Shown here: positions 1-64,000 of the stretch, in pieces
Position numbering within the stretch: position 1 is the first letter of the stretch
Layout of the letters: each line of letters opens with the position of its first letter
DNA from: Phoronis australis
Taxonomy: Eukaryota > Animalia > Phoronida
Reading direction: 5' to 3'
Assembly (NCBI GenBank): GCA_002633005.1
Contig: NMRA01000291.1
Span: forward strand, 169,086 to 233,085
DNA length: 64,000 nucleotides
Made by a program: the position numbers and the translations under genes
The notes under the pieces: generated by a model
Database searches by the model: none
Told to the model about the DNA's origin: nothing
What the model saw: only the letters and a program-made list of their open reading frames with translations

Positions 1-300
1 ACCATACAATAACTGTGTCACTTGACCATACAATAACTGTGTCACTTGACCATACAATAACTGTGTCACTTGACCATACAATAACTGTGTCACTTGACCA
101 TACAATAACTGTGTCACTTGACCATACAATAACTGTGTCACTTGACCATACAATAACTGTGTCACTTGACCATACAATAACTGTGTCACTTGACCATACA
201 ATAACTGTGTCACTTGACCATACAATAACTGTGTCACTTGACCATACAATAACTGTGTCACTTGACCATACATAACTGTGTCACTTGACCATACAATAAC
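1..300. repeat. 24-bp minisatellite (ACCATACAATAACTGTGTCACTTG)n, intronic, runs off the window start
   Basis: About 12 near-perfect tandem copies, with a 1-bp deletion near 270. The SLDHTITV repeat ORF is an artefact of this array. Confidence 0.97.
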
Positions 301-376
301 TTTTTGGGTTATTGAATGGCTTATATGGTATAAAGTACTGTGCAAGCTACCAACTGAATTGATACTTTGTTTCCAG

Positions 377-2028
377 AGAACTGTATTCTTTGGAAAAATG
401 TCGCTTACGGGAGAAAGCGAAGACTTTGGAGGAAGACCTCTCACTGACAAAGGCTAGCCTTACACAGGAAGTGCAATGGAAGATGGCTGCAGAGGAAAAG
501 AACAAACAGCTGTCACTGGAGAAGAGGCAGCTGATAACACAGTAAGTGGGAGTAGCATAGTGAGTGGGCGGAGTCGAATAGAGTGGGTGGGTTTAACAAA
601 GTGGGTGTGTCTTAGATAAGTGGACTTACAGGATAAAAGTGTCTAGAGGGTGTGTGGGTTATGCAGTGTTTGCTTCACTGCCTCCCGATAAACTTTGATG
701 TTAATGGTAGTCAAGTATTGTAAGTGTTATGCATCTCTTCGTTTAGAAATGCTGAATTGGAAGAGTCAGTCCGTGACAAATCCCGCCAGGTGTCAGTCCT
801 AACTGTACGTGCCAAGTATCTTGAAGATGAGACGCTCCAGCTTGAGCAGCGTGTGGCAAGTTTGACAAAGCAGAAAAGCAACCTGGACAAATTGGTGAAG
901 GATCAATCACTGCTTGTGAAACAACATGTAAGTAGGGAGGGAATGTCGTCTGCTTTTGGTTCAAATGAATGTACGTGACATGGTTTGTAAGGAACAACGA
1001 TTTCGTGAAGAAGAAGACTTGAAACATTGGAAAAAGTAAATATAACACAATAAAATAATGATAATCCTGTATGTTATCTTTAAAAAGCAGGTACATGTTT
1101 TGGTTTATTGTTGTTTTAGCTTGACATGTCATCTGGGTGCAATGGGGAAGCTGTTTTCAATTCATTTGAATGTTCTGTTGTACTCTTTATACATTGACAG
1201 TGCAGGCCCCTGTTTCATGACGAATGACTGAAGACTTTTAAGTCAGAAATTTGGTCTTACACTCCACACATTGAGTATTTCTGAGAAATATTTAATCTCA
1301 CTTTAGCAATAATACACGTCTCTGAGGGTATGCCTATACTTCTAGTTACTGAGATAATTTGTGTAAGTTATTGCTATGTTGTCATGTGCTATTAATTACA
1401 AGACTAAACCTTTATTCAGTAGTTGTGAAGTGGCAGCAAGACCAAATGTTTGTTGTAAGTCTCAAGTCACTTTTTATGAAACTGACCCCAGATCTCATCA
1501 CCTTTATTTAGTAGTTGTGAAGTGGCAGGGCAAGATCAAATGTCTGTCTTGAGTCTGAGTCACTTTTATTAAAGCTGAGCCCAGATCTCATCACTTTGTA
1601 ATAAAAGTATTTAATTTAATAATCTTTGCTGAAGTTTCAACAGAAGAATTTTATATTTCATCACGGACTTAAAGTGTGACACAACAGTAGACTAAAGCAA
1701 CTATCAGCCATACATTGTTGATAATCTCAAGGTGCATTTTTTCTTAGTTTCCAGTCTGTACTGCAGCATTATCAGAGTATCTCTTTCTTTTTCCAAGTCA
1801 TTCCATGAGCTACAACGAGCATCGTCACCCCTGTGTGAACCAGCAACGCCCTCTGTAGCTCAGACGGCCACCAGTGGGCTGGGCAATAGTCTATCATCGT
1901 CACAGGCCTGGGACCCTCACCTTCTTGATGCCATGTTAACCACAGTGACTGTTAGAGAGAGGAATCCGGAACATTCCATGAACGGCTTGAGCAGGACAAT
2001 CAGTTTTAGTGACACCAATCCTCCTTAG
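377..2028 (+). CDS. 3' exons of a coiled-coil protein gene (5' part upstream of the window)
   Basis: Exons 377-541 (ttccag|, |gtaagt; ELYSLEKCRLREKAKTLEEDL...), 747-927 (tttag|, |gtaagt; NAELEESVRDKSRQ...KQH) and ~1798-2028 (ccaag|; SFHELQRASSP...TNPP*) join in phase 2 then 0. The sequence is heptad-rich in E/K/L/Q with a Ser/Thr-rich tail. Confidence 0.75.
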
Positions 2029-2827
2029 TGACAGTTGAATGGGCGGAGTTTTGTTTCGTCCAGAGGCAACTTGGGAAAATCTAATTGTTTAATATTGTGC
2101 TGCAATGGAGGGAGGGAAGACCTGATTCGACTTATGTAAACGGGAAACATCTGCACCCACTCCTTTTATGGCCTTGTGAAGGAGAGGGGCCACAGTGGGG
2201 GTGGGCTTATATCCAAGTAAGTGAACTCTTTTGGGAGAATAAGCCTTAACTGTGGGGGAGGGCTTATACACGTTGGGATGGACTTCTACCCAAATGGGTA
2301 TTGTAATTGGTTACTGGTATGATTCTGTTTTGGAAGCCCTTGTCCCCACCCACCTGACAGAGGGGAGGAGCCAATGTGATGATGCAACCAATGATCATTT
2401 TGTTGAGAAGGAAGGCGTGTCGTGTGTCATATTAACAGCTTCCACTAGCTTGTCTAGATTCAGCCATTGCAGAATATTGAAGACTTTTATGCATTCCAGT
2501 TAATGAATTTAACATTATTTGTATCTATTTGCATGTTATGTGACTTTGATAGTTTGGATAAACCTGTTCTTGTTATAGTGTTTTCTTACTGTTGACCATA
2601 TAATAATCTTGTTGTGTCAAAACAGGAAACTTGATATTTTTAGCTTTGTACTAAACATGTTGTGTACAGATATTTTCTTTGATATTGTTTTGTTATCTAC
2701 AATTTACTGAAACACTGCACTGTGGTATTATATGAATAACAAGGTTTTCATGTTTGATTGAAACATCCGGTGTAGTTTGTTGGTCTTGCTGTATTCTTTA
2801 CAAAGTATGTGATCCTAGATTTTCAAA

Positions 2828-2930
2828 GACATAACATTTACTGAAACACTCCGTCCATAATCTTGTACACTATTTTCAGGGACATAACATTTACTGAAAC
2901 ACTCCGTCCATAATCTTGTACACTATTTTT
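2828..2930. repeat. ~52-bp tandem duplication
   Basis: gacataacatttactgaaacactccgtccataatcttgtacactatttt occurs twice in tandem. Confidence 0.85.
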
Positions 2931-3640
2931 TATTGTAATGTGTTAGTTTATGCATAACAAGGTTATCATGTGAGACGTCTAAGGTAGTTTCTTGATTTCA
3001 CTGTATCTTTTACAAAATAGATGAGTATCCCTCTTTAAGGACGTTGTTTTATCGACTCTAATCTGTCCTTAATGTAATAAGGTGTGTTATTTTTAAGGCA
3101 TCGATGGTTTTCATTTTCAGCCTTTTTCTTTTAATGCTAACAATGGATTTGATTTGGTCTTATATTTTTACAGTAATTAGTGTTTCAGAAATATCCTGTT
3201 ATAATAGACATAATTTCCATTATGTGGCTTTTTAGATATTTTACAAATGAGTTTACGGCCATCCATGGCTCATTTGATTTTGTTTTCCTTGTTATTGAAC
3301 TGACCCCTTTAATCTTGTTTGTATATTGGTGTACATTTGTTTATCAATTTTTCAGTTTTTCTAGTTTTATAGATAATTTATTTACAATGTACATACTATG
3401 GAATGTAATTTTAAATGATCGTGTATAATTAGTATTTATTGTTAAATGATATCATTTTTTATATTTATTTTATGTGCGTGTGATTTTCAGTTGAAATTTT
3501 GGTGAAATTGTTAAGAAAGTCACCTTTGTTGCCATGGTTTTAAAAGGTAATTTCTCACCTGTAATCTACCAGGGTTAATGGAATTGTATTGGAGAAGTTA
3601 AATTTTAACATCTACTCCTAATGAGGATGACTTGAAATCT

Positions 3641-3646
3641 AATAAA
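3641..3646 (+). terminator. Candidate polyadenylation signal for the coiled-coil gene
   Basis: AATAAA followed by a GT/T-rich tract (ttgtttttgtgtttg) at the end of a long U-rich 3' UTR-like region. Confidence 0.4.
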
Positions 3647-5811
3647 AAGTAAATGTCAAATTCAATTCTATTGTTTTTGTGTTTGCATGCACCAATAGTC
3701 ATTTGGAGTAAAACTATCAACATTTTGGCCTAATATTACCTGGAGGAGTTAGCATGCTGGTAAGAATTTGTGCTCCAGCAAAATGTACTGTGCCAAGTTG
3801 GCTTGGTAAGTAGACCGTTTGCCAAAGAAAAATATCTGAATTACATCGAAGGTGCACAACCCATATACATTGGGCTCATTGCACAAAACATCCGATTTGG
3901 AACTCCAGTGAACCCCTGTTATCCGTAGTCATTAGGTTCTAACCGGGAGAGGTTGCCAAGTAGGCCACATTCATTTGCTACTGGTGCTTAGCCTGTGAAC
4001 CAAGTTACTATCCACAGATAGCGTCCACAAGCATCACTGCTTCCGCTTGTGAGGCCATCTTTACCTGATCCTCTACCCAGAAGGATTGGTGATATCCTGG
4101 AGCAAGCCTGGTCATGATGTCATAATTTTCACAAAAATGCAAGGGATCAAGGTAGATGCGTATATTTAGACCCATGTAATATTCAGAGTAATGCCCCTTT
4201 TTAAAAAGATATTTCCCGCAAGTATTTCGCTGATAAGCACAAGCGCCTTTATCTCCGATTTTAGGTGCTGTCGGCTATTCCCAGCATATGCACGTTTGGG
4301 AGTTTTGTGGCTCTTTTGTTCCTCCGTAGGGATTTTCAAGTACTCAATTAACGGTTGGTTGAAAATAGTTTACATTTACAGTTTTGTAAATCAAACTTTA
4401 CTCAATTTCTATTTTATAATTTCGTCGTTTTTCACACAAGTGTTTTGTGCCTTCACATACAGGCGCTAGGCCCAAGTGCGCGCATATTAATGGTTTTGAT
4501 GATTTACACATTGATATATCATGGGCAGTCTCAAAATGCTGTCACGTGAAAATATCTTAATATTGACCTGGACCCAGTTGCATGAAAATTATAGCCATAT
4601 AGCAACAATTACGTCGTATTACTGCGCGTCACGTTGTTATTGTTAAACAAATGCACCTTACGTCATGCAACAATCAAAATTATCCAGCGGATAACTTTGA
4701 ACTTTTATGCAACCCAGCCTAGGTTCACTATCGAGACATTCTTCGCACTGAAGTTGAAACTGTTGTTGCTTTCTATACCGACGTGTGTCGGTGGTTCTGT
4801 ATTAAAAAGGAACTTACATTGTTTTAGTTGTGAATACGTGGCGTCACATTCGCTAGCGTGATAAAACGATTGTTCACTGACGTCACCAATGGCAATACGT
4901 CACGTTCCCTGCTGATGTGGCAATGGACAATGAGAAGTACTCAATATGTTAAGCCGTATGGTGCCAAGTTTTTCCCGGTTCAGTTGTTTTTGCTGCCAAA
5001 AACGTCGAGATGGCGACAGAAAGATAGCAGTGCAAGGACTCAACGTGAGTAGCCAGGGCCCTTTGCTCTGTTGTCATTTTCTGTATGACATTAAGAGAAG
5101 TCAATTCTGGCCTATGCCGGATTATTTTTTGTAAAGCCAGCACCAATTCAATTGTTTTGCTATGTGCTGCAATGCAAAGTATTGCAGCAGATGATGCACC
5201 ACACGGAATTGCTGGAAAAAAACTATTAAGGCCGGTTTAAGGATAGTCTGTAGGTGCTGCCATTTTCTAAAAACGGCACGATTAATTTTGCTTTGAAAAA
5301 TTCATCTCAACAAAGAAGAAGCTTACAAATAGTTTGTGAACCTTTCAACGCAGACGCCTGGGTTTTGTAATGTAACAACTCTCTTAACAACACCACCCAA
5401 ATCCAGGGTCCAACAAAATTGTTAAGCGCCGGAAAGATTAAAACAATATGCTGCACAGAGTACCTAGTATCTTATTATTTTAAAGAATACTAAACCCAGT
5501 TTCGTCCCGGCGAATGACTTCCAGTTTCTCATCCAACACTCTATAACATAATAATGCTCTATAACTCTAGTCAACCCTCAAAATTTAAGTTTGGAGCAAG
5601 TTCTGAATACTGATCGTGGAGCAACCATGACCATTGCTTTAGGCGAGTTACACCACAACTGTGGGGATAGCCCGCCACAAAGAGCCGTAATACCCATTCT
5701 GTGTTACACTGAGAATGTGTTTTAATAGAATCATGTTTGCACAACTCAAGTGACACGCCAATGGTGCATTGGCAGAAGACGGGACGAGGATTGGTTGAAA
5801 TGTATACTTTT

Positions 5812-6451
5812 AAAATTTTGGATAAAGACAACAATTTTTCTAAAATGTAGCGACATGTTTCGGCGGTAAAACATCCACCATTGTCAAGATTTTTTAGAGA
5901 ATGGATGAAAAGATGACTACAGATACAATACACAGAAAATTCCAAAACACGCAAAAATATCAGGATTAGCTAGCAGTCAGCGAATCACAACTCAATGGAA
6001 CAGTGTCAACAACTCATGGGAAACCTGTGCATTGAATGAGAGCGTTTCCGAACACAGAATGTGAATGGCTTCACGCAGTTTCAAGCGATAGGGGATTAGT
6101 ATCACTGTCAATAATCGTAAAGCTGTGTTCCCAACGACCTCTCTGCAGGCAGCATACTAATCGCTATCGCCTGAAACTGCGTGAAGCCATTCACATTCAG
6201 TGTTCGGAAACGCTCTCATTCAATGCACAGATTTCCCATGAGTCGTTCACACTGTTACACTGAGTTGTGATTCGCTTATTCCTAGCCAATCCTGTTCTGA
6301 TATTTTTGCGTGTTTTGGAATTTTCTGTGTATTGCACCCGTAGCCATCCTGGCATCCATTCTCTGAATAAAGCTTCAGACAATGGTGGATGTTTTACCGC
6401 CGAAACACGTTGGTACATTTTAGAAAAGTTGTTGTCTTTATTCAAACTTTA
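5812..6451. repeat. Long inverted repeat (~290-bp arms); fold-back or Penelope-like inverted terminal repeat pair
   Basis: The left arm (~5812-6101) is the imperfect reverse complement of the right arm (~6155-6451), e.g. cggcggtaaaacatccaccattgtc / gacaatggtggatgttttaccgccg. Each arm has an outward-reading hammerhead-like motif. Confidence 0.85.
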
Positions 6452-7984
6452 CTTGTGTTCGTCAGTGCGCGATCATGCGGTATACTTTAAAAGTTCTGAA
6501 ATCAACCTACTCGAAAAGGAAGCATAACTTCCATTTTTTTACCTTCAAATTGCCGAGAAATAGGAAACATGAGCAGTATTCACACAAGCACGTGTTCCTT
6601 AAGAAATTCCTCACAGTTTGATAAAATCAAGGATTTGTGTCCTCCGGTGAGATAACATGGTTTTTAGAAAAGTAATACGCTGGTTAAACACAAGTCATGA
6701 TCTAAGTAGTTCACAGTAGTCCAGTGTTTCATAAAGATGGTTTCAGTTAGAAGTGATAAATAGGCATTTCTTTTACGACCCAAACACTTTAATCACGAAA
6801 ATAAAGCAATATTAAGTCACTGCTTTCTGTCAAGAATAAGCTTTGATTTAGGCCACATACCGTTATAAAATCGCCTTGACTTTTTCCTTGCTCCTTACTC
6901 ACCTTAGATGTGATCGCTAGTCTTGAGAGGAACTAAAAGGTCGTTATTTTTTCAGAGGAAACTTTTATCATTTCAAGTCACTGGCAGTTCTTTCATAGCC
7001 TGGAAATCATTCCTCATCTGACTAATGAACAATTTAAGACCACTTTTATTATGGCAAGTGTCCTAAATCTAAGTTTGGTTTCTGACAGAAAGCACAAGCG
7101 TGATGCCGCCTTAACTTCACAACATGTATCAATTTTTCTGTTGTCATGACAACCACTGATTTTTAATATCAAGAGAAGTTGAAGGTCACCTGCCGTCAAC
7201 TTTGAGTGGCACGTCACAAACGATAGCTTTTGGACATTCTTTTTACTTATTATCACCCTGAATGAGGGGTTTGTAAGGGAAAATAAATTTTAATATGGTG
7301 TAGAAAGGTCTGATATATGGTTTGAATTTTTGAGTAACTTGTTTCATTATTTGTATTTTTGTTGTAAGCAAAAGAAAAAATGTAATAGGGCAAAGAAATT
7401 TATTAAACATCTCAAAATTTTGCTTAGCTTATCTTTATACCAAAATGATTTACTGAAAAGGAACCTAAGAAGCCCTTTAACGCTTCATACACAAACAGTG
7501 AACATGCACTGTGTGTAAATCACTGATTTTGACTCGTTTTGACACCCTTTTTTAAAGACTGTGTTCTTTCATAGTAGAATAAAAGCTGAGATATCAGCCA
7601 AATCATCAAAAAATTCCCTCTGAATACATGAATTTAGATTATGTTTATTATATAAAATTAGAGCTAAAACAATGGTTTATACATATTGTGATTGGGGCAA
7701 CCCCGTGAGTTGTTGATTGGAGCAAAATGAAAACCATTTGAGAGAAATAAAACATTTGGTGTCTATCTTGGTTTTCCTGAATTTTAGGAAAAGAAAACTA
7801 TATGTACATTTTTTTATAAATAAACATATACTCAAGTTTAAAATTTGGCGAGACTGGTGACGTAAATTAAATTGGTTTCAGACTCGGCGCCTCCTCGATA
7901 TGTCACTCCAATCCCCCCACCAACCACCCATCAGCTCTACGTAATCCCGAAGTTACCTTCCAGAAAATCCAGACTGAGGTTCTG

Positions 7985-9358
7985 ATGGGTCGCTATCCTG
8001 GTCCCTTCCCATCCCCCCCTTTCCCCCTTTTCTCTTCGTCACCCCTTGCCCTCATCCCTAAATCTCACCCTAACAGTTTTCGTCTCATTCATAACTTGTC
8101 ATACCCATCTCGTCACTCTAACTCAGTTAACTCCCTCATACCCCCTGAATTCTCCCAAGTCCAGTACCAATCCATCACGGACGCTATCCGCCTGGTTCAA
8201 CGGTTTGGGCGCCACTCCCTCATGGCTAAGACCGACATCAAGGACGCTTTTCGCATCGTACCGGTGCACCCTGACGACTACCACCTCTTAGGTCTCTCCT
8301 GGGCCAACAACTTCTACTACGACAAGTGCCTGCCATTTGGCTGTGCCTCCAGCTGCAACATCTTCGAAAAGGTCAGTTCTGCGATTCAATGGATCCTGGA
8401 AACCAAATTGAAGGTCGCCGGCGTTTCGCACTACCTCGATGACTTCTTCTTCGTGGGCCCCCCATCCTCGCCGACATGCTCCCGGGACCTCGCCTCATTC
8501 ATATCACTCTGCGACTCTCTAGGCATCCCTATCAACCACGACAAGACAATTCAGCCGACCACCTCCATCACCATTTATGGCATCCACCTTGACTCTACCA
8601 CCATGACTGCTTCTCTCCCACAGGACAAGGTGGACAGAGCTTCCAACCTCCTGCTCGACTTCCAAAAGCGCCGCAAGGTTACCCTTCGTGACCTTCAATC
8701 CCTCATTGGCCTACTAAACTTCGCCTGCTCCGTCATCGTGCCTGGCCGCGCCTTCCTGCGCCGACTCATCAACCTCACCATCGGCATTTCGCGACCAGAC
8801 CACTTTGTCACTCTCAATAAAGAAGCGAGAGCGGACCTTCGGGCTTGGTCCATCTTTCTCCGAGGCTTCAATGGGAAAACACTGTTCCTATTCGACGAGT
8901 GGACATCTTCAGACACCATCAAACTGTACTCTGATGCTGCGGGCTCCAACGGGGGTTTTGCTGCGACATTGGGAGCCTCCTGGTTTGCCTGCCCGTGGCC
9001 CGAGCACCTGCAACACCATCACATCACCTTCAAGGAACTCCTTCCGATTGTCATAGCGCTAGAACTGTGGGGTTCAAAGCTCGCCAACCACAAGATCCTC
9101 TTCCTGTGCGACAACCGTGCTGTCGTTGACATTATCAACAAGACATCCTCCCGCCACGCCCCCATTATGTCTCTTGTCCGCCGTCTGGTCATCTCCGCTC
9201 TTACCTTTAATGTTCATTTTCGGGCAAAACATATCCCCGGCTACACTAACATCATTGCTGATGCACTTTCTCGTTTCAACTTTCAGGTCGCCTTTTCCCA
9301 GGGTTATTGGCTCAGCCCTCATCCGACACCGATCCCACAGCACCTCCTGACAGAGTGA
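7985..9358 (+). CDS. Reverse transcriptase / RNase H of the DIRS/Ngaro element
   Basis: RT motifs FRLIHNLS, KTDIKDAFR, LPFG and HYLDDFF. RNase H motifs SDAA, KELLPI, CDNRAVV and HIPG.TNIIADALSR. The frame is open upstream to 7871 (GFRLG motif). Confidence 0.93.
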   Translation: MGRYPGPFPSPPFPLFSSSPLALIPKSHPNSFRLIHNLSYPSRHSNSVNSLIPPEFSQVQYQSITDAIRLVQRFGRHSLMAKTDIKDAFRIVPVHPDDYHLLGLSWANNFYYDKCLPFGCASSCNIFEKVSSAIQWILETKLKVAGVSHYLDDFFFVGPPSSPTCSRDLASFISLCDSLGIPINHDKTIQPTTSITIYGIHLDSTTMTASLPQDKVDRASNLLLDFQKRRKVTLRDLQSLIGLLNFACSVIVPGRAFLRRLINLTIGISRPDHFVTLNKEARADLRAWSIFLRGFNGKTLFLFDEWTSSDTIKLYSDAAGSNGGFAATLGASWFACPWPEHLQHHHITFKELLPIVIALELWGSKLANHKILFLCDNRAVVDIINKTSSRHAPIMSLVRRLVISALTFNVHFRAKHIPGYTNIIADALSRFNFQVAFSQGYWLSPHPTPIPQHLLTE

Positions 9359-10257
9359 CCAGACTGCTCCGGGCTTCCCTGGCCCCCTCCACGCTTCAGT
9401 CCTACACCCGCATCCTGCGTAACCTCGCACAGTTTCACCTCTCCTCTAACAACTCTCCGCTCACCTTGCCCATTAATACCTCTTTCTTGGCCATCTACAT
9501 CTCTCATCTCTTCGAATCTGGGCTTAGTAGCTCGTCTATCCAGTCCTATGTCTCTGCCATTAGCTTTGTCCACAAGCTTGACAACCTCCCTGACCCCACT
9601 TCCTCCTTTTTTATCAAAAAAATCCTAAAAGGCACTTCCAATCTGCGCCCTTCTTCTGACACACGCATGCCCATTACTTCCGCTTTGCTTCACCGCTTGT
9701 TTGACGCCTGCCCTTCTGCACTCGGCTCTTTTGCGGACTCGGTTCTCGCACGTGCTATGTTCCTCTTAGCCTTCCATGCCTTCCTGAGGGTCGGTGAATT
9801 CACAGTCACCTCCTCGCTCTCCTCCCACGTCATACAGGTCAGCGACGTCGTCTTCCCCCCCTCTGGCGATTCTGTGGTCATCACTATGCGGACCTTCAAG
9901 CACAGCTCGGGACCAGTGTCACTTACAATTCCGTCCAGCCAATCTCCCCATTGCCCAGTAGCTGCCCTAACCTTGTACTTGTCTACTTTTCAGCCCTCTC
10001 CTGGCCCCTTGTTCCAACACCTCAGTGGATCACCGGTTACCCGTTCCTGCTTCAACTCCATGTTAACTAAAGTGGTTTCCTTTGTAGGACTCGACACCAA
10101 GGCTTATACGTCTCATAGCTTTCGCATTGGCGCCGCCACCTCTGCGGCCAGCCGGGGCGTCCCTGAACCGGTGATCCAGCGCATGGGGCGCTGGAAATCT
10201 GACGCACTAAAAAACTACATTCGCATGTCTGCTTTTCCTCTTCCCCAGGCTTCTTGA
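9307..10257 (+). CDS. Tyrosine recombinase of the DIRS/Ngaro element
   Basis: SLAPSTLQSY core-binding start. Catalytic R (FLRVGE), K (RTFKH), HSFRIGAAT and GRWKSDA..Y are all present. It overlaps the RT/RH ORF in another frame. Confidence 0.93.
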   Translation: MAQPSSDTDPTAPPDRVTRLLRASLAPSTLQSYTRILRNLAQFHLSSNNSPLTLPINTSFLAIYISHLFESGLSSSSIQSYVSAISFVHKLDNLPDPTSSFFIKKILKGTSNLRPSSDTRMPITSALLHRLFDACPSALGSFADSVLARAMFLLAFHAFLRVGEFTVTSSLSSHVIQVSDVVFPPSGDSVVITMRTFKHSSGPVSLTIPSSQSPHCPVAALTLYLSTFQPSPGPLFQHLSGSPVTRSCFNSMLTKVVSFVGLDTKAYTSHSFRIGAATSAASRGVPEPVIQRMGRWKSDALKNYIRMSAFPLPQAS

Positions 10258-10793
10258 ACTCCTGGTGAGCCTGTTGTTGCAGCTCCCCACTTCTCTCACT
10301 TTGCTTTTCAGCCCCTCCCACTCCTCTGGGTCTGTGGTTTCAGCCCACTAGGTCAGGACTGTTGTTGCAGCCGGCCTCCTCCCGTTCGCAGGTCTGTTGT
10401 TGCAGCCTGTGGCCCAAGGCCTGTAGTTGCAGGCTTCAATTTCTAGTCATTAGTTCTAGTTAACTTTACTTACATTTCGTTATGTTCTTGTTTTTTATAT
10501 TCTAGACTTATGTATTCTAATTTCCTGTTATCCTGTTTAGTACCTATATTTTATCATAGTCTAACCTTGTTATTGCCCGGGTTGCGCTTCCTCGGATGGG
10601 CGATGTCAGCATTCCGTGCTGCCATTATGGCGTTTTTTGCATGCCCATCTTGCAGAGTCTTAGTTAGTTTTATCTATTACGTCATAATAAATGACAATAT
10701 TCGCAATCCTCCTCTTGTTTTACTCTGCAACATAGCTCGTGGCGTACCCCGGGCAAAATAGATTACGATAAATAAGCAATCCGTTTTATTCAG

Positions 10794-13200
10794 GTTCTGT
10801 GCAACAGTCAACGAGTAATCCTGCAACATGCTCCTTCCAAGGTAAATGGACTGGACAAATCAACTACACAAAAAGATTTATCAGAATACAGCAAAATGGA
10901 ATCCGGACGCCATTCTCTGACTACCTCAGAGCAACATTTCTTGGATAGATTTCGGCTGACACCACGATTATCGCCAAGTTCAGAGGACTTGCTTGATCCC
11001 AAGACCTTTAGACCACATGTTTCTTTACCAGCAGGTAAACGTTCGTTTTTATCCTTTCTGATTTCCATTCCAACTTCCTGAATCAATATTGCGTAGGCAT
11101 TAAGTTGGATCGAAACAATAAACAACATTAGAGCAGCAATACGATTCACTTGTCATTGAGACTACGAATTTTCGCGCAACGAGAACCTTGTTCGTTCCAT
11201 AGTGCAAGCAAAAACGACGGCGATTAACTCCAAAAGGAGCGTGTCTTTACCAGTTCGTTTCACCGTGGAGGACCACTTTGTTCGACCCCAAAATACTACA
11301 CCAAAAAGACTATCGGTGGAATCGTGGCCGAATAAAGTATCTACAGCGGACATAGGATGCTTTGGGGATATGCAAAGACGTGCTGCTTCAATGTCGTCCA
11401 CGAGCCTTCAGGAAGAAATTCGAGTTGTTTATGCACTTCCAAAAAAGCGACCGGGAGTAAAACTTGTTCATCCACATTCATTTAAGTAAGTACAAATCGT
11501 TGTCTTCTTGTGGTCTGACAAATTTGCTACAACGATAAGACACTCACATGGGATCAAAACGAACAAATACTTATAAAAGGATACTAAACCCTGTTTTGAT
11601 GATTTCAACCGATCCTCCGGGATTCTGTCACCTGCTGGTGCATCATTGGTGCCAATCCTGAAAGATAAAAGCAGGAATCAACTAAAAATTCATACCCTCT
11701 ATCTCACAAATTGGATAATGTGGTCCTTGGTGGGTAGTCTTTTCTCACAGTTGCCGTGTAATTCAGTAAAAGCGTAGGTCACGCTTGCCCATTTTGCAAA
11801 CATTGAAAGGAGTTTTCAATTTTTCCTCAAAACGTTTTAGGGTTGTCGAGGGATACAGAGCATTGTTTCAGAGCACTGGAAATGAAGTCGTTTTAATATC
11901 TGTTAATAGGCCAAAACCGGGTTTGGTATCCTTTTAACGGGCTATATCTCAACGTTTTGCTTGCTTAAAATTACTCTATGTATTCTCGCATATTCTATGG
12001 ACGTTGTGGCCTCTCTCCGAATTGCACGCTATTCAGTAATCTTCAAAACTTTAGTAGAATAATATTCTGAAACAGTAAACGTTGTCGTTTGTAGGTTCAA
12101 GAGAAACGACTGCGGAGAAATAATCACCATTGGCCAAGGATCCACGTCTCAAGTGTTTCTTGGCGAATTAACGCTGAAAAGCGGAGACATTAAACCAGTG
12201 TGCTTAAAATATTACACTAAAAGAGGCAACGGGGACGCAGAAAGAGAGTTCGTTGTTTATCGTCATTTGTACCAAACGGGCTATGTTCCTTTTGTCTACG
12301 GGTTGCTATACATTCGCGACAAGAACAATCGCAAGTCATTTGCACTGCTTGTGGACTTTTTCCCCGGTTCGAAATCGGTATGTAATTTGATGGAGGAAGA
12401 AGCTGTGTGCCATCCATTATTCTGGATCAGAGTAATCATGAGGATAACCGAGGCTCTCCGAAAGATTCACGAACTTGGCGTCTTGATCAACGATGTGAAG
12501 TGGGACAACGTTTTAATTGACATGCCCACGTCACGGAATTATGATCCTAAGATACTTTTAATCGACTTCGGCTGTGCGTCTGATCACAGAGGAATGGTGT
12601 AAGCTTTTATCGTATTTGTTTGAACAAGAAGCAAATGTGATATCTTCGTTGCAGGGCTCGAGCAATTCCTGTCGAGCACTGCTGTTAACTTGATGCACGT
12701 TTTTTAAGTGCGTATTAACGACATAACGTAGAGATGGAGTCTAGCTCGGAGGTGTTTATTATTTTTTTTTCTTAAATTTCAGTATGGGAGTAATATTTTC
12801 ATACAATTCCGTGCTCTTGTGGCTAATGTTAACTCGCCAATTTCAGTGAAACAAGAGACCATTGTTTTTCAAATCTACTGATTAAAGAAAAATACAAAGC
12901 ATGATTTCTTTCTTTTTCTTACATAATACGATTTATAAGTTTCATCGCGTATAGTCTGTGGCGATATGTTCTTTGGCCAATTGATTACTTCTATTTCAGC
13001 TTTATTTCTGGCAACAGTCCATCCCCGTTGTAGAATGTCGTGTTTTGAATCCTATACAATGAACTTAAAACGATGTTAAGCCTAACTGCATTGAATGCTT
13101 TGTTGAGATCGAAAAAGTGCAGGGATAAGAATATAATCCAATAATTTTGTGTTCAAACACAAGTCCAATGCAATACGGAGATCTGCAGATACAATGATGG

Positions 13201-13245
<45 letters not shown>

Positions 13246-14162
13246 CGACGATGATAATGATAATGATGAAGACAATGACGACGACGATGATGAGAATTAT
13301 ACATTTGTGTCCTAACAATTAGTTCCGTTATTGCCAGTTTGGATTGATATTTTTTCCCAAAGCCATGTTGATGTTGAAAAAATTGTTTGTTTAAGCTGTA
13401 AACACTTAATTTGTTGAGTTAGCATTAAAATTTTGGCTGATTTTCTTAATCTTAATCAAGGTTTATTTTGGTAGAAGTTTTGGGTGAGTGAAGCAACTCA
13501 CATGTTAACAAATTCTTAAGAATCTTTGTCTGAAGATTGGCTATTCCACTCATTCAGTTCTGATCCAATTGTTAATTGTATCCAATCAGTTTACCGTACA
13601 GAGTTTCTTATCTACAAATTTTGCGGTGTATATCATGTAGTTTGGGACATTTAAGTTGCTAAAACAACGAAGGTCTGTTTTCAAACTACATATCTTATAA
13701 TGGAGTGTTCGGATTTGCTAGCACTGATAATTACAAAGTTATTCACGGAAAATTAAGCCAGGCACAAAGAAGAGTGTTCCAAAATTGTTTCGTAAACATC
13801 ATATTTTAACTTCAAGGCATCGTTACACCTCACCATCAGAACGCTGGAAATATGAGCACATCGCGCCCGAAGCTTTGAATGGCAGTCGAACGAGTATAGC
13901 TTCAGATATATACAGTCTTGGAGTACTCATAAATGACCTCGCCGCCTGTGCGGTTGTGAATCGCGGACAAGAAATCTTAGATCTCATCTTCAAACTTGCT
14001 CAACTCGCAACCTATACGGATTCGGAAGATCGCATCTCTCTTTTGAGATTAGAGAAATGGTTGTCTCTTATTGAGTCGAAAATCCTCGATAGACATTTGA
14101 CGGATGAACATCTAATACAGCAAAGTGTTCAGTTGGAAGATTCATATGAATTTCAGTCGTGA
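10794..14162 (+). CDS. Protein kinase (non-RD, atypical catalytic loop), multi-exon; 5' exon(s) not identified
   Basis: Exons 10794-11034, 11161-11485, 12095-12598 and 13817-14162 join in phases 1, 2, 2. Motifs: IGQGSTSQV (G-loop), VCLK, AERE (alphaC Glu), VLINDVKWDN, LIDFG, HIAPE, SDIYSLG, and DR (subdomain XI). Two acceptors are weak (GAG, AAG). Confidence 0.8.
13194..13292. repeat. (GAT)n microsatellite in a kinase intron
   Basis: Direct reading of the sequence. It produces the spurious poly-His and poly-Ile ORFs. Confidence 0.95.
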
Positions 14163-15273
14163 TAGTTGATGTTAATGACCATTCGCGAAAATGCTGAGAA
14201 TAAATTGTTAATTTTGTGAAATCAAAGTTAAGTTTGTTCTCTTGCTTGGAGTCTTGATAGACTTCGCTTAGTTCACGACAAATTAAGCAGTGCAAACTAA
14301 ACAATTCACGAGAACGATTTAAATGAAAGGACTGACGAAAGTTCGCACCGACTCCTTGCATCGTGGTTTCAGTGGCAAAGACAAACAAAAGCTTACTTTT
14401 TGGAATACAAAACACTATAATGTCTCTAAATTACTGAAGCGTCAAAATATGGCCGTCAGGACCATAATACCCTGTCTTCGAAAATATGACCATTTTCCCC
14501 GAAACAACTGTTGGCTACCGATTCAATTTGGTATTAACAAATCTAACTGGCTCATGTAAGAGGTGTATACACGGTGATAGTCCAGATTACCTTAGTTTAC
14601 CTTTTTATGGTACATGGCAATCTTGGTTGTGTTTTACGTAAAAACAAAGTCGGGTGAAAACATCCCTCTTATTGGAATCAACTGCAGTGTGACGTCATGA
14701 ACAATTCAAAGTACACATAGTTAAGGAGGGAATATAAAACGATATTATTCAAAGAATCACACTGCACTCAGCAAACCTCATTAAATATAATGCATTTCAT
14801 TTAATCTATTTTAACTACCACATTGTCCTAATCCACATTATAATTTGATCGTGGCCGCCGAATGGTAAGGAATCACTTTGAAGCTAGAAACTTATAGATA
14901 AAGATACAGTTGCAATCGCAATTACACCAGTCGATTACAATGTGTCAAAAACATAGCCACCATCAGAAAGTTACGTCGCAGCGTTATACATTTATTCACA
15001 GTTAACCTTGGTTCCCAAAATTACCTACCAATGACGTACTTTGTATTTTGAATAGCTACTTGCACGAATGTAGATTACGGCAGATTAGATGAATGAAAAA
15101 CCGTGGAAAGCAATTATATACGACATATTGCTTACCGACTCATTTATACCGCTAATTGTCGCCGATATCTTTTACTGTTAGAAGGCATCGCGAAGGGAAA
15201 CTGTAGCCTGTAGACAAGAAAGGTCAGGTGAGGAATTTGAGCTTGTCTTTGTTCTGTAGAAAGCGTGGTTTAA

Positions 15274-16692
15274 AGGAGAAGGCAACTTTTTTCATGTCAG
15301 TTTTAGTAAAAATACGATTCGTTGATTATCCCAGACATCTTTTTCTATTCATAACGGCTTCCCGTAATTTTATTAATTAGTAGTGCCTTACTCCAGAAGT
15401 GACGTTTAGGGGTTAAGAATTTTTCGCCATTTCTTTTTCATATAGTCTGACTGTGTTACCTGTCGAGTCATTCATTGTTTCACTTGGGTTGTAATAAGTT
15501 TGGTTGTCGTTTACATTTTTTTTGCCAGTCATTCACGGCTGCTGCGTACCGTGGCGTACTCATTATCGTCTCACGCACTTTGGGTATGCCATTACACCGC
15601 TTTCCGGAAGATGACGCGCTCCGCTGTATTTGTTCCCTTCGTGTGAAGAACGCAGCGTTACCGTCCACGCAACGTACAAAGCAGTGGAGAATTACCGAGT
15701 GTGTGGCAAGCATTTCCTATCCTTGCGTTGGATTACGAAAGAGATGTTTACGCGGAATTGACGGAGGTTCATGTAAAACAACGCCTGAAGAAGGGTGCCA
15801 TACTGTCGTTGTTGATTCCCGGTAGTGCACCGTTGCCACCCCCGAGAAGTGCATTTTTGAAGCAAGTAGCCTCGCGAGCTGTGGCCTCTACAGTGACTGG
15901 AGGCGCTTCATCTACTATCGCTTGTGCCTCCGAACGTACCCCAGAGTGTGCAATTCTGGGAACTAGCAGTGATTCTCCCTGTGCTGGTGTTGTCTCCAGC
16001 CCAGAGCCTGTAAGCAGCCCTGCAACGATGTTGAGTAGTGGGAGTCAATACAGGCCAAGTTCGACACCCAGTGGGGAGGACAGTTTATCGTCCAAAGGTC
16101 CGGCCGGTGAGCCAAGCTTTGATAAGTTTATTGAGGACTTCACTAAAGTATTGAAGCTATTTAGAAGGTGCCAAGTGTGTGGAGAGGGAGTCACACAGCT
16201 GGATGCAAGCGGCTTGGGTGCTCAGGTCACCATCCAATGGGAACAGCATAGGCATTCCACTGAGGTCGGCATAACAGTGCACACCTTGCATTTGCACCAA
16301 GACGTCACTACGTCTCTCCTCAGTCTCTGCCTCATCCCTCTCAACAGCTGTCTGTATTTTGCCTCACTATAGGCCTACTCGGGCTCAAGCAGTATCTACC
16401 CACAGCTACTACAAACTAAACGTTTCTTAAATCCAGCGTAACTGAGTTCTTTAACAACTTAGTTTGTCGCCGATGGGAAGTGCTGACGACAATTTTAGGA
16501 GACCGGCACAAAAACAGGAGTAGAACAGATTCTCATAGTAACTAGAACGTACTAGAAACGAAATGGCGGGAAATTCCTAACCCCCTAAACGTGACTTCCG
16601 GAGTAGTGCAAGACCCGTGATTATCTGAAGCATATGTCTAGGAAAATCAACGAACCGTATTTTTACTAAAAATGACACGAAAAAAGGTTGCC
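15274..16692 (+). mobile_element. Kolobok-type DNA transposon derivative (internally deleted), copy 1
   Basis: Left end TTAA|AGGAGAAGGCAAC; right end ...AAAAGGTTGCC with the tip eroded. It carries decayed THAP (HRFPED..CGKHF) and LFRRCQVCGE..LGAQVTIQW transposase remnants, and is homologous to 27231-28563. Confidence 0.8.
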
Positions 16693-19600
16693 CACACCCA
16701 GGCAATTCATTTTCGAGGCCAACTACGTCACCAAAACCAAACGTGACATCTGTACAAGGCAGATTTCATATTCCATGTGAACTATTAATCTGCCAAACCG
16801 ATAAACAATACATTAAAAAATTTTGCGAAAGTGATAATATTGAAATTTTTAACCTCAGCATATTGCATTGAATTTGTAAATGATCGATATGAAGCATTAT
16901 TCTATACAAATTGAATATCCTTCTCTGACAAATTTTGTAAATTCGTAAACCGTTTTCATATTATTTTACTTTTGTTCTGACATCTAAGTATCATTCTGAT
17001 TAAAAAACCCCAACTCAGATTACAAATTACTTCGCAATAACTTGTAATACCATGGCCGGTGCACCACAGGGGGCTGGAGGCCATATCCCTCACTATTTTT
17101 CAGTGCTGCACCGCCCATGAATACACTCACACTTGTCTTCAGCTACCAAAGAACAAAGGCGGAAAAGCCTCCTATTTTTAACAATTTTAAGCTGAAATTA
17201 CTCGCATTTATAAGGACTATTCTGACAGATACCTCGGACACAAATGTAAATAAATGGAGAGGTCTGCACGCGTGTCTTTAATTATTACCCTAGAAATGTA
17301 CAAAAATCAACCGTTATTGTTATTTTTATGTTGACATTTAGATAATTTGTACATATTGTTTTTACACGATGTTATGCATTAGATAAGAATTTTTGTATCG
17401 GTTTATTTTCATATATGTTTCAGTATCTACCCATTTTGATATTTATATTTTATATAAGCCTCTTGACTGTTAGCTCTTGCATCGTATAGCACGGCGTGAA
17501 TGTGTGAATAAAAGGTGCACAAAAGTCCTTCCCCTGTCCCCTTTTCCCTATTAATTTACATTTATTGCAACTTATGTTTCGAATAATTATTGTTTTACTG
17601 TTTTGTAAAGGCTAGATTCGAGCCGTCAGACTAGTCTTGTTATATTTATTGTCTGGCCAATAAATGTATAAAAAATCAAATTCACCCCATATCCGCTAAT
17701 GAAATGCATCACAGTATCCGTCCCGAAGCATAGCGTATCTCCGGGAAAGCAGCCTCCTAACAGCACCATAAAGGTCTTTCAGTAAAACACCACCGTGAAG
17801 CATTGATGAGCCCCCCGATTGTTGTGTCAATCAGTAAAACCATAATATTTTCTGAAAGAAGAAAGATCAGGAATTTCAAAAATACGCTTGAGTCTTACGT
17901 GCTACTGTTATTATAACAGGGCCGCTTATTGCATTATTGAAAGTGGTTCTCTGCCACCTGGTACTTTTAGGGTTGTTCGTAAGGATTTTTAATTTATGTT
18001 CATATCAAAGCGCTTTCTTTTAGTTTCAAATTTAAAAAACGATCTTTCAACTTCTAGCCACTTCCTCGATTTTCTCTCACAAGGCAAAGCACGTCTCCTC
18101 ATTTGGTATGGCAAGACATAGACGTAGCACATTTCCCTTATATGGAAAATGTGACCTTTGACCTCAAGTGACTTCAGGCAACTGTGAGCGTACTCGCGCA
18201 TTTATCGTAGTGAGACGGAGATTAGAAACTCTGTGGTAACCACAAAGTTTTTCCTTCGCGTGTATTTCAAAAATCGTGAATTTTTTGATTTTGCTGGAAA
18301 TTTCCTCACATGGGAAAGTGAATTACTCTGTACTAGACCTTGCGAGATGGTGCTTTCGTTATGAATTGTATAAAAGATGTTTTTGTCGATCTTTCGCGTT
18401 TCATGCCTCTTTAAAGTTGATTTCACGCAAAAAGATGAAACCATCAGCGTGTCAAAAAACTCTTCAAGGTTTATTGGATTTGGCAAATCCTAAAATTGCG
18501 AATTTGAAAATGACGCATTCGCGCATTGCTTAGTACTTAAGGTGGCAACGGAAATGGAATCCCATCTCGGCAACGAATACTAAAAGACCGGTTTCGTGAT
18601 GAGAGAAACGGACCAATCGATTTTCATTTTTAACTAGCTAAGCACGACGAAATGCAGCTTTAACATCGTACCTTCGTCCGCCTTTCTCTTAAGGCAAAAC
18701 CCCTCGTAGGACATAGACATGAGGGTTTGAAATATCAAATTAGTCTTGAGTCCATACATTCTATCCAATCTGAGGAAACTGACTGGGCCCTGTGCTAGAT
18801 CTTCGTAGCCAAATGCCATAAACTTTTGTCTGACCTTTGTTGAATTTGAGATAGACATGACAAGTGTACAACACATTCTCAAAAAATTTAGCAAAAAGTC
18901 GTATCTTTTTCACCGACTATTTTGCATGTGATCAGCTTCCCATTTCTGTTGTTTGTATTGCATTGATGTTAGAACATACGTTTATCCACAGAGCTTTGGT
19001 ATGTACTCCTTCACGAGGCGCAGCGAGATGTTTTTGCAGTTTAAGTCAACCGCTAGGTGGGGCTTATCCGATTGACACCAGACCTTACTGAGAATGCACT
19101 GTTCAGTTTTCACAGTGTTTTGCCAGGCAGAGCTGGATTTATTGCCTTTATTCCACTCTGTCGATAGCTGTATGAATAAAATAAAAATTTGTTAGTCATT
19201 TAACAGATCAAAAACGCTACACGGTATTGGGTTTTTGAGTCTTAACTGATTGCAAATTGTATCTTACCCGAAGTCGTTAAAAATATACATTCTAAGTCAA
19301 GTGATGTGTATGCGTCCCCTGTGTTCATTCAATTTCTATTTATAAAAACCCCCGAATGGTCATTTTTCAGAGCGCTAAGTAACCTCGTTACTAGGATAAC
19401 GAGAATTTCTGCAAACTTGTTGAAAGGTCATGAGGAAGTAAGTACCTTCTATCCAAATGTTCAAGATGGTCTCTGTGTTCACTGTACTGTCAGAGCATTC
19501 ATTATGTTGGGAATTTCTAATAGTGAGCCCCAGGGTGCTTAGTGGAAATGACATATTTTAACCTTTTAATACTACCAGTTTCAGCCGAGGCGTACTTTCC

Positions 19601-22600
19601 AAAACAGGATGTCTATCAACGTGAAACGTGCCATCGGCATCGATACAGTGGAATGAGGATCAATGTCTGTAGTAAGGGAAGTTGATTAAATCAACGTTAC
19701 CGTTAGTTAAAAGGATATTAAACACAGTTTTGATTATTTCAACCAATCCTCGTTCTGTCACCCGCTAATGCATCATTGGCGTCAACGGTTAAAAGCAAGA
19801 GCCTGCTTATGGAAATACCCGGTACTGGTTCAGCTCGCACCGACTATAACGGTGTATTGAAGGTAACGGGCAGAGTGGTTCATTCATCGCCTCAGCGAAA
19901 GCGCTGAACCTCGCTTCCAAAACATTCTGAGCTCTTGTTACCGAATTTTAGGATCTTCATTCTGATTTCACAAATTAAGCTCAAACTTGAAAGAGAAAAT
20001 CTTTGTGGTAAATTACACACTCCTGGGGCGACTCAAGAATGTCTGAACTATGTGTCCCAAGAGATCAGTTTCATTCAAAAATTTATGCTTATGACCTCAG
20101 AACAGACTTGTTGATCTGATCAAATGTCAAATCAAAAACACGAATGGATTCCTCTGACGCAACTTCCAAGTTTTATGAGTTCGTTACCCGGACAGTACGC
20201 GTTTCGTAAGTTTTATACCTAAATTCTGGAATTACACGCATTTGTTGAAAGTGACTCTGAACAATTTATGCAACCTTTCAAGTACCCTGGGACAAGCTAC
20301 GGTATAGAGTTCCTGAGCGTATTTTCTACCATTATCTATTATTTCTGCTGATTGATCACGACCCGAGTGGAGGTCACCCCTGGCAATTGATGCGTATAGA
20401 GATGTTTATCCGTATAAGACAACATTCGACGTTTGTTCCAATGCATACCCGTAATAATGCGCTTATGCAAAAACATTTGCTTAAGTGCATGCGTCTGAAA
20501 TTCGAGGTACAGATCTAGTCGAATATTTGTTGTAGACATTCGAGTGGCGGACTGGGTGATTTTGAGTCACTTCCGTCTATTTTAGAACTTTTCATTTATA
20601 ATTTGAATGCAAATCGAAACGTTGCCAACCGTTGCCCTCACGTTTCGCTCAAATGATATTTTGTTTTGTTCTGTTTGGCTTTACTCAAGTGTTTAGGTGC
20701 ATGCGCTAATTTTGCGCACCAACACGGTTCGATTGATGATATATTTAGTGCACGTGCTTGGAGTAGTTGCTGACTTAGGACATCGTGAAAATAAGATAAT
20801 ATAAGAAAACTATCAATGCTTTTGTTTCAAAGAACGTGTCTTGAGCTTTAACCTTGCCAAGTACACACAATGCCGCTAAGAAGAGCAAAGTGTTGAGCAA
20901 TTTTCAAATCAATCAAGTTTTAGGAAAATTTCTGTGATTTCCCATCAATTTATTATCCTAAAGTTGTAATACACCAACAAACGACATGACAACAGTCACT
21001 CGACAAATTGTTTAAATTCAATATTCGACATACAGCAAAAACACATTAATGCCTAAAACATGACTGTGTCGGAAAACTGCCACTAAAAACTATATGGAAC
21101 AGGAAGTCACAAATTCCGGTTTCTGTGGTTTAAGACAACAAAGCCACGTATCCATCCAACAACATAAAGACTTACATCTGTTTTCCTATATTATGTTGTT
21201 GGTACAATTGTTAATTTGCTGTAAAATTGCTTGAGAATTTATGAAAACAACAATACTTTTTTAAAAGAAATGATCATTACTTTACAATGTATGTGTGCTA
21301 AAAAAAGCACAATAGGCGGCCTAGTTTTATATATGTAGCAGGAAAACGTGTGGTTTATGTATCAGGGTGATCGTTGTCCGTAGCACAATTATGGGAAAAT
21401 CTTTGAATATCTGACACTGTGCGATTAATTTTCGGCTTTTAGTTCGTAATTAGGAACCCTAAGTTTCTTAGACGAACCCTGAAGGGATCGAGCGAGGAAT
21501 GCGTTACATAATATTGCACTTCCACAACGGGTCCGGCTTCCAACTCGATGTTTTCCCGACATTCGCTTAAATTAGTGTTTATATACTGCTTATTTGTATA
21601 CGAGATTATGCAGTCCAGACAGAATACTTTATACGTTGGAGTTTAACTTAACACTAAGCTACGATAATCTTGTTAACTTTTGTTGTAACAGTGTAGTTGA
21701 TTTATTAATAGCTAAACTAAAATTAAATCTACATTTGCAAAACATTCAAGCTATTTTCTTGGCGAACGAAAATGACCACTTCACAAAAAAGCGGGGAACA
21801 AGAAAAAGATGAACGCATTTTCATACTCTGATTTGTGATTTGTAAATACTTCGAGTTAACAACGCCAGAAAATGTCGGGAAATGTTAAACGACGTTCTAA
21901 ATTCTAGAACACGGATTCTTGTGACGTAACAAGTGGTGCGGATTGTTCCGCCGTTGTGGTTCTGGGGCATTCTGTTCGTATGGAACCCAGGGAAAAGCCG
22001 CGATGCTACTGTGTGCGTGTAAGATACATTTCTGTGAATTTTTAGTACGGAGAAAACCGAACGGAATTATTTATATTAAGGTTAGTACTGCATTACATTT
22101 TATATTTATTTACCAATGCCAATTTGCATTTTTAGTCCAAAATTGTCAAATAATTTATGTGCTCCAAAATATCCAGTTAAGATGATTTGATTTATAATGC
22201 TAAGCTCAACGGTTCTGATACTTCTAAACACTGGTTCTCTTAATGCTGCAGTGATTCGCCTTCTGTCAAAACTTTTAATTTAGACCATTTACCATGGGAA
22301 CTGAGCTCCAAGATGAGAAGTGGTGGTTCTGAGCCTGAGACGAACCTATAGTTAGGAATAGCATGAGACCATGTTTAAGGCATAAAATGACAAGTAGTCT
22401 GGTCTCAACAACAACGACCTATCACGCACTCAAAATGATTCGTAACGCTAATGTTGAGTTTCCACATTTTCAAATGGTTAGCTAGCATTTTTATAGTAGT
22501 CGTTCTACGGCTTTGGCCAAATACCCCACAGGTTGTTTTTGTCAAAGTACCTGAACTACACGGCTAACGGACTGCAAACACGGTATCTGTGTAGCCTTAT

Positions 22601-24368
22601 TTTCTCTGAGCATAATAAGATTGGTGAATCTTGTAATTAATCTAATTTTAGTATATCGAATCGAAATGGAAATATAGTTTCTTTTTAATTACTGAAATTT
22701 ATTCCATTTATACAATCCTATCGTACGGCAATTGTTTTGAATCGAACTTGCTTTTTCGGCGTTTTCAAAGTAGACATAACAAGTATAGTCTATCTAAAGT
22801 TCATTTTTTTATGACAAGTGTTATTGCCAAAGAAATGTTTAATGACATGCAATTACGTTATGTTGAAAAACTCAAGATCACATCCACTGTTTGTTGCTGT
22901 TTCCTTGACAGTGAGGTCGTTTTTTGCACTTTGATAAGTTTTATAGGAGTGTAACCAGGGTTTAAAATTGTACGTTTATGTAACATGGAACATCCGAGTA
23001 TATGCCTTCAAAGCATTATCGATAGGACAATTTAAATTCTTCAATAAGCGTCTCTCCGAGAATCCCATGCCTAAAAGGTCGGAATTATTTCGCGATTTAT
23101 AATTGGCGAAACGTTTAATGTCATTTGCTGGACCATTCACACGGCACGACATACACTGATTACCTCAAAACCTTTTCGGATGACATTTGAAGAACGTTCA
23201 CACTAAAAACGTACAGAAGTACGTGTTATTGAAAGTGATGTTTAGAAAAATGTGTTTTGCGTAATATTATCTATTTAGTATTTGTACGATATTTGATACT
23301 AGTATGACCCCTAACACAGTATAAATTAGACAGATGCACGCCGTGATCCCAGTTCAACAGTTTGTGCCATTAAAGACTTTCCATAATGACATTTTGGATG
23401 CACGTTAAAATTGGTTAAGTCATAATCGACGGACACTTGAAGGTCTGGATCAAAGGAGATTAATATTACTACTGAGAGGTAATGAATGCCTGCTTAGTTG
23501 TTTTCAATCTATAGGAGTGGCGCTCAAACACTTTTGCAGATTAATTTCTTTGAATCTCATAGGATTACTATTACGTAACCAACAGCTTGTAATTAGCATA
23601 CCTTGAAAACTTACTATCAAAGAATCAGTTACGAAAACGAGAGATGTCCAAAGATGTTTAAAAATGAACGCGCATGAGGTTAGGACTTTTTACTGACTAG
23701 AAAACGTTTAGTGGATTTGAAATAACGCGTGATGGACTCATAATGGTCGACTTGCCAGTCTGGGACACTACCGTAAACAGAGTCTCTATACTTCTGCAGT
23801 CGGCTGTCGGAACTGTATTTCATTGTGGTGAGAAATAAATTCTGATCTCGGTCAGAAGAAATTGCAACCATAATTAGTTCGGTTAGTGGCCTGTATGGAG
23901 TTAAGGTGAAAATGGTTATGACCCGGGTGAGAATGGAATGATAGAAAATTGATGTGTTTCTTGGTTGTAAACAAGAATGCGGAAAATGCTAAAAATGGTG
24001 GTGGCTACCAAGTGCTTCCTGTTCCACTGCGGAGTGGTCATCTAGCCGGATAACGGCTGGTCATTTTCGACTTCTGATCGTATAGGAAGGAGTGTGTGTG
24101 TGGCGTTTCGTAAGAAGATGTTTAGTGCAAATGAACGCACCGTTGCAGACGGCTTCTAGAAACAGCTGAAACAATTTTCGACTTGTTGATCTATATGTCT
24201 AAGATTTAAACCTCAATTCTTTTTTGTACCTCAGTGGTTTGTGATAAAAATGGGCCTCAGAACAAGCGGCTTCGGACACTTGTGTTGAATTCGTTTACGG
24301 TAGGCCTACACGTAATGATAAGCTAAACAGAGAAACAAACACTTTCACTAAAATAAGCGTCTCTGGGT

Positions 24369-24465
24369 TATAAAGACGGGATCTAGTCGTGCATCTTTTC
24401 CCAATGACCTTTAAAGATACTTAAACCTACCGTTTCCGCTTCATTTCATAAAAAGGAATTTGAAC
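24369..24465 (+). promoter_or_regulatory. Candidate TATA box and non-coding exon 1 of insulin-like gene A
   Basis: TATAAA at 24369-24374 and donor AAC|GTAAGG at 24465/6. The coding exon starts directly at an acceptor (tttcag|ATG), which suggests an upstream non-coding exon. Confidence 0.3.
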
Positions 24466-24922
24466 GTAAGGTTACATCTTCAAAATTTATTCACAAACGA
24501 GACCTTTCAACATGACACAATTTACATCAAAATAGGCTGAATTTAATAGAGGATTTAAAGTTTGAGTTTTGAGTTTCTGGGGTTTACAAAATGGTCGCCA
24601 CGTCACTTTCAGTGAACCGGTCAATAGGAAACGCAAATACAGATGTGCATGACATACGCATGTTCCTATTTTAACTATCTTTCAAATGAAGGGACTCATT
24701 CTGTGATTTCGTATGGTAAAACAAACTAATTCATTAGGCAAACGTTTCTGTACATTTGCTGGTTGCGCTTACTTTATAAGCCAGAAAGTGTACCTAATCA
24801 CCTTATTGTGTGAATGCGCGGCGCGTGTTTGCACGGGTCGTTTTTGAACGTGCAAGTCTTGTAGTCAGAATTACGACCTGTGTTAGCATACTTGCTTGAG
24901 GAATCGTTTAAATTTATTTCAG

Positions 24923-27900
24923 ATGACGAGGGTGCAGCTACTACCGATATTCTTCATAACGATGCTCACGTGCACAGTTTTGACTCTTCCTCCAGAACAA
25001 CGAAGTAGAAGATGCAACAAGGCATTTATGAGACTGATAGCTCACTCTTGTCGTTTAAGCAAACGGTCAGTAAGTCGTCGATTTGATTACGTGCTAGAAA
25101 AATCTTGTAAGTATCGGTTCCTACACACATTTTCTCTATGGTTACTCTTGTTACAGTTTTGCCCATTTCCTAAATTAAGATGACGTTTCTTTCCATGACG
25201 ATTGCTCGGTTTGGTGCAAAGCTTTATAAACATACAGCTTTAGGTATCCAATACTCAGCTCTGCATGCTTTGTGGTTGGTTTAGCGACTAAGCTTTGGAT
25301 TGATCTGAGTAAAATCTGACATAAAACTAATATCATTAAAATTTACACACTTATTTGCGTGAAGTAACCTGGTTACCGGCCCAAAGACATTACCGTTAGC
25401 CTGTTACTATACACTTAAATTTGCGGAGCGATCACATGCGTCAACTTTGAGTGATGTAATAGAGCGCTTTATGTGAAAGTTTCTTTTCGGTTTACACCAT
25501 GTAGTAATAAATTGTTCTCAGCGTTTCAAAACTCGTGCTTGTTTCTTCGTCAGGAATGATGACTATCCGAAAACAATTGCTAGTTATCAGTCTTGACGAA
25601 GTAACAAGCACGAGTTTTGAAACGCTGAGAACAATTGATTTACATGGTGTAAACCGAAAAGAAACTTTCATCTACTTAGTCACCATGAAACCACTTAGGG
25701 ATTAAAGCGCGTCATGTTGGTTAATTCATGATTTCGCCGATTCTTGTTCACAAGTTTGCGCACAGTTCAAACGAGAAGTGGTTGCAGTTCGTTTGTAGTG
25801 TTGAGTATTTTATAATTTAGCAGCGAACCAAAATTCTGAAAAAAATTTGGATTCAGCGAAGTGGTCACCATTTCGACTCAAAGGATGTCACTTTAACAAA
25901 CCAAAAATCGAGAATTGACAAGTTGTCTCGAATCCAACTTTTACTAGCATTTAGAGTCTGGTGAGCATTTTCGAACATGAAGCCATTTTGTCAGATTTTT
26001 AATCATACTTGGCTACAACATAATTTGTACGCGTATTTCAACGCTTCAAATTTGCCCCTACTTTTCTCATTTTCTTTAATTTTCTGAGACAAAAACTAAT
26101 TCAGTTGCTGCTCAATGATTTCAATCCCACGCTGTTCTTTTTTGTATTTATTTCGTGAGATACACTGTAAGCCAAAACAAAGCGTTCTTCTCTAGTGACA
26201 TTGTGAGCAGTTTGCACGATCACTCGCTTATCATCTGGATTATGACTCAAGTTTCTCTAGTTAAAGTTGGTGAACCCTTGTTTTTTTACCATTTCAGATC
26301 GGTTTTGAATTGTTTGGAATATTAACTAGGGAAGTTATTTCGATTTCGAGTTTTTACAGAATTTTGAATACTTTCCACATACACAGCTATTTTTAATCGT
26401 GATAAAATTAAATTTAAATTCCTAAAAACGCTAAGAGTAGGTGCTGTAGTAGTCATTTCAAATATGTACAGGTCTATTTGCCCCAACTTATTTACATTGA
26501 CACAACGTTTCAGTCGGTCATTTACCGACCATTTTCTGGTGTTATAGCGTTTTTAGAAAAACGAATCACGTGCATCTGCTACGCTCATGGTAAACACTCG
26601 TATGGTATTTTTCAAGGTGCACGACAGGATTTGAACCTGGGACCTTCCGGTTATTAGTCCAGCACTCCAACAACTAGGCCACTGAGTGGTCAATTAACTT
26701 AATCCAGGGTTGTTTATTAAAACTAGTCTTCTTTATTGCCTATGGAGAGAAAGTTGTGTGTCTCTTCTGCTTGCTGTAGGTTCTTGTGCGCAGCTTCATT
26801 GATTTTACTTTTAGTCCTTTAACCGTCGAGTATCCTGACGTTATTTTACGGGATGTTGTGTTGTTTTGTCCACATGTGCTCTGCTACTCCTGATGAGCTG
26901 TTGCCTTCTCTGCAGCATTTCGGGTGATCAACAACCCTGATTACCACTGGTTTTAGTGTTTCCGTCACCGATCTAGGATTTACCACATTTCATTCACAGG
27001 GGATTTGATAGATGACGTTCTTCCTTTTCCCATGTCTGTCTGTGGTTTAATTAAAAGTCATCATCGGCAACCAATTTAGTTTATTTAAGAAGGAGTGTTG
27101 CTTTAATGTCAACTGCGTGTCAGCTTTTATTTCATACCAATTCGTTCCAACCCTGAAGATTTGTAGTATACAGCTGTGTTTCAATGCTATCTATTGTCGT
27201 TCAGTTATACAAAGCCAGCTGACTGGTTGAAGGCGAAGGCAACCTTTTTTCTTGTCACTTTTAGCAAAAATAAGGTTCGTTGATTATCCCAGACACATTT
27301 TTCACTTAATTACAGCTTTTTGTAATTTGATTAATTTCTCGTCCTCTACTCCGGAAGGGACGTTTTGGGAGGCAAGAGTTTCGAGCCAATTTCTTTTCAT
27401 TATAGTCTGACTGTGAGAGCTGTCGAGTCAGTCACTGTTCTACCTCGGTTGTGATAAGTTCGGTCGTCGTTTCCTTTTGTTTACAAGACAGTCAACATGC
27501 CACGCTGTTGCTGCGTGCCGGGATGTATTCATTATCGTCTCACACGCGCTTTGGGTACCTTGCGTCGCTTTCCGAAGGATGACACACTTCGCCGTACTTG
27601 GCTAGCTCGTTCATGTGAAGAACGCAGCGCTACCCGTCCACGCAACGTACAAACCAGTGAAGGGTTACCGAGTGTGTGGCAAGCATTTTCTGCCGTCAGA
27701 TTATTACAGAGATATGTACGCTGAATTGATGAAGGTCCCTGCGAAACAACGCCTGAAGAAGGGTACCATACCGTCGCTGTTGATTCCCGGCAGTGCACCG
27801 TCGCCAACTCCGAGAAGTGTGTTTTTGAAGCGAGAAGCTTCGCGAGATGTAGCCACTATATACAGTGACTGGAGGCGCTTCATCTACTGTCACCCGTGCC

Positions 27901-29987
27901 TCCGAACGTACCCCATTGCGTGCAATTCCGGGAACTAGCAGTGATTCGCCCTGTGCTGTTGTCTCTAGCCCAGAGCCTGTAAGCAGCCCTGCAGCGATGT
28001 TGAGTTGTGGGAGTCGGAGTACAGGCCCAGTTCGACACCCAGTGAAGAGGACAGTTCGTCATCCAATGAACAGATCGGTGAGCCTAAGTTTGATAAGTTT
28101 ATTGTGGACTTGTATTGGAGCTATTTGGAAGGTGCCAGGTGTGTGGCGAGGGAGTAACACGGCGGGATGTAAGCAGTTTGGGTGCTCAGATCACCCTCCA
28201 GTGGGAGTGTGTCGCGGGACACTCGGGCAAGTGGGACAGTTCTTCCTCTGTACGTGAGACGACAATGAGTACACCCCAGTACGCATCAACATACGCATGT
28301 TGACTGACTCGTAAGCAAAAGCAAACGACGACCGAACTTATCACTACCGAGGTAGAACAATGACTGGCTCGACTGCTCTCACAGTCAGACTATCTGAAAA
28401 GGAATTGGCGCGAAATTCTTGCCTCCAAAACGTCACTTCCGGAGTAGACGACGAGTAATTAATTAAATTACGAAAAGCAGTACATAAGTGAAAAATATGG
28501 CTGGCATAATCAACGAACCTTATTTTTGCTAAAAATGATATGGAAAAAAGGTTGCCTTCGCCTTTAAGTCAGTACAGCTATGTCAAGCCGAAAACAGTAC
28601 GGTTAAGAAAATATGATTTGTTGAAAATCGCTCAGCAGCTAAAAGAAATAACGTTGACCAAAAACTCCTCATCAATTTTCTTAAGTATAGGCAAGAATTA
28701 TTAGTCTTCATACACTCCACACGTCACATGTAGCTAAGTCTGAAAAGCCTGAAAGTAGCTCTGCCCCGACCGGGGTTCGAACCGCGCAGACGCCCTAGCC
28801 CAGTGAGCTACCGGGACCACCGGTCGATTATAGAAATCCAAACAGATAGCTCACTGGCAAGAGCGTGTACATGATAATCAGAAAGTCCTGGGTTCGAACC
28901 CCGGTCGGGGCAGAGATCTTTTCAGATTAACTATAGGTCACGTGATGTTACCAACATATGACGTGTATGAAGACAAATGATTCTTACATGAACGATAACA
29001 ACGCCTTGATTTATAACAATACCATTGTATAAATTTTAATTAGGTTCACGACAAGTCTGCGTATTTAGAAAAATATGTACAAAACTATAGATTTTAACTC
29101 TGTAAAAGCATATAAATTTCCTAAAAGTCGAGACATTAGTAATTTGATTTTAGACTCCCTGGTGCGTGAGACGCCACGTGTTCTATATGCACAAAGTCCC
29201 TGGAAAATTCAAAAACGTCGAGGAAGTGCAAAAACAAATTAAAAGACAGGTTCAACAATAATTTAAACATCTTTTAAAATTACTACCTCATCACCTCTTC
29301 ATGAATTTAAACCAGAATTCTTGTTGCTAGGTCAATAAACAGATATTGTTATTTTAAGGTTGAGTATATTTTTAGGACAGCCTGTATTGGGGACCATAGG
29401 TAAGCAAGTCGTTTCTGTGTTATCCCCGGTCTATTATGTGTGGAAATAACTTAACTACTTTTATATGCATTTACTGTGTGCTTTTTATTTTCTTTTGTCG
29501 AATCTATCCACCCATCTCTCCTTCTATCTATCCATCTATCCATCCAACCACCCACCCAAATCCACCCACACCATCCATCCATCCATCCATCCATCCATCC
29601 AGGCATCCATCCTTCCATCCAGGCATCCATCCAGGCATCCATCCAGGCATCCATCCAGGCATACATCCATCCATCCATCCATCCATCCATCCATCCAGGC
29701 ATCCATCCATCCATCCATCCATCCATCCATCCATCCATCCATCCATCCATCCATTTGCTGTAGTTTTCACACACAATACCCTGCTTTTTGCAGCTCGCCA
29801 TGTATTATCAGATCACATAACGACAGGCAGCACATTGTTGACTGACAAACCACCGACTCCTAATCGTCTAAAGCACCAAATGCGCAAGAAAAGATCAGTG
29901 TCGCTGAAGGTTATGGCACATATATGCTGTCGCTTTGGATGCAACGTTTGGGACATCAGAGGCGCTTGCTGGGGATTGCGCTTTTGA
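24923..29987 (+). CDS. Insulin/relaxin-superfamily prepropeptide A (125 aa)
   Basis: Exon 24923-25106 (tttcag|ATG ... TCT T|gtaagt) joins exon 29794-29987 (tttgcag|) through a phase-1 intron in the C-peptide. Signal peptide [21 protein letters not shown]; B chain C-x11-C ([13 protein letters not shown]); KR site; RKKR site; A chain CC-x3-C-x8-C ([30 protein letters not shown]). Confidence 0.92.
25474..25670. repeat. ~80-bp-arm inverted repeat with Penelope-type CTGACGA...GAAAC motifs
   Basis: 25474-25554 is the near-perfect reverse complement of 25592-25670. Confidence 0.85.
26490..27060 (-). mobile_element. Penelope-like retroelement 3' remnant (GIY-YIG endonuclease, tRNA-like segment, hammerhead-like motif)
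   Basis: Across frameshifts the minus strand reads [47 protein letters not shown] tRNA-like segment (26689-26616) and a hammerhead-like fold (26542-26500) follow. Confidence 0.75.
26616..26689 (-). other. tRNA-derived (Pol III box A/B) segment, not a functional tRNA
   Basis: Box A-like TGGCCTAGTTGTTGG, a CTAATAA loop and box B GGTTCAAATCC are present, but the anticodon stem does not pair. Confidence 0.7.
27231..28563 (+). mobile_element. Kolobok-type DNA transposon derivative, copy 2, in the intron of insulin-like gene A
   Basis: Ends TTGA|AGGCGAAGGCAACC ... GGTTGCCTTCGCCT|TTAA with ~300-bp TIRs. It carries a frameshifted THAP ([21 protein letters not shown]) and the Kolobok zinc-finger segment [32 protein letters not shown]. 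Confidence 0.88.
28693..28985. mobile_element. Palindromic element made of two divergent tRNA-like heads
   Basis: Ends aagaattattagtcttcatacac / gtgtatgaagacaaatgattctt. The internal ctctgccccgaccggggttcgaacc is mirrored by ggttcgaaccccggtcggggcagag, and box A-like TAGCTCACTGG occurs on both strands. Confidence 0.75.
29520..29754. repeat. (CCAT)n microsatellite with CCAGGCAT variants, just upstream of the last exon of insulin-like gene A
   Basis: Direct reading of the sequence. It explains the HPSI and WMDG ORFs. Confidence 0.97.
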
Positions 29988-32961
29988 GAAAGAGGATAGA
30001 GTCTCTAAGATTGATTGGTGTTCCGTTAGGGTTTGAATGATCACCTGGTGGCAGTTCCTCTTTTGTGTTCGAAATATCATTCATACGAAGTCGAAGGAGT
30101 GAACACTAAAGTCGTCGATGATGTGTAAATGTGAACGATGGAGAAGAATTTGAAGATTATTTATTACGCAACGGTCATCCCACGCGTTATAAAATGTTTG
30201 AATACGATGGCATTTTATTTATAGTTGATAAATTTTTAATGAGATCTATGCTTCTCAAACTGTTTGACGTGTAGCACAAACTACAAAAGAAAAGTGAAGT
30301 GTTTTCACAGACAGCGTTAGAACTTAAACTGAACGAAGCGTATGGTAAATACGCCAAGCTGGCAAAGGGTACATTCCAAAAACCGAGTATATCGATAGAA
30401 GTGTTCTGCATGCAAACTCTGTTGACGATGATCACAGCTGAGATGTTGATTTAGGTTGTGTCTAAGGTAGATTACTTTATATAAGAAATATCTTTAATGG
30501 AAGTGAAGGGTTTATATTTTGGGCCACAAATGCATAATTTCTTTTGGAACCATTTAAAGTTGTACTTCGCACAACACCCGTAAAATTTATTGAATATCTC
30601 TTCAGCAGATTGCTTTCTCGTACAAACTTACATTAATGTTAGTAGAAAAAAAGTTACCTGGGCTTTCTAGAATTTGATCAGCATCATGTTCCACATACCT
30701 CATCCAAATCAGTGTAATTAAAAAAGTACCTCCGACGTCGTGTGCGCTGCTTGACACAGGACACTTTGGGAGAGTGGTGCATTGTGGAAAGTACAGGAAA
30801 CTGTGCACATTGACACGAAGCAGGGGTAGTCGACAAGACTTATTTTGCACCAAAACATGAAATATGGTGTCCACAGACAATTTAAAATTGCAAATTGTAT
30901 CTGTGAAAGCATTATGTTTCTGTTCATCGTGAATTGAAACCCATTATCGCTTAGGTAATTATACAAAAAGGTCTCCAGGAGTGTCACTTAATCATTTTCA
31001 AGGAAACTTGTTTTCTTCTGCGTTCTTGCCCATGCAATTTAAATGTTCAGTCCGGTCCCTTGGGTAAAGTCTGCCGTCCGTTAGAGTGACGTAGTCGGAC
31101 CCCACAGTTTTTCCTGGAGGTCTACCGGACTGAAGTAAACCAAACGACAGGCTTGTTTTCCTCGTACGCATTCACATATGTGTAGGGCTTGCAATGTTTA
31201 CTTTGGCACAGACTTATGAGATTTGTAACAGCTTTTGAAAATAAAATAATTTCAACGATTGTACAGTTAGTTCATTCTGTCGACCACAGATTGGAGTTAA
31301 AACACTCGTGACTATTCTTTTTACAGAATGAAGTGCTACATTATAAGGGAATGTGTGATACCGGTGACCCATAACAAAATGAAACCAAACAATGAAAACA
31401 GCTGAACGTACACCGTCAGGTGGCATGAGTGACGATTATTCCACTAATCACAAACCGTGAAAGGGTCAATGAAATGGAACTGATTATAACATGCCAAAAA
31501 ATAATTACATATGAACCCACTTGGAATGCGTGGCATTTTCCGAGATTGACAAAAATTGATTGTTTGATTAACTACGGGACTGACGGCTTAATAGGGAGCA
31601 CGCCCCTGGGAATCGTCTAAAATTCAATACAGTAAGTTACAGATTTAAAAGAAGTTCTGCGCCTTAACAACGTGCAGTAAACTCAAAACGCGCGCTGTGT
31701 GTTCCTTAAATTATTGCATTGGCGATTTTGCTAAACTCACATCCGTATTTAAAGATTTTGAACCCTCGTAAAACGTTATCTTCTTAAATAAAGCTCGTTG
31801 GACCGGTAAATTCGGTGCAGTGGCACATTTTTATGCGATTGAAATTATTTAATTAATAAATTTCACAAACAAAAACGTTAAATAAGTATCTTTTACATTT
31901 GAGAATACTTTATATAATTTGTGTATAAATACGTTTTTTGGAATTTTGTTGGTACAGCAACCATGAATCCCAAACTGTTCGGAGTAAGAAATGCAAGCAG
32001 ACGGTAAAATCAGACAGCGCTACAGTTTGAGTTGGCAATTGAGCGCTCTGAAGCATTGCCAAAAGTACAATACATGAAGTGTAACCTTGTAGAGGTGCTG
32101 TGGTTACCGAGTGGCATCAGCTTGATGTTAGAAGTAACGGAAGCGATCTCGCTGTCCTCTAGTTGGATTTACCAGTCTTCGTTAGGTGGTATGCTACTTC
32201 AGGTCATGTGACGAATCACGAGTCAAAGGAGATCGGAGTAGCCCATTCCCTAGGCCATGTAATAAAACGGTGATTTCAACGTAAGTCACCGGACTACATC
32301 AGAACAAGCAACAAATAGGCATACACACAGATGATCCCAGAAACAGCTCTTAGTTCATATAATGAGATAGCCAAGCCTCAAAACTTTCCTATTCCAAGCA
32401 GCCACAAAAATGACTTCGGTGTGTGTTTGTGTGTGTGTGCGTCTTTGTGTGTGCGCGTGCTTGTATGTGTCCTGTTGTCGTGCATTCCGTCATACCTATT
32501 TATCATTGTGTGTTATTACCGGCAAAAACAAATAAAAAAGTGTGTGGAAGATGCGATATCAACGAGACATATAGATTATTACATGGCGAAGTCGTTAACA
32601 CCCGTTATCCAGAGCCCGAGTGGATTTTGGAGAATTATCGCCCGAGGATAAGGTATTTTGTTAAACACGTGAAATATTGTAAAAATGGCCAATTTTTATA
32701 AATAAGGTTTGAGATAACCTTAATACCAGCAAAAACAAATTTTGCTGCTGCAAAGCTGTCGTCATCTCCTGAGAAATGTCGCAAAAATTCAGGAAACCGC
32801 GCTTGCGCGTGTCACGAGCGTACTATTTTCAAAACGATGACAGACTTTTCTTTGTTACAAGCAAACGGGTTTGGTGTTTTTTTTAGATATTTATTATCAT
32901 TTATAAACAAGTACAAAAACAAACAAACAAACAAAGAAGTATATCCATTATCTCGTATAAA

Positions 32962-35900
32962 CATAGATTATAGACAACAGATTCGCAACTCCGGCATTTT
33001 CTTACGTGCTAGCCAAGAGGCGCCGCCACACTCCTGACATTTCAGGTACAGTTTCCGGTTAGTGTATTTTGACGAAAAATATTTGCATCTACTTTACTGT
33101 CCAAAACAGCGAAAAAAAATTAATTTCGGCATTGAAACGCTTTTCAAAGTCTTTCAATGGTAGAAGTGTTGGTATTGTGAGTACTTTTGGCAATGCTACT
33201 GGTAATTAATTACAAAATTGAAACGTCGGTGTCGACTGATTATGTCGTCTGCTTGCCCAATAGCAGCATAGTTATCGGACAGTTTTTGATTGATTTATGG
33301 TTCACATAGGCCTACTGAGAAAACTACGAACGTATGTTTGTGCACAAGTTCCAAGGAGTACCTGTGAGAGCAAAAGATACTTATATAACGTTTTTGGTTT
33401 AGAAAAATATTAATTTTGTTCGAATTAAAAATGCGCCTCTGCAACGATCGACTAGTTTAACCTTTGCATGTTTATAAATCAACATTCTCAAGTGAGCAGT
33501 TCTTCTGGGAAGTGTTGAGTGGCCCTTAAAAGGGCCGTTGGTTGCACTGTGCATCAGCCTTAGGTATAGCGTGAAATGGTTCTTAAAAGAACTGTTGAAT
33601 AATTCAACATAGATCACACAGTATACCGTGCTCACTCAAGTACTGAAGGTCCTCTTCATTCAGGTTTTCATCAGGGAAGTCTGGATGAAAACAGAGGAGA
33701 TTACAATATCGATGGCAGTTGTAACACCTTATATAAATGTTACCGCTCTCCAACGTTATCACGAACCCTCTTTCAGTTCTTGTTCCTGGATTCAGAAGTA
33801 ACCCTGAACCGTAGGGAAAAAATACATACAACAAAAACGAATCAAATTTTGAAAATCATCGCCTTCGTACGATTTCGTGTTGCTGTCGCCAGACTGATGT
33901 TCCTCCCCAACATCAATGTCGAAAATCGACGTTACAAGTGATGGAAACTTGTGTCCCTTGTTTCTAACTTTTAACCCATTTTTTAAAAAAGGGGTGTACT
34001 GATTTTGTCTAATGTTGATAGAGCATAACTTTTGGTTTTTACTATGCATTAATTGTGTTGAATGCATTTATATTAAGTGGCTTCATTGAGTTGAACAGAA
34101 AATAAATTAAATGTAACACAATAAAGTTTTGAAAGTAAATAGAGCAGTAACAGGACTCCCTAAGAATCGAGCTGTTTTCGAAAACTTTGCGCTATTGGTG
34201 ATCTGATTGGTTCATGCATTTATGGCGGGAAAATAATAGACCAAGTATCTTGCACTTGTCCACTGCAGCAACACTTTGTATCTTACTCTTATTTGGCCAA
34301 TCTGTTGATACAGTAAATTTCCTTATTGATGTCCATCTTGATTTGACTGCAACTTGAGCTTGTTGGGTTCTATCATATATTGGGATGGCATTGGGACCCA
34401 CATGGTGCTTACTCGAATGGGCTTCATTTTACCAAGTGTTTCAAATTGAGGTGAAGTAAATAAACAAAGTGGGTGAATATCATCACCAGAATTTCATCAT
34501 TAGTATCTTTTGTCGGATGCTCAAATTTTCTGAGACTAGGGATTGTCAGATTTGTAAGGTAGAAGAGTTTCGCTGGATTTCCAGGTCTGTGGCGTTATTT
34601 ATACCGGACCAAAATTAAAAAAAACAGACCTTTGTTTAAATCAGGAGCTGCATGATACACGTTTTACCAGACGTGCGCAGGCAGCGCATGTGGGCCCATT
34701 GCACTGATCACTTGGAACCATTTTTATGGTTTTTAGTTAAACCAAGCTGACGAGCTTGAAACCTGATTCACGGCAATTTTTGGCAGTGGGATTTTCTGAA
34801 AAATGCTAGTACGTTGACAACAAAGTTTGATAGCAATGCACTGAAGTTTTGTAGAAACTCTGTCATAGGTTGCAGATGCGTCACAAAGCGTAAATTTGAT
34901 GAATTCTAGCTTACGATTTTACCTGTTTCAGAGACCGTGTTTCAACCACTTTTGACCTATAATATGCGCCCCCTTCCTGAAGCGGATTTTTCTAATCGCC
35001 CTGGCCGCTTATTAGGGCGAATACGGTAATATTTCAGGAGGGCAATACTTAGTATCCTGTATGCACGGGACCCTTTTGTTACATTAGGAGTGGGATTGGT
35101 TCATTATGTATCCTACAGGTGGCATAGGATTTTACAAAACTGGTTGAAGAATTTTGTTTTCGTTTGGAAATGATAGGACTTAAGGCGGAAATTTCAAAAC
35201 CATTTGTCCGCTTACAAAAATTTAACATTGAAGAATATAAACAACCTTCACACCCCTCTGGTGCAATTTCCTGTTCCATGTTTTCAAAGAAGTTGGTTGA
35301 ATTTTCATAGACTGCAGTTGAGAGATTTTGTGCGGCATATATTCCACACGATGAATGTGTAACCTGCTGTTGAATTGCGAGGTAGATTTTGACTGGTCCA
35401 GGTGGTTATTTCTGAAGTATTAATGTAATCTTTAATTTTATTTATGTTAAAGGTTTCACCAGCGTTCTATTTATTTGTACACGAATGTGAATTTGTTGAA
35501 ATCGCTGATCCAAATCCTGGCCAAATGTGCGCGTCCTGCTGAGACCAACCTTCTGATCAGGGGCAGCGAAGAGTAATTTGGTTAAAGGAGCATGCCACCC
35601 AAAAAACAACCTAATTTGTATCAATTTAGATCGAGTAGTTCTACTCCATAACCACACGTACGGTTGCGTTACCTGACACCTGACGGCAGACGGAGGTGTT
35701 GAAATTATCCAACGACGTCATCGGTTTCACACGCAGTCTGTTCAGCAGTTCACAACACGGGTTACTGGTGTCAGCTTATCGCTTGAAGTCATCGTTTAAC
35801 ACTAATAAATCATCAAATTTCGATATAAAACCCTTGAAAATACACCGAGTTCTTATAAAAACGTGTTGTTTTATTTCGCTCTTACGGAAACATTGGTACT

Positions 35901-37711
35901 TGGAAACACCGTAGCTTACAAAGTTCGACAGGCCAATAAGGTCCGTAGCAGGAGTTTGGGGTCTGTTCGGAGATAATTTCGAAGTATTTTCCGTAAGATA
36001 CACACAGGAGAGCTTAGATCTGTGTTGTTTAGACTAGTGATTTTTTGAGTTCTAAACACAAAACGCTTGTTCAGTATCCCGGCCAGTGGCTCGGAAACTG
36101 ATCAGACATCACGAAAATAAACCAGCCAAAGTTCAGTGGAAACTAAACTTCCAGTCAAGAAAATACTATACTAGTGAGCCAAAGTAATGCGCACGTGATT
36201 ATAATGGTGAATTAGCCACGAAACTGCAAATCTACTTACTCTTCGGGGGCCGCGAATTCAGGTTCCGCTTTGGCCACAGCACCGTCAGGGCAGAAGTTGT
36301 ACATTGACAATCATTATTTGAGTAATGTAAATGTAAATAAAGATTCCCCTAACACCTGGCCGTGGGATGGAAATCGAGTTATTTCACAACAGTTTCTGCC
36401 AGCAAACACTAAATTAGCATGTCCCGTCAATTAGTTTTATTGCACCTAAAGCCGGTAACGCAGTGATTTATTCATTGCTGGCTTCTCAAATCATTTGCAC
36501 TCACGAACACTCCAAAGGCATTACAAATTGTATCTAATGAGACAGACTTTGTTTCAGTTTTATGTAAGCATTGGTTAGGGTGAAAATAATTCATTTTGAA
36601 ACAGAACGCTCAGTAATAAACGCCAACATGGCAGCTTGCAATCCCGACTTAGGACGAGCTAGCTAGCTCATCAGTCCCGACTTCGCAGGTGGATCGTTAA
36701 GTTTTACAGGCTATCAGTTCGAACAGGAATACAGTGATGAAGAAATACTAGAGAGGCGCCGTGTGAACAAGCTCAGACAACGGAACGTATGGAGTTATTT
36801 GGTAAGGTGGCATTAGTTCGTCAGGCACTATCGACGTCTGCAGGCCACAGACACGGAGATGTTTCACGGCCTCAGCGTACATTTCATTCTTCACTACCAT
36901 GAGCCACTTCCTAAGCATTTCGTACTCTCGAGGAAGTAAAAAAACGAAATATCCGCTTTCCTCGCAGGTGCTTAGTTCGGACCATCGGGAACGATGCACC
37001 GCAACATAGCGGCATTCACTCTACATATGAACCACTGACGTCGCTAGCGTCGTTTCTCAGCGTCCTCACAGATTAACGCGACATCTCTTGGCAAGGTAAG
37101 GTTGACCGTATGCGAGGCGATGTAGATATAGACCGATTATGACGGCAAAAAAGACTACTTAAATCGGGTGGCATTCTCCTTTAATTCGCTCACTAGACTA
37201 TGGCTGAAGTTCCTCGTAAGGACAGGAGTTCATGAGTCACTACCTTTGGAAGAAATTTAGCGGACAATTTTCGTCAAAAAGTTTACCAGATAGTTTTCAT
37301 CAAAACGGAGAAAACAAAAATGGATTTGTGAAGTCAGGATTAAGTAGTAGGCCTACCAGTCTCTTAAAAACGTTCATCTTCAAAGGGCGTTTCAGAACAA
37401 ATGTATGAAGTCTTATTGCTGAAACAACTGCCATTCACGTTGACACAAGAAGTAAGGTTTTCTTCCCACAGACGATTATGGGGTCTTCGGATGGTATGGA
37501 AGCTAATTCCTTTGCATTTCTCCTGTGTGGCCAAACAACCGGCCACACAAAAGCCGACCATGATTAGCAGACGACGTACTTGCCGGAAATTGCACCAGAA
37601 AATTTAGCCAGGTGTCGCCAGTGAACAATGACGTAAGGGCTTGTGCGTAAGATGACAGATTTCGTCCATTGAAAGTATACGTAGTTTGCGGTCCATGTAC
37701 TATAGTCTATG
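32962..37711 (-). mobile_element. THAP-bearing (P-element-like) non-autonomous DNA transposon, copy A, interrupted by a Kolobok insertion
   Basis: Imperfect termini CATAGATTATAG... / ...CTATAGTCTATG. A decayed THAP ORF lies at 37561-37364 (CVAGC..SFH..W..ICSETPF). It is colinear with 47964-51027. No TSD was recognised. Confidence 0.65.
35586..37180. mobile_element. Kolobok-type element with TTAA target-site duplication
   Basis: Ends TTAA|AGGAGCATGCCACCC ... GGGTGGCATTCTCCT|TTAA. The paralogous empty site has a single TTAA at 50511-50514. It carries a THAP remnant on the minus strand (LPRE..RKWL..LRVCG) and a KolX-like GYQFEQEYSDEE on the plus strand. Confidence 0.9.
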
Positions 37712-37956
37712 GTTTCATTGACTATATCTGTAGATGAAAACAAAGGGTAGACATTATTTTGTTGTCCTGAGAATGGAAACATACGATTGGGGAAATTTTG
37801 TATCCTACCTGGTTTGTGTTAATGATCGTGTAACTTTGTCACAAACGAGCTGTGGCAAACGTCACCCTTTAATGACTGTCGATCATATTGTTTAGTAGGT
37901 GACTTTTTAATTTCACATTGAAAACAAAATACGGCAAATGTTCATTAGCTTTGCAC

Positions 37957-38152
37957 TAGGGAAGCACCCTTATCCCACTGACCCCTGGGAAGCACACTAC
38001 TCCCACTGACCCCTGGGAAGCACCTTAATCCCACTGACCCCTAGGAAGCACCCTAATCTCACTGACCCCTAGGACGCACCCTAATCCCACTGACCCCTAG
38101 GAAGCACCCCAATCCCATTGATCCCTAGGAAACACCCTAATCTCATTGACAC
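37957..38152. repeat. ~27-bp minisatellite (CCACTGACCCCTRGGAAGCACCCTAAT-like)
   Basis: About 7 degenerate tandem copies. Confidence 0.9.
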
Positions 38153-38749
38153 CACGTGAATTTGCCTACAGGATGAAAGCACTTGAGCAATATTAGTTCA
38201 ATTTTGTTCCTGCGTTTTCTGAGCTTTTCAGGGCTTGGAATTCTCTTCTTTTAAGAGGATTTCTTCTTTTTTGGTTTCGATTTCCTCTTATTTGATTTCC
38301 AATTTCCTCTTTTTGTCTCTTTTGTATCATTATTTTGACTTTATTCGTTCAAAAACGTTTATTTCAGTTAACAGTACAGTTCACGCTGAACTTAAGCTCC
38401 CGTGTTTTTCATGATTTCTGTCAAAAATTAGTCGTGTCTGCAGTGAAGTGTACATTGCAAGAGACGGTGATCATCTTAGACTAATTGAATCGTAATAATT
38501 GAATCATAAGTGTGTGTTGAATAATGCAGTAAAGTGACTATTTGAACTGCAAACCCGACGTACTGTAACAACTAGTTAACATGCGTGCAAAATCTCTTAC
38601 GTAACGATGCAAAGAGGTGCGGCCAGGGCAACAAGAAAGGAACTTCCGCGGGTATCAGACCAGTGACAAGGGATATAACGTCATACATGTCAAGAGACGA
38701 ACAGATCCCATACATCACAAACCGTGAACTTTAAAGCTTATGAATGATA

Positions 38750-41312
38750 AATTAGAAAGTATGTGAAACGACTTCTTTTAACCAACTGGAGGGTCTACGA
38801 AGCGACTTTGAGACAATGAGATAAGAAAATGTCCACTTGCGAAATGAAATCGTACACCTAAGCAGCAAAGTTGACGATCTTGAAAATAGATCAGGGCGTG
38901 ATCTTCCATGGTCTGTGTGAACAACCACATGAAACATGAGAAGTATCCGAGAAGCTAGTAGAAAGCCTCATAAGAGAGAAGGATGATATCTGCATCGAAA
39001 GAGCTCACAGATTCTCTGGTCGCCAAACAGAGCAATACAAGACCAATAATAGCCAAACTTAACTCGAAAACCAAATAAAAAGTTCTGAAGAAACGAAAGG
39101 AGATTACCGAGCCAGGACAATACATCACAGAAGATTTCTCCACCAAAGTCAGACAAGCTCGCAGGAAACACTATGCATTTTCACGGGAAAAATTTGGATA
39201 ACGCCAAAATGTCTTACAATAAACTGTTATGGAACAGAAAGGTCTTCATTTTCGATGAAGGAAAAGACAAGACAGAGAAGTAATGAAACCACCGGCGATT
39301 AGCAGTTAGGCCATGGTTCACAGATGATGTAGACTTCTATCTCGTTTTTGTGCTGGAATCTTGAAGGTCCGAAAAGTATGCTGCAGACAAACAACGGTGT
39401 TCTTCCAAAGGAAATTGGTATTCACCACATGATAGGTTTTGTTAAAACTTTTCGAAAGTATGAAAATGAATACAAAGGGTTTTCCCGGGATATTTAGTTT
39501 TGCAATAGACGTAGAGGTTGTGCATTGAAAGCATCGGGAGGTGTTTGTGTTTTAATAGAATGGCTAAAATATGCAAAATTATAGTCAACGATAAGGACGA
39601 GATGATTTGGTTAAGATTAGATTTGGAAAAGTTCGGTTATAAACAAAATTTATTGGTTTGCAGCTTATAATGCCCACCAGAAGGTTTTAGTTTTTATGCG
39701 GACCGAGATCACTCGTCTTATACTGAAAATGTAGAAAATGTCTTATTTTAAGCCAGAGAATTGTATCCGAATGACAGTGTATTGATTGTGGGTGACATGA
39801 ATGCTCGCACTGGTGAGCTACCACATCAGCTGGAAGAATAACCTAGTGGTAATAACAAGAACATAGATTTGTATTATCAAGAACAAGATAAACTAGTTAT
39901 TGGTGGTAAAAAAACAAAATAGGTATCCTAAAGTTAACAATTTTGGTAAGGACTTGGTGAATATGTGAATTGTCAATAACCTTGTGATATCAAACGGGAG
40001 AAAAGTTCCGGATGCTGCGGGTGAATATACGTATCTAACGAATAATGGCAAAAGCACAAAGTTAGAAGACAAAGGGATCTTCTACGAAGTAACATGTCTA
40101 AATCGTGGAAAACATTTTCCAATACGGTGTGAATTTAAATTAAATGGTTACATCATTGAATTTACGAACAACCTCCTAAATATTTCTGGATAGGTCACAA
40201 AAAGCAGAATTTATAACATATGTTACAAGTGACTACTTTGAGTCACGAGTTAACCACTTAACAATCAAAAAAGAAAACGACGTAGACCTGGCTATAACGG
40301 AATTTGAACGGTTATTCAGTGATGTTGCGGTAAATCCATCTATGGTAAAAAAGATGAATGAAAATGTAAAAGAGCTAAACACATGGTTTGACACTGAATT
40401 AAAAACAATCAAAGAAAAGAGAAATGGTCTTCTTAAACTTTTTCGTCGTTCTAGAAATGATGATATACTAAGCGAATATCTTTGCATTAAAAGAGTTTTT
40501 AAACTCTTAAAAGAGGTATGCAAACTGAAGAAAAGTAATAAGAATAAAGAAACGCATAATTTAATTTTAAAGGCGTGTGAGTCGAATGATGCCAGAACGT
40601 TTTGGCACTTAATAAAAACTCAGTCTAGAAAGACCTCTGTAAACAAAAACATTACTGGCAGACAATGGGTAGAACATTTCAGCTCTATTTTAAATATAGA
40701 CCAATTAGTGTCGAACACGCTCAGCAAACCAGTGCGGATTTGACAATAACATTGCAATGAATGAAGACATCCTTAGAGAAGAAGAAATTGTAGCAATTAA
40801 TAGTATGTAAAATGGAAAATCCCCTTTGGAGGAAGGAATTCTGGTTGAATTTTTTAAGTTTTCAATTGATAAAATTAAGAAATTGCTTTGTAATTTATTA
40901 AATAACATCTTGCAGACCGGGGAATTCCCAGAAAAGTGGGCTACTGGTATAACACTACCATTATTCAAAAAGATGATGCATCTGATCCAACTAATATAAG
41001 GGCATTGCGTTGTCAGTAAAGTCTTTACTTCAGTTCTAAATAAACGGTTGACTTCATGGTTTGACGAAAATGATTTTCTTGCTGAAGAACGAGCCGGGTT
41101 CAGAAAATACCACTCAACCGTCGATAACATTTTTCTTGCCAACGGCTTGATACAAAAATAGTTGTTGAAAAGTAAATTCAAACCATTTTATTGTACAATT
41201 ATTGACTTCAGTAAAGCTTTCGATTCTATAAATAGGGACCATTTTTTACATCTTAATACCGAAAGACGTCGTAGGTTCTACTTTTTAAAGTTTTACAAGA
41301 TATGTATTCAAA
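38750..41312 (+). mobile_element. Decayed non-LTR retrotransposon (LINE; ORF1 plus APE endonuclease-RT), 3'-truncated
   Basis: ORF1-like RPIIAK..YITEDFSTKVRQARRK; endonuclease remnants CWNLEG, GGVCVLI, PPEG, LIVGDMNART; RT remnants FWHLIK, PEKWATGI, AGFRKYHSTVDNIF, IDFSKAFDSINR. There are many stops and frameshifts. Confidence 0.88.
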
Positions 41313-41675
41313 TGGTAACTATAATATCAAATATTGTTGTTATTTAACTATTTTCAGGAAATGTTACAAGTCAATGCACAGTACGGTTGTTTTCATCTTT
41401 GTTATCTCTTTTCAAGTAATAAATCGTTACCTATAAAACTGTTAATTTTCTTTTACTAGAGAAAACTTGAAACCTAAAGAGCAAAGTACATACATACATT
41501 GGATGCGATCCGGCACGTGAACTGTCTGGGTTAAGTATCTAAAAAAAATCTGCCGAAAAAAAGAAAGAAACGTGAGAATTCGACGCGTATGTGATAAATA
41601 TAAAACGTAGGACCTCGATTGACGTAAAGTAATATATTACTTCATCTACGCCACTCTCGGTACGTTTTGTGTATT
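41313..41675 (+). repeat. Interspersed repeat; second copy at ~56826-57172 in a TPH intron
   Basis: Shared ggtaact.caatatc.aatattgttgttatttaa...cggtacgttttgtgtat over ~350 bp. It abuts and truncates the LINE RT. Confidence 0.8.
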
Positions 41676-43252
41676 TATTCTACTAAATAGGCTTGATATC
41701 CCTAATTCAGTATAGCAGCAGTGTAGAGACAGGAGTATCTTGTTTACCTGAGCCATCCTTTCCTGTCATTTCTGCGCAAACTGGATACATACAAGATTGG
41801 ATTGTAAAGGTTAGAATTTGACAGTTTTTAAATTAGAAGACAAAGTCGTGCTTCAAATCCAGCCTGTCCCTCCTTTATCTGAGACTCTGGTGCTCATAGA
41901 GTAAAAATATACATTCACTGTTAGTAAACCGAATGTGTCACAGCTGTGCTTGATGCTTTTCCATGAATGAGATGATAACTTTTTGGGTTAAAAAGACATT
42001 TTTACACTTCCCTGGCATTATATCGATATCCTACTTACTTTGATTACTTTAGGTGTTCTCAACATGGCATGCTGATAATGGTATCTGTTGAGTGTGACGG
42101 CATGACATTTTAGACTCAGTGAAATATAGTTAAAATGCGAAAATCAAAAACGATAACTATAATTAGTACTGATTTACTAAGCACTGTAAATTACTAAGCA
42201 CTTCGAAAATTATTTGTCTTTGAGCCTTGTCAATCTCAATGCTTCTCAATCTCAACTCCTTGGGCACACAATAGGTGCAACCAGTGTAGGAGCACACCAA
42301 TTAACTCAAACACATAATTTTGTCAAAAATGTCATGCTTGTTGTTCTTGTGGCTACCTGAATCAAAAAACCAAGACCTGCAACATTTTTGAAAATGTTAT
42401 GTAGCTGTGCATTCTGTTCCCATTTGTTGGTCCAAATCAATACATATCTGCTACATTATCACTAAACGTGCGAACTATGAGTCTGTGGATACCAAAATTG
42501 TTGTCCTTAGAGTACCTGTAGTGATTGCATCATGCGAAACAGTATATTTTTGTGTCCCCGAGTCGTTTGTTGCTTCTTCCTGAATGGAATCTCGTGTGTA
42601 CAGAGGAAGATTTCGGTATCCCTGTCCAATTCTAAATAAGCATGGTTGACCTTCACAGGTTGCTTGTCTCATGGTGATGGCTCGACATCATCCGGGTTAA
42701 TTGCGAATGTTCTAATTAGATGTCGATTAACCCATAAGTCTGTAAGTAACGCGAAGGCCAATGTGTGAGTGTGAGTGTGCTTGTGTTAGGAACAACTTGC
42801 GTTATAACGTAGCACCTATCAGTAGTATGTACATTTATAACAAAGGAACATCGTGCCCTGTGATCTCTGTCCAACACTGAATCTCAGTGTTTTGATTGGA
42901 GGAACCTCACTGGATAACCTCTTGTCTAGATAAATTCTTGTGGTGAAGACTTCAAATAATCGTAGTTAGTCACCACCTTGAAAGCATTTTTTCTTGAAAG
43001 GTTTTAATGACGTCACGACAGCCACCAAACAGCGCGCAGAATGTATATCTCTTCACCAAACCTAAGCAACCGATCAGTGCCGTCTTAAAGCTTAGGCACG
43101 AGGCTGGTCGCCTAAGGCCATGAGCTTACTCTCGAAACACTACCCTTTCTCTCGCGTCATTTTGCGTTGTCTCGCGACCTCTCTTACGTTGCAAGAAACT
43201 CCCGCAACAGAACGCACCCATTGAATACTCAATGAGACATCTCGTTAGTATA

Positions 43253-43654
43253 AGTGCCGTTTACACTACAAAAGTTGACACGGATCAGCTGACACGGAAC
43301 GAGTTGTTCCAGCGCAAGTATGTGTGTAAACGGGACTGAACTGGAGCAAATTGACACCGCGGTGACAACTTTTGCCACCCGTTTGTGAGGTAGAACAATT
43401 TGCGCTAGAACATCTTGCTCCGTGTCAATTATAGAAAGGATCCTATCTACTGCGCGTGTGTAATGACCTAAATACAGGTTCTCTGTCTCTTCAACTCCCG
43501 CCAATTGTAAACCTGCTCATGTGTGATCCACTCTCCAGCCTACAATTTCCGTCTTGCCACAGTTAGTGAGTTGTGTGTGTAAACGGACACTTGACACCGA
43601 TCAGTTTGCTCCGTGTCAGTTACGCCGCCCAAAAGTTGATGTGTAAACGGGACT
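43253..43654. mobile_element. Harbinger-like MITE immediately 5' of the first coding exon of insulin-like gene B
   Basis: TIRs agtgccgtttacac / gtgtaaacgggact, internal subterminal repeats (tgacacgga, gtgtaaacgg) and T/A-rich 3-bp flanks. Confidence 0.65.
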
Positions 43655-43726
43655 TTAGACCCTAACTTATTTCACTAGCGAGTTCCCCTTTCAGTTCTGT
43701 ATAATTGGCATTACGTAATCTTATAG

Positions 43727-46337
43727 ATGGCCAGGTTTTCTTCGATGTTTGCTACATTGGTAGTGGTGGGGGCTTCAACAGCTTTAGTGACAGAAGCTCT
43801 GGCCAACTGCGTAACGAATATTCGGAGGCAAATCATGAGGGCTTGTACCATTCCGCGTAGGAGATCAGTCTGGAATCCATTTGACAAGCTTTTGCGAACT
43901 AAAAGAGACCTTTGTGAGTAAATTTTGGTTGTTTATTGTTAGTGCTTGGCCTTTAGCAAATTTTATTTCCATTTCAGTGACAGTTATAAGAACGGTTATG
44001 AAATCACCCTGAGACTACCACGCTTTGCAATTTCCTCCTCAGTATACTGGCGCCATGTGCGAAATCACAGCCGCCATGTTCATTACAAATATGCATAGTG
44101 TTGTATTACTGGACAACGTTAAAAAATTAACAATATTGTGTAGTTGTTGAGACTCTGTTACCCAAAATTTCAGGTAATATTTTACACACCACGGTCGTGC
44201 ACTCTTCCGGTGTGGACTCAGTTCGCCTTCCTCCAAACAGCAACGCTTCCCCACACTTTACACGATGATAATCGACGTATGACAGTACATATGTATTAAG
44301 TAGCAGGACCAACTGAGAGTATTATTTGGGTATCATTTCCTTGAGTCGGTTCAGCTGTATGAGAATATTTTAAAGACACTGAGCAATTTGACAATCAGCA
44401 TTTGTCAAACGTGCAAACGTTATGGCCCGGGAGATCCTCGAGCCTGACACTAAGCGGTGCCTATCACGAGGTCACGTGATAATCAGTGGCTCGCTGGTAC
44501 CCTGCGTGCTTATAGCCCAGCTATCACGCTGGTATCACGCAATGGCACGCGCTTTAGCATTGGTCGATGTAACCTCGGCAGTCATTGGTTAGCTTCACAA
44601 CACCGTGAAAAAATGACGGATTGTGAACGATTTTTAGCCTTCTCATACAAGTGGCGTCGCAGCAACTATTTTGTTTCTGCAATGATGTTTAATAGCCACG
44701 TGCTTGAAGCACATATATGTACAATAAACACATATCTGGCCGCGGATTTAACCGGTGTGTTATTCATACTGTATGAATACTGGACATTATCGCCGTAAAC
44801 AAAAGTCATGGACAGTAGAAAGATTCATTCAGAAAGGGTGCAATCACAATTTCTAGGCTTCACATTTCCTGAACATAAATTTTAAGCACCGATTTGTTTG
44901 TACAACAGACCACAATAATTACACTTCAGTCCATCAGTCATGCCAGTTTGTTTGCGTAAAGCGCTCCCTGTTGACGAATCGACTAGCCAATCAGGAACGC
45001 CGGTGTAAAAAATTTGCCGAGGAAAATTAAGTGATACCTGCGTGCTGGAGCGGCTACCGCCCCACCTAGCGGCACGCAGGGAACCAGCGAGCATCAGTGG
45101 CGGTAACTGATGCATTCCGTAAATCTAAAATACTCAATCGCGAAGCCCTTACGTTGAGAAATCTCCGTTTATGGAACAGAAGCAGCGAATTCTATCACAG
45201 TCAGTCAACACTCAAACCTAACCGTCCAGTCACTTCAGTGGCCGCTGTTTTCTAGGGTCCCTTTAAAAGCCCCCAGGCACATTCGCGAAACATTCGCCAT
45301 TCGTTTGCGTGATTTTGTTTTGTCGTGAGATGCGTGCGCCTACGGAACTCATCATTGTAGTTTGGCTATACTGCCCTGTGGTCGTTACAAGGTAATAAGT
45401 GTGTTGATTGCAGACAATGGACATGCGTACTAATTTGGTGACTAGCATAAACTGATACTGGTGACAACGCTGGGGATTTCATTTGCAGTGCTGCATGGTG
45501 TCGTTTTTCAAATGTGTTATGGGGCTGTTGTCGGCTCGTAAGCACCCGATGACATCACAGACAAGTGTTGCTCATGTAAACTGACGTGCATTATGTAGAC
45601 GCGAGAACCTCGGCGCGAAAATGCGAGATCGCTGAAGACTTCGCAATACTCTTCATGTACTGCAAGCGAAACACGTGAACACATACACATTAGCTAATTT
45701 CGCGATATTCTTGCGTGTACGCAACCCAGAAACAGATATAAATTTTTGTTTCAGGCAATGAGATTTAACTTCAGCGTGGTCCTCTCAGATGGCGCGTGCC
45801 TTTAGAATCGTAGCTCAAACAACTTTGTTATATGAGGCTCACAACCAATCTTTTTAAAACTATTCTATGATGATTGGTTTGTCACACTCGCATCAAAAAG
45901 CATGTCGCAGTGGACCCACGGTTTCAATGCTGGCGCACAAATCATGTTTTCCATCATGTGATTACACATCCATACTTATCTTTGATGTCACAGCCGTCCC
46001 ACAATGCATTCAAAAATAGAACAGCAGCGTCGTAAAAATGAAATATCCAGCATTGAAGAGAGTAAATACCAAAAGCAAAGTTTCACAAATAGAGAGTAGT
46101 TTTACACTGCGGCTTTAAAACAACGAAAATATGTTTGCACAATATTTTCTATCGAACATTTGTGTTGTAGCATTACAAGAACTGATGCTACTCCGTGATC
46201 AGGACACACAGTTTGAAACTACAGGAGCTGTTTCAAAATCTATTCGGTCTACGACGGTAAAGCAACTTCTGCATATGTGTTGCCGACGACCAGTCCAGAA
46301 CCCGTGTACAGCGTACGACTTGAGGGGTCTCTGTTAA
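43727..46337 (+). CDS. Insulin/relaxin-superfamily prepropeptide B (117 aa), atypical A-chain spacing
   Basis: Exon 43727-43913 (ttatag|ATG ... CTT T|gtgagt) joins exon 46171-46337 (ttgtag|) through a phase-1 intron. Signal peptide MARFSSMFATLVVVGASTA(LVTEALA); B chain CVTNIRRQIMRAC (C-x11-C); RRR and KR sites; A chain ...HMCCRRPVQNPCTAYDLRGLC* (CC-x7-C-x8-C). Confidence 0.88.
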
Positions 46338-46396
46338 TAGGCGGCGTTGCTCGCGTTTATCTGACGTTTGAACAGAGTACAATTTCCTAAGGAGTT

Positions 46397-46505
46397 TGTG
46401 TACTTTTTATTTAGAAAAAATGTATTACATTTATCTTCCTAGTTATTCATTGTGTACTTTTTATTTACAAAAATTGTATTAAATTTATCTTCCTAGTTAT
46501 TCATT
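46397..46505. repeat. ~54-bp AT-rich tandem duplication in the putative 3' UTR of gene B
   Basis: tgtgtacttttt...tgtatta.atttatcttcctagttattcatt occurs twice. Confidence 0.8.
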
Positions 46506-47590
46506 TCAAAACCATCAACATAATTATATCCATAGTAATGTCTAATTGATTAATTAGATTATTTAAAGCGGCAAACACTCCTTACGTCAAAGAAGTGATG
46601 GTGATTTAAACCACCTGCCGCTGTAAAATAGGTCTCAACGTGTTCCTTAGTCAGAAGAGAAGTGATTTCTGGTCTTGTATAAGAAGTGGCAGTTGAAACC
46701 ATGCACGGCGCATGCCAGGCCAACTTGCAGAGGCTGGTGTCAAGCCATAATGAAATCATACAATCTCTAGTTTGACTAAGAAAGAATTTGAGATCAATTT
46801 CATAATCGTATGTGATACAAATCAAAGGTTGATTTTGTGATGTAGGGCGAGTTTATAACAGCTTTTATAAGAGAAATGATAAGCGCTCGGTGAATTTGAA
46901 TCGTGTAATTTCCGGTGGTTTATTACGCATGCTTTCCATGAGCGTCACTGAAATTGTCCGTGGCGAGAACAGCATTCTTTTTACCAAGAATAGCTGATGA
47001 AGGATTTAGCAAAACGAGTATTTTATGTACTCGACAGAAATCAGTATCGGAGTACCGGAATTTTCTACAGAAAAGCCCGTGACGTACATTCGGAAATAGT
47101 TCAAGGACTAAAAGTTCGGGCTGGTATTTGGAAAATGACAAGAATACGCTCGCTTGTACCCAAAGTCACCCCAACTGGTGAAATTGAAACCAAGAAAGAA
47201 AATGCACAACATTGCCGATGTATGATTGTCTCCACAGAGAGGAGTTTGTTGTTGAAAGTTTTACTTTTTACAGTTTGGTTTCCATTTGCTATGAAACTGG
47301 TAAAAGTTTAACCATGCATAGTTTTTCAAATATACGACCAAGGGGTATCTGCGGAACATTTTCCTTATAAACAGCCACTGACCCTATCTAAAGATGGGTG
47401 ATGTGGAAGAGCAAGCTCCACAATTGGAAGGGCGACAACGCGTATGAAGATAAGGAACTCAGTTTTATCGACGGCATTCAAATGAATGTATTTTGTCTGA
47501 TACGCTACCGATCAGTGCTGGGCCCGGGTGCACGAGGCATTATCACGCGTCATATTGCTACTGTTAAACAATGCATTTGAAACCATACAT

Positions 47591-47739
47591 CATGGGCGGC
47601 GCAACACTGAAAAAAGTGGGGGCTAAAGCCCCCTCACCCCCCTTTGGTGCATCGCTTGTTGACCATGTGCGGCGTAGCACTGAAAAAAGTGGGGAGGGGG
47701 GCTATAGCCTGTCCAGCCCCCTATGGTGCGCCACCCATG
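47591..47739. mobile_element. Tandem pair of tiny CATGGGCGGCGCA-ended MITE-like units; a relative lies at 17051-17119
   Basis: Ends catgggcggcgca ... tgcgccacccatg with a repeated cactgaaaaaagtgggg core. Confidence 0.55.
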
Positions 47740-47963
47740 TACAACAATCTAACTTAAGTCTTGACGTTTTATACATCCCAGCCCAGGGCCCGGGGTCTAA
47801 CGTTTTTACTCGATATCGAAGTAGAAAATATTTTGGGCATTTTCCGTTCTACTTTTGTGCAACCTTAAAATGGGTGTCTAGTACGCGAATCCTGTTTTGC
47901 ACTTGATGACCCCAGGATTGAGGCTAAATGTTCGTATCTCAACTCGAAATTTCGAATTGTCTA

Positions 47964-50900
47964 ACGTGCTAGCCAAGAGGCGCCGCCACTCTCCTGACCT
48001 TTCTGGTACAGTTTCCGGTTAGTGCATTTTGACGAGAAATATTTGCATCTACTTTACTGTCCAAAGCAACGAAAAAATATTAATTTCGGCATTGAAATGC
48101 ATTTCAAAGTCTTTCAATAGTAGAAGTGTTGGTATTGTGAGTACTTTTGGCAATGCTACTGGTAATTAATTACAAAATTGAAACTTCGGTGTCGACTGAT
48201 TATGTCGTCTGTTTGCCCAATAGCAGCATAGTTAACGGACAGTTTTTGATTTATGGTTCACATGGGCCTACTGAGAAAACTACGAAAGCATGTTTGTGCA
48301 CAAATTCCAAGGAGTACCTGTGAATGCAAAAGATACTTATATAACGTTTTTGGTTTAGAAAAATATTAATTTTGTTCGAATTAAAGAATGCGCCTCTGCA
48401 AAGATTCGACTATGTTTATAATTCAACATTCTCAACTGAGCAGTTCTTCTGGGAAGTGTTGAGTGGCCTTTAAAAGGGCCGTTGGTTGTAGGTATAGCGT
48501 GAAATGGTTCTTAAAAGAACCGTTGAATAATTCAACATAAATCGCACAGTTTAACATGCTCACTCAAGTACAGAAGGTTGGATGAAAACAGAGGAGATGA
48601 CAATATCGTTGACAGTTGTAACACATTATATAAATGTTACCGTTCTCCAACGTTATCACGAACCCTGCCTTTTTCAGTTCTTGTTCCTGGATTCAGAAGT
48701 AACCCTGAACCATAGGGAAAAAAGACATACAACGAAAACGAATAAAAAAATTTGGAACATCATCGCCTTCGTACGATTCCGTGTTGCTGTCGCCAGACAG
48801 ATGTTCCTCTCCAACATCAATGTCGAAAATCGACGTTACAAGTGATGGAAACTTGTGTCCTTCGTTTCTAACTTTTAACCCATTTTTTAAGAAAGTGGTG
48901 TACTGATTTTGTCTAATGTTGATAGAGCATAACTTTTGGTTTTTACAATGCATTAATTGTGTTGAATGCATTCATATTAGGTGCTTCATTGAGTTGAACA
49001 GAAAATAAACTAAATGTAACACAATAAAGTTTTGAAAATAAATAGAACTTTAAAACAGGACTCCCTAAGAATCGAGCTGTTTTCGAAAACTTTGCGCTAT
49101 TGGTGATCTGATTGGTTCATGCATTTACGGCGGGAAAATAATAGACCAAGTATCGTGCACGTGTGCACTGTAGCAACACTTTATATCGTATTCTTATTTG
49201 GCCAATCTGTTGATACAGTAAATTTCCTTATTTATGCCCATCCTGATTTAACTGCAACTTGAGCTTGTTGGGTTCTATCATATATTGGGTTGGCATTGGG
49301 GCCCACATGATGCTTACTCGAATGGGCTTCATTTTACCAAGTATTTCAAATTGAGGTGAAGTAAATAAACAAAGTGGGTGAATATTATCACCAGAATTTC
49401 ATCATTAGTATCTTTTGTCGGATGCTCAAATTTTCTGAGACTAGGGATTGTCAGATTTGTAAGGTAGAAGTGTTTTACTGGATTTTCAGGTCTGTGGCGT
49501 TATTTATACCGGACCAAAATTAAAAAAAAAACAGACCTTTTTTTAAATCAGGAGCTGCATGATGTATGATAATACACATTTATTAGACGTGCGCAAGCAT
49601 TGCATTGATCACTTGGAACCATTTTTATGGTTTATTAATATATAGTTAAACCAAGCTGAGGAGCTTGAAACCTGATTCACGGCAATTTTTGGCAGTGGGA
49701 TTTTCTGAAAAATGCTCGTAAGTTGACAAAAATTTTTGATAGCAATGCACTGCAGTTTTGTAGAAACTGTTCATAGGTTACAGATGCGTCACAGAGCGTA
49801 ACTTTGATGAATTCTAGCTTACGATTTCACCTGTTTCGGAGACCGGGTTTCAACCACTTTTGGGCTATAATAAGCGCCCCTTCCTGAAGCGGATTTTTCT
49901 AAGCACCCTGACCGCTTATTAGGGCGGATACGGTAATATTTCAGAAGGGCAATACTTAGTATCCTTTATGCACGGGACCCTTTTGTTACATTAGGAGTGG
50001 GATTGGCTCATTATGAACCCTACAGGTGGCATAGGACTTTACAAAACTGGTTGAAGAATTTTGTTTTCGTCATAAACGTTCGTTTGAAAGGCTTAAATTT
50101 AGATATGTTAGGACTTAAGACGGAAATTTAAAAAAAACACATATCCGCTTACAAAAATTTAACATTGAAGAATAAAAACAACCTTTACACCCCTCTGGCG
50201 TTCCTGTTCCATGTTTTCAAAGAAGTTGGTTGCATTTTCATAGACTGCAGTCGAGAGATTTTGTGCGGCATATATTCGACATGAAATGAGTGTGTAACCT
50301 GCTGTTGAATTGCGAGATAGATTTGGACTGATCCAGGTGGTTATTTCTGAAGTATTAATGCAATCTTTATTGATGTTAAAGGTTTTACCAGCGTTCTATT
50401 TATTTGTACACGAATGTGACTTTGTTGAAATCGCTGATCCAAATTCTGGCCAAATGTGCGCATTCTGTTGAGACCAACTGTCTGATCAGAGCCAGCGAAG
50501 AGTAATTTGGTTAATTCGCTCACTAGGCTATGGCTGAACTTCCTCGTAAGGACAAGAGTTTACGAGTCACTACCTTTGGAAGAAATTTAGTGGACAATTT
50601 TCGTCAAAAAGTTTACCAGATAGTTGTCATCAAAACGGAGAAAACAAAAATGGATTTGTGAAGACAGGATTAAGTAGTAGTCTCTTAAAAACATTCATCT
50701 TTGAGGTGCCTTGAACAAATGTATAAAGTCTTATTGCTGAAACAACTGCCATTCACGTTGACACAAGAAGTAAGCTTTTCTTCCCACAGCCGATTATGGG
50801 GTCTTCGGATGGTGTATGGAAGCTAATTCCTTTGCATTCGCGTGTGTGGCCGAACAACCAGCCACACAGTAGCCCATGATTAACAGATGACGTACTCGTC

Positions 50901-51027
50901 GGAAATTGCACCAGAAAATTTAGCCAGGTGTCGCCAGTGAATAATGACGTAAGGGGTTATGCGTAAGATCACAGATTTCGTCCATTGAAAGTATACGGAG
51001 TTGGCGGTCCATGTACTATAGTCTATG
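47964..51027 (-). mobile_element. THAP-bearing (P-element-like) element, copy B, lacking the Kolobok insertion
   Basis: Colinear and highly similar to 33004-35585 plus 37185-37711. It ends at the same CTATAGTCTATG terminus; the left tip is missing. Confidence 0.8.
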
Positions 51028-51965
51028 CTGTTGACCTAGTGTGACGAATTAATCGTGATTGATATTGCGTTTTCAGTCTTTTATATTTCGCCCAGCAAGC
51101 TCTTACATTGCAGGAATCATAATGGGAATCTTTCAGCAGCACGTGATCACGTGGGACCAGATACTAGAAGTTCGCAGAGCACGAAGAGGTATTTTTTGTT
51201 TACGGCGCATCACGTCTAATCACATACAGTGTAAACGAGTCTTTTCAAGATCTTATGTTCGCCCATGAGACTGAGAAGAAGAACCTCCAGTTAGAGCCAG
51301 GTGGCGATGAGTCACTGGTCCCACGTGATCGACTTCAATTACTTTACGAAAGCCTCCCATTGAACTGAATTAAGACGCAAGAGGAAAGCGTCAACCAACT
51401 AGGGTTCTGTGCACCCGCGACTGAAACTCAAGCGTTTGGTTTTTAAAGTACGTTTCCACTGTATTTTGCCATTTGCAGATACAATCTATACGCTACGAAT
51501 ATATTCTAACAAACCTAACATTGACAAAGTAACATGAAAGCTGGTGAATCTTTTGGGAACTTCTAGTAATTTACATGCTGCCTCGTGTTGAAACGACAGG
51601 CATTAACAACATTTAATGACTTTTCATATAGCACCAAAAATTACACCTAATCCTCCTATTGTACTCCGCTCGCAGTAGAACCGTTTCAGGGAAAATTGAT
51701 ACACAAGCTTGTAGGAATGCAATTTGGCATCTGTTCTGCGGTCAGACATCGCGGTAACCCACGTACAACGAAAACAGCAGGTGTGTTGAAGATATGTTAC
51801 TTTGCGAACAATAAAACACTATTACAAGTTACCATAAAACAAACAAAACAAATCAAAATAGTTGATTAAATTAGACAAAAATAAAGAAAAGTGTCACCGG
51901 CTGCAGTGTGAAGGCTATAATTGCACACTGCCTATAACAAATCAACGACAATTTCAACGTAAAGA

Positions 51966-52719
51966 GGCCAAGTGAGACCACAAACCGTGGCAACCGCACA
52001 AACTGTGGCAAACCTCAAATTGCAACAGTTTGTGCGGACATGTGACGCACAAATTGTAGCTATGTAATCGAAGCGCAACTGGCCAAAATGACAGCTTGTG
52101 CACGTCCTCCCAGTCCTGTGGTATGGATGGTACAAGAGAACGCCCAGAGGAGTGGGAAGCTCAAGATGGCCAGAGAGACAAGATCACATCATTTCCCCCT
52201 ACATGCAACGAGAATGGACGTAATGACAATTCAACTGTGTCATCAGTGAAGAAGACAAGGAAAGACAAGAGTGCCAAGGTGGACTGAATGACGAGGTTGG
52301 CGAAGATTGGGATATTGACGGGAATGACTTCAATATCAAGACATGGACATGACATAAGGTATGAAAATAGTCTAAAACAAATGGACAATGACACTGAACA
52401 CCGATAGACCTGGGAACCAATATGAGAGACAGGTTCCTAGACGGGATGCAAGAGATTGTCGTATTGCCGTCTCTTAGTGAAGTTATAAGGTTAGTACCGC
52501 TGTATTTATTCATGCACCATCAATTCGTTGTTTTTGACGTCGTTGCACATTGTTCTCCAAATTTGTTCTTGAATGGTCAGTACAAACTGTAGCACTCTTG
52601 TGCAAAACCATAAACCGTCGCATGAAAAATTAAACAGTTTCTGATTCGAAGGTCTGCACAAACAATTGGAGGATTACAACAGTTTGCGCAGTTGCGACAG
52701 TTTGTGGACTAATTCGGCC
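51966..52719. mobile_element. Non-autonomous TIR element
   Basis: ggccaagtgagaccacaaaccgtggcaaccgcacaaactgt is mirrored by acagtttgcgcagttgcgacagtttgtggactaattcggcc. Confidence 0.7.
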
Positions 52720-53992
52720 ATTTTTTTGCAAAAATGATCTCTGACATAAGCGACAAAATAACCGATCATATGATTGATGACGAATTCTAAAAGAACTCAT
52801 AGAAGTCTGAAGAAAAAATGTTTTGAATGCTGTCATAGCTACAAACACTGACATTGATGGAAACCAAAAATTTCTTAGCACTATTTTGGCGTAATAGCTC
52901 CCTGATCGTACAACTTTCATAATATTCTTACCGGCAATCTAACTTTGGAGGTTATTTCCGCAAAACTTTCCATGTTCAGGCTGAAGTTCAAATAGTTATC
53001 TCCGACATTAAATAAGTGCGGATTTTTACAACAGAGCGACGATTTTTGTAGAGGCACTACTTAGGCAACTTAAAAAACGTGGCTACCACATCCATGAACT
53101 TGGTTCCTTCACGGGCCCCATCAACTCACTTAACCGACTCATAATTTAGTCACAAACACGGCACACCGACCGCCTAACGCGACTCACTGACTGCCAAACA
53201 CGGTATCGCGTCGCCCCCCATCAAAATTGGCACATGGACTCACAAACACGACTTACGGACTCCATCTCCGTGCGCCTTGTTGGTTGGTCACTGAGCCATG
53301 TTTATGAGTCCCTAAGTCGTGTTTACAATTGAAGGAACAATGTTTATGAGTGTGGCAGGCCTGTTTTTCGGGTCGCCTGTTGCTTGTGCAGCAGTGCGAG
53401 CTCTAACCCGAACAATCAACCCGACCGATCACTACGTATAGCCGGTTGCGGCACCAACGCTATTAATACACGTTAGAGTACATCAGCTCAGTAACGAATA
53501 TTAAAATATAAAACGTGATTTATTCACTAAGAAATTGTGTGTTTGTAGTTTCAATGGTTTCGAATTGCATTCTACAGTCAACGATTGCCGGGTTATGGGG
53601 CTATTTCCACCAGTGCGGCGACATCTCTCTAGGGTATAGTATATGGTTCTGTATTGGTACATGGTGGTCTACTGCCTCCTCTATTAACCTACCATTCGCC
53701 GCCAATAACGGATTTAAATGTAATCTGGAACATTTTGAATTTTCTAACCCACGAGTCAGCAATTTATGCCTAGCGAGGTCCTGTGTTGCAGTCAAACCAA
53801 AGACAAGGAAAACCCTATCTACATTTCTATCTGAGTTATTAACGAACTGAGAAAATAGCGGCACCTTTTGCTAAAAAATCCTAATCCTTGCTCAGTTGCG
53901 AATCGGAATTCTGGTTTACACCTCTTGCACTATTCGATCATCGTTATCCCGATGCGCCGTGTCGATCGTCCTGGTTGGTCGTTAGTCCTTCT

Positions 53993-56900
53993 CTACAACA
54001 TTTTGTCCAGACTTTGGAGCTTGCGGAGAGCTTCACTAATGATACACAAGTCTCCCTTCAGCTCACTAACCACCGTAGCTATCTGCTTGTGGGTACTAAG
54101 TGTTTCCACAGTTTGCGTATACGGGTTATACCGCGTAGCAAATGGCTTTTTTATCGTACATGCAAACTCCCTGTAAATATCAGTTTTTCCAGTTAGTTTC
54201 AATTTCATACAATTTCGTATTAAAACAGCACCAATCACCCCCTACAAAGGAAATTTCTGATAAAGGGAGTAGGCCTATCTACCAAAAGCTTCTATCGTGA
54301 CAAGCTACCAGTCATGCGGGTCGCCTCAACAGTGCGCGACTTGCTTATTACTAAATCTTGTTTTGGCGATTTCGCTCAAAGCTGGTTATTCTTCCCCCTG
54401 TTGATGCGTTATTGGTTCCTGTTAATGCATTATTGTTACCTCCTCTGAGTGATGAAGGTATTATTCAGCTAAGACAATTCCTTAATACGTCCTGACGTTC
54501 CCCCTGTGGTTTTAAATGAGTGCTGATTTCCCTCATTCGCCGTGTAACCTTCGTAAAGCGTTAGACACGCTTGATGATCGAAGGTGTTTTCAAACTTGCT
54601 CCAAGATTGTGAGCGTTGACGAGCATCAGGGCACTATTGTGTTTCAAAGTTGACAGGTCGTAATATCTATGAATAGGCTAAAAATATTTTTAGTGTCATT
54701 TTAAGATAAAGCTAAACCATCTGCACTAACTTTCAATAAAGGCCATGTATTCTCATAAGACGGTCTCATCTTGTTCCTTACTCAGACCAGAACGATTTTT
54801 AGGCTTGATAAGAAGTGATGGGTTACAAACCAATCAGATGTTTTAGCTTTTGACCCAGGTGAACCGTCGAAGTGAATCAATTGCCTTCAATGTGAAATGC
54901 ATGTTCTTACATTTTAGGGAAAATGGCGTATTCAAGATGTCGGTTGGTCAATTAGCAGAGGTAATTTGTAATTATACTCTGAGAACAGAAGAATACATTG
55001 TTGCTGGACCCTATACTTATACTTACCTCATTCGTTCTTTAGCTTCCTCAAAGCTCTCTGTGTAGTAGTACGAATCTTGGTAGGAAGTGATTATGCACGT
55101 TTGTTGACAAACGGTAATTGGGTCAAACGGTCTGACGACGGCTTTCTCCGAAAGCACGTGCTACAAGAGAAGTTTCGCTTGATAGTAACCACTTTACTTG
55201 TGCCCTTGATTAGAAATGGTGTGCAAGAGTGCGTTTTAAGGTAAACAAGCACCCAAAGTGACTTAAGACTGAATTAGTCCGAAATTTTGTCTTGCGCCCC
55301 CATTTCGCTGATACTGAATTTTGTGTTTGTGATGTAATTGTCAGCGTGCCAATTTCAAGATGAAGATTACCCCATTGCATTTCACTAGATGCCGATGATA
55401 TCATGTTGTTAGCATACTATCTAAGTGATCAACCAAGGCCCGGGGTTTATAATCTTTGTACGAAATTATTTTTGACATTTTCCGTTCTATTTTTGTGCGG
55501 ACGCAAGATACGTGTCTATTATCATATGCTATGGCATGTTATGTTCCAGGTGGACGACTGTCTATGAAGTTCCCGCTTGATTATCCTTAGGTTCAAGTTA
55601 CAAAATCCAGTAAAAACACGAGATTTCGAGTAAAAACTCAATATCTGGAATAAAAAATCGAAATTACGAGTTCAGACTCGACCCAGCGTTAAAGGTATAA
55701 GTTCATCAAGTACAACCTAAGGACAGACAATCGAAAACACATATTCTACAACAATGGCGAATATTCTAATTTTAACAATAGATGGACTCCCGTGGATCTT
55801 TTACTGATTGATTAACGTTTAACTCAGTAAGCCTTGGGAGGCCCCATGAAAAAGACGAATAGAGTGTCACCCACGTAAACCATAATGTACACTAGCACAG
55901 AATAGTGACACATGTCTCGAGTTCGCACAAAAGTAGAACGCAAATGCCAAAAATAACGTCCATTTCGAGTACAATGATTAGCTCCTGGTTTCAGGTATAT
56001 CACTTGGACATAGCTGTGCATAACTTACTAATAGGTAAAAGCAGTACTACCATTCACTATTATCGAGTATCTATGATAGATTACTACTCTTGCAACAGCT
56101 GATACTACTACTGCTACTGCTACTGTTACTGCGACTGTTACTGTGACTGCGACTGCTATTGCAACTGCTACCACTAAACTCACAAATGGATACATTTGCA
56201 AAGAGACGTACTTTCAGTTCACTGATAGATGACAGCAGGCCAGCACCGTAGACTCTCAATTCCGAGTTCTCTTTACAAAGACCAAATTCCACCGTGAAGA
56301 AATAGCACTGATAGAAAGAAAGACAAATACACCGTGAGAACTTTATGATTTGTCGTGTCCAGGGAAAAGTAGCTTACAGACATACTAAATAACATCCAAG
56401 AGGATGAATTACAGAACGATCATTGGTGAAGACCAAAACGTGTATTTTCCTCAAAGGACCATGTTTTCCCATCGAAAGGAAACAATGACACATCATTTTT
56501 TTATCCCATACGCCTTGAATCTGTCGAGGGAAATACGACCATGTAATAATTTTTCCATATTCACCTCCCGCATTACTTCAACAGTGACCTCTGACATGGA
56601 AAGTTCAAAAGGTAGGGCAATGTCGACTCGACGTCGTTAGCCGGTTAGATCATCAAACTTTCGGAAATAGTTTAAGTAATACAATTTAACAGTGTAAATA
56701 ACACTCAACAAGCAATCAGGTCTCAATGGTAACATCTGGAACAGGACTGTTGATTATATGACAGTTCTGTCTCAGTTTTCATTTGCTAAATATTGTATCG
56801 TCTGCAACTCAGGCCCCAATTCCACGGTAACTACAATATCTAATATTGTTGTTATTTAATTATTTTCAGGAGATGTTACAAGTTCAGTGCAAAGTTACCG

Positions 56901-59724
56901 TTGTTTTCATCTCTTTTCAAGTAATGAATCGTTACATTTAAAACTGTTTCTATTACTAGAGAAAACTTGCAACCTAACGCGCGAGTACATACATATAGGA
57001 TGTGATCCGCCACGTGAACAGTCTGAGTGAAGTATTAAAAAAATCTGCGGAATTTTTTTTTTAAAACTCACAAATTCGAAGTGTATGGGATTTTTCGGTC
57101 GTGGTCTGTGCGCGGAATAATGTCGCGTGGAACATTATTTCGTGTACGCCAGTCGCGGTACGTTTTGTGTATATCTACCACTCATAGTGAAAAATCAAAC
57201 ATTTGAAAAGCGTAATTTTTACCACACGTTTGTCAACGCAAGTAAAGTAACTTACTGTAGCTAGTTTTTGTATTTCGTCATCCGACGCTCCGAGTGAACA
57301 GAGTCCTATTTCTTGAGAGAACTGAGCGAAACTGTGATCGGCCAACAATGGAATGTGACCCAGAAGTTCGTGACACGTATCTCTAGAATTGTCCAATAGA
57401 AATACACTGACAACAGACAATAATAAGCAGAAAATGCCTTATTTTCTTGGAAATAGAATTACGTTGAGTTTTTATGAAAAATACACAAAACACCTGTCCG
57501 AAAGTATGCATGTACAATAATTTAAAAGTGGACATATTTCGAAGTTTATTATCAGATGTCCTATTGTTACTCATACTGGTGACGTGAGGAAAATTGAAAC
57601 GCGTCAAGTTTTTTAAGTGCCGTTGTTTTCACCAACATCATAAAACCTATGAAGGTTGTCCCGCGTTTAGATGTGCAACTTCTGAGAGAAGGCACAAACA
57701 GACATCTGATCATAAGGGAGATCAGAGCTAAAACGTTTACAAAGGTGTACTATCTGCATGTTCTCTTGCAAGTAATTCGCATAACATAATGAGCAGATAG
57801 GAATTAATCGTCTTAATAGCATTTAGCATAACAATTAAGTGCAAAAATACTGATATTCTGGCTAATCACGTGCGATCACCATGGACGACCAAACCACAAG
57901 TTACGTCACTGAGTCTGGGCTGAGTTCCGAAGACGTAAGAATGTCGCGAAGGAAACTAGTGTGATCGCGTGCTTCATTTGTATCCCGTGAAGTCTTGCGT
58001 GATCTTGTGTTCACGCGAGGCTCTCGCGTCCACTAACACACGCCTGGTCTCGCGGAACAAAGGCAGAGAATAGAAAATGAGTTCGATTTCGAGTGGAAAG
58101 ATCTGACTCCGGGCCCAGACGTATGACGAGCGTTTGCATGTGGAATTTGTTTTCAGCCGGCGAATCCGAAACGTCCGATTTACCTTCCGAATGCTGTATA
58201 ACGTTGACCACAACAGTACACATAACAGTAACCGTATCCGAATTTTCTATAGGCAGAACCGTCTTTAGATACGCCCAGAGGGCGTATTTAAGGACACTCA
58301 GTTTTTTTCACAAAAACCCACAAAGGCACCGGCGGGGAGTATAATTGGGAAACAACGTATGGTTGAAAACTAAAGCTTTTCTCAGTTTCATAGGAAATAC
58401 ACACCAACAAAGTGTTCAACAATGACCTCCTATCTGTGGCCATAATGTGACTTTATCATTGTACTCGCTATGCTTTGATTTCTTATATGAACGCAAAGCA
58501 GTCGTCTATTTTCTAGTCGATTGCCCAAGTTTTTATAGTACTACTGCACACAACACGATAAGATTACGACGGCATCTTTTCGAAGAAATGGCGATCGGTC
58601 TACCAATGTGTTCAGAGTACGGTAGAGCAGAACTAACAGAATTAAATTAAGAAAATATAAATCACGTTGACACTCACGGCTCAGGTGTGTAAAAGGGATC
58701 GGAACTGTGTCGTACATATTGCGTGCAGTGGAACACACGAAATGCCAAACCGGCCAGGAAATCACGTGCAGATAAATATCCAGCGACTGGCCGCAGTTGG
58801 AACCCTGTACGCGAGGACAGGAATTTAGAGACGTCATCCAGTTGAGGGATATTGTCTTCCCTGGAAGAAAAAAAAATGAAAAATAACCTCCTGATTAGTG
58901 TGCACGCAGCTGCATCTGTTATCATAACAAGGTTACTAAATTGTGGAATTGTGTTGACCAATGTAGCAACTTTCCTCATTGGTGAAGGATACACTACGTG
59001 GCATACACGTTGGAGGAGGGAGTCGGACATCAGTGCTACTCACGTGTGTTGGCTCATCTTGTTGTTTTTGCGAACGGCGGTTTTCAAAGAAATTTGGAAT
59101 GTCCTACTTTACAGTTGTTTCAAAACATGCCTGGATTATAACATAATCATCCTCTGTTCTGTTCACGTTACCTTCACAAAAATTAAAGAAATTGGTCATT
59201 AAAAAGGCCAGTTACAAAACACGACTCCTTGGTCTGTTTCTGCTTCCTACAGGAGAAAGCCTCGAAGACAACTCTTGTTTCCAAATGGCATACAAGTAAA
59301 AACTAAGCCAATGGGTTGACTTTTGACGTCTTTTCTAAAATCACGACATCAACTTCACTGTACTGGTACTGTTGATGAAATGGCGTAGGGAATAAGACAT
59401 TTGTTTGGAAAATGCTGACATTTCCGCATATGCTACCGACTTCTTTCAACAAGTGACTTTTTCTGTGTTTGTTAGCACCTGGTACTGTATTTTGGTTAAT
59501 TTAAGCCTCGCAACTACAACAAGGAACGTCGTTTTAATTTGCAATATCTAGACAAATATGTGTTCCAAGGGCAAACCACCTTGTGGAGCGTGTCTTTAAA
59601 TACTTATTTACAGACGGGTTACGTGTCTAGGGGACCTCCTTCGACATGTAAGTTTACGACGGTTTCAAATTACCTCTCCAGTGTGTTGATTGCAAGAGCA
59701 GATGTACCTAATTAACTATCATTG

Positions 59725-59794
<70 letters not shown>

Positions 59795-62700
59795 CATTTT
59801 CATTATCGTGATCATTATCATTATCATTATCATTGTTGATACTAGTATCACCATGGTATCACTGATGTTATCGTTATCAATTTTATGAGAAGTTTTCAAA
59901 TGGGGAACTCACGGCGCTTCGCAATATATGTCAAAAATGAGAGAATTAAATTGGCCAGAATGTTGAAAATACAAGAAATAAAATAAGTGACAGTACAATA
60001 AAGCGCGTGAAAGAGAAAGTGAGACAGATAACTAGGAGGGTCTGGAAAATTGTGGTCTTAGAGGTACAAAAAGATATTATAATAATGGAGAAAACCGCTG
60101 CCCCAATCAAAAGACATTGGTATAAACACGGTTATTAAGTATTTCTTTTGAGTGACTCATTACATCGCATTGATTTTATGACAATAAAACACTGTGTGTT
60201 AATAAAACCAAAAAAGGTTATAAGCATGTGAGGTGGTTTCAGGAATAAAACATGGCGCACGGCTAAAGTGAAAGTCACGGGATGCATTCAATATCTTGTA
60301 AGTTTAGCGAGATCACGCATGCCTTCTCGATATACAATCGAAGCACGTGATCTCACAAGATTTCGCGATCAGCATACGCCTACCCACCTGTAGCCGCAGT
60401 GTTCTGACAAAAGCGGAAGATTAACAAGGTGCTCTCTGCACGAATGCGTAGGATACAGTTTCATCAGTTCTCGATAGACGGTGCCCCAAGTCTGAATTTC
60501 TTCATCAGTGTAGTCCGCTCTCGGAATGGGTTGACCACTGAATGCCAAATAAACATGTTAATGAAACGCAAAAGGGAATTTTGATCCAGATAAAAATTGA
60601 AAGAAAATTTACACGTTGATACATGCAAACATTTAGCTTCAGTGTCATCTCTGCGTTCTTCGCTATAATTTGTGTCCCCAACATGCTCGCTTGATAGAAA
60701 ATGTCAACAACCTTCGTAACTGACCTTATTCTAAATAAAACTTTTAATAATCTTTTAAGTATCACAACCGATTCTGGGCGTTGCACTTTTCACGGCTTAG
60801 AAAAGTATTCGATTGTGAACTTTTTGTCTTTATATATAGTAAAATTGAAAAACACCAAAGCCATTTCGCACTCTATAAAAACACTTTTGCATGACAGGTA
60901 TCAGAAAATATAGAGTTTACTCACTGCTTATAATTCATGGCTAAACCACAGAAATATTTCCTTCGTTCGCGGTATACTTTATCTTTAAATCCAGGATGGT
61001 CCGCGTCGAGTTCAGCGCCATACATTAGCACGTGGTTAGCGGTTTTGTCCAAATCGCTGATCTTGCGCGGGAACCAAGGAATTTCCTTCTCTTCAAATGC
61101 TGAAAAAAGGGTTCCATATTTTCTACAGTTATAAATACACGTATCCATACTTCTCATTAAAAATCATTGCCAGAACTAATTCTTCACTTTTCAAAAAGCT
61201 CACTGCATTGATAATAATGTTCACAACTTTACAATGTGTTTGTTGTTGTTTAGTCAGGGATTGTTCTAAACTGTAGAAACTTAACCTTAACTTAATAGCG
61301 TTTGTTATAAGTCAGCGTGTGGATATGGTATAAGTAAAAATTATATAAGCCTTCTTAAACGACATTCTACCGCAAGTGTTGCTTAAAAGTTGTTTAACAA
61401 AATAAGCGCATGCACATTAGAAGGTTAGCTCATGAACTTATCTAATCCCTGTGTGCTTATGTCCCAAAAACGTCTGCTCAAGTGCATCGCAATTAATAGC
61501 TGCAAGCGTCTAGGCAAAAGCGGTTTTCCGTCATTAAAAACCACACTCTTCCTTGAGTAAACTAAATTATTTACCAGTGTTGTTAAAACGGGGTTCTATA
61601 GTTATTCTGCTGCTAAAATTGTGGCGCGATCTTTTGCGTCTGCTTTCGGCGTCATGACATAAATTTTTGCGTCACCTATTGACCAGTTTCTTTTTTCGCC
61701 GATTCTTCAATCATCTGTTGTTATTTCACGAGGTTGCGTACACGTCACAACAAATTACCGGAAGTGGTTTCACCTCATTATAAGTTTTTAGAATTTTGGT
61801 GCCAGCAAACCGAATTTCAGGACAAAATTTTTTGCTGCTAAGCTGTCATCATCTCCCACAAATTTTAGGAAACGGCGCAAGCTCGTGTCACGAGCGTAAT
61901 GTTCCAAAACGACGACATATTTTTCTTTGTTACAAAAGGGGAGAATTAAGCAGAAGGATACGTTTATTGGATTGTAATTCACTTAAACGGCTGTAACGGG
62001 CAAGGTGACTGTCAATTGACTCCCAGGTTTACATGCATCCTCGCACTGCATGTTGATACAAGTTTCACGGCGAGGTGACGAGCAGAATTATCTAGGCTGT
62101 GTTAAATTTTGAGATTTGTCGGAGCTCAATACAAAGTGGTACCTGGCTTTATTTTGACGATAGCTGGCTGGCTTCAGTTCACCCTGGTTAGCTGGCCAAA
62201 AATCAAAAAATCGGTTTCGGACTCATAATATTCTTTACCATGAGAGGATTCTGTTTCCGTAATCAACAAGGACATTGACACCATCAGCGACTCAAGAAAA
62301 CGCTTCAGAGTTTATTTGGATTGGTCAATCTCAAAATTGTAAGTCGAAAATGGCACTAGTAGGTATTGCCTGTGACTTGGTAACAGAAATGTAATCCTAT
62401 CACGATAAGGTCTGGAATATCATGAGACCTACTTTGTAAGACTAAAATGTTCAATTCAGTTTTCGTTTTTTATCCATATCAACATGTAGAAATGCAGCTT
62501 CAAAAACTGGCTGAATTGTTTCGCATGTATACCGATGTGCTAGTGATCTTTTTACGGATAGCGAAAATCGTGCACATACTAGAGTGCAGGTTTGTGGGAT
62601 ACAAGGCCTCCTAATCCAGAATCTAAAAATTTCTAGGAAGGCGATCGTCTGCTCGATAAGCGGGCAGTTCACTCTTGATTTCTACAAGTTGTTTTCTTCT

Positions 62701-63053
62701 ACTAGCGGTGCTGTTTTGGATGACCCCTTTTGCACAAACCTTTTGAATATGACGTCTCACGCTAAAAATGACGTTAGTAACAATCTTAATGCAATATCAG
62801 TTGTACACGTGAACATTAATTGCTTGATTTTTTAACACATTAGATACCGGTATATTCCATTACCAGATTCATCCGACTGTTCCTGACAATCGACGTCCTC
62901 CAACACAATGTTAGCCACCTGATTCTTCAAGAGGGTAACTAGTTCGTCCAGTCTCGTCGTGTTGCCAGGTTCAATGTCCACGTGAATCTCTACAGCCGAG
63001 TCAGTTCGACGAGATTGTCGAGACTCAATGTGGACAACATTCATCTTCTTTTC
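53993..63053 (-). CDS. TPH: Tryptophan hydroxylase (aromatic amino acid hydroxylase); N-terminal exon(s) beyond the window
   Basis: Eight phase-consistent exons: 63053-62864 (ACT domain, HIESR), 61099-60925, 60537-60388, 58860-58678, 57382-57256, 56307-56212, 55160-55027 and 54170-53993. Iron ligands are in CHELLGH and VEFG. TPH-diagnostic residues: [33 protein letters not shown], and [10 protein letters not shown] (PAH and TH have YWFT). Confidence 0.95.
56095..56176. repeat. Degenerate (CTA/CTG)n trinucleotide repeat in a TPH intron
   Basis: Direct reading of the sequence. Confidence 0.8.
59727..59835. repeat. (ATT)n microsatellite in a TPH intron
   Basis: Direct reading of the sequence. 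It explains the poly-Ile ORF. Confidence 0.95.
61826..61935 (+). repeat. Interspersed repeat fragment shared with ~32736-32860
   Basis: Shared ...gctgtc.tcatctcc...aggaaac.gcgc...cgtgtcacgagcgta...aaaacga.gaca...ttttctttgttacaa. Confidence 0.65.
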
Positions 63054-64000
63054 CTGCAGGCGGCCAATATAAAGACTTAGAAACGAGTTTGACGGGAGAG
63101 TAGAGTAGGGCTTAACGCACCACTAAGAACAAGTCCAAACGCAATTGCGGGGCCTAGAGTGATGGGTGATCGTCTGCTGCCTTCATTTAAATTTTAACCA
63201 TTTTTATTACAAATAGTGGTAGCAACAGTCAGTGGAGGGTTATTGATGAATGTAACTAAGTTGTAGCTTAAAAGGATGCCACACCCGGTTTTGACCTATC
63301 AAAACAGATACTATTAAAAACGACTATCCTATCCAGTTCTCTGAAACAAAATAATGCTCTGAAACTCTCGACAACCTTCAAAAGTTTGGAGCAAAATTAA
63401 GTCTGCTAAACGGGCAAGCGCGACCCAGGCTTTTCATTAGCGAATTACACGGCAACTGCTTTGTATGACACGTGACGCCACCCTAGCATTGCTATCCGCA
63501 ATAAGTTGCATGGCCCAGTACTTCCTCCGGCGACAGGGGTAGGGATTGCGCTGATTCATTTGAGGCAGTATTTTCAATCAATTAAGGTGACTAATTGTAG
63601 AAGAGTAGACAAGTCACTTCTTTTAAAAGCCGGCTTGGGAGGCGCAGGCTTCAAGATAAGTCGGGACTCAGACCAGAATCAAACATGCTTCCGATACTCC
63701 CATATAATCTCGTATTTGAGCGGATATTGCAGTATAGCTGTATCACCTGTGCCCAGTATTCGATATCAAAAATCGAACTTCAGTTTGTTTATTGTATTGT
63801 CCGCTCTATTTCTTGAACTCAAGATAAGCTTGTGATTTCAAAATAAACTTTAGTTCATTAAATGCAAACTTGGACTATGTACTTGATCTGTGTACACCAA
63901 GATTTTCAGACGGTTAACTAGAATTTAAACCTGAAGAGGCACTAAATCCAGTTTTATCCAAGAGACCGGACCATTAGTTAATTTCATTCAACCCTATCAG

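What the first reader, a model, noticed from the sequence alone, without database searches (positions are those of the whole stretch)
24923..63053. Two divergent insulin/relaxin-like hormone genes directly beside tryptophan hydroxylase
Seen: two spliced prepro-insulin-family genes (+) are followed by a convergent TPH gene (-). I recognise only transposon debris between them. Established: vertebrates link insulin-family genes to aromatic amino acid hydroxylases (TH-INS-IGF2 on human 11p15; PAH-IGF1 on 12q), but the immediate neighbours there are TH and PAH, not TPH. Inference: this may be an invertebrate relic of an ancestral hydroxylase-insulin linkage that uses the third paralogue, or a co-regulated peptide/serotonin neuroendocrine module. 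Serotonin and relaxin-like gonad-stimulating peptides both trigger oocyte maturation or spawning in marine invertebrates.
Basis: partly seen in the sequence, partly recalled or inferred. Interest (0 to 1): 0.85.

Follow-up and report, generated by a model that had tools for sequence, protein, structure and literature searches.

The report
Relaxin-like hormone pair beside serotonin enzyme
A marine invertebrate has two related insulin-family hormone genes, likely of the relaxin type (one shown spliced, one only predicted), next to the serotonin-making enzyme gene, most likely because these gene families have long shared a chromosome and not because they work as one unit.

Summary
Observation confirmed. 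Gene 1 (+) is a three-exon insulin-family precursor; its coding splice is in 194 RNA reads. Gene 2 (+) is its paralogue, with weak strand-correct RNA but no splice seen. A true TPH (-) ends 7,655 bp from gene 2. By eye both peptides match the nemertean/brachiopod/starfish relaxin-like type, not insulin/IGF; no profile search hit them. Hydroxylase-insulin linkage, TPH included, is in print (PMC1524912), but vertebrate relaxins come from another ancestral chromosome (PMC3310001). Gene 1 varies about 30-fold over three RNA runs while TPH stays within 2-fold, against a co-regulated module. Three arthropod-like species show no insulin-type motif near TPH. Microsynteny in close relatives could not be tested (no genomes held). 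Best reading: a local duplicate of the relaxin-type gene that came to lie beside TPH on a shared ancestral chromosome. The scan has not noted this adjacency on other DNA. New members of known families; modest interest.

The parts
23320..23478 (+). Gene 1 TATA-like box (23320) and non-coding first exon (start inferred near 23350, donor GT at 23479)
   Evidence: Loose read ends before 24921 map to 23447-23476; TATAAA and donor; start site inferred
24923..25106 (+). Gene 1 exon 2: signal peptide, B chain (C31-x11-C43), KR site, start of C-peptide
   Evidence: RNA depth and joint
29794..31231 (+). Gene 1 exon 3: C-peptide end, RKKR site, A chain (CC-x3-C-x8-C), stop at 29987, 1.2-kb 3' UTR
   Evidence: Joint in 194 reads, depth 120-154 on the sense strand in X2/X3, read ends at 31229/31231; AATAAA at 31240
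43727..43913 (+). Gene 2 first coding exon: signal peptide, B chain (C28-x11-C40), RRR site; AG directly before the ATG as in gene 1
   Evidence: bin depth 0.92 and 0.41 on the sense strand only in X2, X3
46171..46568 (+). Gene 2 last exon (predicted acceptor 46171): A chain with enlarged loop CC-x7-C-x8-C, stop at 46337, 3' UTR to at least 46568
   Evidence: X1 contig over 46303-46414 and 46469-46568 with 0 other letters; splice not observed
47956..51027 (.). Decayed multi-copy repeat filling most of the gap between gene 2 and TPH; second copy at 32996-37711 between genes 1 and 2
   Evidence: 90% identity between copies; deep, divergent reads on both strands
51590..53992 (-). Likely TPH 3' UTR
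   Evidence: Strand-biased reads in bins 51654-54321 in X2-X4 and an X1 contig at 51590-51886; ATTAAA at 51617
53993..63053 (-). Tryptophan hydroxylase, 8 exons (63053-62864, 61099-60925, 60537-60388, 58860-58678, 57382-57256, 56307-56212, 55160-55027, 54170-53993); N-terminal exon missing from the window
   Evidence: Model; Pfam Biopterin_H; PDB best hits TPH1 > TPH2 > PAH/TH; tree; Tyr and Phe signature columns

Best explanation
Two paralogous insulin-family prohormone genes, likely a local duplicate of the invertebrate relaxin-type gene, lie tail to tail with an ordinary tryptophan hydroxylase gene, most likely through gene shuffling along a chromosome that the two families already shared. 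Gene 1 is transcribed and spliced (shown); its precursor is predicted to lose its signal peptide and to be cut at KR and RKKR into a disulfide-linked A/B hormone that would act on an RXFP/LGR3-type receptor, plausibly in reproduction (inferred from starfish RGP and fly Dilp8). Gene 2 is a weakly expressed, more diverged copy with a longer A-chain loop and no dibasic site before the A chain. TPH makes 5-hydroxytryptophan from its own promoter at least 17 kb away on the other strand; no shared control is needed.
For: Gene 1 splice and strand. Paralogy: alignment score 79 against Cys-fixed shuffles mean 29.6, max 64, 0 of 2000 reach it; same intron phase and an AG directly before each ATG; no DNA similarity left between the loci, so the duplication is old. 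Relaxin type by eye: B chain C-x11-C then basic site and S, A chain with G before the third Cys and D-I/L-x-G-x-C at the end, as in nemertean and brachiopod peptides (PMC8557429 supplement) and in amphioxus ILP2, starfish RGP and Owenia RLP (PMC11863921 supplement); one coding intron and no F domain fits the relaxin/Dilp8 criterion. TPH identity. Independence: gene 1 depth 132, 143, 4.6 in X2, X3, X4 against mean TPH 3' depth about 0.8, 1.6, 1.4 (four bins). Shared chromosome: relaxin-type genes lie with IGF/ILP7 in Asterias chr 6, Lineus chr 5, B. belcheri scaffold 105; hydroxylase-insulin linkage in human, fly, worm; accession ranges hint that TPH is on the ILP chromosome in Gigantopelta and Pecten (weak). 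No insulin A-chain motif in an open frame at 4 of 4 genomic TPH loci, 3 species.
Against: No profile or sequence search recognised either peptide (Pfam; PDB), though only single-exon pieces could be searched, so subfamily rests on by-eye comparison. Gene 2's splice is unobserved. Chance adjacency is rare per genome: about 0.2-4% for any of three hydroxylases on a shared chromosome, under assumed gene counts, which leaves room for a relic. The negative loci are arthropod-like, compact and far from this animal; their 3' flanks were 10, 5, 10 and 2 kb. In Owenia and Octopus RLP and ILP7 are on different chromosomes. The expression contrast is three bulk runs of one study, about a fifth of each read, laid at different identity cut-offs (96 and 90), tissues unknown.
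Confidence: 0.68

Rival explanations
1. Relic microsynteny: the ancestral bilaterian IGF-dilp7-relaxin cluster sat beside a hydroxylase tandem (PAH, TH, TPH); this animal kept the relaxin-TPH edge while vertebrates kept insulin/IGF-TH/PAH.
For: Ancient ILP triplet cluster (PMC7357564, PMC8286064 passages); TH and TPH are sister genes born in the bilaterian stem (PMC10244343 passage); Acanthaster PAH accessions bracket the IGF accessions (weak); Argopecten TPH and PAH have contigs of the same length, so likely one chromosome; low chance rate per genome.
Against: No IGF- or dilp7-type A-chain motif elsewhere in the 64 kb, so the triplet is not intact here; none near TPH in 3 arthropod-like species; Lingula TPH accession is thousands away from the two listed Lingula ILPs (its relaxin-type gene is not listed); PMC11222543 dates the tight linkage to early chordates.
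Confidence: 0.17
2. Co-regulated neuroendocrine module: the peptides and serotonin are made in the same cells or under one enhancer to drive gamete maturation or spawning.
For: Starfish RGP triggers spawning (PMC11863921 abstract and passages; PMC12702675 passage); serotonin-induced spawning in bivalves is recalled, not checked beyond a search listing; all three genes have RNA in X2 and X3.
Against: Gene 1 drops about 30-fold in X4 while TPH does not; gene 2, the nearer one, has about 1% of gene 1's depth; the promoters point away from each other and the gap is young repeat DNA; convergent orientation rules out TH-INS-type read-through.
Confidence: 0.06
3. Gene 2 is a decaying or silent duplicate, so only one working hormone gene lies here, 24 kb from TPH.
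For: Splice not seen, very low depth, none in X4; non-canonical CC-x7-C loop; no dibasic site before the A chain.
Against: Both exons are open with six Cys in register, strong GT-AG sites and a hydrophobic leader although no DNA similarity to gene 1 remains, which suggests long selection; sense-strand reads and an X1 contig on its 3' end.
Confidence: 0.09

Closest known systems
Invertebrate relaxin/Dilp8-type precursors: starfish RGP1/RGP2, amphioxus ILP1-3, Owenia ILP2 (RLP) (PMC11863921), and similar nemertean and brachiopod peptides listed only as 'insulin-like peptide' in the PMC8557429 supplement
   Same: Signal peptide directly followed by the B chain, C-x11-C then a basic site, one phase-1 intron in the C-peptide, six Cys, precursor ending at or just after the last Cys; shared A-chain residues by eye
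   Different: Both lack the Gly after the first B-chain Cys (as do RGP1 and the brachiopod peptides); gene 2 has CC-x7-C and only a monobasic site before the A chain; gene 1 has a five-residue tail after the last Cys; two tandem copies (amphioxus ILP1/ILP2 are also tandem)
Vertebrate TH-INS-IGF2 and PAH-TH2-IGF1 paralogy regions (Patton 1998, not held; seen through PMC1524912 section 16 and a PMC11222543 passage)
   Same: An aromatic amino acid hydroxylase within about 10 kb of insulin-superfamily genes
   Different: TPH instead of TH/PAH; likely relaxin-type instead of insulin/IGF; convergent instead of same-strand; seen in one genome only
Bilaterian tryptophan hydroxylase (human TPH1, PDB 3hf6; Lingula, mollusc and Ptychodera TPH)
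   Same: ACT and Biopterin_H domains, Tyr and Phe signature columns, 67-70% identity to Lingula, mollusc and Ptychodera TPH
   Different: Nothing notable; it joins none of the sampled phylum clades

Membership tests
Insulin superfamily prohormone | Signal peptide, B chain with two Cys, C-peptide, A chain CC-xn-C-x8-C | tested here: met
   gene 2 loop n = 7, longer than the usual 3; signal peptide judged by hydropathy only
Insulin superfamily prohormone | Phase-1 intron in the C-peptide | tested here: met
   Gene 1 shown by reads; gene 2 predicted
Insulin superfamily prohormone | Match to the Pfam Insulin profile or a solved member | tested here: inconclusive
   No hit with single-exon pieces or two-row profiles; whole precursors were not searched
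Insulin superfamily prohormone | Insulin fold with three disulfides; processing at basic sites | not testable with these tools
   Basic sites present; fold and processing not shown
Relaxin/Dilp8 type | No phase-2 intron and no F domain between signal peptide and B chain (excludes Dilp7 type); no D/E extension (excludes IGF) | tested here: met
   Criterion from PMC11863921 section 5; models. It does not exclude classical insulin-type peptides
Relaxin/Dilp8 type | Placement in the relaxin/Dilp8 clade | tested here: inconclusive
Relaxin/Dilp8 type | Activates an RXFP/LGR3-type receptor | not testable with these tools
   Needs a receptor assay
Tryptophan hydroxylase | Closer to TPH than to PAH or TH; Tyr (GYLS) and Phe (YFFT) where PAH has Leu and Trp | tested here: met
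   clade 100/100 against PAH (no TH row in the tree; TH ranked below TPH)
Conserved hydroxylase-insulin microsynteny | Same adjacency in other genomes | tested here: inconclusive
   0 of 4 genomic TPH loci (3 arthropod-like species); no genome of a relative held
Co-regulated gene module | Covarying or co-located expression | tested here: not met
   Three bulk runs only: gene 1 132/143/4.6, TPH about 0.8/1.6/1.4; weak test

The most novel reading that the evidence does not exclude
The locus is a surviving edge of an urbilaterian block in which the IGF-dilp7-relaxin triplet sat beside the PAH/TH/TPH tandem: this animal kept relaxin next to TPH, vertebrates kept insulin/IGF next to TH and PAH. 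That would push the tight linkage back from early chordates to the bilaterian ancestor and give a synteny marker for protostome relaxins.
Probability: 0.15. Interest if true: 0.6.

Novelty: new member of a known kind. Interest (0 to 1): 0.3.

Why it matters
It adds two hormone genes that standard profiles miss, one well expressed, as candidate reproductive hormones of a little-studied invertebrate and as candidate ligands for an LGR3-type receptor. The neighbourhood is one data point for the old question of when hydroxylase and insulin genes became linked; it matters only if repeated in other phyla. I found no paper reporting TPH next to an insulin-family gene in an invertebrate (searches; open-licence library only).

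Tried and rejected
No whole genome is held, so flanking genes and the rest of the ILP family are unknown. Homologue searches for the peptides found nothing: A-chain exon of gene 1 among longer proteins, two-row A-chain profile against 1.84 billion representatives, PDB, five short motifs in the PMC8557429 supplement; queries were 34-65 residues, so blanks are weak. The ESM Atlas gave no answer. A complex prediction of gene 1's B and A pieces returned no verdict (score 0.02) and is not used as evidence. The ACT exon search found no relative. No indexed RNA holder was listed; raw runs added by species label were laid instead, and most reads on gene 1 match at 99% or better (1827 of 2133 laid in X2, 1770 of 2086 in X3). 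The first lay (cut-off 90) was swamped by repeats and showed no joint for gene 2 or TPH among 15 of 72 listed. The phylum was not resolved (the 81-row tree did not finish); the TPH tail and the peptides point to a protostome, likely a spiralian. The metagenome scan kept 80 of 182 loci; 22 of at least 5 kb were classified, 4 were TPH. Owenia gene-id adjacency could not be read (2 supplements searched, 1 unreadable). Two FASTA supplements of PMC11863921 could not be read and may hold the closest relatives. Patton 1998 and Holland 2008 were not held. Rejected: PAH or TH identity; Dilp7 or IGF type; a third ILP in the window; read-through chimeras (orientation).

Full report
Observation. A six-frame scan found exactly two insulin A-chain motifs in the window, at 29925 and 46278, both on +, each with an upstream exon for a hydrophobic leader and a C-x11-C B chain. 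Gene models by coordinates give 125 aa (gene 1) and 117 aa (gene 2), each with six mature Cys and a phase-1 GT-AG intron in the C-peptide. The loose motif alone reaches two hits in 6 of 100 simulated windows, a stricter after-the-fact form in 0 of 100, so the motif is not the proof; the RNA and the paralogy are.

RNA. One contig run and three raw RNA runs with the same species label were laid. Gene 1: joint 25106>29794 in 89, 104 and 1 reads and one contig; depth 120-154 on the last exon in X2 and X3, all on the sense strand; 3' ends near 31230; loose ends that map to a non-coding first exon ending at 23478. Gene 2: sense-only depth of 0.92 and 0.41 in the bin of its first coding exon in X2 and X3, none in X4, and an X1 contig on its 3' end with no differences; the joint is not among the 15 of 72 shown. 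TPH: strand-biased reads over about 51600-54300 in all three raw runs.

TPH. Eight exons read through without a stop, 410 aa. Two exons rank TPH1, TPH2, then PAH/TH among solved structures; the Tyr and Phe columns that separate TPH from PAH are of the TPH kind; IQ-TREE on 23 rows (22 chosen from about 125 fetched; no TH) puts it in the TPH clade at 100/100 but in none of the phylum clades. The stop codons of gene 2 and TPH are 7,655 bp apart, the likely transcript ends about 5 kb, mostly filled by a young repeat.

What the peptides are. They are paralogues: score 79 against a shuffle maximum of 64 in 2000, 40% identity over the A-chain pieces, no DNA similarity. Profiles and databases do not recognise the single-exon pieces. 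Reading published sequence lists by eye, the nearest pattern is a group of nemertean and brachiopod peptides (PMC8557429 supplement parts 3-4) that resembles Owenia RLP, amphioxus ILP2 and starfish RGP (PMC11863921 supplement 14); that this group is relaxin-type is my inference, helped by that paper naming a Lineus RLP. Gene structure meets the paper's relaxin/Dilp8 criterion against Dilp7 (section 5). Mechanism, inferred: secretion, cleavage at KR and RKKR, an A/B heterodimer, an RXFP/LGR3-type receptor. Gene 2 departs from the pattern by a seven-residue loop and a single Arg before the A chain.

The neighbourhood. Hydroxylase-insulin linkage is known and already names TPH on human chromosome 11, with chromosome-scale cases in fly and worm (PMC1524912 section 16); PMC11222543 (passage) dates the tight link to early chordates. 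Vertebrate relaxins trace to ancestral chromosome A and insulin to D (PMC3310001 passages), so the vertebrate analogy concerns another subfamily. In invertebrates relaxin-type genes often share a chromosome with IGF/ILP7 (Asterias, Lineus, B. belcheri, Drosophila; not Owenia or Octopus: PMC11863921 supplement 10, all four parts), and accession ranges hint that TPH shares it in two molluscs; accession order is not position, so this is a hint only. On a shared chromosome a hydroxylase would touch an ILP locus in roughly 0.2-4% of genomes under assumed gene counts: rare, but expected somewhere in a large scan. The only direct comparison available, four genomic TPH loci from three arthropod-like species, shows no insulin motif in an open frame. 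Gene 1 changes about 30-fold between runs while TPH stays within 2-fold, which argues weakly against shared control.

Papers seen: named sections of PMC1524912, PMC11863921 (5, passages, supplements 10 and 14), PMC8286064 (part 2, passages); passages of PMC6591164, PMC8805411, PMC8149454, PMC12702675, PMC8557429 (plus supplement parts 3-4), PMC3310001, PMC7357564, PMC11222543, PMC11521371, PMC10244343, PMC4361685; a supplement search of PMC9977687; others as search listings only. Ten searches were run; none showed TPH beside an insulin-family gene in an invertebrate. Serotonin-induced spawning is recalled.

Verdict. Real genes, correctly seen. New members of known families in an arrangement that echoes a known linkage but is seen once, with a different subfamily and orientation. 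Chance within a shared chromosome 0.68, relic 0.17, gene 2 inactive 0.09, co-regulated module 0.06. Interest 0.3; 0.6 if the adjacency recurs across phyla.

Noticed in passing
window 33495-33541 (-) and about 48440-48490 (-): The repeat present twice between the genes carries a histone 3' stem-loop (Rfam RF00032, 36 bits; near-identical second copy) behind decayed reading frames (one Cys-rich, one Ulp1-protease-like by eye, one THAP-like by eye; no Pfam hit). It echoes note e1-10416477 on non-histone genes with this cassette in the same genome.
   Followed up: partly
window 25065>29794 and 25799>29794: Minor splice forms of gene 1 (10 and 8 reads against 194); the first shifts the frame and drops the A chain.
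   Followed up: partly
window 7871-10254 (+): Reverse transcriptase/RNase H frame (495 aa) overlapping a tyrosine recombinase frame (331 aa): a DIRS-like retrotransposon with long open frames.
   Followed up: no
window 12063-14159 (+): Two pieces of a divergent protein kinase (Pfam Pkinase) about 9 kb upstream of gene 1; whether it is a gene or element cargo was not checked.
   Followed up: no
window 27224-28579 and 15266-16242: THAP-domain element with inverted ends inside intron 2 of gene 1 and a second copy upstream.
   Followed up: no
Acanthaster accessions: IGF accessions XP_022102680/687 fall between two PAH loci XP_022102432-022103135, a hint of PAH-IGF linkage in a starfish.
   Followed up: no
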